Part shown: positions 1 through 64,000 of the stretch, in pieces
Position numbering within the stretch: the first letter of the stretch is position 1
How the letters are laid out: the number at the start of each line of letters is the position of its first letter
From: a virus
IMG/VR virus record: IMGVR_UViG_3300020404_001578
Location: 64,001-128,000 of that record
Direction: 5' to 3' (one strand)
Length of the DNA stretch: 64,000 nucleotides
Notes under the pieces: generated by a model
What the model saw: the letters and a program-made list of their open reading frames with translations, nothing else
Told to the model about the DNA's origin: nothing
Databases searched by the model: none
Program-made: the position numbers and the translations under genes

Positions 1-537
1 TCTTTGTTGCTCCTCTAGTGATAGTGCTTGGAACTTAGCCTGTTGTACAATTTGCATTGCTTGAGCATCTGCTTGTTGAATCTCTTGAGCGATTTGCTGT
101 AGAGGAACCATGTTAGCGATAATCATGTCAATGTTCTCGTCTGTAATAGTTGAATACCCCGCTTCAACTGCCTTTTCAGCATTGATGAAGTTGGTTGTGG
201 TCATATCACTATTGAAGAACGCAAACAATTCTTTGCGTACGATAGTAGTGATTAGGTTTGCAAGTTCAGCGATAAAGACAGGCTGATTCCTTTCGTTTAG
301 ATGATGTAAAAAGAAAGTACTTACTTCGTTAGGATGGGCAGCAAACAAATGGTAGATTTTACCTAATTGGTCTTCGTTACCAAGTGGTCCTCCGACCATA
401 CCCATTGCTGCGCCTGCTATTTGTTGGTCTAGTCCTGTTTGTTGGGCAACATTCATTGCTTCTCCAAACATTGTCCCTAGTGTATTTCCTTGTCCTGTAC
501 CTGTAGGTTGTAGTGAGTTACCCCAATTATTCGCCAT
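1..537 (-). CDS. Hypothetical Gln/Ala-rich helical protein, 3'-truncated by window edge
   Basis: Not in the ORF track. ATG at 537 (MANNWGNSLQPTGTGQ...), GAGGTG RBS at 545-550, frame open to base 1, overlaps the stop of the upstream gene. Confidence 0.75.
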   Translation of the reverse strand, partial: MANNWGNSLQPTGTGQGNTLGTMFGEAMNVAQQTGLDQQIAGAAMGMVGGPLGNEDQLGKIYHLFAAHPNEVSTFFLHHLNERNQPVFIAELANLITTIVRKELFAFFNSDMTTTNFINAEKAVEAGYSTITDENIDMIIANMVPLQQIAQEIQQADAQAMQIVQQAKFQALSLEEQQR

Positions 538-1309
538 TATTTTGCACCTCCGGCTTGTCCGCCTCTGGTGGACCGACTACATAATCAGTTTCAAGTGTTG
601 TGCCTTGAATTTGCTTGGTTTGTAGTAGTCTTTCATCAAAGACTAGGGTAGTGATATCGTTTTCACCTGTAATTGGATTCTTGTATCTAATGATTGGTAT
701 GCCATCTCTTTGCGCTTCATCAAATACTGGGGCCCACTTTGCAAGTAGAGGGTGTTCAGGAGTCTTAGACTTCTTCTTTACTACTGGTACAAATGCTACG
801 CCTCGCTTCTTCATTCGCTTGAAGAATCCTTTGTCATGGGAATGTTCCTCTTGTTGAATCCATCCTTGAAGTAAATGGTACAGTTGTAGATGTTGGGGAC
901 ATAATGTAGAAGGTAGTTGCATACCTGAGCCATATAGTACTCCAGTCCATGCTCTAAAGGGTACAATGTTTCCTTTACCATCTGTCATATATTGTTCCCA
1001 TAAGTCCCCGTAGTCTTGGTGTCTACAGTCTGAACCATCTACTGCGCATTGGTGAGGTTGCATATACTTGTACCTCAATCCTCCGCCAATAAATGGAATC
1101 CATTGTGTACCGGGCAATGTATACCATCTTTTAGTCGGCTTTAGTGCCTTGATTGCGTTCTTTATGTTCTGTTTGCGTGCCTTATCTGGGTCAGGGTGGT
1201 CGCTGAAATCAAATTCTACGACAGGCACTACGGCGTCATAGTTTACATCTCCATTTGCTTGTGGCATATTATTCATTAGTTCCAATAGTCTTTTCTCTCT
1301 GTAATTCAT
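527..1309 (-). CDS. Hypothetical protein, possible metal-binding Cys/His cluster
   Basis: 260 aa; HQCAVDGSDC...LCPQH; translationally coupled to the GTPase gene. Confidence 0.75.
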   Translation of the reverse strand: MNYREKRLLELMNNMPQANGDVNYDAVVPVVEFDFSDHPDPDKARKQNIKNAIKALKPTKRWYTLPGTQWIPFIGGGLRYKYMQPHQCAVDGSDCRHQDYGDLWEQYMTDGKGNIVPFRAWTGVLYGSGMQLPSTLCPQHLQLYHLLQGWIQQEEHSHDKGFFKRMKKRGVAFVPVVKKKSKTPEHPLLAKWAPVFDEAQRDGIPIIRYKNPITGENDITTLVFDERLLQTKQIQGTTLETDYVVGPPEADKPEVQNNGE

Positions 1310-2034
1310 TGTGTAACCCCCATTGCTTTCATTAGCGTTTCTTGCACATTGAAGTTACGTATCGCTGATACTGCATCAATGTGAACGGGAATGCGCATTT
1401 CTTGTAACAAGAATAGATGTTCTCTAAAAACATCAAATATGGGGTGATTGGCGATTAGACCATGTTCCCACATGGCCCAATCTTCGTCTTTTACTAACCA
1501 TTCATCGGCCTTATTTGCCAACAGTATGATTTTCTCTGGCCGGTATTTTCTCCTTCTGAATCTAGTCCACATACCTAGTGCCTTTGGGGGTTTCTTTGAA
1601 GCAAGTGCTTCAACTAAATATCCTAATGCAACTTGATTATCTGTATTATCTTCATCTAGTAAGTGCCTGTGGTCAATAACTACAACTACCGCTTTGATTT
1701 TACGCTCGTACATATCCTTTAGCCACATATACTGGTATTCTTCATGTCCCCCAATATCACGACTAACGACGGTCTTTTTACGACCTTTACTTACTAATCG
1801 CTTTGCACTTGCTTCTGGCATTCTATGTTTAGACGAGAATGCTTTCAGTTTATGATGTGTTCTTTGATTGTCGCCTAATGGTCTAATCAGTCCCGGTGTG
1901 GTTAATTGTTTATCCAATGTCGTCTTACCTGTCATTGATGCCCCATAGACGCCAATATCATACCTAATGTACTCTTTGATTTTGTCAATGAGAGCAATTA
2001 CTGTGTGTGCAAAGACAATCTCGGTTGAGCCCAT
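1306..2034 (-). CDS. Ras-like small GTPase (Arf/Rab/Roc-type P-loop GTPase)
   Basis: G1 GASMTGKTT, G3 DIGG, G4 NKAD and G5 SAI are present in the correct order and spacing. Confidence 0.85.
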   Translation of the reverse strand: MGSTEIVFAHTVIALIDKIKEYIRYDIGVYGASMTGKTTLDKQLTTPGLIRPLGDNQRTHHKLKAFSSKHRMPEASAKRLVSKGRKKTVVSRDIGGHEEYQYMWLKDMYERKIKAVVVVIDHRHLLDEDNTDNQVALGYLVEALASKKPPKALGMWTRFRRRKYRPEKIILLANKADEWLVKDEDWAMWEHGLIANHPIFDVFREHLFLLQEMRIPVHIDAVSAIRNFNVQETLMKAMGVTQ

Positions 2035-2038
2035 CTAA

Positions 2039-2257
2039 TCACCCCAAAATCCAAGATAGGATTCCTCCGTAGTCGGTTCCTTTGTAGATAGCGTAGTCTA
2101 TACCTGCGGTTACTGCCATACCTGTTAGCGTTGCCACTGTTCCCCAGATAAACGCCTTGATTTTCAAGTATCTAAACTGCCAAGTTTGGCCCACGAATAT
2201 AGTTTCCATCAAGCCTTCTTGTTGGTCGTCTTTCAGGTCTTTGAATATCTTGACCAT
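2039..2257 (-). CDS. Small membrane protein
   Basis: 72 aa with hydrophobic segment AFIWGTVATLTGMAVTAGI; sits in the GTPase operon. Confidence 0.7.
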   Translation of the reverse strand: MVKIFKDLKDDQQEGLMETIFVGQTWQFRYLKIKAFIWGTVATLTGMAVTAGIDYAIYKGTDYGGILSWILG

Positions 2258-2343
2258 AATTTATCCCCTGTGTTGCCAACATAGCGTTCCATTTTTTACA
2301 TTTCTTTTGCATTGTTCCCCAGTCATGGTGGTTCCTACACATC

Positions 2344-3117
2344 TTACTCCGTGTGTAGAATGTCGTTCGCTCCGCTTGGCATCAGGTTTGCCTGTGAGGG
2401 TTGCGTAGATATTGATTCCGCAGGTATGGTTGGTGCCGAAGCCACTGGTTGCATATTGTATTCTGGGACTAGACTTGGCCCTACGGGTATACCCATAACT
2501 CGGTGTCTGTCCATTCCCATCGCTTTTGGGTCTAGACTCACCTGTTGTTGGGGTTGTTGCTGTGCTTGTGGTGCTTTCATCTGATTAATCATACTTTGAA
2601 TATTAGCCATCTGTTGTTGAAGCATAGCATCTTCTTGGCTATCAATAACTCCATCATTAGCAAGTGAGTTTTGTAGCATTAGTTGGAATTGAGCCATTTG
2701 ACTTTGTAGCATTAACTCTTGCTGACTCTTCTCTACTTGGAATTTCATGGCCGCCATCTTGCGCCTATTACCGCTACGCATCTTCTTTAGTTGTCTACGG
2801 TGGCTAGCACTGTCTTCAAACATGGCACGGTAAACAAAGTAGAATCCTGCTTGTACGGAGAATCCTGCGAAACCATAGAAGATAGCGGACTCATAGGCCG
2901 TATTGAAATGACTCCATGTCCATTCTTGGTACAGGAGAATACATAGTGCAAGCATCAATGCTTGGAATAGCATTGTACCTAACAAGTGCAATTCACGTTC
3001 ACGTTGTTGCTCTTTGTACTCTTCCATCTCACTAGAGATATCACCATCCATTCCCATTACGGCTCCTAGTACTGGATTAGCAGCAAATCCGATTGGGCTA
3101 TCAGGACCTAACGGCAT
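2344..3117 (-). CDS. Membrane protein (2 TM) with Gln/Met-rich coiled coil
   Basis: Two hydrophobic helices followed by a Q-rich tail; GAGGTG RBS upstream. Confidence 0.75.
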   Translation of the reverse strand: MPLGPDSPIGFAANPVLGAVMGMDGDISSEMEEYKEQQRERELHLLGTMLFQALMLALCILLYQEWTWSHFNTAYESAIFYGFAGFSVQAGFYFVYRAMFEDSASHRRQLKKMRSGNRRKMAAMKFQVEKSQQELMLQSQMAQFQLMLQNSLANDGVIDSQEDAMLQQQMANIQSMINQMKAPQAQQQPQQQVSLDPKAMGMDRHRVMGIPVGPSLVPEYNMQPVASAPTIPAESISTQPSQANLMPSGANDILHTE

Positions 3118-3310
3118 CTCTAGCCACCTCCAACAGTCCTACTATTTCTATTCGGGTAGAATTGTTTGCAGTATGCATTGTCAATTCTCCATTAGGTTGG
3201 ACTACGATGGTTAGGAATCTAAGTCCTGTTTCATGTAGATGGGTCAGTCCATTGACTAGCCCTTCTGGTAGGCCACCATTGTTTTGCTCTTGTCTTACTT
3301 CTTCTGTCAT
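3101..3310 (-). CDS. Small hypothetical protein
   Basis: 69 aa, fills the gap between the thermosome gene and the next gene. Confidence 0.6.
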   Translation of the reverse strand: MTEEVRQEQNNGGLPEGLVNGLTHLHETGLRFLTIVVQPNGELTMHTANNSTRIEIVGLLEVARDAVRS

Positions 3311-3316
3311 TTATTT

Positions 3317-4855
3317 TCACGCTCCAAATTGATTCGGGTCCCTTGCTTGAATGATATTGTCAATTCTCAGGATTTGTATGGCGGCTGTGGTCGCAGACTT
3401 TAGTCCGACCTCAAGTACGCCCATCGGTTCTATTACTTCGTACGGGTTCCCCGTGATTACTCCACCATTAGCCACATTCAAGAAAGCATCGGTGTTTCCT
3501 TGACCATGTGCTGCTCTTAAGTTAATTACTGAAAGACGAGGGTTATGTCCACAGTTTTTGGCTAATGTTAGAGGAATAATTTCAAGTGCCTTAGCATAGG
3601 CTTCAACCGCCAACTGCTCAAGACCTTCAACGGTATTTGCTACCTGTTGTACGTGTAGTGCCATACTTACTTGTGGTGCGCCACCACCTGTTACTACTTC
3701 TGATGAAGTATGTGCTAACCATGTTACACCGATTGCGTCGTCAAGCGCACGGGCTACTTCATCGGCAGCCTCTTGACTTGGTCCAGTGCATAGAACTGAA
3801 TGACGTTGTTGGTTATCATTTAGTTTTGCAAGATGTAGTACGGGTTTATCCCATGATGGAAGAGTATGTTCATAGATTTCTCCACAGTGTCCTAGGTCTT
3901 CCTTTTCTAAATCACCAATACTTGATACAATCATACCGCCTGTTGCCTCGGCAATCAATTCTAGTAGGCTAGCATTACAACGGCGGATAGCCATCATGTC
4001 ATTGCGAGCAAAGTATTCTGAAAGCACTGGGTCAATGTCCTTGCCTCCTACGACTACACTAACGCCTAGATTTTTTAGATGCTCTCCAATGGCTAGAATG
4101 TCAGCCTTACGCTTTTGTGAGTAAGCATCAGCGTCAGCACCTGTTTGGAAGTTTACATTGACTCCTTCGGTGAATCTTGGAATTAGAATATCACAGTCAA
4201 ACAAAGCAATCTTTGCATCAACAATGTGTTCAACCATACCGTGATTCATTTTCTGTTTGTCAATGATAATTCCATCTGCAAGGTCATATGAATCAGTAAT
4301 AGAAGAACCGGGGCGGATAACCATGTTCACGTTAGATGGTTTGGTCTTCTTTGCAGCATTGATACACATCTGAGTTAGATGCTCCTTTGCCGTACCTGCT
4401 TGCTTACCAGACATTGCAGTGCCTGCAATTTGTTCTAGTGTGAAGTCCTTTAGTGCGAGAGTCTTGAGATGTTCAAGTGCGGCGTTCTTTCCGATTTCAA
4501 ATCCATCTTCAATCTGAGCCACATGGACACCGTCTTTCATCAGTATCTCGGCTTGACGACATAATTCGCCGGCCAATAGAATACCACTAGTTGTACCGTC
4601 GTATGCTTCGCTTTCAATAGTGCGAGCAAGACCTACAACAATCTTGGTGGTTGGGTGTTCAAACTTCGTTTCTCTTAGGATAGTTGCGCCGTCGTTAGTA
4701 AAGGTGGCACTGCCTGTATTGTCTACAAGCATCTTATCTCGGCCACGGGGACCAAGTGATGAGGCCACTAAGTTAGCCATTTGCTTTACAACGTCAATGT
4801 TAATCTCTTCGGCGGTTCTAACCTGACTCTGGGTACCATCAATAGCGTTTGCCAT
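3317..4855 (-). CDS. ths: Group II chaperonin (thermosome subunit)
   Basis: SSLGPRGRDKMLVD, TNDGATIL, YDGTTS, GGGAPQ and ILRIDNII are CCT/thermosome signatures. Confidence 0.95.
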   Translation of the reverse strand: MANAIDGTQSQVRTAEEINIDVVKQMANLVASSLGPRGRDKMLVDNTGSATFTNDGATILRETKFEHPTTKIVVGLARTIESEAYDGTTSGILLAGELCRQAEILMKDGVHVAQIEDGFEIGKNAALEHLKTLALKDFTLEQIAGTAMSGKQAGTAKEHLTQMCINAAKKTKPSNVNMVIRPGSSITDSYDLADGIIIDKQKMNHGMVEHIVDAKIALFDCDILIPRFTEGVNVNFQTGADADAYSQKRKADILAIGEHLKNLGVSVVVGGKDIDPVLSEYFARNDMMAIRRCNASLLELIAEATGGMIVSSIGDLEKEDLGHCGEIYEHTLPSWDKPVLHLAKLNDNQQRHSVLCTGPSQEAADEVARALDDAIGVTWLAHTSSEVVTGGGAPQVSMALHVQQVANTVEGLEQLAVEAYAKALEIIPLTLAKNCGHNPRLSVINLRAAHGQGNTDAFLNVANGGVITGNPYEVIEPMGVLEVGLKSATTAAIQILRIDNIIQARDPNQFGA

Positions 4856-4868
4856 GAACTGTCCTTCT

Positions 4869-4888
4869 TACAAGTAGGTCATAAAGAA
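4869..4888 (-). promoter_or_regulatory. Class I promoter element TTCTTTATGACCTACTTGTA
   Basis: Ends 13 nt before the thermosome ATG; 19/20 identical to 10157-10176. Confidence 0.7.
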
Positions 4889-4890
4889 AC

Positions 4891-5187
4891 CTAAACATCT
4901 TCAAAGGTAATATCTTTATTTTGTTGTTTGAAGTTGTTGTAACAGATGGCGATAATGTTCTCTTTGTCTTTACCCCCTGTAAGGTCTGTCTTCATTCTGT
5001 AGTTTGCGTGTTCAATAGGCGTCTTGTCTAGCCTACGGGCTGCCCTATCAGCAAAGACAGCCATAGTGTAACTAGTGTACCACTTCTTGCGTTCCTGTAC
5101 CCATTCATGGGTAATATCAATCACCTTGAAGAATGCTTTCTCAAGTTTGATTCCATGTATTGTTTCGTATTGTCCTTCTAATGCCAT
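4891..5187 (-). CDS. Small hypothetical protein, possible fibre-associated protein
   Basis: About 98 aa (MALEG...), end of the fibre gene cluster. Confidence 0.6.
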   Translation of the reverse strand: MALEGQYETIHGIKLEKAFFKVIDITHEWVQERKKWYTSYTMAVFADRAARRLDKTPIEHANYRMKTDLTGGKDKENIIAICYNNFKQQNKDITFEDV

Positions 5188-5639
5188 TTCCACATCACCT
5201 TTACTTTTACTTTCATGCTTGACCCGTGTCTCTCGGATGCATCCAATATTCTAACAAGATGCTTTTTCCTAGTAAACGTAGATTTCCTAGCAAGTGTTCC
5301 TGTCTTTGGACAGATTTTTGCTATTGAGGTCAATTCATTGAAAATCTGCTGGTCAATAACTAGCGTTCCAATGGGTGAGATATCTACCCATTGCGCAGCA
5401 GGGTCGCCTCTAACTGATTCTCCAGAACTAATACCAATAGGATTCTTACCACCAATGACTAGTTTGTTTTCGTCATTAAATGAAACAAATAAACCGCTAC
5501 GGTCTTCAGCATCAGGGTTACTGTCAGCCCATTCAAGGCGTATCTGATTTCCTATGTAATCTTCGTATCCTGCATGGGGTGTGTACTTGTGGTCTAAACC
5601 AACAGCATACGGGTCTTCCATGTACAGTCGTGTATTCAA
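5178..5639 (-). CDS. Hypothetical protein
   Basis: 153 aa ORF in the minus-strand operon. Confidence 0.6.
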   Translation of the reverse strand: MNTRLYMEDPYAVGLDHKYTPHAGYEDYIGNQIRLEWADSNPDAEDRSGLFVSFNDENKLVIGGKNPIGISSGESVRGDPAAQWVDISPIGTLVIDQQIFNELTSIAKICPKTGTLARKSTFTRKKHLVRILDASERHGSSMKVKVKVMWKWH

Positions 5640-5662
5640 CTCGGTCTTAATAATTCAGTATA

Positions 5663-6076
5663 TCAATTATCTGCGTAGTTACGTAGATTGGTGGCTAGAA
5701 GTGCTTTCGCATCATTTTTATTGATTCTGCCCTGATTCTTTGTTTGGTTGCGCTGATTAAATTGCTGCTTCAAAGAGTTTTGCAAGGTCTTCCCAGTACC
5801 TTGACCGTGGATAAACTCGTAGATGTCTACGAAGTCGGGATTCAATGGGAATTTGAAAAACTCACTTGCAAATTTTTGTTGTTGTAGTTGTTGGATAGCA
5901 CTCGTACTAACTGCTGCCGCAGCAACTTGTTCCATGCTTAGTATGCGAACATACAAATCTCTTACTTGGTCGTCATCCAAAGGTTGCTTTGCATCAGTCC
6001 TTGCTTTTTCTTTGAATAGTTGTTGTCCTATTTTTGTATTAAACGCTATGTTTGCTTTATTCTTTACATTTACCAT
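5663..6076 (-). CDS. Hypothetical protein
   Basis: 137 aa, GGTGA RBS upstream. Confidence 0.7.
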   Translation of the reverse strand: MVNVKNKANIAFNTKIGQQLFKEKARTDAKQPLDDDQVRDLYVRILSMEQVAAAAVSTSAIQQLQQQKFASEFFKFPLNPDFVDIYEFIHGQGTGKTLQNSLKQQFNQRNQTKNQGRINKNDAKALLATNLRNYADN

Positions 6077-6085
6077 GTTATCACC

Positions 6086-6646
6086 TTATATTGCGAACGT
6101 ATCATTGAAGAACCTTATTGCGGGAAAGGATAGTGAACCCGCTCTACCTGTGGCATTTTCAGTAACCTGTGCTGACATAGTGAAGAAAGGGCTATATGTG
6201 CCACTTGGGGGTGAGAAGGCACATGCACCACCAGAAGCAAAACTACCGAACTGAACTGATAAGTCGGAAATACCTTTAGCATTAAACGCACTCAAATTCC
6301 ACTGATTACAAAAGTCACCGAATCCTTTCTGAATTGAATAAACAAAGGTGTAATTCGGGTCAAGTGGGCTACCACTCCATGCAGTGGCTCCGTTGCCAAG
6401 TACGCTTGTGATTTCTATAGTCGCTGCATCTTGCCAATTGTAGACAGACCCTGCAACGATTGGGGGATTGTTTGGCATATTTGTTTGAGGGTCTGTAGAG
6501 GTGATAATCATTTCATTGTTATTAGTACTATACGTTGAAAAACCGGGATTTGGATTTGCATTACCGAATATGCCACCTAAAACTCCCTGTATTTGCAATG
6601 ACGGTGTTTGGTTAGAAGTTACTCCGTGGTGGATGGTTATACTCAT
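6086..6646 (-). CDS. Beta-rich virion protein candidate
   Basis: Likely start MSITIHH at 6646; G/S/N/T-rich; directly follows the fibre gene. Confidence 0.6.
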   Translation of the reverse strand: MSITIHHGVTSNQTPSLQIQGVLGGIFGNANPNPGFSTYSTNNNEMIITSTDPQTNMPNNPPIVAGSVYNWQDAATIEITSVLGNGATAWSGSPLDPNYTFVYSIQKGFGDFCNQWNLSAFNAKGISDLSVQFGSFASGGACAFSPPSGTYSPFFTMSAQVTENATGRAGSLSFPAIRFFNDTFAI

Positions 6647-6650
6647 TTTA

Positions 6651-9470
6651 TCAACCCCACATGAATCCAGTAGATTGAATACCTTCAATTATAACCAATG
6701 ATGAAGCCTTGAATTGTGTGCTATTAGTGAAACTGGTTCCCCCGTTTATTGTTAGATTGGCTACATCGCTACTTGATATTGTATATGCGCCTCCGTCTGT
6801 ATTTACGAAGATTAAGTGAAATGCTTCTTCTGTTGCTCCAACCACTGTGTTTGGAAGATAATTTTGACCGTATTGCCCAGTGGCATCTATTTCCACTGTA
6901 CCGCCAGTGCCTTGGGGAAATGAACTGAGGAACACTATTGTCCCTGAATTGACTTCATTGGTACCAAGAGTAGGGGTTGCGCCGGGTAATATGGGTGTAA
7001 TCAAGGGGCTAGAAAAACTGGTACAGAATGCTTGGCTTACCTTTGCCATTCCAGAAAAGTGTATTCCTCTGTCATCTGTTGTTGTGAGATGGCCGTCTAA
7101 AGCATGTAACTCTATCAAGTCGCCGCCTGAGTCACTTAGAACTCTAACTCCATTACCTCCCCTCACGGTTAGAGTATCTGTTGTACTATCGGCTACAACA
7201 TTCGCCTGTGCTGCTAACGGGGCGAGTGGGAATCTGTTTGCTGTACTGTTTAGGAATGTAATAGTTTCAAAGGCATTGCCACCGCCTCCGCTACCGCCTC
7301 CTGCTAATGTTGTTCCATCTGTAATTTGAATATCGTCACCTGCGTCAGTTGTGAAGTAGAGTTCGGTAGGTGATTCATTCTTAACCCATAACTGCCCATA
7401 TCCTGTTGTATCGCTCTTTGCACTCGCTCTTTCTCCAATCTTAAGTGGACCATCAAATTGGGCTTCGTGGTCTGTACCGTCTTTATCGGAATAGAACATG
7501 AACGCATTGGTATTAGTGCCTACTTGCTTTATGAGAAAGTAGCCATCGCTGAACTCATTAGCGTTTCTAAATACACGAACTTCTTGGTTTTGTCCTGTAA
7601 CTGCTTTAGCATCTAAATCTAATAAACACTCTTCGCTCGCTGTTTGATTTTCTGCTATGATTTGTGCGTGTGAATCTTGCAGTCCTTTAACCTTAAGAGT
7701 TCCAGTCTCAGTCCCTTGTTGTAGCGTAATAGTTGGGTCGGCTGCTGCAACAATATGCAACTCAGTAGTAGGTGCGCTAGTGCCTATACCGACCAAACCT
7801 GCATCGTCAATAATCATCCTCTCGGTACCTGCAGTATCAAACCGAATTTTGTTTTCATCGGTTGATTGTTCAACCTGTATCTTTGTATTATCATCAGCGT
7901 CACGTATAGTTGTAAATGTCACTGCTGCAAGTTGAGTATCTACATATCCTTTAGTTGCAGCATCATTGTTATCGGATGGAGTACCTACTCTTAGTTGAGT
8001 ATCTACGAAGGTACTGTTAGTTGGTGCGTTGTTGGCAATCTGACAACGGAATGCATCTACAGAATCATCCCAAACGAATCTAGTGATTGCAATGTCTGTA
8101 CCACTGTTTTGACCTCGGTCCACTTGGAACCCAGATACGCTACCAGTTACACCTGCGCCTGCATTGTTAGTTTCTCCTTGATTTAATTGAAGAACAGGGT
8201 CCGCATGGCTTACTGTTGTTGATGATACTGTTGTAGTTGAACCAGATATTGTTAAGTCTCCATTAATTGTTACTGCTCCTTCAAACACTGCTGATTTGTC
8301 ATCACCACTGATTGTTACTGCAGTTGCATATGAGTTGAAATTGGCACCGCTACTTCCCGAGGGTGTAACTTGTAATAGAATATCTCCTCCCTTTCCTGTT
8401 CCTTTACCTCCGCCACCACGTAGTTCTAAGTCCCCTCCTGAAAGGTTAGGGTCTGCTCCTATTCCGGCTGAACCGGCGTAGATTCTCAGGTCTACACCTG
8501 CTAACGCCCCGGAGCGTCCGGTTGCGCCAATTTGAGTAGAACCGATAACCGCAGTACCGAGAACAACGTCGCTTGTCAGGAATACGTCGGCATTGGCGTT
8601 TGGTGAAATTATGATGTGTTGGTTGGCGCCTGTGTTTGATATCGTGTTGTGATTGAAGTTGAGATTATCTACATCTAGGCTACCAACTATGTCTACATCA
8701 CCTGTTAGGGTGGTGTCGCCTGTTATGGTGGCATCACCAACTACATCTAATGCATTGGTGGCTCCAGATGCACCGGATGGGTTGATGTGAACACCATTAG
8801 CATTTACCATTAGTACCCGGGTATCTGCCACTACTAAGCCAAGTTGGTTTAGTGCAGTATGTTGAATACCTGTATCAGTATCACTGGCAAATGTGTAAGT
8901 CAAAGCATTTGTGTTAGTTGTATGTGTTTGTGTCGCAAAGATACTTCCTACTTCGCCTATTGCTGCGGCTACAGAACCGACTTGAAATGCAAACTTATCA
9001 GTTGTTTCATTCCAGATGAAATTTACGTTATCTTCATCTCCACGTTCCACTTCAAATCCTGCGCTCTCTGTTGGACCGGCCCCAGAGAAGTCTGAATTGA
9101 GAACTATCTTTGAGTCGCCTATATTGACTGTATTACTGTCTAGTGTTGTTGTGGTGCTTACGATTAACTCTCCTGAAACCGTTAGATTGGCAACTGTTAG
9201 TCTACCTGCTGACGAGTCTGATGTTTTGCTATACACCATGCCGGTATGTCCGCCTAAAGTGGTACCTCCATCATTAAATTGTACTTGTGTATCTGAACCG
9301 CCAACAGATGTACCACCTGCGGGTCCTTGTAGTGTCAGTTCACCATTAGTAATAGAGAAGGTATCAAAGTTACCTATATTCTTTATTCTATGGATACGTC
9401 CATCAATGACACCATCATTGTTCGTATCTACTGATATTCCCGGTGATGATACTTTTGATGTGTATGGCAT
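6651..9470 (-). CDS. Fibre/spike-like adhesin (receptor-binding protein candidate)
   Basis: 939 aa, G/T/S-rich. Segments GSDTQVQFNDGG, GFEVERG/GFQVDRG, DAATKGYVD and DADDNTKIQVE...GTERMIIDDAGLVGIGTSAPTTELHI are typical of viral fibre proteins. Confidence 0.75.
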   Translation of the reverse strand: MPYTSKVSSPGISVDTNNDGVIDGRIHRIKNIGNFDTFSITNGELTLQGPAGGTSVGGSDTQVQFNDGGTTLGGHTGMVYSKTSDSSAGRLTVANLTVSGELIVSTTTTLDSNTVNIGDSKIVLNSDFSGAGPTESAGFEVERGDEDNVNFIWNETTDKFAFQVGSVAAAIGEVGSIFATQTHTTNTNALTYTFASDTDTGIQHTALNQLGLVVADTRVLMVNANGVHINPSGASGATNALDVVGDATITGDTTLTGDVDIVGSLDVDNLNFNHNTISNTGANQHIIISPNANADVFLTSDVVLGTAVIGSTQIGATGRSGALAGVDLRIYAGSAGIGADPNLSGGDLELRGGGGKGTGKGGDILLQVTPSGSSGANFNSYATAVTISGDDKSAVFEGAVTINGDLTISGSTTTVSSTTVSHADPVLQLNQGETNNAGAGVTGSVSGFQVDRGQNSGTDIAITRFVWDDSVDAFRCQIANNAPTNSTFVDTQLRVGTPSDNNDAATKGYVDTQLAAVTFTTIRDADDNTKIQVEQSTDENKIRFDTAGTERMIIDDAGLVGIGTSAPTTELHIVAAADPTITLQQGTETGTLKVKGLQDSHAQIIAENQTASEECLLDLDAKAVTGQNQEVRVFRNANEFSDGYFLIKQVGTNTNAFMFYSDKDGTDHEAQFDGPLKIGERASAKSDTTGYGQLWVKNESPTELYFTTDAGDDIQITDGTTLAGGGSGGGGNAFETITFLNSTANRFPLAPLAAQANVVADSTTDTLTVRGGNGVRVLSDSGGDLIELHALDGHLTTTDDRGIHFSGMAKVSQAFCTSFSSPLITPILPGATPTLGTNEVNSGTIVFLSSFPQGTGGTVEIDATGQYGQNYLPNTVVGATEEAFHLIFVNTDGGAYTISSSDVANLTINGGTSFTNSTQFKASSLVIIEGIQSTGFMWG

Positions 9471-9488
9471 TTAGGCCTCCCTCCCGGC

Positions 9489-10103
9489 CTATACTGCCAT
9501 CCAATACAACTTCTGGTCTGTAGAAGCATATAGGTAAATGTTGCTTGCTCGGTTGATTTCAATAAACAATGATTCGCCCGGGTCTAAAGCAAATCCGAAT
9601 GGTGTGTCTGCGCCAAAATCAAATCCTACCGTATTGGTCTTGTCCAAAGTGGTTGCCATAAGATTACCCAATGGCCGATGTAAAGCGTTGGCAGTTGTAC
9701 CTTCCTTGATGATTGGTCCCGTCATACGATTACCGATGAAGATTTCTCCAGTATTGGTAAATGCTGACTTTAGTAAGAATCCCCTGTGTGCTACAATGTC
9801 TTCCTCTACTTCACGAAGCAGTAGTTTCCTATCATGTGTAGGGTAGTTTGTCGCAGTTTCTAGTAGATTGAGTACACCGGCTCGTACGTAATCATAGAGG
9901 GATGGTGCAGGTGATGCCAATACTATTTCAAGAGGCATGAAAGGTCCTTCGTATGCGAATTCATTTCTACCTGTATCTGTTGTTTCTAATCTTGCAGTTG
10001 GTGAGTCTGGGTTACTTACACCACGAATGGGTAATACTGCACCACCTGTTTGGTCTGTATGTACATGAGGAACCACTGGAGGAACACTTTCATCCTTAGC
10101 CAT
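9489..10103 (-). CDS. Beta-sandwich minor virion protein candidate
   Basis: C-terminal FLLKSAFTNTGEIFIG...GFALDPGESLFIEI pattern; first gene of the fibre operon. Confidence 0.55.
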   Translation of the reverse strand: MAKDESVPPVVPHVHTDQTGGAVLPIRGVSNPDSPTARLETTDTGRNEFAYEGPFMPLEIVLASPAPSLYDYVRAGVLNLLETATNYPTHDRKLLLREVEEDIVAHRGFLLKSAFTNTGEIFIGNRMTGPIIKEGTTANALHRPLGNLMATTLDKTNTVGFDFGADTPFGFALDPGESLFIEINRASNIYLYASTDQKLYWMAV

Positions 10104-10156
10104 GTTCACTGCGATACATTGGTTGGTAAAAGTCCTTCCGCTTGTAAACTTGCATT

Positions 10157-10176
10157 TTCTTTATGGCCTACTTGTA
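10157..10176 (+). promoter_or_regulatory. Class I promoter element TTCTTTATGGCCTACTTGTA
   Basis: Ends 14 nt before ATG 10191; near-identical to 4869-4888. Confidence 0.7.
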
Positions 10177-10190
10177 TTCTCGGCTGTTAT

Positions 10191-10661
10191 ATGAAGGTCG
10201 TTAAGCGTGAAGGTGTCAATGCTCCTTACGGTAAATGTGTGGAGTGTGGAACGGGTACTCGGTCCCATGTTTTGGAATATCCAGACTATGAAGAATACGA
10301 AGAACAAGTATTCCGTGACCTTGAAGAGTATCAAGCAGCAAAGAAGGGTGAAGAACCTGAAGAGGACGCTGAATATATTATCAAATATCGTAGGCTAAGT
10401 GAGCCTGAAGTTATGTGCCATAAGTGTTGGGTTATACAACGTGAGAAGGCAATTAAGTTCCTAAACAAACACAAAGACAACTGGTCGGCTGACCTCGCTA
10501 CTCACATGACAAAGGTTCGCAGGTTCCTAAAAGATTGGATATACTTTGATTTCTCCGGTCTACAACAAAGGTACGTGCCTCCTATGCAAGAGGAAGACCT
10601 TGTCGTGCAGGACCTTAGAAAGCAGGTAAAGTCTTTCCTTATTGGAAGTGAAGAAGAATGA
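10191..10661 (+). CDS. Zn-binding hypothetical protein
   Basis: CVEC...CHKC pairs; start moved to ATG 10191 by promoter spacing. Confidence 0.7.
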   Translation: MKVVKREGVNAPYGKCVECGTGTRSHVLEYPDYEEYEEQVFRDLEEYQAAKKGEEPEEDAEYIIKYRRLSEPEVMCHKCWVIQREKAIKFLNKHKDNWSADLATHMTKVRRFLKDWIYFDFSGLQQRYVPPMQEEDLVVQDLRKQVKSFLIGSEEE

Positions 10662-10885
10662 GCGATGGTACCGTAATGGCCGTAATAGATGAGTTTACTG
10701 AGAGATTAAAAGAAGTGGGAGCAACTGAATTTGTTATGGCCGTAGGTGGAGATGGTGCCTCCGGTTTCAGATTCTTTGGTAATTACAGACAATGTGGTTT
10801 CTTAGCATTACAAGCCCTGTGGGAAGTAATGCAATGGCAAATGCAAAACTCGGTAGTAGATGGTGAAGTTAATGGCCCACGATGA
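10658..10885 (+). CDS. Small hypothetical protein
   Basis: 75 aa, ATGA overlap with the previous gene. Confidence 0.65.
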   Translation: MSDGTVMAVIDEFTERLKEVGATEFVMAVGGDGASGFRFFGNYRQCGFLALQALWEVMQWQMQNSVVDGEVNGPR

Positions 10886-11507
10886 ACGTATTAGAGATAG
10901 TGAATGGGACAAGAATATTGAATGTCCTATTTGTAAAGACATTGCTCAAGGTAAGATTGACTTAGAAGGTCGGCAACTGTTTGAGGACGAATCTGAAACT
11001 AAGCCATTCTTTTGTGTCGCCTGTGGCGGTACGGATATTCGTGAGTTTCACGAAATTGGAGGTGTTGAGAGTCAAGCATCCTCACTTAGAGGTGATACTC
11101 AACCTTGGACTCACCTCATCAAAGTTAAGTGTATGACGTGTGAGTGGCAACACGTAGCAGGAAATCTCCCATGCCTAGGCAATCCATGGAATGAAACCCA
11201 TGGTTACAAACGGCCTAAAGACATGACTGACCTGCAAAAGCACGCTGTAATGTGGTCAAATGAACAAGCCGTAGGACTCCGTGGAGCCCATGAGCAATAC
11301 GACCCAAATGCAGAACTTCAATCGAAAACTTATAGGTCTAGACGAAAAGTGGTATGGGATGAGGACGAGGGCGAGAACCGAACCATCACGTGGGAACCCA
11401 CCGAAGAGGAACAGCAATTACCCAAATTCAGAAAAAAGAAAAACACAAAGGACGTGAAAAAGAATGGCAAAAGAAAGCAAACTAGTGACACTGCAAGTGA
11501 AGATTAA
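10872..11507 (+). CDS. Zn-ribbon protein
   Basis: CPIC, CVAC and CMTC motifs; basic C-terminus; GGTGA RBS before MAHDE. Confidence 0.7.
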   Translation: MAHDERIRDSEWDKNIECPICKDIAQGKIDLEGRQLFEDESETKPFFCVACGGTDIREFHEIGGVESQASSLRGDTQPWTHLIKVKCMTCEWQHVAGNLPCLGNPWNETHGYKRPKDMTDLQKHAVMWSNEQAVGLRGAHEQYDPNAELQSKTYRSRRKVVWDEDEGENRTITWEPTEEEQQLPKFRKKKNTKDVKKNGKRKQTSDTASED

Positions 11508-11643
11508 CGGAACAGACGATATTCTTGTTAAAGAAGTACCAGAACATAGCCTTGAGGCTGAATATCAAGCCCTCAAGTTGAAGGCTGATTCTATGGGTGC
11601 TTCTGTAGAAGTTCCAGACCTTGCTCCAATCACTGTTGAGTGA
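11464..11643 (+). CDS. Small hypothetical protein (59 aa)
   Basis: Not in the ORF track: MAKESKLVTLQVKINGTDD...APITVE*. Confidence 0.55.
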   Translation: MAKESKLVTLQVKINGTDDILVKEVPEHSLEAEYQALKLKADSMGASVEVPDLAPITVE

Positions 11644-12055
11644 AGTCTTGGATTAGATAGTATCCAATAGCACCAGTAAGAGCGTATCTAATGGCCGTAA
11701 GGCTAGATATCGCCTTAACTTGCTTGAGGGTCTTCTTACCTAAGGTATTGATGCGTTTACTCGCAGCGTTAGCATAAACAATGCTACCAAGTAGAACAAC
11801 ACCGCCTATTGCAAACCTGTTTGCCATAGTAGGTGAAAGAGTAGTACCTAAATTTGGTACATTGCCAAAGAATACTCCTTCTCCGTTCCTTACTGGTCCT
11901 ATACCATTCCTGCGTTTACTTAATGGCGCAGCCCCTTTCTCATACTTAGGGTGAAAGGCTTTGAATGCAAAGTCTTGGAACCCATCAACCATCATTTGAC
12001 GGTCTTGTACCTGTGGGTGGTGTCTAGGAATCTTCTGAGCGTAAGGATGGTTCAT
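11630..12055 (-). CDS. Small virion membrane protein with NLG motif
   Basis: VPNLG followed by two hydrophobic helices. Confidence 0.7.
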   Translation of the reverse strand: MNHPYAQKIPRHHPQVQDRQMMVDGFQDFAFKAFHPKYEKGAAPLSKRRNGIGPVRNGEGVFFGNVPNLGTTLSPTMANRFAIGGVVLLGSIVYANAASKRINTLGKKTLKQVKAISSLTAIRYALTGAIGYYLIQDFTQQ

Positions 12056-12225
12056 TGTAAGCCCTCCTGTGCTATCAGTGCTATGTTTGCTATGGAATAA
12101 CCAATAAACATGGAACCTAATGCATTCCTACTTCCTTTGAAATGGTAGAATGCGGTTCCTAGATTAATGGCTGTAACTAATGCCGTTAATCTTTGAGAGC
12201 CAGACCATTGACTTAGGGGCTTCAC
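12052..12225 (-). CDS. Small membrane protein (57 aa)
   Basis: Not in the ORF track. GTG start, MKPLSQWSGSQRLTALVTAINLG...; overlaps both neighbours by 4 nt. Confidence 0.6.
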   Translation of the reverse strand: MKPLSQWSGSQRLTALVTAINLGTAFYHFKGSRNALGSMFIGYSIANIALIAQEGLQ

Positions 12226-12821
12226 TCAGTCCACCCCATACTGCCTTCAGGTGACATACCTCCAAGGCCGTACAGGTTTCCTACAGCATCATAGTTTGAC
12301 ATTGCTACGTTGTCTTCGTAGTCAAGTGCTACATTGCCATAACTACCGAGAGGTCCGGTTCCTCTTTGGCGTTGGGAAATTCTTCTACGCATGGCAGGAG
12401 GTAAGTTAGCAGAACCTAAGTTAGATGCCCCTAGAACATGGGGGTTAATGCCGAAAAAGTCGGAATGTGATACACTACGGGGTGGCATTACATCTTGAGT
12501 CAATGGTCTGTCCATCATAGCGTGAGATGAACTAGTTGATGTTGTAGTGGAAGTGCTTGCACCTAATTGACTAATTCTTTGGGCTTGGGATTTATGCATC
12601 TTAGATGCGCCATACAATTCTTTCTCTACTGTGCTAAGGACTTCTTTCTGTTTCTTAGTCAGGTGTCCAATACCAGAGAATGGGCCTTCTCCTTTTGGTG
12701 CCTTAACTGCGTTGATTGTTTCATAAATAGTGAATGCACCTGCTACTGTAAATGCAATACTAAGGAATGGATGGTAATCAAAAAATTTGCTTATTTCTTT
12801 TCTTGTTGGTAGTATGCCCAT
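12222..12821 (-). CDS. Membrane-anchored protein with multiple LG motifs
   Basis: N-terminal TM; SQLG, HVLG, SNLG, GPLG and YGLG motifs. Confidence 0.7.
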   Translation of the reverse strand: MGILPTRKEISKFFDYHPFLSIAFTVAGAFTIYETINAVKAPKGEGPFSGIGHLTKKQKEVLSTVEKELYGASKMHKSQAQRISQLGASTSTTTSTSSSHAMMDRPLTQDVMPPRSVSHSDFFGINPHVLGASNLGSANLPPAMRRRISQRQRGTGPLGSYGNVALDYEDNVAMSNYDAVGNLYGLGGMSPEGSMGWTE

Positions 12822-12825
12822 AGTA

Positions 12826-13005
12826 TCACCCTCTTTTCATGTATCTGTAGATGCTATACAATAACAGGCCTCCACCTGCAATCATTAGCACTGGTTTGCT
12901 AATGTTGTTGATTACGGCCATGGTGTTCATACCCATAGGATTCTGTCGGTGTTGTAGCCCCTGTAAAGGTTGGAACACCTGTCCTGTGGTACCACTCATT
13001 GCCAT
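12826..13005 (-). CDS. Small membrane protein (59 aa)
   Basis: Not in the ORF track: MAMSGTTGQ...VLMIAGGGLLLYSIYRYMKRG*. Confidence 0.6.
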   Translation of the reverse strand: MAMSGTTGQVFQPLQGLQHRQNPMGMNTMAVINNISKPVLMIAGGGLLLYSIYRYMKRG

Positions 13006-13208
13006 TAGGAAATCACCCCTTCTTTCAACAATCCTTTGTAGAGTAAGATAAGACCTGCTCCCAAGGTTGGAAAGCCAACTGCATACTGTGTAGGTGCATT
13101 CATTAGTTTAAGTCCGGCAGAAGATAGTCCAATGCCTGCAACTACGCTTACGGTGCCACTAGGAATCTGTTCCTTAGAGATAACACCATAGCCAACCATG
13201 CACCTCAC
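13005..13208 (-). CDS. Small membrane protein
   Basis: Two hydrophobic segments. Confidence 0.6.
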   Translation of the reverse strand: MRCMVGYGVISKEQIPSGTVSVVAGIGLSSAGLKLMNAPTQYAVGFPTLGAGLILLYKGLLKEGVIS

Positions 13209-13468
13209 TCCATAAGTAGTGCAATACCACTAGCAATACCAACAACACCCAACAATTGTAGAGGGGATGGATTGTATTTGCCTACTAGTGGGATTGCATC
13301 AGGTAGTAAGTCAAACTCGCTACCGAATCTGTTTGTAGGTGGTCCTGCGTATTCTTTTGTACCGTAGTTGAATTGATGTAGTCCCATAAGTAATAGAACG
13401 CCACCTGCTAACTTAGGGTTTGCTAATGTTCTCAACATTCTTTTCACTGTCCTCTTTGGTAGAGCCAA
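13205..13468 (-). CDS. Small membrane protein
   Basis: 87 aa with 2 hydrophobic segments. Confidence 0.65.
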   Translation of the reverse strand: MALPKRTVKRMLRTLANPKLAGGVLLLMGLHQFNYGTKEYAGPPTNRFGSEFDLLPDAIPLVGKYNPSPLQLLGVVGIASGIALLME

Positions 13469-13698
13469 AGTCCTCCGGCACCTGAGCCAAATAGTGCGCC
13501 TCCGATTAGTCCTCCTACGATAATCGGGGCCAGATTACGCCTAACTACTGCGGCAGGCGACTCCGCAGTACCTTTGAGGGCGTTGAAGATGAATGGGCCT
13601 AGTAGAGCCCCTGCTAAGACACCAGAGGATGTGATACCACTCATGGTGTACTTATTCATTTGAGGCATACCTAGTTGTGATGGATGCATAGTTCTCAT
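13444..13698 (-). CDS. Small membrane protein with SQLG leader
   Basis: 84 aa with 2 Gly-rich TM helices. Confidence 0.65.
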   Translation of the reverse strand: MRTMHPSQLGMPQMNKYTMSGITSSGVLAGALLGPFIFNALKGTAESPAAVVRRNLAPIIVGGLIGGALFGSGAGGLWLYQRGQ

Positions 13699-14315
13699 AG
13701 TCTATTCACCCCGCTAATACCTGCAAATAATCCAGAGCCGACCATTTCTAGTAAGCGTTGGTCTGGTACTTGAGAGGCTAATGCTCCGGGATGTGTCTTA
13801 CCGTATACCTTTTTGTCAAGGAATCCTGTTTCTTGGTTAGCAGGATTGTACGGGTCAAAGCCCGGACGAGACAAATTACGGGTGTCACGGTACAATGAAG
13901 CAGCAGGGTTTCCTCTTGGGTCATACTCACCGTTTAGGTGGGAAGTGTCCCTGTAGAATTCTCCCTTTGCAATTCCACTGTTAGGTTCGGCACCAATCGT
14001 ACGTTTCCCTGCGGTCAAAGTACCAAAGAGGTCGTATCCCGAGTTTGCGCCGTGGTGGAATCCAGTTCCTTGCGGTTGAGTCATCATGTGTTCTTCTGCC
14101 GGGTCCATAACTGCTAAAGCACCGAGTCTGTAATCTCCGTGTCTTGCTTGTCTATAGCCACCTTGTAGTACTTTAGCAAACAAATCAATGGCTAATGGTA
14201 TAGCGAAGAACCCAACAATCGGATTACGATGTGCGAAGTCAAGAAGTCCGTTCTTGAACATCTTTCTTGGTATGTATCGTTCGCCTTCTGTAATACCGAA
14301 TGCCACTTCTTTCAC
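13695..14315 (-). CDS. Membrane-associated hypothetical virion protein
   Basis: One TM; YRLG and DLFG motifs; internal YRDT repeat. Confidence 0.6.
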   Translation of the reverse strand: MKEVAFGITEGERYIPRKMFKNGLLDFAHRNPIVGFFAIPLAIDLFAKVLQGGYRQARHGDYRLGALAVMDPAEEHMMTQPQGTGFHHGANSGYDLFGTLTAGKRTIGAEPNSGIAKGEFYRDTSHLNGEYDPRGNPAASLYRDTRNLSRPGFDPYNPANQETGFLDKKVYGKTHPGALASQVPDQRLLEMVGSGLFAGISGVNRL

Positions 14316-16342
14316 CCCTCGTACGATACCCGCTTGTTACGCTTCACTTCTACTGACTTTATCAACACTTTGGGATTATTGTCCGCTTGTGATGTTACTA
14401 TACCCCAAGTGTTACTGTCACTTGCAGGGGATAGTCCACGTGAATTAGTTACTCCTGTAAATTGGTTATTGTTTACATTTGCAAATCTTCCTGTTGATTC
14501 CTTAAATGTGCCGTAATCTGCTGCACCAACACTGGCACCGTTTAGATAATGATTATCGCTCTCATCATCAAATATCAATCCAAAGTCTATGGGTGATTCT
14601 GTTACTCCCGGTTCAAAGGTAAAGGTGTATACCCATGGTGTATGAGGTACATGGTATACTTCATATGTTCCAGTGCCAGTAAATGCGTGCCTTGGAACCA
14701 GAAGTCTATCATTGTAAAACTCAACATCCTTGGTTACAGATGTTGGTATTGATTCGGTTAATGTAACGGTTGTGGTTGTACGTGATTGTACTCTGGCGTC
14801 AAAACTCTGTAGGTCTGGGTGTTTTACCATCATTCCTATTTCAATTCCAAGATTTGCTGGGTCGTCAGTAAATCCATTAAGTACAGTGTTGCTATTACTA
14901 GTACATGGTATTGTTAGTTTTGATTGGTTCAATGTGATTGTTGCTCCTACTTCACCAACTTCCACCCCGTCTAATGTGGCAGTTTCATGTCCAGTAAAGT
15001 GTGGTATGATAATGACTCCATTATCGCTAATGGTGCCACCACTTGTTGAGGTTCCTTCTGGGTATACGCCTACTCCAAAGTACGTGTCTTCTGTAGCAAA
15101 TTTGTTTACATCGTCTGGGTCTAAAAATTTACCAAATCCTTTGACTCCATCTATGTTGGTACTCATTGCAGCATTGCAAATGGGAGGTAGAGTTTTAGTT
15201 ACTGATTTAACGACACCGGGGAAGTAGATAGTACCTCCACGACGGATAAATATGCGCTTGCCGATAATACTTTCAGCCGCAGGTAATGTTGAGCCATTTA
15301 ATGCGGTACCGCCAGTAAATGGTGTGTATGTACTTGTACCCGGCCAAGTATCTCCAAATGGTCCTGCTGCCATAAGGTCAGTCTTACGTACTGTTTCAAG
15401 TCCATACCATGGTACTGCTGCAAAACCAAACGGTACATTACTAAGTGCATTAAAGCCTAGATTTGCTGACTGTGGCCCAATCTCTACGGTCATTTGTGAC
15501 GGGGAAGTACTGCTGCCCGGGAACTGTTCAGGTTCGTCAAGCACTCTTACTCTATAGAGCATCAATGAATTCAAAGAAATAGTCTGTTCAAAGTTATTGA
15601 GTAAATTTATTGATGTTGATGTTTCACAAATGGCTTCGGCAGATACGTCACGGGTGAATGTTGGTTTACCTGCTAATCCTTCGTATGGATGGTCTGAACC
15701 TAACTCAATTGCGTCATTCATAATTGCAGACTCATTAAATACGCTGTTAGAAGCATAGCCACTTACTCCTACAGGTTTTGTCATTGCTCTAGCAATTTGG
15801 CTTAGTGATAGTGACTTGAAAGCAGGGTGGCTGAATGTTCCTCCTGCCATATGCGAAGGCACTGCCGGTGTTGGTAGATTACCTGCACTAGTATAGTCTA
15901 GACCCATACCAAATACTGTGGTACTTGGTTTGATACTGTTTCTAATAACTAAACGAATTCTTTTGTTGTAGTCTTCTGGTTGGTCTGGTTTGTATTCCAT
16001 TGTATACCCTTTAGACGAACTTTGTCCGTCTAATACTTTGAATGAGCGATTGGTGTTGTCTGAATTACCATTGTAGATAATTTCTGCAGCACATTGGCCA
16101 TTAGGGTCTTTATTGCGGTATTCATCAATCTGTAGTAAGACCTGAACATATGGGTTGTCAGTTGTTACTTTGACTGATTGAAGTGAACCTGCTTCTAACT
16201 CATCAAGTACGATGTATTCGTCTTGAGAGTTAATCTCAAGGTTCTTCTGTTCAATTAGAATGAACCGCTCGTCCCTACGGGTCTTGCTATACGCCTTAGT
16301 ATCAGGTATTGTTCCTACTACTTGGGTTGTATCGTCTGCCAT
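14312..16342 (-). CDS. Large beta-rich virion protein (vertex/spike candidate)
   Basis: 676 aa, T/S/G-rich, located in the structural operon. Confidence 0.55.
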   Translation of the reverse strand: MADDTTQVVGTIPDTKAYSKTRRDERFILIEQKNLEINSQDEYIVLDELEAGSLQSVKVTTDNPYVQVLLQIDEYRNKDPNGQCAAEIIYNGNSDNTNRSFKVLDGQSSSKGYTMEYKPDQPEDYNKRIRLVIRNSIKPSTTVFGMGLDYTSAGNLPTPAVPSHMAGGTFSHPAFKSLSLSQIARAMTKPVGVSGYASNSVFNESAIMNDAIELGSDHPYEGLAGKPTFTRDVSAEAICETSTSINLLNNFEQTISLNSLMLYRVRVLDEPEQFPGSSTSPSQMTVEIGPQSANLGFNALSNVPFGFAAVPWYGLETVRKTDLMAAGPFGDTWPGTSTYTPFTGGTALNGSTLPAAESIIGKRIFIRRGGTIYFPGVVKSVTKTLPPICNAAMSTNIDGVKGFGKFLDPDDVNKFATEDTYFGVGVYPEGTSTSGGTISDNGVIIIPHFTGHETATLDGVEVGEVGATITLNQSKLTIPCTSNSNTVLNGFTDDPANLGIEIGMMVKHPDLQSFDARVQSRTTTTVTLTESIPTSVTKDVEFYNDRLLVPRHAFTGTGTYEVYHVPHTPWVYTFTFEPGVTESPIDFGLIFDDESDNHYLNGASVGAADYGTFKESTGRFANVNNNQFTGVTNSRGLSPASDSNTWGIVTSQADNNPKVLIKSVEVKRNKRVSYEG

Positions 16343-16362
16343 TCACCTTCACCACCTTACAA

Positions 16363-17361
16363 TCACTGAGGGAAGTATTCACTCAGCATTGTACCGGCGG
16401 TTGGGAGCCCTGCAGGGTTGATTACCTTGAAAGTCAAACGACCGCCACTACGCTCACGGATTGTACGAAGTTGTCCCATGGTCAATTCCACGATACGGTA
16501 CTTCCATCCTTGTAGGCGCATACGTCCATCAAGGATGTATTCTTCGCTATCGTTTACCATACGGAAAGCAGGGAGGTTGTTCTCTCCATGCTCTATCCAT
16601 ACCGAGTAAGACCAGTCTGGGTCTTCTACTGGGCTGATTTGTCCGTCAATAAAGCCAGACAACCCTAGTATGTTACCGCTAGTAGTACTGCCAGATTCAC
16701 CCTCAGGTGATTCATCAAGTACGTATTTGGGTACACCGGCAGGGTGTTTGAGGTAAATTTTTGTTGATACTGTACCGATTGGGTCTACGCCTGCAGCAGG
16801 TCCGGAAGAACTTCCTCCACCTGTTGTTATTGCGCCGGGGAATCCTACTGGGATACCTGCGGTGACTGATGCACTTGGTAGAACACCGTCACGGCTCAAT
16901 GCGTTTCCTTCTTGCGAAATATATTTCGGCTGACATGGTAGTGAAGGACATAGGTGATACAAATGACCCTTGAAAGGTTCTAGGTCTTTGAATACTGTAT
17001 ATCCACTATCATAGTCTGGTGAAATAACTGTGGTTCGGACTGGGTTGCCAGAGGTGTCTGTTCCGATTCCTAGAAGTGCATTCATGGTGTGTTCACCATA
17101 TGCTGCCAGTTTATCGGATTCGTCGTTTGCTGCATTATTTAGTCCTAATCCTACACCATCGCCAGTTACTGTGATAGAGTCATTGAAGTAAAGGTCTACG
17201 CTTAGACCTTCTACTGCCTCTACCAAAGCAAATCGGTCACGAATCTTAATGATGTAACCGGGCTTTAGTACAATGTCGTTCCAATCATTGCCGGCGAAGC
17301 CTTCGCCTGCAATCCTACCGAATAGGTTTCCTGCTCTTGTTCCTTGATTTATGTTTGCCAT
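16363..17361 (-). CDS. Capsid protein candidate
   Basis: 332 aa, beta-strand-rich; strong GGAGTG RBS; fold not confirmed. Confidence 0.45.
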   Translation of the reverse strand: MANINQGTRAGNLFGRIAGEGFAGNDWNDIVLKPGYIIKIRDRFALVEAVEGLSVDLYFNDSITVTGDGVGLGLNNAANDESDKLAAYGEHTMNALLGIGTDTSGNPVRTTVISPDYDSGYTVFKDLEPFKGHLYHLCPSLPCQPKYISQEGNALSRDGVLPSASVTAGIPVGFPGAITTGGGSSSGPAAGVDPIGTVSTKIYLKHPAGVPKYVLDESPEGESGSTTSGNILGLSGFIDGQISPVEDPDWSYSVWIEHGENNLPAFRMVNDSEEYILDGRMRLQGWKYRIVELTMGQLRTIRERSGGRLTFKVINPAGLPTAGTMLSEYFPQ

Positions 17362-17404
17362 ATCTTTGTCACTCCTTTTTCTTTCTGTCGGGGACGTTCT
17401 GTCG

Positions 17405-17518
17405 CAGGTAGTGGTCAGTATTAACTATACCTATCCTCTATTTGATGGGGGCGACAGACAAGGCTTCCGCTATGCCTATCGCCCCCATAGAGGGGGAAGT
17501 GCCTACTAACCGCTACTG
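17405..17518 (-). other. Long intergenic RNA hairpin
   Basis: Outer arms 17405-17420 / 17504-17518 and inner arms 17435-17460 / 17473-17493 are complementary, allowing G:U pairs and bulges. Confidence 0.65.
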
Positions 17519-17524
17519 CTAGGC

Positions 17525-18439
17525 TCAGAGAACCTTTGCAATACAGACTGTGCTTACTGCGCCCATGGCTGCACCAAGGGTGCCTCCATCTTCATCAACA
17601 GAAACAATCATTGTTTCGTAGTTCCATACTCCAGTACCACCTGCTTGGCCTAGGCCATTGTTTGCATGAAGTGCAGTGTTAGAAGCAATGGTTGCTTCGC
17701 TTGGGTCTACTGCAGTTAATCCTTGGATAAGGTTGTCCACAGGTGCTTTTAGGTTCAACAATCCGACTTGAGCCTCAGGTACCCCTGCGGTTCCAATGTC
17801 TGCTGTAGAATCTACTGCACTAAGACAAGTAGCCAATGCTGCGCTGTAAACACCTTCTGATGAACCTCCACCTAGAGTGATTTCACCAATCAATGCTGCG
17901 TCAGTACTGGCACCAGAAGCCTCTGTACCGAGTGGAGTCTCTTGACCTACGTTGAATGCCGAAGCAGTACCACTGTTTGCTACAGTTGCGCCCATGATAA
18001 CTGCACCGACGTTCAAGACTGCGTCAAGAACAAGGTTACCGCCAACATGGGTTTCGCCTGCAGTGTCTGAAACTTGTGTGTTCAATGCAGTTGTTCCGAG
18101 AAGTGCTTCACCAGTGTAAGAACCAGTGATTGGTACTTGTCGGTAATCACGAACCAATGGTCCGTTTGCTACGAGTGTAGAGTCAGCAGTGCCGTTACCA
18201 GTTGTATCTACTTGGAAATCGCCTGCAACACCCAAGGTGTGAGTGTTTGCAGCACTAATTGCAACCAGATAGTCTGGTTTGAGGATAGTGTGTCCAAGTC
18301 CTTGTTGTAGTGCATCAAAGACAGCGTTACCTTGTGCTTTGGTCATTGCGCTGTCTTTTGTTAGTGCTACGAAGGTGTTGTTACGTACAATCTGGTGTCG
18401 GGCTCCGTATGAAACATCAAGTCCGCCAATATTTGCCAT
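17525..18439 (-). CDS. Ala/Gly/Thr-rich virion protein (capsid or decoration candidate)
   Basis: 304 aa; AGGAG RBS; followed by a stable hairpin. Confidence 0.55.
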   Translation of the reverse strand: MANIGGLDVSYGARHQIVRNNTFVALTKDSAMTKAQGNAVFDALQQGLGHTILKPDYLVAISAANTHTLGVAGDFQVDTTGNGTADSTLVANGPLVRDYRQVPITGSYTGEALLGTTALNTQVSDTAGETHVGGNLVLDAVLNVGAVIMGATVANSGTASAFNVGQETPLGTEASGASTDAALIGEITLGGGSSEGVYSAALATCLSAVDSTADIGTAGVPEAQVGLLNLKAPVDNLIQGLTAVDPSEATIASNTALHANNGLGQAGGTGVWNYETMIVSVDEDGGTLGAAMGAVSTVCIAKVL

Positions 18440-18477
18440 ACTTAATCATCTCCTATACTGATAAGCCCCTAAGGGTA

Positions 18478-19092
18478 TCAGGACAACTCCCCGATACTCT
18501 GTCTTTGCTGAATCAATTCATGGTGTTGCCCGACTACGCTACCGATGATACGCCACTTTTCTGCGCCGCTAACGGTACCGTTACCGAATGATGCTGCACC
18601 ACCGACTACACGGTGAGAGCAGACTACGGTCTTCTCTGGCTCAATGACTATTGGTTCTTCATACCATACGAATGGTTCTTCCAATACTTCAAAGATTTGT
18701 TGGTCAATTACTGGTGTTTCAATACCGCTAATTCTCCACTGATGCTCTGTGATAAGTAGAGGCGTTACTGGATATTGAATTCCCATCAAGAGGTAATAGA
18801 ATTCCTCTAGGGTCTTGAAGTCCAGTGTACGTTGTGACCATCCGAAAGTGTCTACGGTAGTACTGTTAGGGTTACCGCTACTTCCACTGGATGGTATCAA
18901 CCACTGTCCGTATGTGCCTAGAATACTGAATTGGTCTGCACGTAGTACACCTTTTCCGTATTCGCCTTTTGGCCATACGCCTTTGTTCTCATATCCCCAA
19001 TGAGGATAGTTTGCTTTAATCTTGGTATCAATACGGGCAAGGTAGTCCGCAAGGATAGCCGTTGGTCTGTCGTAATATGGTCTTAATTCCAT
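18478..19092 (-). CDS. Major capsid protein candidate (possible single jelly roll)
   Basis: About 204 aa from MELRPY with AGGAG RBS; first gene of the structural operon; beta-strand pattern; fold is inference. Confidence 0.45.
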   Translation of the reverse strand: MELRPYYDRPTAILADYLARIDTKIKANYPHWGYENKGVWPKGEYGKGVLRADQFSILGTYGQWLIPSSGSSGNPNSTTVDTFGWSQRTLDFKTLEEFYYLLMGIQYPVTPLLITEHQWRISGIETPVIDQQIFEVLEEPFVWYEEPIVIEPEKTVVCSHRVVGGAASFGNGTVSGAEKWRIIGSVVGQHHELIQQRQSIGELS

Positions 19093-19168
19093 GTTTATTT
19101 CTCCTGTTTGTTTTTTCTTCGCCGGTACTGTTTCGGTTCCCGACTTATTCTTCCCCAATAATCACTAG

Positions 19169-19229
19169 TATATCAAGTACCGCATTCATTTGTCTTACTT
19201 TGTCATACATACGTATACTTATGTCATAC
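19169..19229. promoter_or_regulatory. Divergent promoter region: ACTTGATATA box (minus strand) plus three TGTC(A/T)TAC direct repeats
   Basis: TGTCTTAC 19191, TGTCATAC 19201 and TGTCATAC 19222; tatatcaagt at 19169-19178. Confidence 0.55.
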
Positions 19230-19281
19230 ATATTGGCTGTTTCCGCTAAACTTCATAACCGAGTTGAAATGTGGATAGTTC

Positions 19282-19488
19282 ATGGGGGACAAGCCAAAGA
19301 AGGTTCCAGTAACCATTAGGTTTGACCCAGAACTGTTATTGTTGTTACGTGAAGAAGCCGATAAACGGGGTGAATCCCTTAGTAACTATATTCGTAGTAG
19401 TAGTGTAATGAGATTAACTGGTGAGTTAGTCCCTGTTAGTAAAGACTCTAGTAAAGAGGCTTATCTTAGGTCTAAGGGATATAGGTGA
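19282..19488 (+). CDS. Ribbon-helix-helix (CopG/Arc-like) regulator
   Basis: KVPVTIRFDPELLLLLREEADKRGESLSNYIR is an RHH pattern. Confidence 0.85.
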   Translation: MGDKPKKVPVTIRFDPELLLLLREEADKRGESLSNYIRSSSVMRLTGELVPVSKDSSKEAYLRSKGYR

Positions 19489-19718
19489 AATATTCATTGG
19501 CTATGCCAGAGGAATACCATTTACCAATGAATATTTCACAAAACATAGGTTTTCTTAAATACAAGTTTGTCTTACGACTAACTGGTATGGAACCTACCTT
19601 AGAACGTACTACGGTGTGTAGTTGCGGAAGTACCGAGTTTATTGAAATCAGCGATACTGGTTCAATAAAGATAGCCTTCTGCATACACTGCGGAGTACAG
19701 ACTGTTTACTTTGGATGA
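19485..19718 (+). CDS. Zn-ribbon protein
   Basis: CSCGS...CIHCG. Confidence 0.65.
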   Translation: MKYSLAMPEEYHLPMNISQNIGFLKYKFVLRLTGMEPTLERTTVCSCGSTEFIEISDTGSIKIAFCIHCGVQTVYFG

Positions 19719-19719
19719 G

Positions 19720-19749
19720 TTAGTTAGATTGTTTTACCAGTCTAACTAA
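19720..19749. terminator. Inverted repeat between convergent genes
   Basis: TTAGTTAGAtt...agTCTAACTAA right after the stop of the + strand operon. Confidence 0.5.
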
Positions 19750-19813
19750 TCAAACAGGCGTAGCCTTCGCTCCCTAATCAGTGCAACTACACTAGTACCT
19801 ACAATGCTTACGG

Positions 19814-19855
19814 CCCAGATAGAGGGGCGATGCCTAAGCACCGCCCCTCATAGGG
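19814..19855 (-). terminator. GC-rich hairpin downstream of the protamine-like gene
   Basis: GAGGGGCG-a-TGC-ctaa-GCA-c-CGCCCCTC. Confidence 0.55.
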
Positions 19856-19881
19856 ACACTACCAGAGGTTCGCTTCTACAA

Positions 19882-20943
19882 TCAGTAGAAGTTCATCTCA
19901 CGGCTGCCACCGAACATTGCGTTCATGTTGGCATCACCATGGTATGTACCGTAGGTCATTGCTGCTCCAAAGGAGCCACCTTCTAGTGGGTCGTCCATCA
20001 TGTCACCATGCATGGCATTGTGTGCGCCAAGGTAGCCGATTGGGGCATATCCTAGGCCAAGTGCGCCACGGACTCTGTCAAAGACTCCCTTATCGTTTGC
20101 AAGTTTGAATACTTGGAAAGCGATACCACCGAGGGCGATAGCACTTGCAGTACCCATGTTAGCAAGTTTCATGGAGTATAGACCGAATCCGACTAGGCTT
20201 GCAACAGCAGCACCGGAAAGGTACGGGGTGTAGGTTCCGCTAGTCATCCAAGATGCGTTCAGACCAAGTTTAGCAAGTCCGGATTGGACAAGGCTTGGTA
20301 GGTAAGCACCTGCAGCCATACCACCAACAGTAGCGAGGATAGCCTCAAATGCTGTCATGTGGTTCTTGACCCAGTTGAATGCGTTGCCTAGGCTCATCTT
20401 GCGTCCACGGCCAGATGCTTTGCGGCTGCGAGTGGTGCGGCGGCGGCGTGTGGTACGTGGTCTGCGGGATGCGCTACGGCGGCGGACTGTACGGCGACGG
20501 CGAGCAGGGCTGCGTCGGCGGCGAGTTGTTTTACGGCGACGTGCAGGGCTGCGGCGTCTGCGTGTGGTCTTGCGACGACGTGCAGGGCTGCGGCGACGGC
20601 GAGTAGTCTTCCTGCGGCGTGCAGGTGACTTGCGTCGGCGTGTCGTCTTGCGACGACGGGTTGTCTTACGACGAGCAGGCGACTTGCGTCGGCGTGTCGT
20701 CTTGCGTCGGCGGACAGTGCGTCTGCGAGCAGGGCTCTTACGACGCTTGGTTGTCTTACGACGACGTGTGGTCTTGCGTCGTGCAGGTGATTTGCGACGA
20801 CGGGTTGTTGTCTTTCTTCTAGTTGTTCTTCTTCGTGCCATTGTATTACCTCTGGTTGATTTTTTGGACTTTGCTTTGGTTCTACGTCGGGACGCCTTCT
20901 TTTTACGAGGTGGGTTCACTAGCATAACTTCTGCAAGGGCCAT
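19882..20943 (-). CDS. Arg-rich protamine-like DNA-condensing protein with C-terminal TM helices
   Basis: Repeated RRR(K/R)SPARR(R)KTT units, then hydrophobic helices. Likely leaderless start MALAEVMLVNPP at 20943 with TTTTATAT about 26 nt upstream. Confidence 0.8.
   Translation of the reverse strand: MALAEVMLVNPPRKKKASRRRTKAKSKKSTRGNTMARRRTTRRKTTTRRRKSPARRKTTRRRKTTKRRKSPARRRTVRRRKTTRRRKSPARRKTTRRRKTTRRRKSPARRRKTTRRRRSPARRRKTTRRRRSPARRRKTTRRRRSPARRRRTVRRRSASRRPRTTRRRRTTRSRKASGRGRKMSLGNAFNWVKNHMTAFEAILATVGGMAAGAYLPSLVQSGLAKLGLNASWMTSGTYTPYLSGAAVASLVGFGLYSMKLANMGTASAIALGGIAFQVFKLANDKGVFDRVRGALGLGYAPIGYLGAHNAMHGDMMDDPLEGGSFGAAMTYGTYHGDANMNAMFGGSREMNFY
20410..20835 (-). repeat. Coding tandem repeats (RRRKSPARRKTT)
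   Basis: Seven SPARR units in a locally GC-rich region. Confidence 0.85.
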
Positions 20944-21048
20944 GGTCTTCCGACTACCCACTTAGATATAAAAGGTCATACTTTAGTATGCTATAGTATA
21001 CGATACTTACAAGTTATTATTAGCAAGAACCCTATTAACGAGGATGTT

Positions 21049-21294
21049 GTGGGAATATCAATGTCCCGGCGACGACATGAGCAAGATAAGTCTAAGAAAG
21101 TCGCTATTTCAGTTACGTTAGACAAAGAACTGTTTGACTTTATTGAGCATGGGATACGTATGCGGTGGTGGCTAAACCGTAGTCAAGCAATCAATATGAT
21201 GGGATTTGCTTTCATACGAAGTCAGCAAAGTATGCAGCAAGGGTCACAGCCAACTTCTCATATTCCTCCGAACTTTGGTCGTTTACCTCCATAA
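21049..21294 (+). CDS. Ribbon-helix-helix regulator
   Basis: KVAISVTLDKELFDFIE...NRSQAIN. Confidence 0.75.
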   Translation: MGISMSRRRHEQDKSKKVAISVTLDKELFDFIEHGIRMRWWLNRSQAINMMGFAFIRSQQSMQQGSQPTSHIPPNFGRLPP

Positions 21295-21793
21295 GTATGG
21301 AAGGAACATCAAACAGTACTGATGCAGTAGTAGTAAGGAATGCTCCTTCTACACTACTATCAAAGATACCAATATCAAAATCCTTCTCAACTTTCTCTAC
21401 TAGATTCCTTAGTACTATGGGGTGAGTTACTGAATCTATTTCTAGAAATACTGCGGTATGTACTGACCATGCTCTCAAATCATCTCCCATACTAGTTAGT
21501 GCATCTTCTTCTGATGCATCTTCTTCTACGAATGGAAATGAATGTACATCTAAATGAAATGCTGCCGTATCTAGCAACTCGCAAAAGTCCATGTAATATT
21601 CACCACCATAGGACTCTTTTCTGTTAAGGTCTACAAGTTCTCTATGGGAATCACCTAGTAATACTTCATAATTGATATTTCTATTACGCATAGCCTGTTC
21701 TAAGTATGGCAAGAAACTTACTGCTCCTATGTCATAGTTAGTTGAATTGTTTGACTTTCCATGAGGCACAGTAATGAGTATCAAATGTCCCAC
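21212..21793 (-). CDS. Zn-carboxypeptidase-fold / N-formylglutamate amidohydrolase-like protein
   Basis: ITVPHG, DLNR, LDVHSF and LMEVN motifs. Confidence 0.6.
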   Translation of the reverse strand: MGHLILITVPHGKSNNSTNYDIGAVSFLPYLEQAMRNRNINYEVLLGDSHRELVDLNRKESYGGEYYMDFCELLDTAAFHLDVHSFPFVEEDASEEDALTSMGDDLRAWSVHTAVFLEIDSVTHPIVLRNLVEKVEKDFDIGIFDSSVEGAFLTTTASVLFDVPSILMEVNDQSSEEYEKLAVTLAAYFADFV

Positions 21794-22566
21794 CTCTTTA
21801 ATCCGAAGTGTTCTACTGTTTTGAGGCTACTGATTGGTTTGGGATTACCCTTTCTTGTTTTGGTTGTTGTTGGTTTGCTAATGGTGGAAGAGTTGGATGA
21901 TGTGGATATGGGTTCTCGTATGCGCCATTTGCCGTTACCTGTCGTATAGTAAAACCAGTACTTATTGTCTGAATCTAAAAAGAACTCCCTCTTGTCTATG
22001 TAGTGGTCTAAGTTTCTAGTCTTGAGGTATTCTGGCCTATCGTCTGTCTTGAAGATAATCTTGTTTTCAGATTGACTCCAACAGGTTTCATTGAGAAGTT
22101 GGATTCTTTGAGTGATTGCGATTCCTACTACGCCTATACCTGCACCAACAGTCCAGATTGTTTCTACGCCATCGTTAGTACCCTTCTTGACCATGAGTTG
22201 AATCTCATCAATTGCTACTACACGTTTGATGCGTTTGAAGCCGTCCTTGTTAGACATAGTAAACAGAAACTCTGTAATCCTGTTCAATTCGTTTACCCTG
22301 TCCTCTTTCTTTGGACTAGGTCTGTATACTATAGCAGGATTCTTTTTGAGAAGTTGATGGTAAAATTGTAGTGGTGTATTACAGATAGTACCTAACGACG
22401 CATAATCGTCGTCATGCTTCGGGTCAAAAAATATAGTGTGATAATTTTGGTCTTGTAGTTGTTGTAGTACGTGCTTGGTGAAGAATGTCTTACCAGACCT
22501 AGTCATTCCCACAATAACAGAATGACGCTTTCCCATGTTGTCTAAGAATGTACCACTTAGTTTCAT
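21781..22566 (-). CDS. FtsK/HerA-superfamily genome-packaging ATPase (A32/P9-like)
   Basis: Walker A GMTRSGKT, FFDPK, Walker B VVAIDE and ITQR...SQS; single-domain size of 261 aa. Confidence 0.8.
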   Translation of the reverse strand: MKLSGTFLDNMGKRHSVIVGMTRSGKTFFTKHVLQQLQDQNYHTIFFDPKHDDDYASLGTICNTPLQFYHQLLKKNPAIVYRPSPKKEDRVNELNRITEFLFTMSNKDGFKRIKRVVAIDEIQLMVKKGTNDGVETIWTVGAGIGVVGIAITQRIQLLNETCWSQSENKIIFKTDDRPEYLKTRNLDHYIDKREFFLDSDNKYWFYYTTGNGKWRIREPISTSSNSSTISKPTTTKTRKGNPKPISSLKTVEHFGLKRWDI

Positions 22567-23054
22567 CAGCCCATCAACCCGTACGCTATCAGCCCGAGTG
22601 CTAACATCCCCGGTAATGCACGGTTTCTTTCGGCTGGAACAAGTACCTTTTCATAATACTCTCTGAAATTCTCTTCAAACTTATCTCCTATGTCATCTGG
22701 GTCCCTGATACGCAGTGAGTCAATCGGGTTCATCAAATGGGGGATGCCGTCTGGAACATGGCCGTGTCCTAGGATGTGTCCATACTCATGCGCCAGAAGC
22801 GAGTAATCTGTTTCAGCACCCTTGATAACGTAGATTTCCTTGGCCTTTTCAATTGCAAGACCTCTTGGGTAGTATCCAATCTTGGTGTGTTCGTAAATCC
22901 ATTTGAAACTGGGTTGCATATACCATTCGCTAATGTTATGCTTCTTGTGTATGTATTCTATGTGCGCTTTCCAAACGCTAGGCTCTACAGTGTATATTCT
23001 AGTACCATCTTTACCTGTTACTAGATGTTTTGATTGTCTAGGTCGTAAGTCCAT
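22566..23054 (-). CDS. Zincin metalloprotease with C-terminal membrane anchor
   Basis: AHEYGHILGHGH (HExxHxxGxxH), Met-turn HLMNP, C-terminal TM. Confidence 0.8.
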   Translation of the reverse strand: MDLRPRQSKHLVTGKDGTRIYTVEPSVWKAHIEYIHKKHNISEWYMQPSFKWIYEHTKIGYYPRGLAIEKAKEIYVIKGAETDYSLLAHEYGHILGHGHVPDGIPHLMNPIDSLRIRDPDDIGDKFEENFREYYEKVLVPAERNRALPGMLALGLIAYGLMG

Positions 23055-23058
23055 GTTA

Positions 23059-26000
23059 TCACCTCAATTCTGGGCTACCGTATGGTATGAAGGTTGTTCC
23101 TATCCTCTTGAGTTCTTTGTATGTGTTTGGTACACGCTTTGATTTTAGTACAGGCATTGATGCTTCAATGATGTATTCCATTTCTGGTAGTCTTGGGTGT
23201 TGATGGAATCCGTTTGCCTTGATTTCATAGATGTAAGATGGTTCCTTTAGTAATTCAAATGCGCCTTCGTATACTTCGGCTATCATAAACTGACCGTTGA
23301 TATAACCAATTTCTAAGTCGTCATTAGTAGAATCAATTGCCATAGCAAGCGCATACTCATAGTTAGGTGTAGCAAATACTACTTCCCTGCCGACTAAATG
23401 GTTGTAGTTTTGTTGTAATCTGTTGATGTTGGGTACAGATGAACCATGGTACATGACCTTCCTTCCTATTGGGTTTTGCTTTATGGTAAGAATCAATTCA
23501 ATTCCAGAAGCATCCATCCACTCTCTGTACTCCTTAGTATCAGTAATTTGTCCGGATTCAAAGTCAATGCTATCCCACCACTTTACTATGTTCTCAATCT
23601 GAGAAGGCTTCACACTTCCTTTGTGATAGTAAGCAATATTACTGTCGGCTTTCATTCCTTGAGATAGTGGATGATTAATCTTTAACAATGCAATATCTTT
23701 CATTGGTGTTTCCTTTACCTTCTCGTACAAAGCAGGAAGAATCTTTCCTTTCCAATTAGGGAACGGATAAATCAACGGCACAACTCCATCTTGGGCTTTG
23801 ATACCTTCTTTCAGTATACCCTTGACTTCTGTTTGAGGTACGAATGCTAGACCAAATGGTGGTATGGCTAACTCTGGATTTTTCTTTACTGTTGGGCTCA
23901 TTAGTACAGGAACCTTACCGTACTTACGCTTCTCTGTCATTCCTACCCATGGTACATCGGCACACTTAGGCATATTTGCAATGCCGTTCTTTCTTGCCCA
24001 TCGCCAAGGGTCATGTCCCCATACCCATAGTGATAGTAGTTTACGGGATGGTTTATTCTGGGTCTTTTGTTTCTTGACTAGTGGGCCTCTTCTATACTCG
24101 GCGGCTTTATTGTACGGATATGCGGCTGCTCTACCATTGAATCTATTTTGTCGTAGCATCCAACCCCAGTCAGTAGTATCTTCCTTGATTGGTACTGAAC
24201 TGTCAAGTCCTGTCCATTTTTCTAGTGCAAGTTCGTAGTATCTCTTTGTAGTCTGAGGTCCGGGTTTGATGTAGTCTTTTGGTCCAGTAAGTCCTAGTTT
24301 CTTACGCATACGAATAATCCTGCGCAAACTATCTTGTCCGCTAAAGATTCCCTGCTCTCCTGCTTCTTCTGGTGTTAATCCTGCTACGTCAAACCAGTCT
24401 GATTCCATGAAGGCTTTGATTTCTTTATTCTTCATGTTCACTTGGTCTACCCACTGTCTGAACTCTTCTAACGTAGGTTTGTTGCCCTTTCGTGGGTTTG
24501 CCTTGATTAACCCCGCATCAATTGCTAACTGATAGTCTGGCATTTTCTTGTTGCCTTTCTTGACTGTGTTTCCTAATGTGACGAATGAGTAAACTCTTCC
24601 TGCAGCCCATTGGTGTTGTTGAACGCCGGGTCGGTGTCCTCCTCTCCATGCTGCAAGACCTTTATTGTAGACCTTCTGTAAGATTGACTTCTTGATGCCT
24701 GTTGCCTTAGCAATCTTGGTTAAGAATTTGCCTCCTTTAGGAAGTGGCCCGTACATTTGGATGAACTTCCTCTTGTACTTACTAGGTACAGTCTTGTAGC
24801 CTCTTGCTGTTGCTTTAATGTCTGACTTCCAGTATTCGTATGCCTTAGGGTCGTTAATGTCGTACTTGTACCCCTTGTCAATTTCTTTTGCTGCAATAAG
24901 CATCTCTTCTTTGTTTAGACCTTTGAGATATCGCTTAGGTATCTTTCTACCTTCTGGGGTTTTACTTGGATTTCGTTTTAGTTTCAAGCCACCTTTGCTA
25001 ATACTCTTGTATAGTAAGTCCTTGAGTTCATCTGGTGTACCGCCGTTTCTTTCAAACGCCATCAGTAGTACGATTATTGCGTCAGTGATTTCTCCTTCCA
25101 CTCCATCTTTACCGGGTTCTTTGTAAGGCTTGAATCCCTCTTTGATTAAGACTTCTTCAGCGATTTCACCAGACTCTTCCATCAGTTTGATTAATCGGTT
25201 AAACAAGGTGTACTGCCTATCTTCACTTATTTCAAAAACAACCGGAATTAGTTCTTCAAAGGTTAGGGGTGGATTCTTTTTCTCAATTAACTCAGCAATG
25301 TGTTCATTACCTACTACTCTTACCTTACGACCTTTGTATTGGAACTTAACTGAGTCTAGTGCATCTCTTTTTGGACCTGCTCGCAACTTGTTTTTATCTT
25401 TCTCAAGTTTAGCGGCGTTGCTTTTCTTAAGGAAGTCTAAGTCTTTGTCTTTGTTTTCATCCATGTAAATTTGCCAGAAAGGTCCGTAGTAGTGAGCCAG
25501 TGCATCAGCAGTAGACATTACTGCCCCATACATTGTGGTTTGTCCGTTCCAATCTGGGGACTTGATTCTTTCCATATCATCAATGTACTGTACTAACTCA
25601 TCAGCGTAGGCTTTGCCTTTGTGTTTAGAAACTAGATTTCTGACGAGTTCAAAGTTATCCTTATCGCCTAGCATCTTTGGGTAGTCGTGCATCCAAACCA
25701 TGTCATTGAATACTTCCATTTCATCGGTCCCGGCATTTGGTTTAAGCGAGTGAACAATGGCCTTGACATAATCAAGATGATGTTCAATATACCATTCATG
25801 GTGTTTGAATGATGGGTCAGTTGCTGCTCTACGTGCTTCTGTCTCAACAGGGCAATGGTGCGGGTTGTTTGCTGCCAAAAATTCATCAAATGAATATCTT
25901 CTTTCTACCGACCCACTTGCAAGTCCTTGTCCAATATTGAGAGCAATTTGCATAATACGTTCTGGTGTTGGTTGTTTAGTTAATGGTATACGCTTTAGTT

Positions 26001-29000
26001 GATTCAAGAAGTGTATTGGTAATACATCACCATTTTCGTCAAACTCTTTTGATTTATCGCTAGGGTCAAAGTCTGGGTCTTTGATTGGATGTAGCCATGT
26101 GTAGTTAAGTGGTTCAGTTCCATAGCGTTCTTCAATTTGAGGAATCTGTTCATTCCACCAAACCCTGCCATTGAATGTAGGGTCTTCGCCTGTAATTTCT
26201 TTCGTGCGTGCCAAGTATGCTCTATTAATCATGGCTTCAAAATCTGATTGAATGCTGTAAGATGCATTACGCTTTAGCCTAGGTTTGTTTAACATCTTGG
26301 ATAACTTCTCAATCCATACTTGGTCTTTTTCTCTGTTGAGCATTTTGTAGAATGCTAATATTGCAGAAAGGGACTGATATCGTACTCCCTCTTTGACTTC
26401 ATAATCTAACATCTCCGCAGTAAAGTCTGGTCCACCACCTATATCTAATTCAAGTCCATTGACATATCCTTCTGAAATATCTGGCTTGCCGGGGATGATT
26501 GCATCTACATCATTCATTATCGGTTTGAGTCCGTGCATATACAATGCTGCGCCTGCAATCAACATCGCTTTGTTGGCGTCAAGGCCTTGTTGTTCTCCAA
26601 ATATATCTAACGCTTCTCTTATTTCTGTAGCAGTTGGCGTTAGGTTTTCAGATGGATTCCTCTTTGCTTTCTTTAGTTTGATTGCATCGCCAGTAACAAT
26701 AATTACCGCAGGAATTGTTTTGTTGAATTCTACAATAGGAAGACCTAGGCTTCCTCCGGTTTCCACTGTAAAGTTCATTACACCATTACCGCCTCTTCGC
26801 TTTGTTTCTTCTGTTAGTTCATCAATAGCAAATGCAATAGCAAGTGCTGTACGCTTATCTGTTTTCTTTTCGTAGTCTTCTACTAGTCCTAGGAAAATGT
26901 CCTTTACGTTTCCTACTAGTTCTTTTGGAATGTTTCTGTCTACTTCAATCTCAGCCGATACTGCGCCTAAGTTAGTATGCTTCATCGTAGGTACAGTGGT
27001 AAAGAATTGCATACCTTCAATGTTAAATTGGGGATTACGCCTTGCTTTTGTTTTCTTCTTCATTTCTTCAATGAAGTTGGCGTACACTTTCTGGGCGGCC
27101 TTGATTCCCGATGTTGCATTAGGATGGAACCTAGCACGTTGCTCCATTGCCATGGCTGCTTGAATCTTATGTGCATGAGTCTTACCAGAACGCTTGATGA
27201 TGTTTACTGAGCGTTCAGCAGTTTCTTTGTCTTTGAATCCTAACCCTTGAATGGTTCCTCTTGGGTCTTCATCGGTGTATAGGTCTGAATGTTCGCTTGG
27301 GTCTTGCCCCTCATATTTCTTTGGAATACGTGGATTTACTCTGTACCTCGGACCTCTTTCTCTAGGTTTGATTTTTACTGATTTGACTACGGTATCGGGT
27401 TCTCCGTGGCTCTTTGAATTATTATCAAAGTCAGTGATTTCTCCACCTGTTACTAGTTTGGCACTCTCCCAATCTACTTCTGCTCTACCTCTTACCATGA
27501 CGTGTGCCGATGGTTCACGAAAGTTAAATGGCGCACTGTTAAGGTATACTACCCCGTCAATCTCTACCCTTTCAACATATATTGAATCAAACCCTTGTGA
27601 ATCTCTAGAATATTGTATAATCTTTCTGTCGCCCCACTTTGCAATGTTAAAGTAGTGAAGTCCTCCTGCAAAGCGTTCACGTCCTTTTGGTATAGGTGTT
27701 GGGTCCCCAACCACGTAAACATCTTTGTTGGTATCTAGTGTTGCCCCATCAAACGATTTGCCTGTGATATCCTCGTCCGTATCAGCATTGTAGAAATGGC
27801 TTGTACCATCTTCGGTCTTATCCCTGCGGACTACTTTGATTGGAGGGTTCAATTTGGATATGGGAACTGTTTGAGAAATCAAGTCCGCCGACTTTAGCCA
27901 AGGGTATTTGTTCACTGCTTCACCGGGAAAGAAGTTGGAGTTGTTTAGAACCATGGCGGCATTCATATAATCGTCGTCATCAACAGGAATCACAGTATCA
28001 AACTGCGAAGCCTTGCGCTTTTGATGGTATGCAAACTTAGATGCAGCCTTTGCTTGGCGTGGAGTAATACCACTTCTTGATGATAGTTTCATTTCGTGTT
28101 GTTGTGGTGATTGGTTGTTTTGTAGGTAAACAATGTGTAGGTGTGGAAGACTGTCTTTCATTCGTAGTGCCATCGTAGGTGAAGTGTACATTACTGTCTT
28201 TGGTGCCTGTAGTTGTTCCTTAGTATATCCATAACAATGTCCTTTCTCGTCCATAGTCCAATAGGGCATTTGGTCGGCTTTGACTAATTGCATGAATGAT
28301 TCTTTATCGTGGTCTACAGAATCTCGGTTAGGTACACGCCCTACGGGTGAAGGTTGCGTGGTGTGCATCGGACATATCTGGTATCCGTGTCGTCCTAATT
28401 CTTTGGCGACTTCACGGCGACCGCTTCCCATTGGGCCTGCAATTACTATCGTGGATTGGCTCGGTTGTTGGACAACACCACGAACGTCCTTTTTGCAGTG
28501 TTTTGGATTAATCATCGGTTGCACAGGGAAACTTACGTTTGCTGCAGGTAAAACATCTGCTTCGGGTGATTCTGTTGTTTCGTTATCCGACGTCGTGTCC
28601 GACGACGGTTCCAATAACTCGTCACTTTTCACATCGTAAACTTGAGCGAGAACTTGACCCACACGGCTGTAAACTTCTGATGCTGCGCTGACTCCGTAAT
28701 CTTCTCTTGAAGGAATACCTAGAATGTTTAATTTTGCAGGGTATGCAAAACCAAGTGTGGCTGTGGCAATATACCCGTCCTTTAACGGCATTCGTATGTA
28801 TATTCCTTGTCCATATGACATACGGAAATTGCTACCAAACTTACCATCATTCCCGACTATTTTACGTGGGTCGTAATCTTCAAACAACATTTCAGCCGTG
28901 TCTGGGTCAATGGCAATCTCATATGATGCGCCATATTGAACATTGTAGGGCATTTTGGGTGGAGGGTTAGGAATTACATTATGTTGTAAAATATGCTCAA

Positions 29001-30627
29001 TGGTTTCAATGTCCTGCTTGTTTCGTACTGCAATGTAGGCATCGCCATATTGCCCTGCTTGAAGTAGTCCTTCTTGTCTTGCTGTGGCTGCTGCGCTAGT
29101 GAACATATACGGGTGGTGGGCGGTTCTGTCAGCCATGTGAAATATCTTACACAGTAAGTACAGGTCGCCTGCAATTGTTTGGAATTCTTCTTCTGTAATA
29201 CCTCTTCGTCCTACATCTGATTGTAATAGAAGTGAGATGTGGTCTGTCAAATTTTGAGATAGTCCAATTTCTGGTGCTATCTCTTCTCTAAACATCTCAG
29301 CACCGATTACTGAATGGTGTCTGTTATCTTCCTTTTCTCTACGCTTTGCAATGTCATGGTATAGCCCAAGCATCAATAGAACATCTGACCTAGTCCAACC
29401 TGCTTCTATTTCAGTGTCTAAGTATTCTCGTAGTTTAGCCCTGCTTTCCTTGCTTAATCCTTCCCAAGTGTAAAGTCGGTCTTTACCGTCGGCCTTTGGC
29501 AAGAAGTGATACTTGGTCCACCAATAGACGTACATAGTGTGAGCAAACTCATCTCCGCCGTAATGAATCCAATCATAGTCTAAGCCTTTCAACTCACCAA
29601 GGGCGGTTGAGATGTGACGGTCGTCCAACCCTATTCGCTTCGCTACTCCTAAAGGGGTACCACTCCCCGGATTTTTTAATGGGGTTTCTTTCTTGATATG
29701 TGAATGATACTTGATGTTCATAATATGCCCAAAGCGTTCATTCATTTCTGCGACCCATTTTCTAGTAACCTTCTCGCAGAACTTCTCGTCTGATATTGCA
29801 TCGCCCTTGTATTGTTCTTCAAGTTTTGATAGCATCGTATCTAAATCATCAATGAACTTACCTTCGTCCATTCGTAAGTAACTATTTCTTCCTTTATCTC
29901 CTTTGGTAGTTATCTCAAAGTGGTCTAAGCGATTAGCCATAATGGTGTAGTAATGTCTAATTCCCCACTTGTATGCAGCGTCAAGATACCATTGGATATC
30001 ATCGGCACTACTGAAAGATGGTTCATCCTTTGATGGGTGAGTGTGATACATTACCTTTGCATTCTCAACGTGTTTGTTGATTTTAACATAAGGCATGATT
30101 AAGGAACCTTTTCTATGGTAGATTTGTTTTCCCACTACCCATCCATAGGACTCTCCTCTTCTTGTGACAAACGACCATAGTTTGTTGCGGAATGAAGGCG
30201 AATGTAATTCTGTTATTGGATGTATACGGAACCATTTAGTTGGTTTCTTTACTGTCATTTTTCCTAATTCTTCTTCAAATGCTTCCACTGTTGTTGGGTT
30301 CTGGAAAGCAGTATCTCCAAAGAATCTACCATGTACTAGTGTTTGTACTGATGTTGGTGGATTGTTGCGCACATACTCTATCTTGGTTTCCTTTGTTGGA
30401 AACTCTACACTATGCTCTATACCGTCTACTTCAAACACTGCAACCTTTCCTAAGAACGGTTTTAGTGCCTGTAGTGCATATTGTTTCTGGATTTCATCAG
30501 AAAATAATACCGACCATGTCCCTTTGTTAGCATCAAAGTTAGATGATACTACATCAAACGACCCGTATACCTCTCCCGCCTTAGGAAAGCCAAAGACCAT
30601 TTCAATCGTCTTCTGACTCGGTTCCAT
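23059..30627 (-). CDS. Giant multidomain polyprotein (about 2520 aa) with NP-delimited enzyme modules
   Basis: Start MEPSQK at 30627 after GAGGAGGA. JAB (YHTHP...SSADD), two HD, guanylate-kinase-like, YbjQ-like, NTase-like, MazG-like, DUF5824-like, DUF3140-like and ART-like (YHGS...FATP) modules. Confidence 0.8.
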   Translation of the reverse strand: MEPSQKTIEMVFGFPKAGEVYGSFDVVSSNFDANKGTWSVLFSDEIQKQYALQALKPFLGKVAVFEVDGIEHSVEFPTKETKIEYVRNNPPTSVQTLVHGRFFGDTAFQNPTTVEAFEEELGKMTVKKPTKWFRIHPITELHSPSFRNKLWSFVTRRGESYGWVVGKQIYHRKGSLIMPYVKINKHVENAKVMYHTHPSKDEPSFSSADDIQWYLDAAYKWGIRHYYTIMANRLDHFEITTKGDKGRNSYLRMDEGKFIDDLDTMLSKLEEQYKGDAISDEKFCEKVTRKWVAEMNERFGHIMNIKYHSHIKKETPLKNPGSGTPLGVAKRIGLDDRHISTALGELKGLDYDWIHYGGDEFAHTMYVYWWTKYHFLPKADGKDRLYTWEGLSKESRAKLREYLDTEIEAGWTRSDVLLMLGLYHDIAKRREKEDNRHHSVIGAEMFREEIAPEIGLSQNLTDHISLLLQSDVGRRGITEEEFQTIAGDLYLLCKIFHMADRTAHHPYMFTSAAATARQEGLLQAGQYGDAYIAVRNKQDIETIEHILQHNVIPNPPPKMPYNVQYGASYEIAIDPDTAEMLFEDYDPRKIVGNDGKFGSNFRMSYGQGIYIRMPLKDGYIATATLGFAYPAKLNILGIPSREDYGVSAASEVYSRVGQVLAQVYDVKSDELLEPSSDTTSDNETTESPEADVLPAANVSFPVQPMINPKHCKKDVRGVVQQPSQSTIVIAGPMGSGRREVAKELGRHGYQICPMHTTQPSPVGRVPNRDSVDHDKESFMQLVKADQMPYWTMDEKGHCYGYTKEQLQAPKTVMYTSPTMALRMKDSLPHLHIVYLQNNQSPQQHEMKLSSRSGITPRQAKAASKFAYHQKRKASQFDTVIPVDDDDYMNAAMVLNNSNFFPGEAVNKYPWLKSADLISQTVPISKLNPPIKVVRRDKTEDGTSHFYNADTDEDITGKSFDGATLDTNKDVYVVGDPTPIPKGRERFAGGLHYFNIAKWGDRKIIQYSRDSQGFDSIYVERVEIDGVVYLNSAPFNFREPSAHVMVRGRAEVDWESAKLVTGGEITDFDNNSKSHGEPDTVVKSVKIKPRERGPRYRVNPRIPKKYEGQDPSEHSDLYTDEDPRGTIQGLGFKDKETAERSVNIIKRSGKTHAHKIQAAMAMEQRARFHPNATSGIKAAQKVYANFIEEMKKKTKARRNPQFNIEGMQFFTTVPTMKHTNLGAVSAEIEVDRNIPKELVGNVKDIFLGLVEDYEKKTDKRTALAIAFAIDELTEETKRRGGNGVMNFTVETGGSLGLPIVEFNKTIPAVIIVTGDAIKLKKAKRNPSENLTPTATEIREALDIFGEQQGLDANKAMLIAGAALYMHGLKPIMNDVDAIIPGKPDISEGYVNGLELDIGGGPDFTAEMLDYEVKEGVRYQSLSAILAFYKMLNREKDQVWIEKLSKMLNKPRLKRNASYSIQSDFEAMINRAYLARTKEITGEDPTFNGRVWWNEQIPQIEERYGTEPLNYTWLHPIKDPDFDPSDKSKEFDENGDVLPIHFLNQLKRIPLTKQPTPERIMQIALNIGQGLASGSVERRYSFDEFLAANNPHHCPVETEARRAATDPSFKHHEWYIEHHLDYVKAIVHSLKPNAGTDEMEVFNDMVWMHDYPKMLGDKDNFELVRNLVSKHKGKAYADELVQYIDDMERIKSPDWNGQTTMYGAVMSTADALAHYYGPFWQIYMDENKDKDLDFLKKSNAAKLEKDKNKLRAGPKRDALDSVKFQYKGRKVRVVGNEHIAELIEKKNPPLTFEELIPVVFEISEDRQYTLFNRLIKLMEESGEIAEEVLIKEGFKPYKEPGKDGVEGEITDAIIVLLMAFERNGGTPDELKDLLYKSISKGGLKLKRNPSKTPEGRKIPKRYLKGLNKEEMLIAAKEIDKGYKYDINDPKAYEYWKSDIKATARGYKTVPSKYKRKFIQMYGPLPKGGKFLTKIAKATGIKKSILQKVYNKGLAAWRGGHRPGVQQHQWAAGRVYSFVTLGNTVKKGNKKMPDYQLAIDAGLIKANPRKGNKPTLEEFRQWVDQVNMKNKEIKAFMESDWFDVAGLTPEEAGEQGIFSGQDSLRRIIRMRKKLGLTGPKDYIKPGPQTTKRYYELALEKWTGLDSSVPIKEDTTDWGWMLRQNRFNGRAAAYPYNKAAEYRRGPLVKKQKTQNKPSRKLLSLWVWGHDPWRWARKNGIANMPKCADVPWVGMTEKRKYGKVPVLMSPTVKKNPELAIPPFGLAFVPQTEVKGILKEGIKAQDGVVPLIYPFPNWKGKILPALYEKVKETPMKDIALLKINHPLSQGMKADSNIAYYHKGSVKPSQIENIVKWWDSIDFESGQITDTKEYREWMDASGIELILTIKQNPIGRKVMYHGSSVPNINRLQQNYNHLVGREVVFATPNYEYALAMAIDSTNDDLEIGYINGQFMIAEVYEGAFELLKEPSYIYEIKANGFHQHPRLPEMEYIIEASMPVLKSKRVPNTYKELKRIGTTFIPYGSPELR

Positions 30628-33600
30628 CGTCGTCGTCCTCCTCTTCAAGGTCCCCAAACAGCGAAGGACCATACAGGCTTGAGAAAGCCGAGGTCAATGT
30701 AACACTTGAGGTCTGCGGTGAAAATGACTGTTTAATCATATTGATTTCGTCGTCAGTATAACCTAGTTCTCTTTCCATTTGCCTTAGTTTTCTTGCTTTC
30801 TCTAATGCTTCATATTCCCATGTAGGATACTTTGATTGAATAATGGCATCAACATTTGCCGGCCCTTCTTTCTGTTGAGTTTCATTGTAAAACATTTCAT
30901 ACGCATCAATACGTTGTTCCCAATCAGGTGTTACGAATGCGGGGTTGATTGCAATATTGCCGTCAAGTACTTCTAGTAACTTACGTTTCTCGGCTTTAGT
31001 TAGTGGTGATTCTTTGCTTGCATCTTTTACATCAATATCCATTTGGTCAATGTTTTCATACCATTTATTAAAAAATTCTTCAGGCTCTAATTGTTCAGTT
31101 GGCTTGCCTGCATCAAACGCCACTCTTACACCTAAGGCATAATCTCTGGCTGCTTGTTCTTTATCTTCGTGGTATAGCCCCTTTTCAATATCATACCAAG
31201 ACTTAGGTACAGTGTAGTCTTTGTCATATTGCGGTAATAACTTCGCTGCATCTTGACCTTCGCCAAAGTCGTCATAAATTGCAGTGGCAAATACACCTTG
31301 CGGTAATAGTGATGCATCTAAGTAGACCTTTTTGCCCCTAATTTGCACTGGACTTGGTGTTTGGTATCCTCCGCTTTGGCCTCTTGCTTGTGTACCGAAT
31401 AAGTACAACTTTTGGTCGCCCGGTGGTTTGTCAAAGCCGTATGCACGTTTGTAAGCCAAATCAAACTCCTGTTCAATTTTCAAGAACTTGTCATCAGCAG
31501 GTGTTCCTCCTCTCACCATACGCTTTGGTTCATATCCATAGAATGCAGGGTTCTTTATGGCTTCAATTTGTGGGTAATCACCTTTCCATTGTACGCTATA
31601 CAATGGTAGTGGTAGCGTCCTGTATTCATACTGGAAGTACTTTGATTTTTGATTAACCTCTTTAATTACCATCGCTGATAAATCAAATGGAGTAAAAGCA
31701 TAATTATGATGGACTAAGTAATTGTAGGCTCTACGTCGCATACTTGTTTTCTCACTATAAGCATCCCTGCAAATTTGTGCGTGTTCTTTGAATGCTTTAC
31801 GTATCTGTTTATCAATTTTCGTTAATGCTTTTTTGTCTTCCTTTTTGAATGCCTTAACCCAAGCCTTGAGGAGTTTTATCATAGGCTTTTGTGGTACTGT
31901 TCTAATGCATTCAAAGCCGTATTGTTCTACGATAACGTGCCAATCAATATTATATGAAAACGAAACCATAGACATTGCTATCATATCAGCCGAACTCATA
32001 AACCCTAACTCTGTACGGAATAGCCTGCTATATGGGTGAGTGTGAAACATGAAGTCGCAATCCAACATATCTGGGTGGAATTCGTAGTTTACTGCGCCTC
32101 TAACGTGAGAACTACCGTAGTGTATTTCATTGTCTTTGACAAACCCAACAAACTCTCTTCTTCGGTCCATTAAGTTGTACAATTTTCTCCACATATCAAT
32201 AGGGGCTTGGAATTTACGTTTTTTGTGTACATCTCCTACAAATGACCTAGTAACTAATTCTTCAATGGACATTTTCACCGCTATCATCTTTTTGTCAGCA
32301 CTTCTTGGTGACAATACCAATTCTTGTTCAAGGTTAGCCAAGTAATCAAGTGGTAGTTGAATGTGGTCTGGTTCTGGTGCAGGGTTTGGTCTTGCACCTA
32401 TCTTGAAGCCTCCTGCTGCTTCTCCTTGTTCATGGTTAGCATCTAAGTAATTCAATGCATTCTTATCATCACGAACACCGACTATTCTTGCACTACGCAT
32501 TCTTCGGGAAAATACTGGTTTATCTATGAGGATAACTTGTGTTTTTGCTGCTTTACCTTTGCCTTTCTGTTGCCTTCTATAGACTGAGAATGTTCCTTTT
32601 CTTTCTGGTAAAAGAGTTTCATATTGGACTTCTACAACAGTTGTAGGCTCAACAAAAATCACATCTTCTAATCCCGTTGTGGTTTCTTTCTCTTCAGTTG
32701 CCTTTTCTATAGATTGTTGGATAGGAATAATGTTTGCATTATCTTCTCCTAAGACTTGCTCAGTTAAGCGCATACGTTCTTCATCAGTGATGCCTGTAGT
32801 TCCTACACGTCCTAGACTTACGTAAGTAGTTCCATAGTTAGGTCGTTTCTTCATTACTGCGACATAAGCGGAGCCTATTCCTTTACCGTCAATCCATCGC
32901 TTACTTGTTTTGTCAATACCTATGATTACTGCATCAACGGTAAACTTTCTTTTCACCTTAATGCGACTGTCTTTGGTGTAAACAACCATACCCTCATGTC
33001 CGTCGGCTACTGTTATCTGTTCCCATAGAGAATCAAAGCGTTGATTGAAAGGAGTTACCAAGTGATAGTACTCAACTGGGAATATCCGGAATGTTCCAAA
33101 TTCTTTCAGGATATCGTGCTTTTCTCGGAAGTCCATTTCCGGTGCAAACTCTTTTCCATCCAATTTTATCAAATCATGTGTAGCAAACCTAAGTTTGCTG
33201 AACATTTTGACGTTTTGTGTGGCCTGACCTTTACCGTACTCACCCTTAGCAGACTCCACGGTTTCTTCTCCCCCAGTAAGGGTAGTTTCTTTTCTGTTGA
33301 TTACAGCAGTGACTCCTGCGGGTCCTGCGACTTTACCAAAGTCGTCGTATGCAATCATTTCACCAGTTATGATTGCTTCACGTAGTTTCATGCGTTTGCA
33401 CAGTGTTTCAAACTCACGTGTAATGTGGTTATCCCACATTACAATGCCTCCGCTAGTGACAAGCACTGTTGTTACTTCTTCTGTTGTTGATGTTTTTCTT
33501 CCTCTTCGGTCAAGTCTAGTAACCTTGCTTGCTATGCGTTTACCGCCTATCTTGAAACCACCTGTTGCCCTATAGTGAATGACTCCTAACCAACCGTCTA

Positions 33601-35083
33601 ATTTTGGTGTGACAATTAATTCTGGTTCTTCGGCCAATTCTGCTCTAGCCGTAGGGAAATCATACTCATGGAACTTGCTTCCTTTCTTCCACTTCTCGGC
33701 AATGAGAGTTGTTTCAAAGTCCTCAATCTTATCGGCTGAACGTAAGCATCTTGGTTCAATACCAAGTGTTCCTTTGCTTTCATATCCTCGTCCGATTTCT
33801 ACTTCACTAAACCATGCGTCTACTAACAATGAAAGACTAGAGAAGTTCTTCATTACGTTATCTGGGTGCGCATCTATAGATGGGTCAAATGTAGTTAGTT
33901 GAGCAAGCGGTACAGGCACCCTAACAAATCCTGTTCCTACATTGTCTGTAGGTCTGTACTGTGGTTTGTAATGCATACCAAAGAACATACCAAGCATTGA
34001 ATTCTTATCTTGGACACTCAAATCAATAAGTAACTGCTCTCGTATTTGCGCTTCTTCTATTGCTTTGGTTCCTCTTCCTACAACTACTTCTATTCCTTTT
34101 GCTAGTTGCTCAATGTAGGTATTAATTTCTTGGAAGGCGACGATATCTCCTAAGTGCTTTGTACCAAACCAGATTTGCCAAGAGTTTCCTGTAAACATGA
34201 TAATGTAAGGCACATCATCGTTTTCTAATTTGGTCGCTAAGGCTCTAATCTTGGTACGGATTCTTTTGTCTGGGAGATTGGCAGGATTGTCAATATCAAT
34301 ACAACCCATCTTCATATTTTGACCAGTTATTGAAGGAGTCCACCATAGACCACGAAATGAATCGCTACCTATTGCGATAACATCTTTGTATTCCTTTACA
34401 GACATAAACTCTGTAATATCATCATCGGAGTCTACTGTTGTATATGGTTCGCCCTTTGGTCTTGATACTAATGTAGACTTTCTGTTGTCTACTTTCTTGG
34501 CGTTGAATGAGAAGTAAACACTGGCAAGTGGGTGGTGCATTGTTTTCTCTAGCATAAACTGTCCTACACGGTCAAAGTATTCGCTATTCTTTTTGGATGT
34601 AAAAATTGCATCGCTTAGTGCTTTTTGGTATGCGGGTGTTTCTTGCATTTCTGCAATTGTAAGTTTGCTCCATTCTGTAGCATCAATTCCTTCTAATGCT
34701 GCATATTCAATAGCACGTTCTTCAATAGTAAACGGCGCAGGTTCCCAAACTCTGTTCCGTTCAGATGTACCTAAATCTCCGTAGATTTCCTTTGCATGGC
34801 CTATAAGTAGGTCCCGCATTTCAACAAATAGGTCTTGGTTGTTTATCCCATCTGTAATATCCAAGATACGCTCAGAGGTTAGTCTATCTAAACTAGAAAC
34901 ACCTTGTATCATTTGTGATGGTATTCCTGTCCCTATTGGCGGGTAATACCAGAATCGCTTAGTGATTGACTCCTTACAGAACAATTCAATGTCTTGTACA
35001 GATGGTGGGTATTTACCTTCGGCTTCTAGTATACGAATGAACTTATCAAATTCACGGTAAACGAATTTGTAGTCCCTATCCAT
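30602..35083 (-). CDS. LigD-like fusion: AEP primase-polymerase + ATP-dependent DNA ligase + JAB + unknown modules
   Basis: CIDID (AEP motif I); ligase motifs PKLDG, ITGE, FATHDLI and HEGMVV; OB domain (VEVQY...VRDDK); FHTHP...SSADM. Confidence 0.8.
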   Translation of the reverse strand: MDRDYKFVYREFDKFIRILEAEGKYPPSVQDIELFCKESITKRFWYYPPIGTGIPSQMIQGVSSLDRLTSERILDITDGINNQDLFVEMRDLLIGHAKEIYGDLGTSERNRVWEPAPFTIEERAIEYAALEGIDATEWSKLTIAEMQETPAYQKALSDAIFTSKKNSEYFDRVGQFMLEKTMHHPLASVYFSFNAKKVDNRKSTLVSRPKGEPYTTVDSDDDITEFMSVKEYKDVIAIGSDSFRGLWWTPSITGQNMKMGCIDIDNPANLPDKRIRTKIRALATKLENDDVPYIIMFTGNSWQIWFGTKHLGDIVAFQEINTYIEQLAKGIEVVVGRGTKAIEEAQIREQLLIDLSVQDKNSMLGMFFGMHYKPQYRPTDNVGTGFVRVPVPLAQLTTFDPSIDAHPDNVMKNFSSLSLLVDAWFSEVEIGRGYESKGTLGIEPRCLRSADKIEDFETTLIAEKWKKGSKFHEYDFPTARAELAEEPELIVTPKLDGWLGVIHYRATGGFKIGGKRIASKVTRLDRRGRKTSTTEEVTTVLVTSGGIVMWDNHITREFETLCKRMKLREAIITGEMIAYDDFGKVAGPAGVTAVINRKETTLTGGEETVESAKGEYGKGQATQNVKMFSKLRFATHDLIKLDGKEFAPEMDFREKHDILKEFGTFRIFPVEYYHLVTPFNQRFDSLWEQITVADGHEGMVVYTKDSRIKVKRKFTVDAVIIGIDKTSKRWIDGKGIGSAYVAVMKKRPNYGTTYVSLGRVGTTGITDEERMRLTEQVLGEDNANIIPIQQSIEKATEEKETTTGLEDVIFVEPTTVVEVQYETLLPERKGTFSVYRRQQKGKGKAAKTQVILIDKPVFSRRMRSARIVGVRDDKNALNYLDANHEQGEAAGGFKIGARPNPAPEPDHIQLPLDYLANLEQELVLSPRSADKKMIAVKMSIEELVTRSFVGDVHKKRKFQAPIDMWRKLYNLMDRRREFVGFVKDNEIHYGSSHVRGAVNYEFHPDMLDCDFMFHTHPYSRLFRTELGFMSSADMIAMSMVSFSYNIDWHVIVEQYGFECIRTVPQKPMIKLLKAWVKAFKKEDKKALTKIDKQIRKAFKEHAQICRDAYSEKTSMRRRAYNYLVHHNYAFTPFDLSAMVIKEVNQKSKYFQYEYRTLPLPLYSVQWKGDYPQIEAIKNPAFYGYEPKRMVRGGTPADDKFLKIEQEFDLAYKRAYGFDKPPGDQKLYLFGTQARGQSGGYQTPSPVQIRGKKVYLDASLLPQGVFATAIYDDFGEGQDAAKLLPQYDKDYTVPKSWYDIEKGLYHEDKEQAARDYALGVRVAFDAGKPTEQLEPEEFFNKWYENIDQMDIDVKDASKESPLTKAEKRKLLEVLDGNIAINPAFVTPDWEQRIDAYEMFYNETQQKEGPANVDAIIQSKYPTWEYEALEKARKLRQMERELGYTDDEINMIKQSFSPQTSSVTLTSAFSSLYGPSLFGDLEEEDDDDGTESEDD

Positions 35084-35085
35084 AA

Positions 35086-37959
35086 TTACAACCCCGGTCT
35101 ACGTACTACTTGCTCAGGTCTTATTTGGCGTGGAGATATATCTGTAATTGCTGCAACAATTGGTTCTCCAGATTGACTACCTCTTGGTCCTCGCATTTGC
35201 TGACGCATCATTTCCTTTGCTTCTTCATCAAATACCATTGCACTATATTCGCCTCGTACATTTGCAGGTATATCTGCAAAGGAGCGCATAATGTAGAGCA
35301 ATGTTTGGTATGCAGGGAAGTACCTACGGCCAAGAATCTTAGCCTTGGAGTCTTGGTGTAATCTTTCAACAAAATAGCGTTGTAGTGTTGGTATATCGCT
35401 AATCATATTGATTCTAATCTTGTCAAGTGCTGCGGAAAGCCTTCCTAAGAATGTGAATGAATTGAAGTAGGTTGTTTCAAGGAAGTTCATATAATCAATA
35501 AGTAGTTCACGTTGCTCCTCTTCGTTTACCGTTTCTCCGTACACTTCTGGGTCTTTGCGTAGGTTGGCAACCGTGAATGTTGTGGCCCAGTGTTCTGGCA
35601 CTAATGGGTATTGCATGGTAAGTTCTGAGCGATACTTGTCTACGGTATCAAGAAGTAGGTTCCACATAATATGCGGTTTCAAGTTTTCAGTAGATGCAAT
35701 AGACAATGCTTGTTGTTTAATTAGCATCCACATTGTTGGTAAAATTTTCTTGTTTGATTGGTTCTTGTTTTTACCGCCCTGTCCCTTGCGATTCTTTTTC
35801 TTTTTCTTACCTGCTTGTCTAGCGGTTTCAGCAACATATGCATTTTGCTGAGTTACGTATTCAATGAAAATATCACGCAGTAATGCACTATCTAGTTTGA
35901 GGAAGATGACTTCTGGTTTTACTCTTTCAAGTTGGTACTCTTGGTCTTCTTGTAGACCTGCAGGTGGAATATACATTTCCTGTACTAACACGTTGCCCTT
36001 TAGTTGTGGTCCTGCGGTTGTTAGTGTTGGCGAAAATTGTGATATGGAACTAGACAACCATTGTACTTCGGCACCTAGTAGGTCTTGAGAGTAGAACTTC
36101 TCCATGTTTAGTGTCCCTGTTCGCATACTTGCGTACTGTGTTGCTAACTGTCCTAGTGTAATCTCCAGTCTTTGCTCAACTAGGAATTCACCGATTGGTT
36201 TTGATGAACCTCCGCTACCTCCGCCTCCTCCAACAGGCGAGCGCAAATTTGGCTCCTTGTTTTTGCCTTGGAACCTACTGAACTTCTTGTATCCTACGAA
36301 GTTGGTAATAAGCGTAGCATATGTTTCAAATGTCATGTATACGTCCATTACAATGCGCATGAATACTTTGTGAAGGTTGTCAATCTTACCTCCTAAATTC
36401 TTTTCTCGCATTTCTTCTTCATCTAACTCTACTTCGCTATCTTCATCATATACTGTAAATTCATTACGTTCCAGCCATGTTACTGCATTTTCATCTGGGC
36501 TACCATCTAATAATGGGTGAAGCGGGAATATTGCTTCTCCGTTGTAATCTCCTTTGTAAATTCGTGAAACTTGATACCTATCTGCGGGTCCTACTCTCTC
36601 TACCTTACTGATGTAGAAAGTTTCCTCTGGGTCAAATTCTTCTTGTAATCCGAGTAGTTCCTCATCTTGATTGTCTGGTGGCCCGACTTGTAAATTATCA
36701 ACTTGTTGTTGAAACCTATTGCGTACGGCTTCTTTTAGTTTAACTGCTGTACCTTCACCGAATGCTGCACGGCCTGCATTAAGTAATTCTTTGATGAAGT
36801 ACTCTCCTGCCTTGAACATATTATCTCGCTGCGTTGCATTCTTTGCAATCCTAAAAATCACACTCGGCATTGCGACTCGTAAATCTGGTTCCTTGTTGTT
36901 ATTCCTGCTAACAATTGTCTGTCCTCCGCAAGCGTCAATGATATTCTGTTCGTCCGGGGTCATAGTGGCAACTTGCTCTAAGTACATCTGATAATCTGGA
37001 TGTGCGCAAATGTGTTTCGCCCATTCATAGAATAATCTTGGTGCGGTTTCAATACCTTCATTGTCTAAATCTCTAGCAATATTATTGATGTTTGATATCG
37101 GTTGATATTCAGTTTGTAGTTCGTTTGGTTCTCTATGTTGGAATTGGTACAGGTAGTCATATCTTTGTTGAGGTATATTGTCTACTATGTCGTCTATGAT
37201 GAAGTCTAATCTATTGCCTATGTAATTGGCCAGTTTTGTTAAGTCACCACTTACTAACATAGTGCCTAAACTGGGTAGAAAGAAGCGTGTTGCTTGTGTT
37301 CCTGCGTGGAGTTGTTTATTGGCCCAGTGGGACATTCTTGCCTCAATTTGTGTCCGTCGCCTACTTTGTTTGACAAATGGCCCTGACGCTGCTGCTTCAA
37401 ACCCAAAGAATCCGTTCAATTTGTCTAAGTATCGGCTCTCTACTCTTAGTCTGTTCGCAAGTCTATTCTCACGGTTTTCATTGGGTATAATACTTTGACG
37501 TTCAAGTGGGGCTCCATATTGTGTAGTTTTGAAACGCATAATAGGTAATGTTCTGAAACTTTGCCTAGCCCCTATTTGTACCAATGGCGACATTACTGTT
37601 TCAGTAGTGTCGTAATGTTCTTCAATTTGTTGAATATATTCGGCTAGTTCATCTTGGTCTGCTCTAGTCAAATCATTGGGGGTGAACGGAAATTCACCGG
37701 GGTCAATGTGTGGTCCCATTACTTGGCTTACTAGTAGTCTGTAATCGCCATAAACGTGGTAGTGAACTATGTCATCAAATGATAATTGACTGCGGTCGTC
37801 GGCGGCACCTACCCCTGAATAATCACGTAACATTGTGTAGTGAATTAACAAATACTCCTCAAGGTTCTTCGCAGCCTGTAGAGCCTTTTGTTTGGCGATA
37901 TTAATGTCGCCGCCTTTTGGGGCTGCTACGTGTGCTTGCGACTTGATTGCCATACTCAT
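35086..37959 (-). CDS. Large hypothetical protein
   Basis: 957 aa, no recognisable motif; Gly and Lys linkers. Confidence 0.75.
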   Translation of the reverse strand: MSMAIKSQAHVAAPKGGDINIAKQKALQAAKNLEEYLLIHYTMLRDYSGVGAADDRSQLSFDDIVHYHVYGDYRLLVSQVMGPHIDPGEFPFTPNDLTRADQDELAEYIQQIEEHYDTTETVMSPLVQIGARQSFRTLPIMRFKTTQYGAPLERQSIIPNENRENRLANRLRVESRYLDKLNGFFGFEAAASGPFVKQSRRRTQIEARMSHWANKQLHAGTQATRFFLPSLGTMLVSGDLTKLANYIGNRLDFIIDDIVDNIPQQRYDYLYQFQHREPNELQTEYQPISNINNIARDLDNEGIETAPRLFYEWAKHICAHPDYQMYLEQVATMTPDEQNIIDACGGQTIVSRNNNKEPDLRVAMPSVIFRIAKNATQRDNMFKAGEYFIKELLNAGRAAFGEGTAVKLKEAVRNRFQQQVDNLQVGPPDNQDEELLGLQEEFDPEETFYISKVERVGPADRYQVSRIYKGDYNGEAIFPLHPLLDGSPDENAVTWLERNEFTVYDEDSEVELDEEEMREKNLGGKIDNLHKVFMRIVMDVYMTFETYATLITNFVGYKKFSRFQGKNKEPNLRSPVGGGGGSGGSSKPIGEFLVEQRLEITLGQLATQYASMRTGTLNMEKFYSQDLLGAEVQWLSSSISQFSPTLTTAGPQLKGNVLVQEMYIPPAGLQEDQEYQLERVKPEVIFLKLDSALLRDIFIEYVTQQNAYVAETARQAGKKKKKNRKGQGGKNKNQSNKKILPTMWMLIKQQALSIASTENLKPHIMWNLLLDTVDKYRSELTMQYPLVPEHWATTFTVANLRKDPEVYGETVNEEEQRELLIDYMNFLETTYFNSFTFLGRLSAALDKIRINMISDIPTLQRYFVERLHQDSKAKILGRRYFPAYQTLLYIMRSFADIPANVRGEYSAMVFDEEAKEMMRQQMRGPRGSQSGEPIVAAITDISPRQIRPEQVVRRPGL

Positions 37960-38531
37960 GCCCCGACAATGAAAGCGATAGTCTTGGTCTTACCCTTACC
38001 GCTTACATTGAGGGTGACGGAGTACTCAGTTATGGATTTGCCGTCTTGATTAATTTCTTTGTCAAAGTCAGTTTTTGGTTCAATATCAAACGATGATTGG
38101 ACAACTCCTTCTCCGTACTGTTGTTCGGTGTTCTTGTTGTCCCTCATTGAGGTTGTTCTCATTGTTTCTGACTTGCTGACAGATTTGGTGCTACCATCAT
38201 TGAATGTTGCTTTGATGGTTGCTGTAAGCGAATCTTCTCCATTATGGATTGCAAAGATGTTAATTTCACCATTGGTATCAAATCCTACTAGGGTTTGCTT
38301 TTGTGTGCTTCTTACATTAAGTGGTTGGAGTACAAATCCTGTACCACGTTCTTGGTATGCGCCTCCTGCGAATAAAGTTAAATCTCTGGCAGGAAGTACA
38401 GATGGTTTACTTGTTAGCCAAAGGTATGTTAGTCCACCAATCAATGCAATGCCACCAAGGGCTCTTGTTGCTTCTCGTTCATCAGTGGTCATTCGCTTTG
38501 ACCCGCCGCCATCATAATTGTATCCTACCAT
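37956..38531 (-). CDS. Membrane-anchored protein with beta-rich domain
   Basis: N-terminal TM ALGGIALIGGLTYLWL. Confidence 0.7.
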   Translation of the reverse strand: MVGYNYDGGGSKRMTTDEREATRALGGIALIGGLTYLWLTSKPSVLPARDLTLFAGGAYQERGTGFVLQPLNVRSTQKQTLVGFDTNGEINIFAIHNGEDSLTATIKATFNDGSTKSVSKSETMRTTSMRDNKNTEQQYGEGVVQSSFDIEPKTDFDKEINQDGKSITEYSVTLNVSGKGKTKTIAFIVGA

Positions 38532-38540
38532 CTATTCACC

Positions 38541-38927
38541 TCAAAAGAAATTGGTTAGTGCGTCTACACCTCTACCTGCCTTCGCACTAGCCTGCGCAGG
38601 TAATGTTTTCAATCCTTTCGCAGCATTAACTACTACTTCAGGAATAAGACCTCTACCGGGGAATACTGCATCTTGCTTAACTAATACATCATATTCTTCT
38701 AGTGTATCAACCAGTCCTCTAAGTAAAGTAAAAACCAACAACACATCGGAAGCAGTATTGACTTTGTTCCATGTTCTGTTTTTCATACCGAACTGCTTGT
38801 ACTTTCTTGTTCTTTTACTTAGGGTCATTAGTTTGGCCGAGTTGATTGCAAGAATGAAACTCAATGATAGTGCATCAATAGTCTTCCAACCCTGTGCGGA
38901 TATGCCAAATAGTGTGTGATTTGCCAT
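38541..38927 (-). CDS. Small membrane-associated protein
   Basis: Start MANHT; hydrophobic segments. Confidence 0.65.
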   Translation of the reverse strand: MANHTLFGISAQGWKTIDALSLSFILAINSAKLMTLSKRTRKYKQFGMKNRTWNKVNTASDVLLVFTLLRGLVDTLEEYDVLVKQDAVFPGRGLIPEVVVNAAKGLKTLPAQASAKAGRGVDALTNFF

Positions 38928-41900
38928 TAGCCCACCAACCAATTGATTCCTGTATCTGGGTCTACATCAAGACTAAAGGTTCCTCCAATGATACGCAAAT
39001 CAATTACGTTGCCCTTTTCGTCTAATGCTGCATACAAGTCAGGTTCCTTGCGATGCCCCTTCTTTGGTTTTTTCTTTGGGAATCTCCCAAAGTCGCCAAA
39101 TTCGTGAATGTACTTTTGCTTCTCGCCGTGTCCTTCTTTGTCTGAGCGATAGCCTACTGACCAACATCCTCCTTCTCCTACTCGTACTAATGTTGTTGGA
39201 ATCTTGATGCTTGTTTTCTCAACTTTGTCAGGTGCTTTACCATTGAACTCTCTATAGAGTTTAGTTGCTTTACCGCCGCCGGGGTTGTTTCTAACTGTGC
39301 TAGTCTTGATGGCATCTCCATGTGCAATCAAAGTGACACTAGCCGTTCCTTTAGGTATTTCATAATCTAGATTTAGATTTGATATGGCGTTGCCTCCAAG
39401 TTCTACTGCTTTGTCTGAAAGTTCCTTTTGCATGGTTGCAACTGCCATAGCCATTCTCTTTTCAGCCATTGACGTTCTTCCTCCAATGATGCCTCTGTAG
39501 ATTGCTTGTACTACTTCTCCAACGTCAGCACCAATGTTTCTACCAATGAACACTTCTGAAAATACTGTACCTAGTTTAGTATGCTTGCCTGTTGGTTCAC
39601 CTGTCATAATAGGTATGACTCCGGCGGGATTTGCATAGGGTGAATCATCAAACATATCTCTGTATGCTTCTTCGTCTTCATCAGGGTCGTGTGGATTTAC
39701 TTTCATTCCAGTCATTAAACGGAAGAAGTGTTCAGCATGGTGACTTAATGGCTCAGACATAGTCAATGCTTCTTCTGGGGTCACCCAAATATAGTGGTCA
39801 TGTTCTTCTGAAAGTACTACCTTTGCACCTTTCTTTGGTCTAGCAAGGAAGCAGTGGTAACATTTCTTCATATCATGGTCTACGTGTACTGGAGTTAGTT
39901 CTTTGACAATCTTTACGTCCATGCCTGCTTCTTCTTTGGTTTCAATCATAGCGGTTTGTTTTGGTGTTTCGCCTTCTTCTAATTTACCGCCGGGTAACTC
40001 ATAGAGTCCATGCATTGATGTTTCCTTTGGTGACCTACGTAGTAAGAGTACTTTCTTATCAGTTGCTCTTTGTACAATACAACCTGCTGCACGTCGGTAC
40101 GATGATACATCAACATGACTTGGGTTGTCTAAATGAGCAGGTACTTTCTTGAATCGGTCAGCAAGTGCTGTAATCCCTGTGTATTGGTCTATGGCCAAGT
40201 AAAGACCGGGGATTCCTAATTGTCTGCCTACTTCTAGATTCTTTGCATTGTTGTCAAAGAAGAACCTAACATCGTAAGTTGATTGTAGGCTACTCAAGAT
40301 ATTCTTTTTCCAAGCCGCAGTTTCTCTTGCAGTCTCTGGTTTGCAATAAACCAAAGTTGCCCCGTATTTGTCGTTTGTTAGTGGGAAACCTAAGTTTCGT
40401 AGTTGGGACTTGGTTAATTCCAGAGTTGTGTCTGGTCTTCCGGTGATGTAAGCAATCTTGTAACCTTCCTTGAGCATGGCGTGTGCAAAGTCTACTGCGC
40501 CTATGATTGGCTTGTCAAGTGAGAACCTGTCAGAACTATAGAAGTACTCACGGAAAGCCTCTCTACCCTTCGGGTGCTGTTTCTTTCCTACTTGCTTGGG
40601 GTCAAACAAACCCATACGCTTTGCAGACCTCATTCGCTGACTTGTGTCTACTAATGTATCATCAATGTCTAGAGCGATTAGTAATTCAGGTTTGGTGTAT
40701 GCGTAGCCTGTTGGCTGATAGTCATGTGTAGCCCTAGGTCGCATCTGTACTGGCGTAGTAGTGTTTAACATTTGAGGGCTTGGGTTATTTTTAGGTTTAC
40801 CTTTGCCCTTGCCCTTGCGTTTGCCCTTACCTTTGCCCTTGCCTTTGCCCTTCCCTTTGCCCTTGCCTTGCTTCTGTTGGTTTTGGGGTTGGTTTTGGGC
40901 TTGTTTTTTCTTGTGTCCTTTACCAGATGAATTGTTTGCAGTAATTTCAATGTGACTGCCTATGTAATTCCAATATGATACGAATGAGATGAAGTCTACC
41001 CAGAGATAACCTCCGTCGCCGTAACCTTCTCCATAACTGTTTCTAATCAATACCCAACACTGGTTCAAATCATCTATTAATGGTGCATCAAGGTAATAGC
41101 GTGGCTTTTCATGTTTCCCCTTTGTATTGAGAGTCAAGAGTTGTTGTTGTTTCGGAGGGTCATCTGGTTTACCTCCTTGTTTTTGTGTTGTTGGTTCATC
41201 CAGTACTTTTGGTTTTGGGTCTTCTGGTTCGGATACTATGGTTTTTTGTTTGCCTTTCCCTATTCTTACTTCTATGTTCTTTGAAGGATAATTTCTTGCA
41301 ATGATTTCTAATATGGTGTCTATTTCTTCATTAGTGAAATTTTTGTTTCCAAGATTCACTTTGATTTCATTGGTCTTATGGTCTACTTGGATAAATTTCT
41401 TTATTGCTGCTATTGACAGACCAAGGGCTTTGTTTAGTTCCTGATACATGAAACTGCCACCGCCCTTATGTGAGCCGTATCTAGAATATTTTCCTGTCTT
41501 TTTGGTATGTTTTAGTGGGTCCATTCTAAGGCGTGGGTTCTCCAGTATACCGGGTGCTTTGATTGCTTCAGTTACTTGCACGCCAACAATGCTTACTGCG
41601 TGGTTGCCACCTCCAGTAGGTCCAGATGCAATCATGTAATTGCTAGAGGGTCTTCTAAGCGACTGTGGCCATCCAGTAGAAAGATACAATGGTATACCTT
41701 GGTAAATACTTGAAGATACTATTTGCCAAATTTCCGAGGTGCTACCTGCTGCGCCTTCTCCTATTCTTTGTGCATAACTTCCTCTTGTCCATACATTTGA
41801 GCGATTTGTTTCTGAACCTACTGACACTTGTTTTGCTTGCTTTCTGAGTGCTAGCAACTTTGCATCATCACAGTTATCTGTTTCTGCTTCATTGAACGCT

Positions 41901-42745
41901 TCTATGTTGGTGTTTATTTGTCCTTCATTAACATCAGTGATAAGCATTGATTCTACAGTTCCGCCCATCCTCAAATCTCCTAACGGGGGTGGAGGCCATG
42001 GTCCCTTTGCTTTTTTGTACATCCAATGAACAAAGTTTGGGTTTGAATCAAAATTGTACCAACCTCCTATTCCTGCTGTTGCATGAGAATAGCAAGTTCC
42101 CCATGGATTTTGGTCTGTTATTGATTTGAATCTATTTTTGATGTTTCTTAACCGAAGCCATCCATCGTCGGTCAAGTCAAATCTTTCTCCTACCTCCATC
42201 TTGACAGGGGGTAAGTCATACACATAAGCAGGTTCTGAATCTACCCCTCCTGCTAGTACTGTTTTGTGGTTGTATACTTCTGGTGGTGTATCTCTTAGTA
42301 CTATACTTGATAGGTCTGATGTTAGTACCTCTGGGTCTTCGCCCAATGGTATATCAGGCATTTCTATACTTGGTTTTGGTAATTCTTTATTCTTCTGAGG
42401 GTCTATTGCAGGCACTGCAATATTACGTTCTGGTAGCGTGATATCTGGTAATGCAGGTACTCCTGCACTAAGGAATTTCGCATCTTGGATTTTCTTTGGT
42501 CTAATCTCTTTCATTATTGATTGATGATTCTCGGCGTTGGCTCGCTCTTGATGGTTAGCATAATCTGGCTGTGCTTGCCAGTTATACTTGTGCCAATACT
42601 TAGTGTGTCTATTGTTTTTGACTCCCCATGGTGTTTGACTGGGGTTTCCTGCCAAACCACATCTTGCACAAGGTCCTATTGTTTCGTTATCGTGAGAACA
42701 GTAAGGACATACATACACTGACACCACCTCATACGTACAAGTCAT
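38927..42745 (-). CDS. NP-delimited polyprotein: Zn finger, papain-like (C1) protease, HAD phosphatase, Nudix hydrolase, YbjQ-like, C-terminal unknown
   Basis: CPYC/CARC; DQNPWGTCYS, NHAVSIVG, IRNSYGEGYGDGGY; DIDDTL...ITGRP...FFDN; PGGKLEEGETPKQTAMIETKEEAG; GRNIGAD...ELGGNAI. Confidence 0.85.
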   Translation of the reverse strand: MTCTYEVVSVYVCPYCSHDNETIGPCARCGLAGNPSQTPWGVKNNRHTKYWHKYNWQAQPDYANHQERANAENHQSIMKEIRPKKIQDAKFLSAGVPALPDITLPERNIAVPAIDPQKNKELPKPSIEMPDIPLGEDPEVLTSDLSSIVLRDTPPEVYNHKTVLAGGVDSEPAYVYDLPPVKMEVGERFDLTDDGWLRLRNIKNRFKSITDQNPWGTCYSHATAGIGGWYNFDSNPNFVHWMYKKAKGPWPPPPLGDLRMGGTVESMLITDVNEGQINTNIEAFNEAETDNCDDAKLLALRKQAKQVSVGSETNRSNVWTRGSYAQRIGEGAAGSTSEIWQIVSSSIYQGIPLYLSTGWPQSLRRPSSNYMIASGPTGGGNHAVSIVGVQVTEAIKAPGILENPRLRMDPLKHTKKTGKYSRYGSHKGGGSFMYQELNKALGLSIAAIKKFIQVDHKTNEIKVNLGNKNFTNEEIDTILEIIARNYPSKNIEVRIGKGKQKTIVSEPEDPKPKVLDEPTTQKQGGKPDDPPKQQQLLTLNTKGKHEKPRYYLDAPLIDDLNQCWVLIRNSYGEGYGDGGYLWVDFISFVSYWNYIGSHIEITANNSSGKGHKKKQAQNQPQNQQKQGKGKGKGKGKGKGKGKRKGKGKGKPKNNPSPQMLNTTTPVQMRPRATHDYQPTGYAYTKPELLIALDIDDTLVDTSQRMRSAKRMGLFDPKQVGKKQHPKGREAFREYFYSSDRFSLDKPIIGAVDFAHAMLKEGYKIAYITGRPDTTLELTKSQLRNLGFPLTNDKYGATLVYCKPETARETAAWKKNILSSLQSTYDVRFFFDNNAKNLEVGRQLGIPGLYLAIDQYTGITALADRFKKVPAHLDNPSHVDVSSYRRAAGCIVQRATDKKVLLLRRSPKETSMHGLYELPGGKLEEGETPKQTAMIETKEEAGMDVKIVKELTPVHVDHDMKKCYHCFLARPKKGAKVVLSEEHDHYIWVTPEEALTMSEPLSHHAEHFFRLMTGMKVNPHDPDEDEEAYRDMFDDSPYANPAGVIPIMTGEPTGKHTKLGTVFSEVFIGRNIGADVGEVVQAIYRGIIGGRTSMAEKRMAMAVATMQKELSDKAVELGGNAISNLNLDYEIPKGTASVTLIAHGDAIKTSTVRNNPGGGKATKLYREFNGKAPDKVEKTSIKIPTTLVRVGEGGCWSVGYRSDKEGHGEKQKYIHEFGDFGRFPKKKPKKGHRKEPDLYAALDEKGNVIDLRIIGGTFSLDVDPDTGINWLVG
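40790..40870 (-). repeat. Coding (GK)n linker
   Basis: KQGKGKGKGKGKGKGKGKRKGKGKGKPKNNP. Confidence 0.85.
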
Positions 42746-43913
42746 CTAATGGGTCAGGATTTTGTTTTCCATAAGTGATACAAGGATTCTGACCGCAACC
42801 ACAATTCATAGCAGGGTTCTCTAAGGGTCTTCCACTACCGCCTTTTTCTCTTTCAGTTTTGAGTCCTAACTCTTTTGTTAGTAACTCATCTGGTGATAAT
42901 GGTACAATGTTGCCATAGAAGTCCTGCTTGTGAGTATCTGGGTTAAATGGTATGTCCATTGCTTCTGTTTGCACTTTTGTCCAAGGCTTACCACTTGCTT
43001 CAGCCTTCTCTATTTGTTGTTCTATAGAAACAATCATTCTGTCGCCACCTTCAAGGCTTGCTTTAAGAGCGACACTGTTTAGGAATTTACCGACTGACTC
43101 ACTAGGCTTACGTGCAACCTTTGATGAGCCTTGCATTCCGGGTACCCCTTGCAGTGATTGCATTACTCTGTTGTATGAATGGAAAAAATCAACTGCGGAC
43201 TTAATTGCACTAGTAGGTACTAAATTTTGGTCTGCTTTTAGCCCTAAGAAGAATGGCTTACCTTTGCCTATGTCTTTTGCTGCGGTCATTAGAGATATTG
43301 CTATATCGCCTAATTCACCCATGATTTCATGGCATAGATTACTTGTTGATGAGATTGTTCCTATCAATCTGAAATGGTCGGTATCTTCCTCATGGCCTTC
43401 CATTGTCTTTCTTACTTCAAAGTCATCTAGTAGTAATTTAGTGTCAGCGAGAATATCTGCTGCACTACGGGCCCTTTGTCCAAGTGCGTTATACTGTGCT
43501 TTGAGTTGCTTACGGCTCTTACGAGTATTCGTGCTTGTTGCTACTGGCCATCCCTGTGCAATGGCAATTAGGGTGTCTTTTGTTGTCTTTATGATTTTAT
43601 CAGCAAGACGCTCTAGTTGTCTTATCTCCAATGAAAGCAAAGCATTGGGCCTGTCTTTGATGAAAGCATCTATTTCTCCTCCATATTTTTGACTGACCAT
43701 TTCATCTATAGAACCTAGCACTACCTCTCTTTGTTGCATTGCTTCTGTTGCTGCAGCATCAATAACTGCTTGAACTACTGCGGAGTTAGATACTGTTGAA
43801 GTAACAGATACTCCTTTTTTATCTAACTCGGTCTTTCTTTTTTCTAGTAGTTTCCTGAGTTCTTTTTTACTACCGTGGTCCATTTGTTTTAGAAGTTCAT
43901 GTAGATTACTCAT
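42729..43913 (-). CDS. Helical hypothetical protein with NP-rich Cys tail
   Basis: 394 aa ending in LENPAMNCGCGQNPCITYGKQNPDP. Confidence 0.75.
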   Translation of the reverse strand: MSNLHELLKQMDHGSKKELRKLLEKRKTELDKKGVSVTSTVSNSAVVQAVIDAAATEAMQQREVVLGSIDEMVSQKYGGEIDAFIKDRPNALLSLEIRQLERLADKIIKTTKDTLIAIAQGWPVATSTNTRKSRKQLKAQYNALGQRARSAADILADTKLLLDDFEVRKTMEGHEEDTDHFRLIGTISSTSNLCHEIMGELGDIAISLMTAAKDIGKGKPFFLGLKADQNLVPTSAIKSAVDFFHSYNRVMQSLQGVPGMQGSSKVARKPSESVGKFLNSVALKASLEGGDRMIVSIEQQIEKAEASGKPWTKVQTEAMDIPFNPDTHKQDFYGNIVPLSPDELLTKELGLKTEREKGGSGRPLENPAMNCGCGQNPCITYGKQNPDPLDDLYV

Positions 43914-43914
43914 T

Positions 43915-46647
43915 CTATAACCTCCTTAACATTTCATCTATCAATAGTGCTTCTTGAACTTCGTCAAGATTTGCGTTATCAAACGCATTACCTACGACAT
44001 CAGCCACATTACGTTCTCTACGGTCAGCAAGGTTATTCATTACTCCACGAAGTAGGTCTGTAATGCCTCTACGTTCTTCGCTAGTTTGTCTTCTTGCTCC
44101 TAAGCAATTATCAAGACACCAAACTAGTACGTGATAAATAAATGCTGTATCATCGGCACTTGCTACGTAGTTGTACTTAGTACGTGATTGCTTTAGAATT
44201 TCTCTTAGAATAAACATACTGGATAATCCATTGCTTGTATCTACATTTAGATTAACCATACCTTGTCCACTTTGCATAGCATACTGGAAGAAGTCGTCCC
44301 AGTGCATCTGAATTATTAACTGACAGAACTCCATACGATTTCTAGCGTTTACAATGTTATCTCCGCCTGCATCAAAGAGATGTTTACTTGCTCCTGCAGC
44401 AGTGATATATCCCATGGTTTCTAGCACACGGTTGTTTAGTAGTTGATTGTAAAGTGTGTTGTATCTTGCAAACCCTGTAGTCAATTTGCCTTTTGGTTGT
44501 GAATTGATTATTCCTAACATTTCACTTAGGTCATCAAAGTTTCTTCTTTGTGTTGCATCCAGTTGCATCATACTATCTGACAATGTCATAAGAGAATATG
44601 CAGTTCTTGCTACGACTGATAATTTATCATGGTAGTATTTTAGATTATCTTCCTCTGTAGAATACCGTAGTGCATCCCTAATCATTCTATATGATAGTCC
44701 ATACCTACGCTGACGTTGTTCATCTTCATCATACCATGATACTTCTACTTCAGCGTCTGGGTCAAATCTAAAGTCGCTATTGATTGAAGGCGAAAGGAAG
44801 TCTTCTCTACTAAATGTAGTGCCGTTAAGTCCTGCGATTTGTTCACGATACTTTGCAAGTACTTCCATCATTGAGTAGACCAACTCTTCTGGCCAACCCA
44901 CAGGGTTGGGGTGAAGTCCCGGTAAATCAATCTCAAACAGAATAGGTGTATTTGCCATTACGACTGTATGGTAGTTTACCTCATACAAATTCGGGTTGTT
45001 GGCTTGATAGTCTAGTATTGCTTGAACGGTTTCTGCTTTAGTTCCGTATCCACCTTCTACCCCAGTCATATTCATTGCAAGGTCAATCAATTCGTCTTTT
45101 TTCATCCTGTTTAGTTCGGCACGGGTGTAATTACCAATGTATGGCATTGAAACCATTTCACCGGTTTGTCTGGTTCCCCTCCAAGGTGTTCGGTTCCTAC
45201 GCAATGCTTTGTTTAAGTTATTTTGACTGAGCGTGTCTTCTGCATTACGTGTCCGATTGTATAGTCTTCTAGCGGCTTCAACATAGTCCTGAACTCGGTG
45301 AGCAGTGATTTCTACTTCGTCTTGTTCAAGTGGTGCGAATAGTGCTTCTAGAATACCCGGGACGTCTAAGTTTTGTATTCTTTCTTGTAAGAACGCCCAA
45401 CTAAATGCTGCTGTACCGGGTCCTACTGCTGCAGTATGATGTAATGGTACTAATGCAGGTCCTCCACTACCTTCTCTTTCTGAATATCTAACAATAATGC
45501 GTTGTCCTGTATTTGCATACCTTGGTGGTTCGCCTCCTTCATTGAGTACTCTTTCGGCTCTTGTGACGTGAGTACGACGATTACGGGCTCCTTCTAATTC
45601 AATATGCGGTGGAGGAAGTAGTACGAATTGCATATGCGGTATCAAAAATATTGGGTGTACCATTAGGGACATATCCTTGCCGTGGTAGAAGTCCGCAGCA
45701 TCAGTTGCAAGACGTTGCATCATGTATTTCATTTGAGAACTATAGCGTCGTCTGTTTCCTGCACGGGCACTTCTAGAGTTTCCTCCCACTGGAGTTGAAT
45801 CCAAACCTACGTTTCGTCCCTCTTCACCTAGTCTTGTGAGGCTTGGAAGAATTTCTGCGTTCATATGACGGATGAAATTATCTACGGTGGCCGAATGCAC
45901 TAAGTAGGGTTCAAGTACGTAATTACAGAATCTGTAAAGTACATCGGTATTTACTTGATACTTGCTTGACATACGATGGTTATCATAAAATTGGTCTACA
46001 TCGGACATATGGTATGAAACCATTGGCTGACCATCGGGTGATGTACTAACCTCAGTATATGGGTCAATACGATATCCTTCTTCACTAAAGTATTCTTTCA
46101 ACCTGCGGTCAATCTCAGCATTGAAGATATCTTCTTGGCCTGCAAGAATCTGAGCAGGTCTAGCAACTATTGGGCGTGGATTACTACGTACATACTCGCT
46201 ACCGGGGGTGATACTATCAACATCAACAATTCTTGCTCGCATGATTCCTTGATGTGGTAGGCTTGGTGAGCGAACCTTCATGTTAAGTCCTGAAATGATA
46301 TTACATGTTCCTTGGAAGGCTCCATGTTGCTCAAACATATCATGTACTAATGATGCGGACAGATGCTTTGGTGAAAGTAAAGGAAAATAGTTTCCTCTTG
46401 GGTCTGGTCGCTCATTTTTGAATTTAGCGAAAGCGTATGGTTGTGGTGGGTTAGATAGCATTGCTGACCCCGGTTCAATTAGGAAATCTCCTCCACTTTG
46501 TACGGTTTTCAAATCAACCATTCTACCATTTGTTGTTTGAATGGTAAAGTTGGTATCAACATAACCTGCTTCTCTAAGTGTTTTCTTGGCCAAGTCGTAT
46601 GCTTCCAAGAAGGAAGACAAGGGCGTGGAAACTGTTAGAGGAATCAT
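43915..46647 (-). CDS. Large protein with NP motifs and a Rho-N/HeH-like nucleic-acid-binding motif
   Basis: LSNP and RSNP motifs; AELNRMKKDELIDLA...TKAETVQAIL at about 45004-45130. Confidence 0.7.
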   Translation of the reverse strand: MIPLTVSTPLSSFLEAYDLAKKTLREAGYVDTNFTIQTTNGRMVDLKTVQSGGDFLIEPGSAMLSNPPQPYAFAKFKNERPDPRGNYFPLLSPKHLSASLVHDMFEQHGAFQGTCNIISGLNMKVRSPSLPHQGIMRARIVDVDSITPGSEYVRSNPRPIVARPAQILAGQEDIFNAEIDRRLKEYFSEEGYRIDPYTEVSTSPDGQPMVSYHMSDVDQFYDNHRMSSKYQVNTDVLYRFCNYVLEPYLVHSATVDNFIRHMNAEILPSLTRLGEEGRNVGLDSTPVGGNSRSARAGNRRRYSSQMKYMMQRLATDAADFYHGKDMSLMVHPIFLIPHMQFVLLPPPHIELEGARNRRTHVTRAERVLNEGGEPPRYANTGQRIIVRYSEREGSGGPALVPLHHTAAVGPGTAAFSWAFLQERIQNLDVPGILEALFAPLEQDEVEITAHRVQDYVEAARRLYNRTRNAEDTLSQNNLNKALRRNRTPWRGTRQTGEMVSMPYIGNYTRAELNRMKKDELIDLAMNMTGVEGGYGTKAETVQAILDYQANNPNLYEVNYHTVVMANTPILFEIDLPGLHPNPVGWPEELVYSMMEVLAKYREQIAGLNGTTFSREDFLSPSINSDFRFDPDAEVEVSWYDEDEQRQRRYGLSYRMIRDALRYSTEEDNLKYYHDKLSVVARTAYSLMTLSDSMMQLDATQRRNFDDLSEMLGIINSQPKGKLTTGFARYNTLYNQLLNNRVLETMGYITAAGASKHLFDAGGDNIVNARNRMEFCQLIIQMHWDDFFQYAMQSGQGMVNLNVDTSNGLSSMFILREILKQSRTKYNYVASADDTAFIYHVLVWCLDNCLGARRQTSEERRGITDLLRGVMNNLADRRERNVADVVGNAFDNANLDEVQEALLIDEMLRRL

Positions 46648-46658
46648 CTTTTATCACC

Positions 46659-47081
46659 TCATAGTCCATACTTTGGGTCTAGGATTAGAATTTGTCTGCC
46701 TGCTTCATCTGTAGTGTACACATAGTCTTTAGGAGGTGTCAAACGATGTGTATGGCGAGAAGTAGCGTAATCACGAATTCTATTTGGTTGTGTATTCACA
46801 TTGTACTTGACGTGTTGGTTTAGTCCGCCCATGTTGCTACCCTCTTTGTTGCTCATTACATTGTAGTAGGCTAAAGGTAGGCCAAAAAGAAGTCCCACTG
46901 CTGCACCACGGATTATTACATCAGTGTTACTTCGGGTACTCTTGAAGCCGAGTGTATAGTTGAATACGTGCTTGTCAAGAAGCGTTCCTAATCCTGCGAC
47001 TCCTGCTAATGCTCCACCAATTGTTGCAGTTTTCAGGATGTCGTTTGGTGTCGTGCTTTTTATTGTATCAATGAAGGTCAT
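46659..47081 (-). CDS. Small membrane protein (2 TM)
   Basis: Two hydrophobic Gly-rich helices; SNMGG motif. Confidence 0.7.
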   Translation of the reverse strand: MTFIDTIKSTTPNDILKTATIGGALAGVAGLGTLLDKHVFNYTLGFKSTRSNTDVIIRGAAVGLLFGLPLAYYNVMSNKEGSNMGGLNQHVKYNVNTQPNRIRDYATSRHTHRLTPPKDYVYTTDEAGRQILILDPKYGL

Positions 47082-49219
47082 GCTTTCTTACCCCTTTTCT
47101 TTGCTATTTTTCTTTGGTGAGCATCATACATTGAGCCTTTGAAAGCATTAGGTATGATGAACCTTGTTGGTAGACTCTTTGTACTCTTGAATACGGGCAT
47201 CCCGTATACATCACCAAACTTAGCGAAGGCTTTCTTGAGTTCAGCACTACCCTTCATCAATGATATGGTTCTGTAGTTTTTGCCGTCTACGTTTGTATTG
47301 GCTGCTTGGAAGTGTGAAGTTGGTAATCGCATAAGCCATGGAACTTCTTCTCCGGAATCCTTGTGGGTCGCAGTATGTACGAATACGCCTCCGTAAGATT
47401 GCTTAGGTGGAACTAGTTTTGTTAGCCCTAGTTTGGTTTCGCCTTTGGTCTTACCAAGTTTGCGTTCTTCATCGGTGAGGTTCTTCTTTCTGGGAAACGT
47501 AAGTTTTGTCTTAGGGAATAGTTGAACATAAAGGAATTTTCCTCTTCCAAGTGGGACTTCTCCCCCATATCCCGGATTGTTCCGTGATTCTCTTGCTTTT
47601 CCTCTAACAAAATCATTTCCACTGGCAGGAATTCTGTCACGTGGTCTGCGATTGCGGTTTCCTCCGGCGCCGTCACGATTGCCGCCGTCACGATTGCCGC
47701 CGCCACCGCCGCCTTGACCCGGTCTGCCTCCGCTTCGGTTGTTACCTTGTTGGCGGTTTCCTCGGTCTTGACGACGCTCGTCTAATAGGCGTTGTTCTCC
47801 TTGGCGTTGTCTTTGGGTGTAGGAGTCATCTCCTAGACCGCCGGTTAAGTTCTTGAATTCATCTTCGGTAATCTTAACGAGTTTGTCTTTTGCTTTCATC
47901 CAACGGCCAATAGGCTTGGAGTTAGTTAGTGAAACAACTTCAGTGTAAACACCTTCTGCTAGATTCTTCATGTTAAGGGTGTTATCTTTCTTCAATGCTG
48001 CAGCAAGGCTTGGGTGGTACATCATAATGTGTTGCTTGGCAGGGTCATTCTTCCCACCTTTGAAGATAACAATCAATGGTTGGTGTCCAACATAGTTATC
48101 GTTTGTTGGGTCAAACATACCGACATAGCCTGTTTCTGGTTTGAAGTTGTAAGGTGGCTTCATTAGAATGTCAAGGTTGGTTCTCATAGTGAGAATGTCC
48201 CCTGCATCGTATGCAGCCACGGTTTGGAGCATCAATTCGTATGCACCGATAGGGTCGTGATTTTCATTGGTGGTTCTAAACGCATAGTTGCGACCATGTG
48301 CTTGAGTCATGGTTTTGATTTCCTTGACTACCGATGCTTCTTCGGGCAGTGGTGGTCGGTATCTACTGGTCAAAGATTGGTAGATTGCCCAACCTTCATC
48401 ACGGTGGACCAATGGTAATTCGTAGTAGTTGTATCGCTTGATACGCATACTTGCGATGATATCTCTGGCAAGTTTGAACATTCTGTTGAAGTTTGTTGTT
48501 GCCGTGTCAAGGTTCTGGTGAATGGTGAACCCATCTGTCATTAGGTTGTATACTAGGGAGCCTTTCTGTAATAGGTCCGCTTCGTTTCCTCCATGAACCA
48601 TACGGCGCATTAATTCCATGTGGTCACGGTCTTTCTCCCAATTGAATAAGAAATGGTGGATGATTGCCCTATCTTCTTCTGAAACTGATGCGTTTAATTC
48701 TGCACCTACGTCGGTCATGGTCATGTTGTCAATGTATTCTTTCCATGTACCTGCAGGAACTAGAGTAATCAGGTGTGAGTCACGGAAATCTGCTGCTCGG
48801 ATTCCTGCTCTTTCAAGACCACGGATGAATGGTCTTAGGATACCTCCGCCTCTTTCGCTACCTCTTACAAGACGCAATGCTCTCCATGGGATACCAAGTA
48901 GCGATTGCGCTAGTGATTCTTGTCTTGTTACTGGGTTAGATAGCAAGTAGTCCTCATTGGGGTCTTGCGTACCCATAATCATTTCATCGTCTGTAGTCGT
49001 TCCTAACATATCTTCATCATCCTCTATGTCTCTTTCTTCAATACTGAATGCTAATTCTCCGGGCGGTACTGGATTACTCCTTACCATCTTTGTCAGTCTT
49101 CGCCCATTATGGTTTGCAGTTAGTATTGTTGCTCCTGATGATGGGTTGGACATTACGGTATAATTATCGGTGCTTATTGCACCTCCTTCTGGCAAATTGA
49201 AAGTTTGAACTTGCCTCAC
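47078..49219 (-). CDS. Large protein with SNP motifs and RG-rich linker
   Basis: VMSNP, VRSNP, LLSNP and SRNNP motifs; GNRDG repeats. Confidence 0.7.
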   Translation of the reverse strand: MRQVQTFNLPEGGAISTDNYTVMSNPSSGATILTANHNGRRLTKMVRSNPVPPGELAFSIEERDIEDDEDMLGTTTDDEMIMGTQDPNEDYLLSNPVTRQESLAQSLLGIPWRALRLVRGSERGGGILRPFIRGLERAGIRAADFRDSHLITLVPAGTWKEYIDNMTMTDVGAELNASVSEEDRAIIHHFLFNWEKDRDHMELMRRMVHGGNEADLLQKGSLVYNLMTDGFTIHQNLDTATTNFNRMFKLARDIIASMRIKRYNYYELPLVHRDEGWAIYQSLTSRYRPPLPEEASVVKEIKTMTQAHGRNYAFRTTNENHDPIGAYELMLQTVAAYDAGDILTMRTNLDILMKPPYNFKPETGYVGMFDPTNDNYVGHQPLIVIFKGGKNDPAKQHIMMYHPSLAAALKKDNTLNMKNLAEGVYTEVVSLTNSKPIGRWMKAKDKLVKITEDEFKNLTGGLGDDSYTQRQRQGEQRLLDERRQDRGNRQQGNNRSGGRPGQGGGGGGNRDGGNRDGAGGNRNRRPRDRIPASGNDFVRGKARESRNNPGYGGEVPLGRGKFLYVQLFPKTKLTFPRKKNLTDEERKLGKTKGETKLGLTKLVPPKQSYGGVFVHTATHKDSGEEVPWLMRLPTSHFQAANTNVDGKNYRTISLMKGSAELKKAFAKFGDVYGMPVFKSTKSLPTRFIIPNAFKGSMYDAHQRKIAKKRGKKA

Positions 49220-50763
49220 TTACGCCGCCTCCCTTTAAGCCCACGGATACCTGCCATTAAGCCCTTTCCTTGCTTTTTGCCTTTGTTAAGAAAACTTGTA
49301 AGTGATTTCTTTTTTGTTTTGGGTGATTTTACGCTAACTGGTTCGGTTTTGAGTTTGCTGCCTGAGCGCATTTTCATTACAGCCAATACGCCTCCTAGTG
49401 CCATTAAACCGATTACAGGGTATGCTACGTACGATTGAAAATATCCTCCGTATGTTGGTTGTACTGTGATTAATTGTCCTCCGGGTTTTCCACCTGTGGT
49501 GCTTCTAAGTATTGCAGCAGATTTGTCTGCATTGTTTGATGCAAACGCTTGTTGGTTCTCCATTAGTTTCTCAATTTGACTACGATAGTAAACCTTTGAT
49601 TGTTCAAGTGCGTTAGTATCGCCTCCAAACGAGCCTGATGTTAGCATATTGACTTGACGCAAAAGCATGGCTCCATCTTCTGGGTTGAGCATACCTTGAC
49701 CTTGAGCGGTCTGTAGGTTCTCAGCCAGTACATCAGCCACTTTTTGTGGAGGGTCGTCAAGTGTTACTGTAGGGAAGGCACCGCCTAAGCCCCTAGCCGA
49801 AGCACGACTAGGGGCGCTTAGAAAAGGTCGGCCACCACCTCTTATTGAGGGATAACGCTTCCCCGGTAAATCACCGAATCCATAGAAGGCTCTTGTTTGA
49901 CGCTTAGGTGACATAAACTGTCCTCCACCTAAGTTATCTCGGAATTGCAGGCTATCTACTACTTTACGGATAGTGTCAAGGTGTTTGTCAATAACCGCAA
50001 TCTTTTGATTACGTAGTGCAGTGTTAAACGACCCCGCATCAGACTTTAGTTCAGTAAGAATCCTTAGTACTTCACCAGATGCTTTAGCAACAACAACACG
50101 TTCATTGTTGTTTAGTTTATCTTCAACCATCTTAATTTGTGATGCTAAGGATAGTCTTTCAGCAGCCTTTTCTTCAACAAGGTTCTGTAGGTTCTTTTGC
50201 ATGGTATAGTTTGCATACTTTGAGAACCTGTCATTTAGTGCTGCAAATGTCTGGTCAATGTGGGCCATGTGTGCTTGGGCAAAAGATGGTGATGGGTTTG
50301 CCTTGAATGCCTTTTCTACATTCAACAGTACATCTTCAAGTTGGAAATCAAGTTTCTTTTTGTCTACTGATGGTAGAGTTGAAATCTGGGCCGAATAGAT
50401 TGCAGTGAATCTTTCAAGGTGCCTTTGAGCGTGTGCAAGTACTGCTGCCCACTGTGGGTCGTTAGTGATAGGTACTTGGGGCAAAGCACTACCTAGTCCA
50501 ACGGCCTTTTGTTTGACTTTCTCATTTAGAAGAAGTTCAATGCGAATTTTAGTTCTATGGAAATCATTTGCTATTCTTTCCATGCTAGCCTCTGGTCTGG
50601 TAATGTATCTTTGATGCACATCAACAAGGCTATCTATTTCCTTCTGAACGTCATCTAGGAAGCCAGTACCTTTGTACTGACCCATTCCTCTACTATCTAT
50701 CATATGCTCTACCTCACCGGCAAAGCGTTCTAATGCTCCTTCATATACTGCTGCTCTTATCAT
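49216..50763 (-). CDS. Coiled-coil virion protein with LG motifs and C-terminal TM
   Basis: AVGLG, DNLGG, YGFG and RGLGG motifs; TM followed by a basic tail. Confidence 0.7.
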   Translation of the reverse strand: MIRAAVYEGALERFAGEVEHMIDSRGMGQYKGTGFLDDVQKEIDSLVDVHQRYITRPEASMERIANDFHRTKIRIELLLNEKVKQKAVGLGSALPQVPITNDPQWAAVLAHAQRHLERFTAIYSAQISTLPSVDKKKLDFQLEDVLLNVEKAFKANPSPSFAQAHMAHIDQTFAALNDRFSKYANYTMQKNLQNLVEEKAAERLSLASQIKMVEDKLNNNERVVVAKASGEVLRILTELKSDAGSFNTALRNQKIAVIDKHLDTIRKVVDSLQFRDNLGGGQFMSPKRQTRAFYGFGDLPGKRYPSIRGGGRPFLSAPSRASARGLGGAFPTVTLDDPPQKVADVLAENLQTAQGQGMLNPEDGAMLLRQVNMLTSGSFGGDTNALEQSKVYYRSQIEKLMENQQAFASNNADKSAAILRSTTGGKPGGQLITVQPTYGGYFQSYVAYPVIGLMALGGVLAVMKMRSGSKLKTEPVSVKSPKTKKKSLTSFLNKGKKQGKGLMAGIRGLKGRRRK

Positions 50764-50793
50764 TCTGGCCCCGTTCCTGCGATTATCTATTTT

Positions 50794-50803
50794 TATATCA
50801 AGT
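50794..50803 (-). promoter_or_regulatory. Class II promoter box ACTTGATATA
   Basis: Identical to 19169-19178; about 30 nt before ATG 50763. Confidence 0.5.
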
Positions 50804-50808
50804 CATTG

Positions 50809-51093
50809 CTACTTTCTACCTATTGCATTTGGTATTACCATTATGGCATCTGCACCTACTTTGATTGCTGTACCTGCCATATTCACTGCTCCTTTAGCAA
50901 TGTCTACTGGTAATCTAATATATCTCCCTATTACTCTAGGGTCTTTTATTACAATGTATGCAGCACCTAAGCCTAAAGCACCAATCAATGTCCACTTGAA
51001 TATTGTTTGCGCATTGTCCTTAATGGATTCTGCTGAGTCCCCAATCCAATTCATTGGGTTGAATGAAAATCCCAGATTACTATAGCCGGACAA
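50809..51093 (-). CDS. Small membrane protein with SNLG-FSF leader
   Basis: 94 aa, one TM. Confidence 0.65.
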   Translation of the reverse strand: MSGYSNLGFSFNPMNWIGDSAESIKDNAQTIFKWTLIGALGLGAAYIVIKDPRVIGRYIRLPVDIAKGAVNMAGTAIKVGADAIMVIPNAIGRK

Positions 51094-51107
51094 GTTAGGT
51101 CTGGGTC

Positions 51108-54100
51108 CTACCTGCCCTCTTGAAAATCTGGTTCAGTCATTATGTGTCCACGCTTCTTTGCGACGTTACTTCTAGCGTATGCGGAGCCGAACTGTGGAAT
51201 GCGGGGGCGTGCTTTCACAGTAGAAGGTCTTGGTTGAGATTGTGTGAACCAGCCCAAGTTAGCACTTGTTGGTTCGTGTGGGTTAATCAAGAATATCTCT
51301 TGGATATCTGTCTTTTCTCCTGTTATTGGCTTTCTTGCACCGCCGAGAGATGTTACTCTGTCGCCGGCATACTTGTTGCTTACGTCTTCTATTGTGTGGT
51401 TATTCATTCCGCTAAGGCCCCCTAGTGGTATTTTCTTTCCGACTGGTAGCAAGGTCTTTGCTCTTATCTTGCTATCAGTTTGGAATGGTTTTGGTCTGAG
51501 GAAATCAAATATTCCCCAGTTATCTTGCTTCGGTGGTTCCGCTTCCGCAGGTGCTTGTACCGAATCGTGGTATGCTTGGTGGCTAACTTCTACCATCTTG
51601 TCTGGTATTTGTCCTGCCGTGAGTAAAGATTCAGAAGGCGACATTCCACCGCTAAGTGCAGCAAGTTGCTCTCTAATTTCTCCTGAAAGATTGATTTTCT
51701 GTTTCGCATCATACCTAAGTGAGTTAGTGCCTACAAAGTATACTAAAGCCTCTCCTGCTGCATTGTCTTTTATTGATTTCTCTGTTGTTTTCCAATCACC
51801 TGCTACTTCTTCAAAGTCTAGTACTGGTCCTGCCCAGTTAGTGGGTACTTCTACAATACCGATTGAATACGGGAATGAAAACTCTTGGCCTTGCATTGAA
51901 ACAAGATAATTGAGTGGGTTATCTGGGTCGGCACCTTCAAGTCCGGGGATTGTGTTTCCTTCTTTGTCTTTCATTCCTGCATTAATGTCATAGAACCATT
52001 GTGTACTCAAATCAATACCAAATACCTCTTTCCATGCCATCTTTACATTTGCTTCCACGGCTCTTTTGTTGAATACTAAGTCTATGTCATCTTCTAAATC
52101 AGCCGTAGTAATAACATCCACTAATTTCAGTAAGTCACTATCTTTACTTCCTCCCATGTTGTTTGTTCGCTTTAATCCATAATTTTCAATGTGTATATCT
52201 ACTGCTAACTTATTGGGTTTGGTTGTTAGGCCTAAGTATGCTCCCTTTTGGAAACCAGTAAGTGCTTGTCCGATAACAACCAATTTACATCCGGGTGAAA
52301 ACTCTCCTTCTTTCCAGTATATGTTAGAGAAGTTTGGTTGAGTAAGGTACGCTTGCTTGGCAACATCTGTAATAGCAAATGTTTGTGTGTCAGCGATATG
52401 CATAGCATTATGCTTGCCTCTTCTCAAACAACATACTACTCCGCTATAGTCTGGTGCGCCTTGTAGTGTTGTGTTGCCTACTGTAACTGTTGCTGATGTG
52501 CGTTGTCCGTCTTGAATAACTTCTGGTCTTCCTACGATATTGTAAATCACTCCCTTTTTACTATTGTAGGTTGGGTAACAATGTGCGGTCCCTCCATTCT
52601 TTGAGTTAGACGACATACTAAATCCTTCCCAGTGTTTCAAATCTGGGTCTTTGGAGGATAGTTGTCTTGGGAATCTAAAGTACACTACAAACTTGCCATC
52701 GCCTTTGATTTCTGGGTCATATGGTGGGTGTCGTCCTAAAGTCCACTTGCCTGTTTTTGGATTGTACCATTCTACCTTGACTGCTAATCTGCGTACGTCT
52801 TTGTTGCTGTAATTGCCATTGGATTCGTTTGCTTTGTTACCTTCTGGGTCTGAACTTGGCATACCGGCAATTGCCTTTGGTAGTTTGTACCTAAATTGTT
52901 TAGATGGACCTATGGCTGCATCAATAACCGTTCCTGCAGGCCATTTTGCATTCAAACGTTTTTTCTCATTAGATTCTTTTACTTGATTAGGGAATCTGGT
53001 TGCATTCATTTGTTGCATGAACCAAATCTTTTCCCTTGATACTTTTCCTTTAGACCAATGGTATTCGGGGTTACCCGGCGCACGAACTTCGGGTACTACT
53101 GTGTCTACTGCCTTCTTGACGAATTTTGTTGTACTCTTTGCGGCTTTCTTGATGCCCTTTCCTGCTTTCTTAATGCCCTTCTTTAATTTCTTGAATAACC
53201 CTAAGTTAGAGAAATCACCAACTGCTTGGTCGTATGCTAACAACTGTTCATCACTGATGTTTCCTATACCATCAAAGACTCGGTTTTTAGATTTGCTATC
53301 TCCAAATCTAACTTGTCCTGTAAGTGAATCGTCGTCGTGATAAATCATCTGTCCAACCATTGCAATTGGGATTGCGGACCCCATTCTATAGTTAGGCTTG
53401 GTGATTGCGTGCCATCCAAAATTATTGTCGTCTGAAAAGTCAGCGTAGTAATATCCTGCTCTAAATGCGTGTAGCGCAGTAGGATATGAAACCCATGCGG
53501 GTCCAATAGGTTTGGTTGGTCCGCCTTTAGCAAAAGTGGAAGTCTTACCAGTATATCCATGTCGCTTGAAGGAATGCTTGCTTAATTTACCGTCCCAGAA
53601 TTCTCGGTCCCCGACCGTGGTCTTTCCTTTTGCTTTGAACTGTAATTCGTTTTGTGGTATGAAACCTAAGTTTCCTAGCGTTGGACTAATCATTGTGTTA
53701 GGTGTTCTAGTTCTTGACAACTGCAGCGAGTTGTTTGCGATGAACCTTCTTTCCTCATCTGTTAATTGTGAGCCATCAACGTCAGATGGAATAGATGTAG
53801 CCAAGGCAATCTTTAGACCAACTAACTTAGGTAATGGGATTCGTACAGTAAAGGAACCTTCACCAGTACGAACAGGTCTAATAAACAACAATGATTCTAC
53901 TCCACTAGATACGTGAGAACCCACTAGGATTGCATTCCCATCCCCTAGTGTCTTGTAATGAATAGTAATATCTTCGTCAGTAACGAAAGTTTGTTTGTTC
54001 TTTTTCCATCTACCGGCTTCGTATAGAGTGTGTACTCTACCTCCTCCTTCGTGTTGGAATCCTAAATACATCAATGTCAATGGTCGGCCTGTAGGCAAGG

Positions 54101-54176
54101 AAGTGCTTACGTTTCCTATAGACCCGAATCTACGGTGTCTACGGGACTGACGGGCCTGCCTTGCTGCACGATTCAT
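51108..54176 (-). CDS. Large virion protein with multiple NLG motifs and an internal amphipathic helix
   Basis: GNLG-FI, SNLG-LFKKLKK, ANLG-WF. Confidence 0.7.
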   Translation of the reverse strand: MNRAARQARQSRRHRRFGSIGNVSTSLPTGRPLTLMYLGFQHEGGGRVHTLYEAGRWKKNKQTFVTDEDITIHYKTLGDGNAILVGSHVSSGVESLLFIRPVRTGEGSFTVRIPLPKLVGLKIALATSIPSDVDGSQLTDEERRFIANNSLQLSRTRTPNTMISPTLGNLGFIPQNELQFKAKGKTTVGDREFWDGKLSKHSFKRHGYTGKTSTFAKGGPTKPIGPAWVSYPTALHAFRAGYYYADFSDDNNFGWHAITKPNYRMGSAIPIAMVGQMIYHDDDSLTGQVRFGDSKSKNRVFDGIGNISDEQLLAYDQAVGDFSNLGLFKKLKKGIKKAGKGIKKAAKSTTKFVKKAVDTVVPEVRAPGNPEYHWSKGKVSREKIWFMQQMNATRFPNQVKESNEKKRLNAKWPAGTVIDAAIGPSKQFRYKLPKAIAGMPSSDPEGNKANESNGNYSNKDVRRLAVKVEWYNPKTGKWTLGRHPPYDPEIKGDGKFVVYFRFPRQLSSKDPDLKHWEGFSMSSNSKNGGTAHCYPTYNSKKGVIYNIVGRPEVIQDGQRTSATVTVGNTTLQGAPDYSGVVCCLRRGKHNAMHIADTQTFAITDVAKQAYLTQPNFSNIYWKEGEFSPGCKLVVIGQALTGFQKGAYLGLTTKPNKLAVDIHIENYGLKRTNNMGGSKDSDLLKLVDVITTADLEDDIDLVFNKRAVEANVKMAWKEVFGIDLSTQWFYDINAGMKDKEGNTIPGLEGADPDNPLNYLVSMQGQEFSFPYSIGIVEVPTNWAGPVLDFEEVAGDWKTTEKSIKDNAAGEALVYFVGTNSLRYDAKQKINLSGEIREQLAALSGGMSPSESLLTAGQIPDKMVEVSHQAYHDSVQAPAEAEPPKQDNWGIFDFLRPKPFQTDSKIRAKTLLPVGKKIPLGGLSGMNNHTIEDVSNKYAGDRVTSLGGARKPITGEKTDIQEIFLINPHEPTSANLGWFTQSQPRPSTVKARPRIPQFGSAYARSNVAKKRGHIMTEPDFQEGR

Positions 54177-56317
54177 CGGGTCATCCTCTCCATCGCAGAC
54201 CTAGTGCGAGGGAAGATGCCGGCAAGGGACTGTCTGTTTTCAACACGTTCCTGACTTTTCTTGAGCCGTTCTTCCTCCGCAATTCTTTGCTTATCATAGA
54301 AAGCCCGACGTTCAGCCGTCAATTGGCGTACTGCGGGTAGTTGTTTTGATTTCCTACTACGGATAGTGGCTGCAATACCTAATGCTCTTGCATGACCAAG
54401 TTCTGCAATAGTGACCTTCTTTTGAACAAATCTTGGGTTACCTACTATTTGCATGAACTGTGCTTCAGCCTCTTGTTTTGTTTTAATTTGACCAACCGCA
54501 TATTTGTTTACCAACTTACGAAGTGATTCTTTGCCTGCTGCACTAAATTCCATGCCTTGCATTGCCAAGAAGTACTTTTCATATTCATTGATACCCTGTT
54601 GCATTCCTGCAACATCTCGCTTTATCATATCTCCTCCCTTTGGAGTATGTGCTTGTTTTAACGTTCTATAGATACGAGTCTTGGCTTCGTCAAATGGAAT
54701 CTGACGCTTGTCAAATTGTCTGATGATTGCTTTTGCTTTGTTGATGCCCTCTCCAGAAACATGGCCAGATTGGTTAAGTTCCATTAGTTTGTTAGACAGA
54801 CACTTCTCAAGTGATTTGGTTTCAGAAAGGTTCTCCTTGTTTTCTTGGTATAGTCTACTTGGATTTAGATTACCAATTTGGTCGGATACTACTTGTAGTT
54901 CACCTTGTAAGTTCATTTCCTGTTGCTTGAGTTTTCTAGCAATTGCGCCTAATGAGTTTGCTTCATTCTCAAGTTTAGAAAGTTCTTGCATATTGTCACG
55001 GTGGTTGTCAGCAAGGGTATCATCTCTACGGATAGCACCTAGATTCGCTTCACCTAATTTGAATGACCTTCTATAAGTTGAAATTCTTGACTTGATTGGT
55101 GATAGTCTGTTTGCCACACTTTGTTGTTTAGCACGAACCTTGGCTAGATGTTCTTCAAGTTGTTTTGCTTGGAGTACTGCGGCACTACGGCTCTTGGAAA
55201 TATTTGCTTTCAACATTCTAAGGCGTTGTTGAGATATTGAATCACTTTTCATCTTTGCAGCAGAACGACGGGCTGCAATGTTGCGGAGTCTTGCTTGTTG
55301 TGCAGCAAATGCTTTCCTGCGCTCAATTTCCTGTTTCACCTTTTGTTGGTTTTGAATTGCAACTGCCTTAGGTCTAGGTCTGTTGATTCTTGATGGTGTT
55401 CTTCTAACAATCGGGCGGCGCACTGTGCCTCGTCTTGCTCTCATTCTGTCCATAGATGCTTTTCGTGCAGCCATGTATCGGTCGTAGACTGGTTTAGAAA
55501 CACGCATTGGTTTTCCAGATTTACTTGGGATAACGTACGTTTGCCTTCTACTAGAGCGACTGATGATTCTTCTTGCGTCCTTAGGGGTGGGTCCCACACG
55601 ACTACGACTTGCTCTTTGCTTCTGTTGTTCCAAATATCTTCGGCGCATCATTGCAATACGAGCATTCTGTTGCTGTAATCTATTCTTATTGAGTTGTGAT
55701 TGAGCAACCTTTGCGTTTCTTGCTTGAACGGATGCTTCTTGAGATAATGCCCTTCTTTTACTAGGTGAGCGAGTTCTTCTAGACATACGCTTGAACATCC
55801 TAGACATTCTAGAAGGACGCTTGATAATACTACGTGCCTTTCTGACTGGACTTTGAGGCATACGACGAACATATCCTCGGCGTGGTGAACGGCGAACAAC
55901 TCTTTTGATTTGTGGGGGTTTTGGTGAAGGCTTTGCTACATTGAATGGTTTGGCAGCCTTTGATTGTTGGAGTCTGTTATTCTTTGCTGCAATGGATGCT
56001 TGAATGCTTCTACGCAGTGGTACTCTTCTTCTTCTTTGTCTACGAATGGGTCTAACTTTGGTAGGCATTCTGTACCTCATGTACTTATTGCGCTTGGAAT
56101 ATTTTATGGCAGGAGAGTTTTGTAAATCAATTCGCAACTCCTTTGCTTTGGCTGATTGAGTTGCAGCAATACGTCTTGCTTCACTGAGATTATCCACACG
56201 GCGATTCATAATGTCCCTACGAATCTTTGCACTTCTTTTCTCAAGTTGATGAATTGCACTTTTTGCTGCTTTGACTTCTCTGGGAGTGTTAGGTGGTCGT
56301 ACTGGAATCTTTGCCAT
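54173..56317 (-). CDS. Highly basic Arg/Ser-rich protein with coiled coil (core protein candidate)
   Basis: Start MAKIP at 56317; R/K/S-rich N-terminal half; ANLG, NSLG and AELG motifs. Confidence 0.7.
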   Translation of the reverse strand: MAKIPVRPPNTPREVKAAKSAIHQLEKRSAKIRRDIMNRRVDNLSEARRIAATQSAKAKELRIDLQNSPAIKYSKRNKYMRYRMPTKVRPIRRQRRRRVPLRRSIQASIAAKNNRLQQSKAAKPFNVAKPSPKPPQIKRVVRRSPRRGYVRRMPQSPVRKARSIIKRPSRMSRMFKRMSRRTRSPSKRRALSQEASVQARNAKVAQSQLNKNRLQQQNARIAMMRRRYLEQQKQRASRSRVGPTPKDARRIISRSSRRQTYVIPSKSGKPMRVSKPVYDRYMAARKASMDRMRARRGTVRRPIVRRTPSRINRPRPKAVAIQNQQKVKQEIERRKAFAAQQARLRNIAARRSAAKMKSDSISQQRLRMLKANISKSRSAAVLQAKQLEEHLAKVRAKQQSVANRLSPIKSRISTYRRSFKLGEANLGAIRRDDTLADNHRDNMQELSKLENEANSLGAIARKLKQQEMNLQGELQVVSDQIGNLNPSRLYQENKENLSETKSLEKCLSNKLMELNQSGHVSGEGINKAKAIIRQFDKRQIPFDEAKTRIYRTLKQAHTPKGGDMIKRDVAGMQQGINEYEKYFLAMQGMEFSAAGKESLRKLVNKYAVGQIKTKQEAEAQFMQIVGNPRFVQKKVTIAELGHARALGIAATIRSRKSKQLPAVRQLTAERRAFYDKQRIAEEERLKKSQERVENRQSLAGIFPRTRSAMERMTR

Positions 56318-56319
56318 GT

Positions 56320-57216
56320 TTATCCCTCCCTTGTAATCAATGCTAATCCGAGTATCACCCATGGAAGGGCCGATACGCTTGATGCGATGGACTCGTCCTC
56401 TATATCAATACCGCCTAATTTGGGGAAGATAGTTTCTTGCGCTGCTTCCTTGAAATCACTCCAGTTTTTGTATATAGTAGCATTGTTGATATTCTTTTCA
56501 GCCAACATTTCTTGCTCACTTATACGTTGCATAAGTACTGCGTTTCTAGTTTGCATCTCTTTCAATTGCTCATTGATTAAACGGTTTCTTTCTTGACCTA
56601 GTCGCAAACGGTTTAGATATTGACGACGCATTTCATCTTTCTCTAATTTATGCTTCCAACGGTCAGTTGTTGAGATACTTTTACCGGGCAATCCCCTTGG
56701 TCCTCTTTGACCTCTTGCACCGGGGTATCCTCTTGGTCCTTGTTGTCCTGATGGTCCTGCAGGCCCTATTGGTCCTGTAGGTCCTACAACTAACTTAGGT
56801 TTGAGGGCCTTGTTTACACGTCTAGGTTTGCTTGTAATTGCTCGCACTTCTTTTGGTGCTGCTCTAATTACTGGTTTTGGTTTGAGATTTTTAGGAGGTA
56901 GTGGTTTAGGTTTGGGTACTCTTATTCCCATTCTCTTTAGTGCTTCACGTTGTTTACTTGACAATGACTTTGATGCTTTGGCCTTTGAACGAGTAATGAA
57001 TGAGCGTGTACTTCTTCTTACTGGTTTAGGTACTGATTTACTTGCTACCTTTGCTTTTTCCATCATTTTTCTAAATGTGGAAGTTTTGCGAACCGATGAA
57101 GTTTTTGCTTTCGCTTTCTTTTTTATTCGCTTGAGTGTTTTCTTGAAAGAGAATCCTAACTCACCGTAGGGAGAATGAGGGCTATACCCTAGGTGGTGCG
57201 GAGGCCTTCCTATCAA
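56320..57216 (-). CDS. Basic collagen-repeat protein with C-terminal TM
   Basis: GELG-FSF leader, K/R-rich region, about 11 Gly-X-Y triplets, coiled coil, TM. Confidence 0.75.
   Translation of the reverse strand: MIGRPPHHLGYSPHSPYGELGFSFKKTLKRIKKKAKAKTSSVRKTSTFRKMMEKAKVASKSVPKPVRRSTRSFITRSKAKASKSLSSKQREALKRMGIRVPKPKPLPPKNLKPKPVIRAAPKEVRAITSKPRRVNKALKPKLVVGPTGPIGPAGPSGQQGPRGYPGARGQRGPRGLPGKSISTTDRWKHKLEKDEMRRQYLNRLRLGQERNRLINEQLKEMQTRNAVLMQRISEQEMLAEKNINNATIYKNWSDFKEAAQETIFPKLGGIDIEDESIASSVSALPWVILGLALITREG
56683..56784 (-). repeat. Collagen-like (Gly-X-Y)n
   Basis: GPTGPIGPAGPSGQQGPRGYPGARGQRGPRGLPG. Confidence 0.9.
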
Positions 57217-57225
57217 GGACTCACC

Positions 57226-57621
57226 TCAGTTTAGTGCTTTCAACAGAATGTATCCGCCGCCAAGGTACATGGCTACGTCTTTCATTTTCATCTTGGTTGG
57301 GTTTAGGTTACCAGTAAGTGCTAGTAGTGCGCCACCAGTAGCAACTGCCTTGATGAATCCTGAGTCAGACATTGAAAGGTTTCCAAACATTCCGTAAAGT
57401 CCGGGTGTTTGTAGGTTTTCTAATCCTTGGTTGAATTCTGGGTCGTTACCGAATCCATTCATTCGTCCAAGTCCACCGAACATGATTGGTTCCTTTTGGA
57501 TGTTAGCCATGTATTCTTCCGGTAGTCTGATATCTGTTTCAAAGAAGTTGTTGCTATTGGCCGGCATTTGGTTAGGCTGTAGCATACCTCTTCGCTTTGC
57601 TTCTTTCATACTCATTTGCAT
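57226..57621 (-). CDS. Small membrane protein with LG/FG motifs
   Basis: MFGGLG, NGFG and GMFG motifs, then 2 hydrophobic helices. Confidence 0.7.
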   Translation of the reverse strand: MQMSMKEAKRRGMLQPNQMPANSNNFFETDIRLPEEYMANIQKEPIMFGGLGRMNGFGNDPEFNQGLENLQTPGLYGMFGNLSMSDSGFIKAVATGGALLALTGNLNPTKMKMKDVAMYLGGGYILLKALN

Positions 57622-57632
57622 ATTTGTTCCCT

Positions 57633-57929
57633 CTATTTGGTTCTGTGGTCCCAGATTCTCACTATTCCAAGTCCTAGTAATGCGCCAATTCCAAGGAGCA
57701 TAAAGGACTCCTTTTTGTTAGCGATAAGACCCATCGGTGTGGTTCTGGGAGCAGGAAGGTTAGGCATTGCGCCTAGTTGTTGCATCTCTGGATGCTGATT
57801 TATCAAACGCTCGGCATCGTTATTGATATTCATGTTAGCCATATCGGTATTGCCTAACTGTGTCATGGGTTCATCTCCGAATGCTATCGGTATATTTCCG
57901 TCTTCTTCATCTGTACCCATCCAAACCAT
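57633..57929 (-). CDS. Small membrane protein with QLG motifs
   Basis: TQLG and QQLG motifs; C-terminal TM. Confidence 0.7.
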   Translation of the reverse strand: MVWMGTDEEDGNIPIAFGDEPMTQLGNTDMANMNINNDAERLINQHPEMQQLGAMPNLPAPRTTPMGLIANKKESFMLLGIGALLGLGIVRIWDHRTK

Positions 57930-57933
57930 ACTT

Positions 57934-58623
57934 TCACCTTCTCCCTTTTATGAAACCAAGTACCTTACTATATGGGTGTTGATAACCCGTGCCTAAGTTA
58001 GCCGAGGACACACCACTTAATGAATTGATTCCTCCGGCAATGTTTTGGTGGTGTATCGGACTTCTTGCTGTGCTTGCATCAGCAATAAGCGGGTATACCT
58101 TGCTTACTGGTACTGATTGGTTGAGTTTGAAATTAGGGAAAATTAATTCGGCAACAATCCACTTGTTACCGTATTTCTTAGTTGGTGCCATAGTTTTAAC
58201 GCAGCCCATTACGTGGTTGAATACTCCATCTTTGTTAGAGTCTACAATAATTGCACCTGTTTGATATCCTAATGCGCCGAGTAGTGATGCCCATACAATA
58301 ACGAAGTCGTCGCAATCAGCACCAGAGTTTCCTGCTTCTACGTCCTTTAGGATACGTCTAGCCGTCATAAAGTACTCTACTGCCCATGGGTCCTTAACAT
58401 AGTGTACATTGTTTTGTACCCATTTGGTAATAGCAGTAATCTCTCCTAACTCGTCGTGTTGTCGTACACCTGCAGCATGAATAATTTGTAATGCTTTTTG
58501 TCGGACATACCTATCTCTAAGTCCATCCTCAATCAATCTGCGGAGGTATTCAACAACAACTTTGAATCGTTGGTCCATTGTTGTACCGGGCTTGAACTTT
58601 ACACGAAGAACCTGCTCGGCCAT
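57934..58623 (-). CDS. Transglutaminase-like cysteine protease (maturation protease candidate)
   Basis: WVQNNVHYVKDP...ADCDDFVIVWASLLGALGY...HV; C-terminal ANLG extension. Confidence 0.8.
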   Translation of the reverse strand: MAEQVLRVKFKPGTTMDQRFKVVVEYLRRLIEDGLRDRYVRQKALQIIHAAGVRQHDELGEITAITKWVQNNVHYVKDPWAVEYFMTARRILKDVEAGNSGADCDDFVIVWASLLGALGYQTGAIIVDSNKDGVFNHVMGCVKTMAPTKKYGNKWIVAELIFPNFKLNQSVPVSKVYPLIADASTARSPIHHQNIAGGINSLSGVSSANLGTGYQHPYSKVLGFIKGRR

Positions 58624-58660
58624 GTTATGGCCCAATCTATTCTTCGTATTAACACCTACG

Positions 58661-59086
58661 CTATTCATCAATAGTAGTAATTTCAATCATTACTTTAGGA
58701 CCTTTTTCTTGGGCTGCTGTTTTCTTGATAACTTGTAAGTTACATATCTGGGAATCATTATGATACGCTACTCCTTCCAACCCGTCTGCAATACCTTTGT
58801 ACAAGTTATCCACATCTGGTTTTTTGGTATTCCATTTTTCCGGTACTGGTGTTCGCTTCCTATGTGCTGACTTAGGTAAGGGCATAATACACTTAATCCA
58901 TACTTTGAGAGGTCCAGAGAATGGTTCTTCATGTCCATGTTCACGCATTGCTTTCATTCCAAATTCCTTGACCATTGTTTTCCAATCTCTAGATTTCTTT
59001 GGGTCGTACGCACGTGCGTAACCTCCGAATGTAGTAAGTCTGGGTCTACCCTGCGCAACCGGAGTGCCGGGAATTATTATTCGCAC
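58661..59086 (-). CDS. rusA: RusA-family Holliday junction resolvase
   Basis: PVAQGRPR and KPDVDNLYKGIADGL...NDSQI. Confidence 0.9.
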   Translation of the reverse strand: MRIIIPGTPVAQGRPRLTTFGGYARAYDPKKSRDWKTMVKEFGMKAMREHGHEEPFSGPLKVWIKCIMPLPKSAHRKRTPVPEKWNTKKPDVDNLYKGIADGLEGVAYHNDSQICNLQVIKKTAAQEKGPKVMIEITTIDE

Positions 59087-59099
59087 GTGTGGTATAGAA

Positions 59100-59891
59100 T
59101 CATCTCCTTCTAAGAGTAGGAGTCCTGTTTCGTTTTAGTGAAAGTGTAGGCTCTGGTGGTGTGTATCCTTCGTCTTCCTCTTCTTCAAAATCATCTTCTT
59201 CGTCGTCCCAATCAGGAGTGTATTCATCTTCTTCCTCTGGCCAATCTTCTGGTTCTAATTGAATTGTTTCTGGTAGGGTGATGTTTTGCATAATGTCATT
59301 TGTTGTTACTGTTGTTTCTGGTGCCTTTGGTCGTGCTTGGATGAATCCTAAGATTTCTTCTGCAGCGTCTAGTAGTTGTTTCCAATCAATTCGCTTTGCT
59401 TGGTTGATGTACATTGTTACATCTACCTCACGGAGATTATCTAGGACTTCGCTCAGTCCATCTTTGTTTTCCTTTAGTTTCTCTACTACTTCGGCAATGG
59501 GGTCTAAATCTAATTCATTTAGATTAACTCCAACCTTTTGGAATATACCCTTTGCTTCATCTAAGTCAGAAGTAAACGACGTAACTTTTTGATTAGCATC
59601 CTGTAATGTTTCATCAAGTTCTTCTGTAGCATCAATAACAACATCAAGATGGTCTAGTGTGTCGTTTGATTTACCATCTAATCTAATTGTTAGATAGGCG
59701 ATTACGCTATTGATACTTGCATTTAGAATTGCAACTGAAACGATTGATGTGTTGGTCAATCCCCAATCCGAGTTGAGTTGTAAAAGAGCAAATACGCTAA
59801 GAGCAGGAACAATGAATAACAAAACGTAGATTACCGTCGTCATTGAAAATGCCGAAGCATCTCGGTCAAAATGTGATTCGTCTTCCTGCAC
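59100..59891 (-). CDS. Membrane protein with coiled coil and acidic tail
   Basis: 2 N-terminal TM helices, heptad region, D/E-rich C-terminus; GGTGA RBS. Confidence 0.75.
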   Translation of the reverse strand: MQEDESHFDRDASAFSMTTVIYVLLFIVPALSVFALLQLNSDWGLTNTSIVSVAILNASINSVIAYLTIRLDGKSNDTLDHLDVVIDATEELDETLQDANQKVTSFTSDLDEAKGIFQKVGVNLNELDLDPIAEVVEKLKENKDGLSEVLDNLREVDVTMYINQAKRIDWKQLLDAAEEILGFIQARPKAPETTVTTNDIMQNITLPETIQLEPEDWPEEEDEYTPDWDDEEDDFEEEEDEGYTPPEPTLSLKRNRTPTLRRR

Positions 59892-59900
59892 TTAATCACC

Positions 59901-61412
59901 TCACGACCTCAAGGCTGCAAGGATTTCACGACAGAAGTTAGCGGTATCGGGTCTTTGTAGGAATCCAATATCGTGATGTAGCCCTCCTGTTGATTCAAAC
60001 GGTTTAATTTTAGCAATCAATTCTTCGTAGGTACTATTGACAAATGTTGCACCTAGTACTGGATTACTAGTTAGCCTATTCCGTGCTTCTGTAAGTACTG
60101 TATCTTTGCTGACTCCGTTCTCAACCATTTCCATTGCTTGTCTAATGTTTAATCCGATATCACGTACACTATCAATCAATAGGATGCGTTCTACCATCAA
60201 TTCCATCTTCTTTTGCGGGATTAGTTTAGAGTGTTCGGTCATAATAATTTCAACACCAATCTCAATTCTTTCCTGTAGTGCTTTCAAACGCTTAGGGTCT
60301 TGCAATTCCTCGGCTTTACCGGGGATTTGCTTCCAAGCATTCAACAACTCCATTTTGTATTGGTCTGGGGTGAAGTCCTGAATAACTGGTTCGGGTTCCT
60401 CCACTCCTTCTGAAAAGAATCCCGGTAGTTCATCTGCTTCGGCTTGTACCATTTGTTGTGGTTGCATCATCTGTTGCTCTTGCATCATTTGCTGCTGTTG
60501 CATCATCTGTTGTTGTTGAAGCATCTGTTGTTGCTGTATCTGTTGTTGGGATGGAACGGCTTCCTGTGCATACGGGTCATATGTTGGTACATCATAACCT
60601 GCCGGCACATTTCGCTTTGCGGCCATTGCGGAGGCTCCAGTGGCTACTGCTGATAGCACATCACTGTTGAGTAGTTTACTTGCTACTCTTTCAATCGCTC
60701 CTCCTTCATTGTTACCTAGAAGTTGGTCTACCATTTTCTCTTTGAAGATGCCTTTCATTTCACCATCAAAGAATCCATCGTTATCTGACTTCTTCATCAT
60801 GTCACGCATGAACGCCATTTGTTGGGTTAGGAATTGTTGGTCCCTTGCCATCTGTTCACGACGGTTTTCAATTTCTCTTTGTTGGTCCATTCTACGTTGT
60901 TCCATTTGTTGGTATGATGAAAACTTCATAGATTCAAGTTGCAGTGCTTGTTGCTGTGCCATGAAATTCATCATAGCAAATACAGAGTTGGATGTTGAAT
61001 CTCCTCCAGTCGGTGGTTGTATTGGTGGTGAGGGTAATGTAACAGGGGCTCTCATCATCTCTTCCATATGTTGTCCGGGGGTGTTTCTTCTACCTTCGGA
61101 GGTGTCTGGTCCGACTGATGAAATGATGCTACCGGGGATTGCGAATGCAGTTTTTGCATCTAATCCTCTAGCACTAAGCCATGCAGCATAATACTTCTTG
61201 ATTGTTTTCTGGGGCGCACCAATTCTGTTTGCTATTTCATCAAACGCAGGGTTTGCTGAACCGCCTACATAGTATGGGCTACCATCGTACCAATCATCAT
61301 CTTGGAATACTTCGTCCAATAATGTCTTTCTTTCACTGGGTTTTAGCGAATCCCATGCAGGGTCGCCACTTTGTTCATCTTCGTTACTATCTTCAAATAA
61401 TTCGTCTACCAT
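59901..61412 (-). CDS. Gln/Met-rich hypothetical protein
   Basis: Start MVDELF after GGTGA; QQQQMM repeats at about 60440-60550. Confidence 0.75.
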   Translation of the reverse strand: MVDELFEDSNEDEQSGDPAWDSLKPSERKTLLDEVFQDDDWYDGSPYYVGGSANPAFDEIANRIGAPQKTIKKYYAAWLSARGLDAKTAFAIPGSIISSVGPDTSEGRRNTPGQHMEEMMRAPVTLPSPPIQPPTGGDSTSNSVFAMMNFMAQQQALQLESMKFSSYQQMEQRRMDQQREIENRREQMARDQQFLTQQMAFMRDMMKKSDNDGFFDGEMKGIFKEKMVDQLLGNNEGGAIERVASKLLNSDVLSAVATGASAMAAKRNVPAGYDVPTYDPYAQEAVPSQQQIQQQQMLQQQQMMQQQQMMQEQQMMQPQQMVQAEADELPGFFSEGVEEPEPVIQDFTPDQYKMELLNAWKQIPGKAEELQDPKRLKALQERIEIGVEIIMTEHSKLIPQKKMELMVERILLIDSVRDIGLNIRQAMEMVENGVSKDTVLTEARNRLTSNPVLGATFVNSTYEELIAKIKPFESTGGLHHDIGFLQRPDTANFCREILAALRS

Positions 61413-61422
61413 ATTATCACCT

Positions 61423-61962
61423 TTACAATTCTTCTCCAAACTCGTCGCATTCTACTTCTTCACCAGTATCTGGGTCGTAAAAGAAATACGAACCGTCTTC
61501 TCTTTGGTAGAATTCGTCGTCTACTTCTTCATAATTAGCACTGTGGTCCATGGAGTCTTCTTTGATTCTACGCCAAAAACTGAGTGCGCCAGAAAATGCT
61601 TTAGAGCCAAACATAAGCCCTAATTCTCCCATTCCCTCTTTGATTACATCTTCAGCAGTACGTTCTTTCTTTGGAACTTCTACTTTTACATCGTGTTCCA
61701 TCAATACCGCAGCCAACATTACTACGTTTCTCCTAAGGTCGTCAATTGCATCTACAGAATGCCTGTGTGGGTTTGCAATCAGTTTTGACCAAATAAGTAA
61801 ATCGTTATCACGAATATCCTTTAGTTTCATGGTCAAGTCCTTATGGACAAAATCAATATCCATTGGTTTGCCCGTTTCTGGGTCAATGTCAATGGTCTTG
61901 TCGTCATTGGTAATATGAATCACCTCATGCGTATGGGTCGTCTGATTTTGTTTCCTTATCAT
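61423..61962 (-). CDS. Hypothetical protein
   Basis: 179 aa, acidic C-terminus. Confidence 0.65.
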   Translation of the reverse strand: MIRKQNQTTHTHEVIHITNDDKTIDIDPETGKPMDIDFVHKDLTMKLKDIRDNDLLIWSKLIANPHRHSVDAIDDLRRNVVMLAAVLMEHDVKVEVPKKERTAEDVIKEGMGELGLMFGSKAFSGALSFWRRIKEDSMDHSANYEEVDDEFYQREDGSYFFYDPDTGEEVECDEFGEEL

Positions 61963-62317
61963 CTGACTCTACTGGTTCTTGTGTTTCAGTAGTTTCTTTT
62001 GATTCGGGTTCCGCTTTTGGGGTTTCTTCTGCAAGACCGTACGGGTCATCCTCGTCATCTTCATCGTCCCAAAGATATTCATCATCAAATTCTAGGTCTG
62101 ATGCTAACTGTGCCAACATTAGCCCCCATACTTGATTGATTACTTGTGGGTCTGACCAAGACACTTGCTTTACTCTGTCCCAAGTGTATAGGGTTAAACC
62201 CGAATCGTTCTTTACGGCTAATCCAAAATCATGCATGATTACGGTAGCCGATACATATTCTTTCACTTCATCTTCGGGGCCGTCAAGGACGACCAACTTA
62301 CTAGCAACGGTCTGCAT
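61925..62317 (-). CDS. Hypothetical protein with acidic tail
   Basis: 130 aa, preceded by a class I promoter element. Confidence 0.7.
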   Translation of the reverse strand: MQTVASKLVVLDGPEDEVKEYVSATVIMHDFGLAVKNDSGLTLYTWDRVKQVSWSDPQVINQVWGLMLAQLASDLEFDDEYLWDDEDDEDDPYGLAEETPKAEPESKETTETQEPVESDDKETKSDDPYA

Positions 62318-62331
62318 GAATATAACGACAT

Positions 62332-62351
62332 TACGGGTAGGCTATTAACAA
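62332..62351 (-). promoter_or_regulatory. Class I promoter element TTGTTAATAGCCTACCCGTA
   Basis: Ends 14 nt before ATG 62317; degenerate copy of the 4869/10157 element. Confidence 0.55.
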
Positions 62352-62446
62352 ATTGTGTGAATAGATGTATGAATGTTGTAAACAAGAATACAATGTTTTA
62401 GAAAAAACACAATAGTAATATTCTACCTTAATCGTCGTACGTATCA

Positions 62447-63004
62447 ATGGAAACCAATAATTCTGAAACACGTTCACAAAAACAAGTTGCCCGTGAAAAG
62501 AAAAAGCGAGAAGATAAAATCAGAAACATATTCTGGACAAAAAACCTTGAAACAGAACCAAAAAAGAAAAGATTGCATATTGCAATTCCATCTTCTTCAA
62601 TAGAAACTATCAGTGACATTAGACAAATGCATTCTGTTGAATGTTGGAAGTATATTCCTGACGTAGTGTTAGATGCATTGTTCAATGAACAGATACATCT
62701 TCGTGATGAGGACCCTACAGACCCTACATATGTTCTAACTGATAGGGAGATTGTTCGTATGTCTTTGGAACTGTTGCGTTTGTATTTGATGGGTGCTGAC
62801 CATTACAACCGTAGATTACTAAGGAAACTAATTACTGCACATGGTCAAGAGTTGCAACCAGAGAAGTTGTTGGCGAATGTAGAAAGTGGTGCAAGGTATA
62901 CTCTTGCAGTAGATGCGTTACTTGAGATGCGTGAACAGGAAGAGGCTGCAATGAAGTCCGATGAAGCGTTTGACTTCTCGGCTGCTGACTTCCTAGATGA
63001 TTAG
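62447..63004 (+). CDS. Hypothetical protein, possibly DNA-binding
   Basis: 185 aa with basic N-terminus; divergent from an AT-rich intergenic region. Confidence 0.65.
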   Translation: METNNSETRSQKQVAREKKKREDKIRNIFWTKNLETEPKKKRLHIAIPSSSIETISDIRQMHSVECWKYIPDVVLDALFNEQIHLRDEDPTDPTYVLTDREIVRMSLELLRLYLMGADHYNRRLLRKLITAHGQELQPEKLLANVESGARYTLAVDALLEMREQEEAAMKSDEAFDFSAADFLDD

Positions 63005-63441
63005 TCAATGCGTATTTCGCAAATAGAAAGTGTAAGTACGGCGTCATTAGACATACGATTCTTCATGTGCCACTTCTCTACGTACTGTGTTGCTGATTCC
63101 TCATCGGTGAATGTTGCAAGTAATCCTAATGGGTGACTTTGCATTGTTGGTTCGGATATATCTACAATAACTGCACCCTCTGGTACTTCGTCTACACCCA
63201 TGATAGCATCCTTCAACTCTTCGTTACCCTCGGCGGCGTACTTTACTTTACGAGCCAACCTACCGCAGTCGCCCTTAGAACACCATGTAGATATTCTGTC
63301 TGGTGAGTACACTACCCATATTGATGAGGCTTTACTCAAGTCTGATGCACGATATGCATTTACTTCTTCTTCAAGTGAACTAATTTTATCTTGAAGTGTG
63401 TTGATAGTGATGCTTAATGCATCTACAACTGGGTCACCCAT
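63001..63441 (-). CDS. Hypothetical protein
   Basis: 146 aa, N-terminal coiled coil. Confidence 0.65.
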   Translation of the reverse strand: MGDPVVDALSITINTLQDKISSLEEEVNAYRASDLSKASSIWVVYSPDRISTWCSKGDCGRLARKVKYAAEGNEELKDAIMGVDEVPEGAVIVDISEPTMQSHPLGLLATFTDEESATQYVEKWHMKNRMSNDAVLTLSICEIRID

Positions 63442-63447
63442 AGGGCA

Positions 63448-63999
63448 TCAACCTTCATAACTGTGCGACGAAGTAACAATTGCTTCAAGTTTACTTGCAG
63501 GTAGCATGATTTCAATACCGGGGATTGGATTACGTAGTACGAGTTTTCCTTTCCTACGGAAGTTGTTTCGCAGTACACCTACTCGGTCTGGTTCATCAAG
63601 TACCATATCTTGGACTAAGAAACTGCCTTGGTAATTCTTCATCCACCATGAACGTGAGATACAGAAAGCAACTTGAGTGCGTTCATTTACAATTAATGCG
63701 TCTGGGGTTGGGCCAACCCAAAGTTGCCAACCATCTTCGGGTTTGCAAGTGTAGTTAGCAGGGCGAGTAGCCTTTGCAGAATCAAGTAAACGCTTTTGTA
63801 GAATTGCAGTTTGTTGTTCTGTAAGTTTTCTACCGTGGGCTTGTAGTGTTCTATATGAATCGGCAAACAATTGAAGATTCTCTTGGTAGATTTGTAGTGG
63901 GGTCTTTTCTTCCACCTCTTCTACCTCTTTGGTTTCTTCTACTGTTTCTTCAATGGTGATTTCATCATCAACGGAATCGTGTATCCCGTCATTATCTGC
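63448..63999 (-). CDS. Hypothetical protein, probably 5'-truncated by window edge
   Basis: The frame of track ORF 63448..63915 stays open to the window end (ADNDGIHDSVDDEITIEE...). Confidence 0.6.
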   Translation of the reverse strand, partial: ADNDGIHDSVDDEITIEETVEETKEVEEVEEKTPLQIYQENLQLFADSYRTLQAHGRKLTEQQTAILQKRLLDSAKATRPANYTCKPEDGWQLWVGPTPDALIVNERTQVAFCISRSWWMKNYQGSFLVQDMVLDEPDRVGVLRNNFRRKGKLVLRNPIPGIEIMLPASKLEAIVTSSHSYEG

Positions 64000-64000
64000 A

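Follow-up and report, generated by a model that had tools for sequence, protein, structure and literature searches.

Gene content of the window and its genome

The window is a 64,000-nt stretch of a marine metagenomic virus record and contains ~58 ORFs, almost all on the minus strand, with orphan genes making up most of it. ORFs run off both window ends, in agreement with the first-pass annotation, which had taken the genome to exceed 64 kb. Exact matches of window proteins place the stretch at ~15,639-79,638 (reverse strand) of the 143,638-bp ENA contig NODE_16_length_143638, and a 117-kb Tara contig that is 99.98% identical bridges the ends of this contig to give a circular map of ~143.9 kb, so that the window represents 44% of a ~144-kb double-stranded DNA genome. 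Many separately made assemblies contain relatives of 134-144 kb, and an IMG/VR relative of 140,336 bp carries a ‘complete’ rating. The ‘direct terminal repeat’ that IMG/VR reports for the complete relative is an end overlap of 55 bp only, most likely an assembler artefact. As had been noted from the letters alone, the window contains no replicative polymerase; the PolB gene is found on another part of the contig, together with MCM, PriS, a ligase, TFB, an RNA polymerase A-like (Rpb1-like) subunit, an RpoH-like (Rpb5-like) protein and a resolvase. The window is flanked by viral or replicative genes, not by cellular housekeeping genes.

Conserved genes around an FtsK/HerA-type ATPase

The candidate structural genes lie next to a gene for a small P-loop ATPase:

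11630..14315 (−), six small proteins of 67-206 aa in a cluster, 4 of them with a strict TM-like segment in a hydropathy scan
14312..16342 (−), orphan protein, 676 aa, directly downstream of the 332-aa gene
16363..17361 (−), conserved beta-sandwich (jelly-roll-like) protein, 332 aa, candidate capsid shell or vertex protein
17525..18439 (−), acidic Ala/Gly/Thr-rich protein, 304 aa, between the 204-aa and 332-aa genes
18478..19092 (−), 204-aa protein, better conserved in the lineage than any other gene, putative major capsid protein
19882..20961 (−), Arg-rich protein, 359 aa, candidate DNA-condensing core protein
21781..22566 (−), FtsK/HerA-superfamily P-loop ATPase, 261 aa, candidate genome-packaging ATPase
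22566..23054 (−), protein with an HEYGH (HExxH) motif in its translation, 162 aa, possible metalloprotease, overlapping the ATPase start

The genes for the 204-aa and 332-aa proteins, which are the best-conserved orphans, and for the Arg-rich protein are all within 6 kb of the ATPase gene. The ATPase matches AAA_22 (1.4e-7) and DUF87 (4.9e-6) in Pfam and phrog_2666 (4e-21) and an FtsK/SpoIIIE-like family (7e-8) in PHROGs, which bears out its earlier identification as a small FtsK/HerA enzyme, with genome packaging as its candidate role. Icosahedral viruses with an internal membrane are characterised by small ATPases of the STIV B204 kind. When a profile of five ATPase orthologues was compared with the PDB, the only full-length matches were to STIV B204 (E 0.014) and STIV2 B204 (E 0.56), and a direct hhalign comparison with STIV1 B164 aligned 146 columns end to end (probability 80%, E 1.3e-5). 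Judged by these alignments, the protein is a relative of the ATPase that packages the genome of STIV, a tailless archaeal virus, a link that is marginal database-wide (E 0.014). The adjoining 162-aa HEYGH protein is kept in 4/4 relatives and has no Pfam match.

The 204-aa protein is 97-98.5% identical to its counterparts in relatives whose ATPase is 66-69% and whose thermosome is 57% identical, and all of its 70 homologues come from marine metagenomes. It has no match in Pfam, PHROG or PDB, and its AF2 model (pLDDT 39) shows no confident fold. The 332-aa protein has 209 homologues and was modelled with an all-beta core (pLDDT 69.5, pTM 0.70); the structural matches of this model are weak and mostly to jelly-roll capsid and cupin sandwiches, the best being SPV1 at Z 4.8, and all of them have Z < 5, which is inside the noise range of the tool. 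Fold prediction, the check initially suggested for this region, gave for the 332-aa protein a sandwich that appears jelly-roll-like only generically. The structural comparisons found no specific capsid fold match, and a profile comparison with STIV B345 yielded no match. In relatives, the 332-aa C-terminal domain recurs in proteins of 416-1016 aa with Ig-like ‘virion structural’ repeats, and also as tandem paralogues; a domain that ends repeat-rich proteins in this way could also belong to a fibre head or an adhesin instead of a shell. The 304-aa protein (43-51% identical to relatives) and the 676-aa protein (46-53%) match no Pfam or PHROG family. The latter shows no similarity to the 332-aa family by hhalign, and its gene occupies the site where relatives have large paralogue-bearing proteins.

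Basic, membrane and fibre-like proteins

Fibre-like, collagen-type and large orphan proteins are encoded on both sides of this cluster:

6651..9470 (−), acidic Gly/Thr/Ser/Asn-rich protein, 939 aa, possibly fibre- or spike-like by composition
42729..56362 (−), large orphans of 394, 910, 140, 713, 515, 94, 1022 and 729 aa, putative virion components
56320..57216 (−), collagen triple-helix repeat protein, 298 aa, basic, with a C-terminal TM-like segment at residue 276

The Arg-rich 359-aa protein (pI 12.0) has RRRKSPARRKTT-type repeats over ~150 aa, after which comes a C-terminal half that is hydrophobic and rich in Gly and Ala, and its conservation in the complete ~140-kb relative G001 is confined to the C-terminal part. 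Most of the orphans at 42729..56362 have pI values of 9.5-11.7, with the 729-aa protein at 11.7; they match no Pfam family, and their orthologues are collinear in G001. The 298-aa protein (Pfam Collagen 2.5e-6) has a pI of 11.2. Basic proteins of the kind noted in the first-pass annotation are present, with the 359-aa protein as the candidate for a core role. The 939-aa protein has no Pfam or PHROG family; a G001 protein of 1118 aa shares 40% identity with it. Membrane proteins are likewise numerous, although a strict hydropathy scan counts 13/58 window ORFs rather than the more than 15 first estimated.

Giant enzyme proteins and other window genes

The remaining window genes include enzymes, several of them in very large proteins:

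1306..2034 (−), small-GTPase-like protein, 242 aa (Pfam Roc 0.002, sub-threshold)
3317..4855 (−), thermosome (group II chaperonin) subunit (Pfam Cpn60_TCP1 1e-120)
23059..30672 (−), multi-module protein, 2537 aa, with a JAMM-like HxHPx..SxxD motif, HD, YbjQ-like and DUF5824 modules
30602..35083 (−), protein with an ATP-dependent DNA ligase OB domain, 1493 aa (Pfam DNA_ligase_A_C 3.6e-8)
35086..38942 (−), orphans of 957, 191 and 133 aa, no significant Pfam family
38927..42745 (−), HAD phosphatase, NUDIX and YbjQ protein, 1272 aa (Pfam NUDIX 2.4e-19, Acid_phosphat_B 5.7e-9, YbjQ 2.8e-8)
57934..58686 (−), weakly transglutaminase/cysteine-protease-like protein, 250 aa, candidate maturation protease
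58661..59086 (−), RusA Holliday-junction resolvase (Pfam RusA 7.5e-31; PHROG phrog_140 3.5e-39)

In Pfam, the 2537-aa protein matches DUF5824 at 1e-21 and HD and YbjQ weakly. It is enriched in Asn-Pro dipeptides (15 vs 6.8±2.4 expected), most strongly in the form [KRNQ]NP (10 vs 1.5±1.2 expected), and the Asn-Pro sites at its module junctions are kept in orthologues. The 250-aa protein had been called a transglutaminase-like protease; a match to Transglut_core exists and is weak, falling below threshold (E 0.0066, 17 bits vs a cut-off of 23). This protein is 57% identical to its G001 counterpart, compared with 52% for the 242-aa GTPase-like protein and 28% for the 957-aa orphan. The thermosome call was confirmed by its Pfam match.

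Host and lineage

The window thermosome is 33-40% identical to archaeal thermosomes, and in the thermosome tree the viral clade falls inside Thermoplasmatota, where its sister set contains a thermosome of Poseidoniaceae. This phylogeny, which had been put forward as a host check, associates the lineage with Poseidoniales (Marine Group II) archaea. The information-processing genes are archaeal (TFB, RNAP A-like, RpoH-like, MCM, PriS, PolB and thermosome), and among annotated viruses PolB matches tailed haloarchaeal viruses best, at 24% identity. Shine-Dalgarno-like motifs precede 26/58 starts against a background of 8.6%, a five-fold enrichment; of the expression signals reported in the first pass as archaeal, these motifs are the part that could be confirmed, and they indicate a prokaryotic host and not an archaeal one specifically.

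Philosof et al. 2017 defined magrovirus group D by PolB, thermosome, resolvase and RNA polymerase A (PMC5434244), and 4/4 of these markers (the last as an A-like subunit) occur on the contig of the window. The lineage is apparently this ‘magrovirus group D’, an assignment made from gene content, and since group D has been seen since 2017, it is not wholly new; the earlier description of a new lineage was too strong (PMC5434244, PMC10160649). The morphogenetic block of group D was never found, and its nature as a virus, a plasmid or a cell is still debated (PMC5434244, PMC10160649). The lineage is abundant, uncultivated, marine and virus-like.

Nature of the element

Pfam and PHROGs searches of the window detected neither terminase nor portal, HK97 capsid or tail families, as had been observed from the letters, and precomputed Pfam annotation showed no head-tail genes across the entire contig; HK97 capsid, terminase, portal and other head-tail genes were likewise not recognisable with Pfam and PHROGs in G001, so the check proposed for the rest of the contig came back negative. 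The sole PHROG ‘portal’ match sits in the 934-aa G001 orthologue of the 1272-aa NUDIX/HAD ORF, around a conserved NUDIX stretch, and is misleading because of this location and because its family also matches 14/14 control cellular genomes. We infer that the PHROG ‘tail fibre’ matches are collagen-type repeats.

We conclude that the element is probably a large tailless archaeal virus with candidate capsid proteins, and that the window probably holds the long-missing particle-building module of the lineage. Of the original proposal of such a virus, the ~144-kb size, the archaeal-type genes and the lack of head-tail genes stand, whereas the capsid fold is putative. The particle of the element would be tailless, probably contain a membrane and be assembled from non-HK97 (jelly-roll-type) proteins; the FtsK/HerA-type ATPase would fill it with DNA condensed by the Arg-rich protein. 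Asn-Pro cleavage of the giant proteins may free enzyme modules carried by the element, and with these multi-enzyme proteins as putative components the particle might approach the virion complexity of NCLDVs or adenoviruses.

An unlikely alternative is a virus with a new, non-icosahedral particle (enveloped, pleomorphic, spindle-shaped or a nucleoprotein core in a membrane), in which the 204-aa and 332-aa proteins form no jelly-roll shell and the ATPase pumps DNA or remodels membranes in an architecture without known counterpart. The many membrane proteins, the protamine-like protein with its membrane-anchor-like tail, the missing specific capsid match, the 204-aa protein without a confident fold and the modular, surface-like behaviour of the 332-aa domain in relatives are all consistent with such a particle, but the end-to-end similarity of the ATPase is to a type that marks icosahedral internal-membrane viruses, and jelly-rolls of icosahedral capsids make up most of the weak matches to the 332-aa model.

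It is rather improbable that the element is not a virus at all, but a large plasmid-like or other capsid-less extrachromosomal element of Poseidoniales, whose ATPase segregates or transfers DNA and whose conserved orphans are surface or membrane proteins. Xu et al. 2023 suggested a plasmid-like element and reported an enrichment of group D in the cellular size fraction (PMC10160649), and a circular map whose sole end repeat is the assembler-type overlap, serine recombinases/resolvases encoded in the genome, Tara metagenome (‘METAG’) assemblies among the contigs carrying the element, and the candidate standing of the capsid proteins would agree with this. The genome size, however, is tightly held across many samples, and profile searches of the window and G001 detected no relaxase, VirB4 or coupling-protein families, the ATPase having the size of viral packaging ATPases, far below that of coupling proteins. 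The extreme purifying selection on the small 204-aa orphan and the fibre-like, collagen-like and Ig-repeat ‘virion structural’ domains in relatives also argue for a virus, as does, weakly, the automatic classification of relatives as viral by IMG/VR and CheckV.

A head-tailed, HK97-fold magrovirus with capsid, portal, terminase and tail genes diverged past profile detection is highly improbable: PolB and the thermosome do tie the element to tailed magroviruses and haloviruses (PMC5434244), and fold predictions covered only part of the orphan proteins, but terminase large subunits are normally easily detected and Pfam/PHROGs found none in both complete genomes, an FtsK/HerA-type ATPase like STIV B204 is present instead, and group D structural genes were likewise not found in the literature (PMC5434244, PMC10160649).

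Comparison with known systems

Like magrovirus group D as described, the element is marine, associated with MGII and without head-tail structural genes; those papers had neither a closed genome nor a morphogenetic block, whereas the present genome could be closed, at ~144 kb, and offers a candidate for that block, made up of the STIV-like ATPase, the 204-aa and 332-aa proteins, membrane proteins and a basic core protein. With the tailed magroviruses A-C and E (Magrovirales) and tailed haloarchaeal viruses it shares the putative host group, a chaperonin gene and an extensive replication module that includes PolB. These viruses have genomes of 65-100 kb with HK97 capsid, portal, terminase, prohead protease and tail genes (PMC5434244, PMC10160649), which are undetectable here.

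The small P-loop ATPase is collinear with B204/B164 of the Turriviridae (STIV, STIV2) and, as in internal-membrane icosahedral viruses with an FtsK/HerA-type packaging ATPase (STIV, STIV2, PRD1, PM2, SH1/HHIV-2, SPV1), adjoins a conserved beta-sandwich protein and small membrane proteins; in structure, the 332-aa model comes closest to the capsid protein of SPV1, though the match is weak. Turriviridae, PRD1, PM2, SH1/HHIV-2 and SPV1 have genomes of 10-35 kb, whereas this one has ~144 kb and itself encodes RNAP subunits, TFB, a thermosome and multi-enzyme proteins of giant size, and any double jelly-roll or paired single jelly-roll capsid proteins would be putative. Self-cleavage at Asn-Pro is familiar from reovirus mu1 (N42-P43) and from FlhB/YscU/EscU (N-PTH). 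Compared with these and with polyprotein processing in adenoviruses and asfarviruses, the element has conserved Asn-Pro sites between the modules of giant proteins, where cleavage is putative, and, as in the adenovirus and asfarvirus systems, its gene array holds candidate proteases.

Genome context and assignment to magrovirus group D

Exact protein matches placed the window at approximately positions 15,639–79,638, on the reverse strand, of a 143,638-bp ENA contig (ERZ833580 NODE_16). Both ends of this contig are bridged, across a gap of about 255 bp, by a 117-kb Tara contig with 99.98% identity to it; the map is therefore circular, with a length of about 143.9 kb. The IMG/VR relatives range from 46 to 140 kb and include G001, a genome of 140,336 bp that has a rating of complete and is collinear with the window. 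The 'direct terminal repeat' that IMG/VR gives for G001 is an exact 55-bp overlap, a length typical of an assembler k-mer; it appears to have been introduced by the assembler from a circular graph, and it indicates a circular map rather than a true terminal repeat. Two window proteins have homologues in hundreds of marine assemblies (Tara, JGI, ENA and Logan), and the longest contigs bearing them cluster at 134–144 kb. One 87% identical homologue of the window's 332-aa protein (P0077) is deposited under a 'Flavobacteriales bacterium' MAG, a label that is most likely a binning error because the gene content of the element is archaeal.

Outside the window, the 143.6-kb contig carries the following genes, plus many orphans:

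Replication and repair: PriS, ERF recombinase, MCM, ATP-dependent ligase, AAA_33 kinase-like protein
Replication and repair, further: PD-(D/E)XK nuclease, family B DNA polymerase, two RNase H, AAA ATPase
Transcription: TFIIB/TFB, 1609-aa Rpb1/RpoA-like protein, Rpb5/RpoH-like protein
Other: SWIB protein, serine recombinase, pentapeptide protein

The transcription genes lie, in the order listed, at 8723–9640, 12921–17750 and 18845–19099 of a contig segment outside the window (L118), and no Rpb2/RpoB-like subunit was seen in the contig's Pfam annotation. TFB and the Rpb1-like and Rpb5-like proteins would together make up part of an archaeal transcription apparatus encoded by the virus itself.

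The 'group D' contigs of Philosof et al. (2017) came from Tara and were defined by four archaeal-like genes, those for family B DNA polymerase, thermosome subunit, resolvase and RNA polymerase A subunit (PMC5434244). Our contig carries all four, namely a thermosome, a resolvase/recombinase, PolB and the 1609-aa protein with RNA_pol_Rpb1 domains 1–5, so that by gene content the element can be assigned to group D. It also shares the group D trait of having no recognisable head-tail block, as judged by Pfam for the contig and by Pfam and PHROGs for the window and G001. The best annotated viral matches of its PolB are tailed haloarchaeal viruses, at 24% identity, which is the pattern described for magroviruses. 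Group D was still called 'MCP-lacking' in a 2025 paper (PMC11706807), and we found no particle-forming genes described for it in the searchable literature. The first-pass annotation had proposed an unusually large, apparently tailless archaeal virus of a new lineage; its observation was largely right and its interpretation partly so: the element is large, archaeal and without tail genes, but the lineage is already known.

Gene content and expression signals of the window

The window holds about 58 plausible genes, tightly packed and almost all on the minus strand, at a GC content of 0.40–0.47. It contains no tRNA, whereas the complete relative G001 has one tRNA-Arg(CCG) at 30,366–30,440. Few genes are named by Pfam; these are listed here with the orphans that matter for the argument:

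3317–4855, minus strand: thermosome subunit (Pfam Cpn60_TCP1, E = 1e-120, residues 27–505)
14312–16342, minus strand: 676-aa protein
16363–17361, minus strand: 332-aa protein
17525–18439, minus strand: 304-aa protein
18478–19092, minus strand: 204-aa protein
19882–20961, minus strand: 359-aa Arg-rich, protamine-like protein
21781–22566, minus strand: 261-aa P-loop ATPase (Pfam AAA_22, DUF87/HerA and TraG/TrwB-type matches)
23059–30672, minus strand: giant ORF of 2537 aa with DUF5824, HD and YbjQ domains
30602–35083, minus strand: giant ORF of 1493 aa with a ligase OB domain
38927–42745, minus strand: giant ORF of 1272 aa with HAD, NUDIX and YbjQ domains
58661–59086, minus strand: RusA (Pfam)
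Elsewhere in the window: collagen-repeat protein (Pfam Collagen)

A transglutaminase-like protein, claimed on first reading, does have a Pfam match, but a sub-threshold one, and a Roc-like match in the window is likewise sub-threshold. Several large orphan proteins are strongly basic, and about half of the protamine-like protein (pI 12.0) consists of RRRKSPARRKTT-type repeats. A hydropathy scan found a strict TM-like segment in 13 window ORFs. Six small proteins cluster at 11630–14315, adjoining the candidate capsid genes, and four of them carry such a segment, a pattern that is suggestive only, as a hint of virus-encoded small membrane proteins and an internal lipid membrane.

Shine-Dalgarno-like cores (GGAGGTGAT family) lie upstream of 26 of the 58 starts, compared with 8.6% of random positions, which indicates prokaryotic translation. 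A eukaryotic host, an idea raised by the eukaryote-flavoured SWIB, Rpb1, GTPase, collagen and polyprotein features, is therefore ruled out by this strong signal together with the operon-like packing. The sole sizeable plus-strand island (10207–11507) holds genes for small, zinc-ribbon-like proteins that have CxxC motifs in pairs. These genes are kept in G001 and may encode regulators whose transcription diverges from that of the structural genes. The two intergenic regions on either side of the group of 204-, 304- and 332-aa genes (17362–17524 and 19719–19881) contain G+C-rich inverted repeats with a common CCCCTCTATGGGGGCG / CGCCCCTCTATCTGGG-like core, which could act as terminators or regulatory hairpins.

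A candidate packaging ATPase resembling that of STIV

The 261-aa ATPase has a Walker A motif GMTRSGKT and a Walker B motif VAIDE. Its size and family fit the FtsK/HerA-superfamily packaging ATPases of about 200–270 aa found in icosahedral internal-membrane viruses with jelly-roll capsids (Varidnaviria-like), and the similarity is modest. When a profile of five orthologues was searched against all PDB sequences, the only end-to-end alignments were to the packaging ATPases B204 of STIV (E = 0.014) and STIV2 (E = 0.56); the other matches were RecA concatemers aligned over the P-loop only. Direct comparison with the STIV1 ATPase gene (B164) by hhalign gave a probability of 80% and E = 1.3e-5 over 146 columns. 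No relatives of the ATPase were found in the GenBank phage collection. Overlapping the ATPase start is a gene for a 162-aa protein (22566–23054) with a protease-type motif, HEYGH (HExxH), read from the translation and missed by Pfam.

Candidate structural proteins beside the ATPase

The ATPase gene is followed downstream by genes for a 193-aa acidic protein and the protamine-like protein, by two small plus-strand ORFs, of which one is weakly NikA-like in Pfam, and then by the gene for the 204-aa protein. This protein is 97–98.5% identical to its relatives, compared with 66–69% for the ATPase and 57% for the thermosome of the same relatives, and its gene is by far the most constrained. It had no family match and no PDB match, including by profile search, and its AF2 model, built from 23 homologues, was unusable (pLDDT 39). 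An hhalign comparison of its profile with the N-terminus of the 577-aa paralogue described below, made with a fusion in mind, gave no similarity. In the ESM Atlas, the 676-aa and 204-aa sequences matched only clusters of their own kind, labelled viral.

The 332-aa protein is 74–84% identical to its relatives, and its AF2 model (pLDDT 69.5, pTM 0.70) is a sandwich of eight or so strands with long low-confidence loops. Foldseek searches of this model against PDB and BFVD returned nothing at E ≤ 1e-3, and the sub-significant list was full of jelly-roll capsids (SH1, polyomavirus VP1, picornaviruses and PBCV-1). In VIA-align, over both the wide and the second-look runs, the best match was an SPV1 capsid chain at Z 4.8, with none reaching Z 5, and further matches were to the PM2 spike, PRD1/PR772 P31 and P23-77 VP17, and also to cupins and nucleoplasmin-like sandwiches. 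The best jelly-roll and cupin matches, at Z 3.3–4.8, are all below the tool's noise level and show no relationship beyond a predicted fold that is jelly-roll-like. The alignment profile found no match in PDB, and hhalign gave no match to the STIV capsid protein B345 and no similarity to the 676-aa neighbour.

Relatives of the 332-aa protein are absent from the GenBank phage collection, and a profile search of 1.8 billion representatives gave only 59 matches to the family. Its C-terminal domain (about residues 130–310) recurs at the C-terminus of proteins of 416–1016 aa, some of which carry Ig-like repeats, and it is these repeats to which PHROGs gives virion structural, baseplate or tail-fibre labels. 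In one distant thermosome- and resolvase-bearing relative, paralogues of 260, 577 and 720 aa stand in tandem (L123:9173–14563), and another such relative encodes a 921-aa family member with Ig-like repeats (L125:1–4033). PRD1-like viruses are a precedent for a shell domain common to major, vertex and spike proteins, and the domain fits such a role and that of a fibre head equally well.

Asn-Pro sites in the giant ORFs

The 2537-aa protein contains 15 NP dipeptides, where 6.8±2.4 would be expected, and 10 instances of [KRNQ]NP, where the expectation is 1.5±1.2. Six of its N-terminal NP sites are kept in alignments with four orthologues (including that of G001, at 36% identity), in which the stretches between NP sites occur or are missing as whole modules. 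NP, mostly after Lys, Arg, Asn or Gln, is over-represented 2–7 times in the ORFs at 23059–30672, 38927–42745 and 42729–43913. Conserved sites between modules that come and go fit a polyprotein or a cassette architecture of NP-delimited modules. Asn-Pro self-cleavage is an established reaction, with reovirus mu1 and FlhB/YscU as examples. At 30000–30200, in the N-terminal part of the 2537-aa protein, the translation shows a second protease-type motif, a JAMM-like H-T-H-P-x(6)-S-x-S-S-A-D, missed by Pfam.

Search for head-tail genes

What would overturn the first-pass proposal, as stated there, was the presence on the rest of the contig of an HK97 capsid, a terminase or a portal, and none is recognisable in the Pfam annotation precomputed for the entire contig. 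Nor did the non-window half of G001 yield any head-tail family (Pfam search of 73 ORFs and PHROGs search of 72, and the RNAP ORF as well); its matches in both databases were only to replication, recombination and transcription families. Neither Pfam nor PHROGs turned up a true terminase large-subunit family in the window, the contig or G001. The best PHROG of the 261-aa FtsK/HerA ATPase is phrog_2666, labelled 'terminase large subunit', and the same label on the packaging ATPase B164 in the STIV record may explain it.

The sole 'portal' PHROG match (phrog_15528, E = 5e-12) was a false alarm, as it falls inside the G001 ortholog of the 1272-aa NUDIX/HAD ORF and the family matches all 14 of 14 control cellular genomes. 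Matches to 'tail fibre' and 'collagen-like minor tail' PHROGs were tentatively attributed to collagen-type repeats (Pfam Collagen). HK97-fold capsids likewise gave no sequence-family match in the window, the contig or G001, with folds modelled for two orphans only. At profile sensitivity, head-tail genes are thus undetectable.

Thermosome phylogeny and host

The window thermosome is a full-length group II chaperonin whose best cellular matches are all archaeal, and the GenBank phage collection held only GroEL-level matches to it. Identity to cellular thermosomes is 33–40% for all archaeal phyla and is uninformative about the host, so that any signal comes from the tree only. A FastTree phylogeny of 94 sequences unites the five viral thermosomes in a single clade (support 100), which groups (support 96) with nine sequences from the Thermoplasmatota sample, inside a Thermoplasmata clade (98–99). 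A 'Candidatus Poseidoniaceae archaeon' protein belongs to the 90%-identity cluster of one of those nine. Given its long viral branch and quick method, the tree lends moderate support to a putative host link to Poseidoniales, in agreement with Philosof et al. A Thermoplasmatota MAG contains a 2.6-kb fragment (L098, G228:C18:280–2642) that encodes a thermosome N-terminus 84% identical to that of the window and is probably a piece of a related element co-binned with the putative host group.

Interpretation

Since 2017, group D has stood for abundant marine archaea-associated DNA, debated as virus, plasmid or cell fragment. The window and the rest of its contig now give a genome closed at about 144 kb with no detectable head-tail genes elsewhere, and the window points to a concrete morphogenesis module around the STIV-like packaging ATPase. 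We lean towards a tailless virus that uses this ATPase with jelly-roll-type proteins; the virion type is an inference.

A virus with some other, new particle type is unlikely; the sub-noise matches of the 332-aa fold and the unusable model of the 204-aa protein leave space for it, and the end-to-end alignment of the ATPase with STIV B204 speaks for the known scheme. A capsid-less, plasmid-like element is also improbable and comes next in order: Xu et al. (2023) found no structural genes in group D, observed that it is enriched in the cellular fraction, and proposed that its members are plasmid-like (PMC10160649). The DNA is present in marine metagenome runs from 12 studies, which, with no size fraction stated for the runs, does not tell virus from plasmid. 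Terminases are normally easy to detect, yet none was found, and for this reason a cryptic tailed virus is very unlikely, even though a very divergent HK97 protein could possibly sit among the orphans, two of which were folded, one with an unusable model.

If the tailless reading is true, Poseidoniales, among the most abundant archaea of surface seawater, would be host to a second kind of virus, unrelated to the tailed magroviruses and much larger than these. The upper size limit known for tailless, membrane-containing viruses of prokaryotes would be raised about four-fold, and the conserved giant proteins with their Asn-Pro punctuation would give prokaryotic DNA viruses a new example of polyprotein-style expression. 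More tentatively, and with considerable doubt, we suggest that this may be the first prokaryotic virus lineage to combine an assembly scheme of jelly-roll capsid and FtsK/HerA ATPase with a genome about four times that of any known member, and with RNAP subunits and TFB, a chaperonin, a protamine-like core protein and NP-processed giant enzyme polyproteins. It could then parallel, in archaea and in a lineage that abounds in the surface ocean, the step that led from small tectivirus-like viruses to the giant viruses of eukaryotes.

Follow-up and report, generated by a model that had tools for sequence, protein, structure and literature searches.

In the window, by which we mean the whole 64,000-nucleotide stretch of viral DNA analysed here, the proteins of one gene block contain the dipeptide Asn-Pro (NP) so often, and so often between enzyme modules, that the question arises what the dipeptide does there. 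The source is an uncultured marine virus, and NP-joined proteins are also present in well over a hundred relatives (L and P numbers below). A sequence-only reading of the DNA had proposed that NP delimits the modules of polyproteins that form a plug-in cargo system. The joints, here called seams, are listed with the proteins in Table 1.

Polyprotein A has exactly the 15 NPs ascribed to it, each within its AAY-CCN hexamer, where 6.6 are expected (3 of 2000 shuffles reach 15). For the seven ORFs of the block the numbers are 41 observed versus 19.1 expected from composition (0 of 2000 shuffles), and NP is 3.3 times as frequent as expected in 165 related polyproteins. The dipeptide is part of a longer motif: [PAIVTLM][RKLFM]xNP occurs 22 times in the block ORFs versus 2.1 expected (maximum 9 in 2000 shuffles) and 4 times versus 3.2 expected in the window's other 42 ORFs, a 10-fold enrichment found in the block ORFs only. 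Across 326 independent module families the seam motif holds as [P/A/I/V/T/L]-[R/K/L/F]-x-N-P, with R in 73, K in 56, L in 41 and F in 25 families at P3, and with P in 63, S in 46, G in 18 and other residues in the remainder at P2'. That NP usually follows basic residues had been noticed before, and R or K indeed occupies P3 in 10 of the 15 A sites.

Table 1. Proteins, modules and Asn-Pro sites of the block and adjacent genes (positions in the window; residue numbers of the respective protein)
Feature	Positions	Strand	Remarks
Polyprotein A	23059..30672	(-)	2537 aa counted from first ATG
A core, aa 1-942			colinear: leader, JAB, HD, unknown module (module 4), guanylate kinase
A, aa 943-2537			variable cargo cassettes
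A JAB/MPN+ module	29671..30297	(-)	E174, H210, H212, S222, D225 are invariant columns
A N104-P105 (VRNNP)	30358..30363	(-)	inside leader beta domain, loop between two strands
A N125-P126, leader/JAB	30295..30300	(-)	invariant, 61 sequences; pLDDT<50 segment 122-126
A N334-P335, JAB/HD	29668..29673	(-)	pLDDT<50 segment 330-347
A N569-P570, HD/module 4	28963..28968	(-)	pLDDT<50 segment 569-575
A N722-P723, module 4/guanylate kinase	28504..28509	(-)	pLDDT<50 segment 685-739
A N911-S912, degenerate, guanylate kinase/30-aa mini-module	27937..27942	(-)	I-N-P in relatives
A N942-P943, conserved core to variable cargo	27844..27849	(-)	N942 invariant
A N1113-P1114	27331..27336	(-)	segment 1114-1213 aligns 1-100/100 with L005 segment in other context
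A N1213-P1214 (ARRNP), before YbjQ	27031..27036	(-)	tail 'KTKARRN' common to L005, there followed by DUF5824
A N1339-P1340 (AKRNP), after YbjQ	26653..26658	(-)	segment 1214-1339 aligns 1-126/126 with L004
A N1469-A1470 (KRNA), variant	26263..26268	(-)	L004 module homology begins here
A N1603-P1604	25861..25866	(-)	HSP starts and ends cluster at 1603/1604
A N1800-P1801	25270..25275	(-)	HSP ends cluster at 1801
A N1901-P1902 (LKRNP), before DUF5824	24967..24972	(-)	
A N2059-P2060 (IKANP), after DUF5824	24493..24498	(-)	
A N2265-P2266 (VKKNP)	23875..23880	(-)	38 HSP ends at 2266
A N2400-P2401 (IKQNP), before conserved C-terminal module	23470..23475	(-)	
Polyprotein B	30602..35083	(-)	AEP-like N-terminal part, ATP-dependent ligase, JAB, tail
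B N266-P267, inside AEP 'CIDIDNP' motif	34283..34288	(-)	conserved internal NP, not a seam, no P4/P3 consensus
B N900-P901 (ARPNP), ligase/JAB	32381..32386	(-)	AKPNP in L001/L003/L004
B N1178-P1179, JAB/next module	31547..31552	(-)	kept in relatives
B N1380-P1381, before acidic tail	30941..30946	(-)	kept in relatives
Polyprotein D	38927..42745	(-)	zinc ribbon, spacer, C1 papain-like peptidase with insertion, GK-repeat, HAD, Nudix, YbjQ, tail
D C1 papain-like peptidase module	40784..42178	(-)	Q212..C218, NHAV ~386, NSYG ~570
D N34-P35, after N-terminal zinc ribbon	42641..42646	(-)	'C..C...NPG.P.NPWG' kept in D family
D N403-P404 (ILENP), start of peptidase insertion	41534..41539	(-)	structure model poor here
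D N654-P655 (PKNNP), peptidase/GK-repeat to HAD	40781..40786	(-)	pLDDT<50 linker, model residues 445-522
D N874-P875, HAD/Nudix	40121..40126	(-)	pLDDT<50 linker, model residues 712-731
D N1017-P1018, Nudix/acidic 22-aa spacer	39692..39697	(-)	pLDDT<50 linker, model residues 867-892
D N1039-P1040, spacer/YbjQ	39626..39631	(-)	
D N1154-P1155 (VRNNP), YbjQ/tail	39281..39286	(-)	invariant, 40 sequences; pLDDT<50, model residues 1000-1008
E C-terminus, NP-bounded Cys-rich mini-module (N366, N376, N385)	42756..42818	(-)	
F N66-P67 (MLSNP)	46447..46452	(-)	kept in L007/L009
F N156-P157 (VRSNP)	46177..46182	(-)	kept in L007/L009
G N25-P26 (VMSNP)	49142..49147	(-)	kept in L007/L009
G N49-P50 (VRSNP)	49070..49075	(-)	kept in L007/L009
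G N95-P96 (LLSNP)	48932..48937	(-)	kept in L007/L009, roughly so in distant L010
N16-P17 (MLVNP) of protamine-like/membrane protein 19882-20961	20911..20916	(-)	ends 16-aa leader
HerA/FtsK-type P-loop ATPase, candidate genome-packaging ATPase	21781..22566	(-)	AAA_22, DUF87, TraG P-loop matches

Every site previously listed for B, D, F, G and the protamine-like protein was confirmed. The list had omitted the seam N911-S912 of A, N34 and N403 of D, and the NPs N266 of B and N213 and N235 of D, which are not seams (the last two lie beside the papain catalytic Cys). The length of 2520 aa formerly given for A is about that obtained with M16 (position 30627), probably the conserved start, and not that of the complete ORF.

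An all-against-all BLAST placed 42-45% of the homology breakpoints within 3 aa of an NP versus 5% at random positions, the median distance being 4 aa versus 39. Of homologous segment pairs generated by cutting at NP, 76.6% had a reciprocal coverage of at least 80%, as compared with 2.3% for random cuts, 17% for cuts at PS and 11% for cuts at DP. The 165 proteins represent 153 architectures of 333 module families; 37 different neighbours follow the guanylate kinase module, and DUF5824 has 24 on its right and 36 on its left. Segments match end to end in different orders (1-100/100, 1-126/126, 1-158/158), and identical seams join swapped contexts in relatives. At the level of sequence these comparisons show that relatives differ by exchange, insertion, deletion and reordering of discrete modules, with the breaks exactly between N and P; the left module retains a tail of the form phi-basic-x-N, and the right one its P head. 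NP thus delimits modules as had been claimed, the KRNA variant of A is by homology a true module border, and "plug-in cargo system" is a fair name for the combinatorics. The C1 module of D is cargo of this exchangeable kind: 11 of 43 D-family proteins have it and 32 lack it, and in L009 and L001 an unrelated 374-aa module occupies its slot with the NP seams still intact. The mini-module of E is found inside D-type polyproteins of relatives, and the module order of B is colinear across all relatives. No case was found among the relatives in which NP is replaced by a gene boundary or start codon; the single split gene (A of L004) breaks within a module, not at NP.

At colinear joints N and P are 97-100% conserved, whereas the flanks are 10-40% identical. 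Among 61 A sequences down to 24% identity, N125/P126, N569/P570, N722/P723 and N942 are invariant, and N334/P335, P943 and P105 are at least 90% conserved; indels are frequent in the seam flanks and absent within P4..P1'. Conserved sites also occur outside the cassette proteins: the first 95 aa of G contain three conserved NP sites and F contains two, the spacers that they flank being otherwise unalignable, and N95-P96 of G ends an acidic unalignable spacer ahead of the conserved G body. The leader 'MALAE..VNPPRK' that precedes the Arg-rich core protein is conserved in L003/L004/L005, P0302 and P0305. The alignments show that selection targets the N and P residues themselves, not the DNA and not the individual domains.

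In AlphaFold2 models 10 of 11 joints are in low-confidence linkers; a coil with pLDDT<50 between confident domains harbors 5/6 of the A-core NPs and 5/5 of the D junction NPs (654-1154). Pfam envelopes cover 18% of the length yet contain 0 of 28 NPs (P=0.004), and around N874-P875 of D they stop at 848 and resume at 883. Within modules NP is weakly depleted (36 observed versus 63 expected; 8 versus 13.4 in non-redundant rows). Folded domains tolerate internal NPs, e.g. in the AEP motif of B, and the P4/P3 consensus is missing from those in catalytic motifs; in L001 and L003 one is found within the JAB metal-binding motif 'HTHPANP'.

We consider it somewhat probable that the seams are processing sites; they look like a new cut-site code of a viral polyprotein. 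The seam would be a processing signal at every module joint of the cassette polyproteins A, B and D, and the same signal would operate in other proteins of this late gene block, namely in N-terminal leaders or propeptides (protamine-like core protein, F and G) and at the C-terminus of E. A trans-acting viral endopeptidase would read P4-P1' in the exposed linker and cut the Asn-Pro bond or one beside it, by which single enzymes would be freed and leaders trimmed. More tentatively, this enzyme may be one of the two JAB/MPN+ modules, the only protease-like domains that are universally conserved: the JAB motif occurs in 116 of 120 A relatives and in all B homologues, that of distant L010 among them, with invariant catalytic residues (the match of the A module to Pfam Prok-JAB, E=0.002, is below cut-off). 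The JAB family reads a hydrophobic-Arg-x-x tail (L-R-G-G in ubiquitin), which the phi-R-x-N of the seam resembles; the cut of known JAB enzymes, however, follows Gly-Gly rather than Asn and does not precede Pro, and for most endopeptidases Pro at P1' is unfavourable. It is just as conceivable that the JAB modules act as effectors against the host. A less likely candidate for the cutting enzyme is the C1 papain-like module of D, since in near relatives an unrelated module takes its place. To judge from the gene neighbourhood, the polyprotein format may serve the co-delivery or co-packaging of variable enzyme cargo; the sole basis for loading into the virion is the neighbouring HerA/FtsK-type ATPase together with the protamine-like protein carrying the same motif.

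All evidence for cutting is comparative, and the seams might, though we think it rather unlikely, stay uncut. In proteins generally, NP often forms turns and N-caps; as a rigid kink, Asx-Pro turn or helix cap it could insulate neighbouring modules during folding, or it could be a repeated docking motif for a packaging or chaperone factor (a thermosome gene is located nearby). The linkers are short, hydropathy being back at domain level within ~5 residues. The sequence of hinges and linkers usually drifts, however, whereas at the seams two residues stay invariant across 24-96% identity and 326 unrelated module families share a P4/P3 preference; the motif is also found at the end of short N-terminal leaders, a place in which a hinge would have no evident purpose. 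Distant DUF5824 homologues (at most 48% identity) have no NP flanks, and where DUF5824 is C-terminal the protein ends 2 residues short of the would-be N. Since modules in last place lose the N tail and distant homologues are NP-free, NP is not a domain cap; the seam, in these alignments, is not a property of the domain.

Cleavage without any protease is improbable. The Asn side chain would attack its own backbone carbonyl (the succinimide route of asparagine peptide lyases), Pro at +1 would block the competing deamidation, and the seams would break perhaps slowly or once in the particle. Such chemistry accounts for the invariance of both N and P better than ordinary protease specificity does, and NP104 of A (P105 97%, N104 79% conserved) is in a loop between strands 97-102 and 109-116, which resembles the geometry of known self-cleaving sites. 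Uncatalysed cleavage of Asn-Pro in peptides, however, takes weeks or longer, the seams lie mostly in flexible linkers between unrelated domains with no common strained turn or catalytic partner, internal NPs persist in folded domains, and the P4/P3 preference suggests an external reader. The bond between Asn and Pro is the one cut in MEROPS family N6 (FlhB/YscU, Asn-Pro-Thr-His), to which the seams had been likened; this analogy fails, since FlhB/YscU is cut in a folded turn and the seams are in flexible linkers, nothing after NP, in particular no T-H, is conserved, and there is no homology. Self-cleavage at Asn is also known from several viral coat proteins (PMC3207474), and RsgI is another Asn-Pro case (PMC10328401).

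It is very improbable that the host ribosome skips at NP in the manner of 2A-like StopGo translation, which would yield separate proteins without proteolysis. The 2A consensus N-P-G-P, with the break before the last P, is approached by some seams (LKNPGSG, RNNPGGG), and the archaeal release factor is of the eukaryotic type, which is relevant if the host is archaeal; yet G-P after NP is not conserved, as seen from the rarity of G at P2', D-x-E is absent upstream, the P4/P3 pattern differs, and we know of nothing comparable in prokaryotes. That the seam (AAYCCN) serves as the site at which cassettes recombine at the DNA level, as recombination exactly at seams might suggest, or that it is an effect of composition or chance, is scarcely credible and refuted as far as sequence data allow, all eight AAY-CCN codon pairs being in use, codons differing between orthologous seams and the flanking nucleotides not being conserved, while shuffles never reach the block counts and PS, DP and random cuts fail to delimit modules.

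The closest published concept is that of polyvalent proteins, which are multi-enzyme, combinatorially variable and predicted to be self-processing (Iyer et al. 2017; PMC5512222). The system had been regarded as not described; this does not apply to the combinatorial multi-enzyme format, but, within that paper and the papers returned by text searches, it does apply to the fixed NP junction code, which none of them contains. Protein C of the block is NP-free only inconsistently.

All 15 NP dipeptides that a sequence-only reading had counted in polyprotein A are present, with the reported coordinates inside the respective codon pairs, and the sites reported for ORFs B, D, F and G and for the protamine-like protein are likewise real. 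The KRNA variant in A is shown by homology to be a degenerate seam (seam meaning the Asn-Pro joint between modules), and N911-S912 of A, which had been missed, is by homology a second one. Also unlisted were NP that are not seams, namely B N266, which belongs to a conserved 'CIDIDNP' motif, and D N213 and N235, which adjoin the papain catalytic Cys. NP exceeds the expectation from composition in A, with 15 against 6.6 expected, a number reached by 3 of 2000 shuffles. The seven NP-bearing ORFs together contain 41 NP against 19.1 expected, which none of 2000 shuffles reached. The extended motif [PAIVTLM][RKLFM]xNP, found in A, B, D, E, F, G and the protamine-like protein, totals 22 there where 2.1 are expected and shuffles give 9 at most; over the window's remaining 42 ORFs it is unenriched (4 against 3.2 expected). 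One short consensus is thus common to several proteins of the late block.

Features of the gene block and the chaperonin gene (positions in the window)
Feature	Position	Strand	Product
Group II chaperonin	3317-4855	-	Cpn60_TCP1, E=1e-120
Protamine-like protein	19882-20961	-	359 aa; about 170 residues of RRRKTT/RRRKSPA repeats
ORF A	23059-30672	-	2537 aa; leader, JAB, HD, module 4, guanylate kinase, variable cargo
ORF B	30602-35083	-	1493 aa; AEP-like, ligase, JAB, tail
ORF C	35086-37959		957-aa protein
ORF D	38927-42745	-	1272 aa; zinc ribbon, C1 papain-like peptidase, GK-repeat, HAD, Nudix, YbjQ, tail
ORF E	42729-43913	-	
ORF F	43915-46647	-	
ORF G	47078-49219	-	

The AlphaFold2 model of A 1-950 (61 sequences, mean pLDDT 74) shows confident domains and coil with pLDDT <50 at 122-126, 330-347, 569-575, 685-739 and 916-950, each of these five segments holding an NP seam. 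When the 950-aa model was used in Foldseek, only the guanylate kinase domain found a match, which confirmed that module. In the model of D 150-1272 the peptidase part is poor, and the seams at 654, 874, 1017, 1039 and 1154 all lie in low-confidence linkers, which separate HAD, Nudix, YbjQ and tail. The earlier claim that NP falls between modules, outside folded domains, stands for the Pfam envelopes counted (DUF5824, YbjQ, HD, guanylate kinase, JAB, ligase C-terminal domain, HAD and Nudix), which hold 0 of 28 NP (P=0.004), the nearest NP being 6-33 residues from the ends of complete envelopes. It does not stand without exception: NP104, alone in the A core model, sits in a loop that joins two strands within the leader domain, and depletion of NP inside the modules of the A core is only weak. 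Avoidance of NP in the neighbouring protein C was considered as a further argument and dropped because C, which has no NP in the window and in the related locus L005, has 4 in L004.

A conserved 21-aa peptide with NP at both ends (A aa 105-125; window 30295-30363, minus strand) is accompanied in relatives by an extra 18-aa NP-bounded peptide. The 21 residues form, in the AlphaFold2 model, two strands that complete the leader beta domain, so that a cut at N104 would leave the pieces together, as at FlhB/RsgI-type sites.

That NP delimits the modules, as had been proposed, was confirmed by relatives that change modules exactly there: one left tail is followed by different right modules, and the reverse, always at N↓P (the arrow marks the bond cut, known or proposed). 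After the left tail '...KTKARR-N↓P' the window continues with YbjQ and L005 with DUF5824, and three different tails precede DUF5824. The A homologues in four IMG/VR loci have 1545-1900 aa as compared to 2537 aa in the window; their NP-bounded segments align end to end (1-100/100, 1-126/126, 1-158/158, 1-235/235) while order and number differ. A database search yielded 169 A-type and 43 D-type polyproteins of 700-4200 aa and of very diverse Pfam content, of which 165 were used for population statistics. In these 165 proteins NP is 3.3-fold over-represented (1881 vs 575) and is the most enriched dipeptide without Cys or Trp. Of about 30,000 HSP ends taken as internal BLAST breakpoints, 42-45% lay no more than 3 residues from an NP, as compared to 5% for random positions, and the median distance from breakpoint to NP was 4 aa vs 39 aa for random positions. 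Homologous pairs of NP-cut segments covered each other to at least 80% in 76.6% of cases; by the same measure an equal number of random cuts gave 2.3%, PS cuts 17% and DP cuts 11%. The NP-cut segments fall into 333 families and the 165 proteins into 153 architectures; 37 different neighbours are seen to the right of the guanylate kinase module, for DUF5824 there are 24 to the right and 36 to the left, and modules such as YbjQ, Nudix and family 28 are shared by the A type and the D type. No start codon or gene border takes the place of a seam in any of 554 small ORFs from the window and the loci, and a separate tail ORF in locus L002 keeps its own upstream NP. The A homologue in L004 is split into two ORFs (9983-11815 and 11862-15707) inside module 4, away from NP, with about 15 codons missing, which may reflect a faulty assembly, a sequencing error or a genuine disruption.

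The colinear core of A was aligned with 60 relatives of identity down to 24%. Invariant are N125, P126, N569, P570, N722, P723 and N942, while P105, N334, P335 and P943 are at least 90% conserved; invariant columns number only about 50, the seam residues and the catalytic residues of JAB being among them. The flanks share 10-40% identity and have many indels, P4 to P1' (P1 being Asn, P1' Pro) having none. N1154-P1155 of D does not vary across 40 sequences. Among 1702 DUF5824 homologues the close ones are NP-flanked and the distant ones (up to 48% identity, in other protein contexts) are not; where DUF5824 is the last domain, the chain stops two residues short of the would-be Asn. As judged from sequence, the seam is not part of the domains. 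From one consensus per module family (326 families), P4 is P, A, I, V, T or L in 65% and P3 is R, K, L or F in 60%, P2 is free, and P2' is P in 19% and S in 14%; NP internal to catalytic motifs are without the P4/P3 pattern.

Outside the polyproteins the motif recurs in single proteins. In all relatives the protamine-like protein opens with the conserved leader 'MALAE..(M/V)(L/M)VN↓PPRKK'; Arg/Lys/Thr repeats are followed by a Gly/Ala-rich hydrophobic C-terminal half that ends with 'GGSR.MNFY'. The protein as a whole is conserved in all relatives and may condense DNA while anchored in a membrane or shell; in some gene calls it starts at the internal 'MARRR'. G has three conserved sites within its first 95 residues, the last of which closes an acidic spacer that is unalignable between relatives, and two sites are conserved in F. 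E ends in a Cys-rich mini-module of about 20 aa between NPs, which in some relatives is found inside D-type polyproteins; E and D overlap by 17 nt (42729-42745). Sites in leaders and spacers are the pattern that a maturation protease leaves in the precursors of adenovirus, ASFV and T4.

We lean slightly towards the view that the seam is a processing site, with roughly a third to a half of that likelihood falling to a JAB enzyme. The site would lie in an exposed linker, would be read over P4 to P1' and would be cut at Asn-Pro or adjacent to it. That the polyproteins are also loaded into the virion may be suggested by the gene neighbourhood, in which a packaging-type ATPase and a core-like basic protein are encoded. 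A rather doubtful alternative is a hinge or docking motif that stays uncut, which does not sit well with both Asn and Pro being invariant, nor with leaders that have the motif, nor with proteins that end without the Asn tail.

Self-cleavage by Asn cyclisation (PMC3207474) would best account for both residues being invariant, but the linkers share no catalytic context and we hold it to be unlikely. Known cases include the Asn peptide lyases N6 (FlhB/YscU/EscU, NPTH) and N7 (reovirus mu1), and RsgI (PMC3207474, PMC10328401). They cut the same dipeptide, Asn↓Pro, and Asn self-cleavage is frequent in viral particle proteins. Their sites, however, are in one dedicated folded domain with fixed neighbours, whereas the seams are in linkers of hundreds of unrelated modules. 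The N6 signature, Thr-His after Asn↓Pro in a folded autoproteolytic domain, is absent from the seams, where P2'/P3' vary and pLDDT is <50, and no FlhB-type Pfam match was found.

Ribosomal skipping of the 2A/StopGo type has the consensus D(V/I)ExNPG↓P, with Gly-Pro invariant after Asn-Pro; since P2' is Gly in only 18 of 326 families and the upstream D-x-E is absent, a 2A-like event at NP is very improbable. A DNA site or chance has next to no likelihood: all eight AAY-CCN codon pairs are used and codons differ between orthologous seams, which rules out a DNA-level site and indicates that the constraint acts on the protein.

Of the protease-like domains, only the two JAB/MPN+ modules are universal, one of them after the leader in A and the other in B. 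The JAB motif was found in 116 of 120 A relatives and in B of all loci, including the distant L010. Of the modules tested (A 126-334 and B 901-1178), that of A has the JAMM motif E...HxHx(n)SxxD with E174, H210, H212, S222 and D225 invariant; the Pfam Prok-JAB match has E=0.002 and 18.3 bits, under the cut-off of 25 bits, and there was no match to a PDB sequence. In ubiquitin-like proteins, JAMM enzymes bind the hydrophobic-Arg-Gly-Gly tail, which resembles the phi-R-x-N of the seam (phi, hydrophobic). A JAB cut after Asn or before Pro would be new for the family, and the JAB modules could instead be anti-host deconjugases. Searches of PDB sequences gave nothing usable for the JAB module, F and G, nor for the C1 region, where the sole hits were low-complexity ones to the GK-repeat.

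The C1 papain-like peptidase of D was considered as universal NP protease and rejected, because it is absent from most of the D family and the seams are intact where it is replaced. It has, in order, Q-x5-C (QNPWGTC), NHAV and NSYG; in the module (190-654) an inserted stretch of about 170 aa separates the His from the Asn. The D module of the window is without a PF00112 match; the L007 homologue scores 28.5 bits (cut-off 20.7), over 22 residues only, and precomputed PF00112 assignments exist for the relatives P0132, P0134 and P0148. The module is in only 11 of 43 D-family proteins; L009 and L001, elsewhere about 90% identical to L007, have in its slot an unrelated 374-aa module with the seams kept. 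As far as these comparisons go, the C1 peptidase is swappable cargo. The replacement module (L009 10571-11692, plus strand, and the L001 D homologue) has no Pfam match and contains '...VLFFHGDN...SSSGES...'. Between peptidase and HAD, directly before the PKNNP seam, is a run of GKGKGKGKGKGKGKRKGKGKGKPK (D aa 625-653; window about 40787-40870, minus strand), a low-complexity basic GK-repeat spacer that gave spurious PDB matches to ribosomal protein S10 tails. Another possible protease candidate is the ORF at 57934-58686 (minus strand), with a weak transglutaminase-like (papain-fold) match (E=0.007).

The closest published concept is that of the polyvalent proteins of phages and conjugative elements described by Iyer, Burroughs, Anand, de Souza and Aravind in 2017, in which 2-15 or more unrelated enzymatic domains per polypeptide are encoded by a viral gene near structural genes, with an architecture very variable among relatives and embedded peptidases predicted to free the units (PMC5512222). 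The window likewise has JAB, HD, guanylate kinase, YbjQ, DUF5824, ligase, C1 peptidase, HAD and Nudix, to which relatives add ITPase, NDK, glutaredoxin, GNAT, SET, PAP2 and others, and shares the rapid combinatorial change of architecture. The zincin-like MPTase, hallmark of polyvalent proteins, is absent from Pfam scans of A, B, D and single modules, JAB and C1 peptidase modules being in its place; and the cargo, there anti-restriction, consists here mainly of enzymes of nucleotide house-cleaning or of metabolism (guanylate kinase, HD, Nudix, HAD, ITPase, NDK, glutaredoxin, GNAT, SET, ligase). Entry into the host together with the DNA, in the virion, is a further trait of polyvalent proteins; it may apply here, to judge from the neighbouring packaging-type ATPase and core-like basic protein. 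The sequence-only reading had not recognised the system as described; the combinatorial architecture is in fact published, and a fixed junction motif is not mentioned in PMC5512222. Text searches of the literature turned up no NP-type code for proteins of phages or archaeal viruses.

Adenovirus adenain cuts pVII, pX and pVI at (M/I/L)XGG↓X, ASFV pS273R cuts pp220/pp62 at GG↓X, and poxvirus I7 cuts at AG↓X. As at the seams, the motif is short and linear with a hydrophobic P4 and recurs in several core precursors, which include true polyproteins and a protamine-like DNA-condensing protein with a short N-terminal leader, lost during maturation in those viruses. P1/P1' is Asn/Pro here and Gly/X there, cleavage here is predicted, and the polyproteins are strings of enzyme cassettes here, structural shell proteins there. 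No Pfam match to a clan-CE (Ulp1/adenain-like) protease was found in about 45 window ORFs, most of which are without any match. Retroviruses have X↓Pro sites, e.g., SQNY↓PIVQ at HIV-1 MA/CA; host endopeptidases rarely cut the bond before Pro, which gives the retrovirus a private specificity. There too a viral polyprotein is concerned and the cut, as proposed here, is N-terminal to Pro, but the enzymes are aspartic proteases acting after an aromatic P1 in RNA/RT viruses, and the order of the products is fixed rather than combinatorial. The T4 prohead protease gp21 (L/I-x-E↓, capsid-targeting leaders) and phiKZ gp175 (S/A/G-x-E↓) resemble the predicted system in that leader-bearing internal cargo is trimmed at a short motif inside the particle, and differ in that P1 is Glu and that single proteins with one leader, not cassette strings, are cut; no prohead-protease homologue was seen in the window.

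If the seams are cut, either the protease specificity would be new or Asn-Pro chemistry would have a new use, and polyvalent cargo proteins would have their first explicit 'grammar'. Cutting would then account for the way in which abundant marine viruses shuffle dozens of enzymes that manipulate the host with expression unbroken, make the boundaries of mature proteins predictable in thousands of metagenomic giant ORFs, provide a compact orthogonal cleavage tag for biotechnology and give a handle on a virus group without sequence-recognisable capsid genes. Possible, although the less probable outcome, is the wider reading that phi-[R/K/L]-x-Asn↓Pro is a new proteolytic code across several unrelated uncultured prokaryotic virus lineages, the cutter being a JAB/MPN+ enzyme with new Asn↓Pro specificity or an assisted Asn-lyase, and that the giant ORFs are a universal plug-in format in which cassettes between seams would automatically be expressed, delivered and released singly. 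Even if uncut, a two-residue seam invariant over hundreds of unrelated modules is an unexplained constraint.

The virus is uncultured, and its relatives are contigs from marine metagenomes (Tara and coastal samples), the longest of about 143 kb, from which genomes of about 135-143 kb are estimated. The GenBank phage collection gave no DNA match to the window and only Nudix-level protein matches, and a viral contig search with protein G gave none. Most other window ORFs are without a match in Pfam and PHROG scans; capsid genes are not recognisable by sequence in the virus group, and for the capsid candidates at 16363-17361 and 17525-18439 ESM-Atlas feature searches yielded only weak 'viral hypothetical' neighbours. 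The best clue to the host is the chaperonin, whose nearest solved structures are archaeal thermosomes (Thermoplasma, Methanococcus), eukaryotic CCT being further away; the thermosome points to archaeal hosts for the virus group, and the host is probably archaeal. Binning is unreliable for host assignment because two close relatives were binned differently, L006 (PAND01000026.1, a 100-kb contig) in a 'Flavobacteriales bacterium' MAG and P0085 in a 'Euryarchaeota archaeon' MAG; in one case or both, a viral contig has been mis-binned with cellular DNA. Nearly all window genes are on the minus strand. They include a HerA/FtsK-type ATPase of 261 aa and, at 56320-57216 (minus strand), a collagen-repeat protein (PF01391, 27.6 bits).
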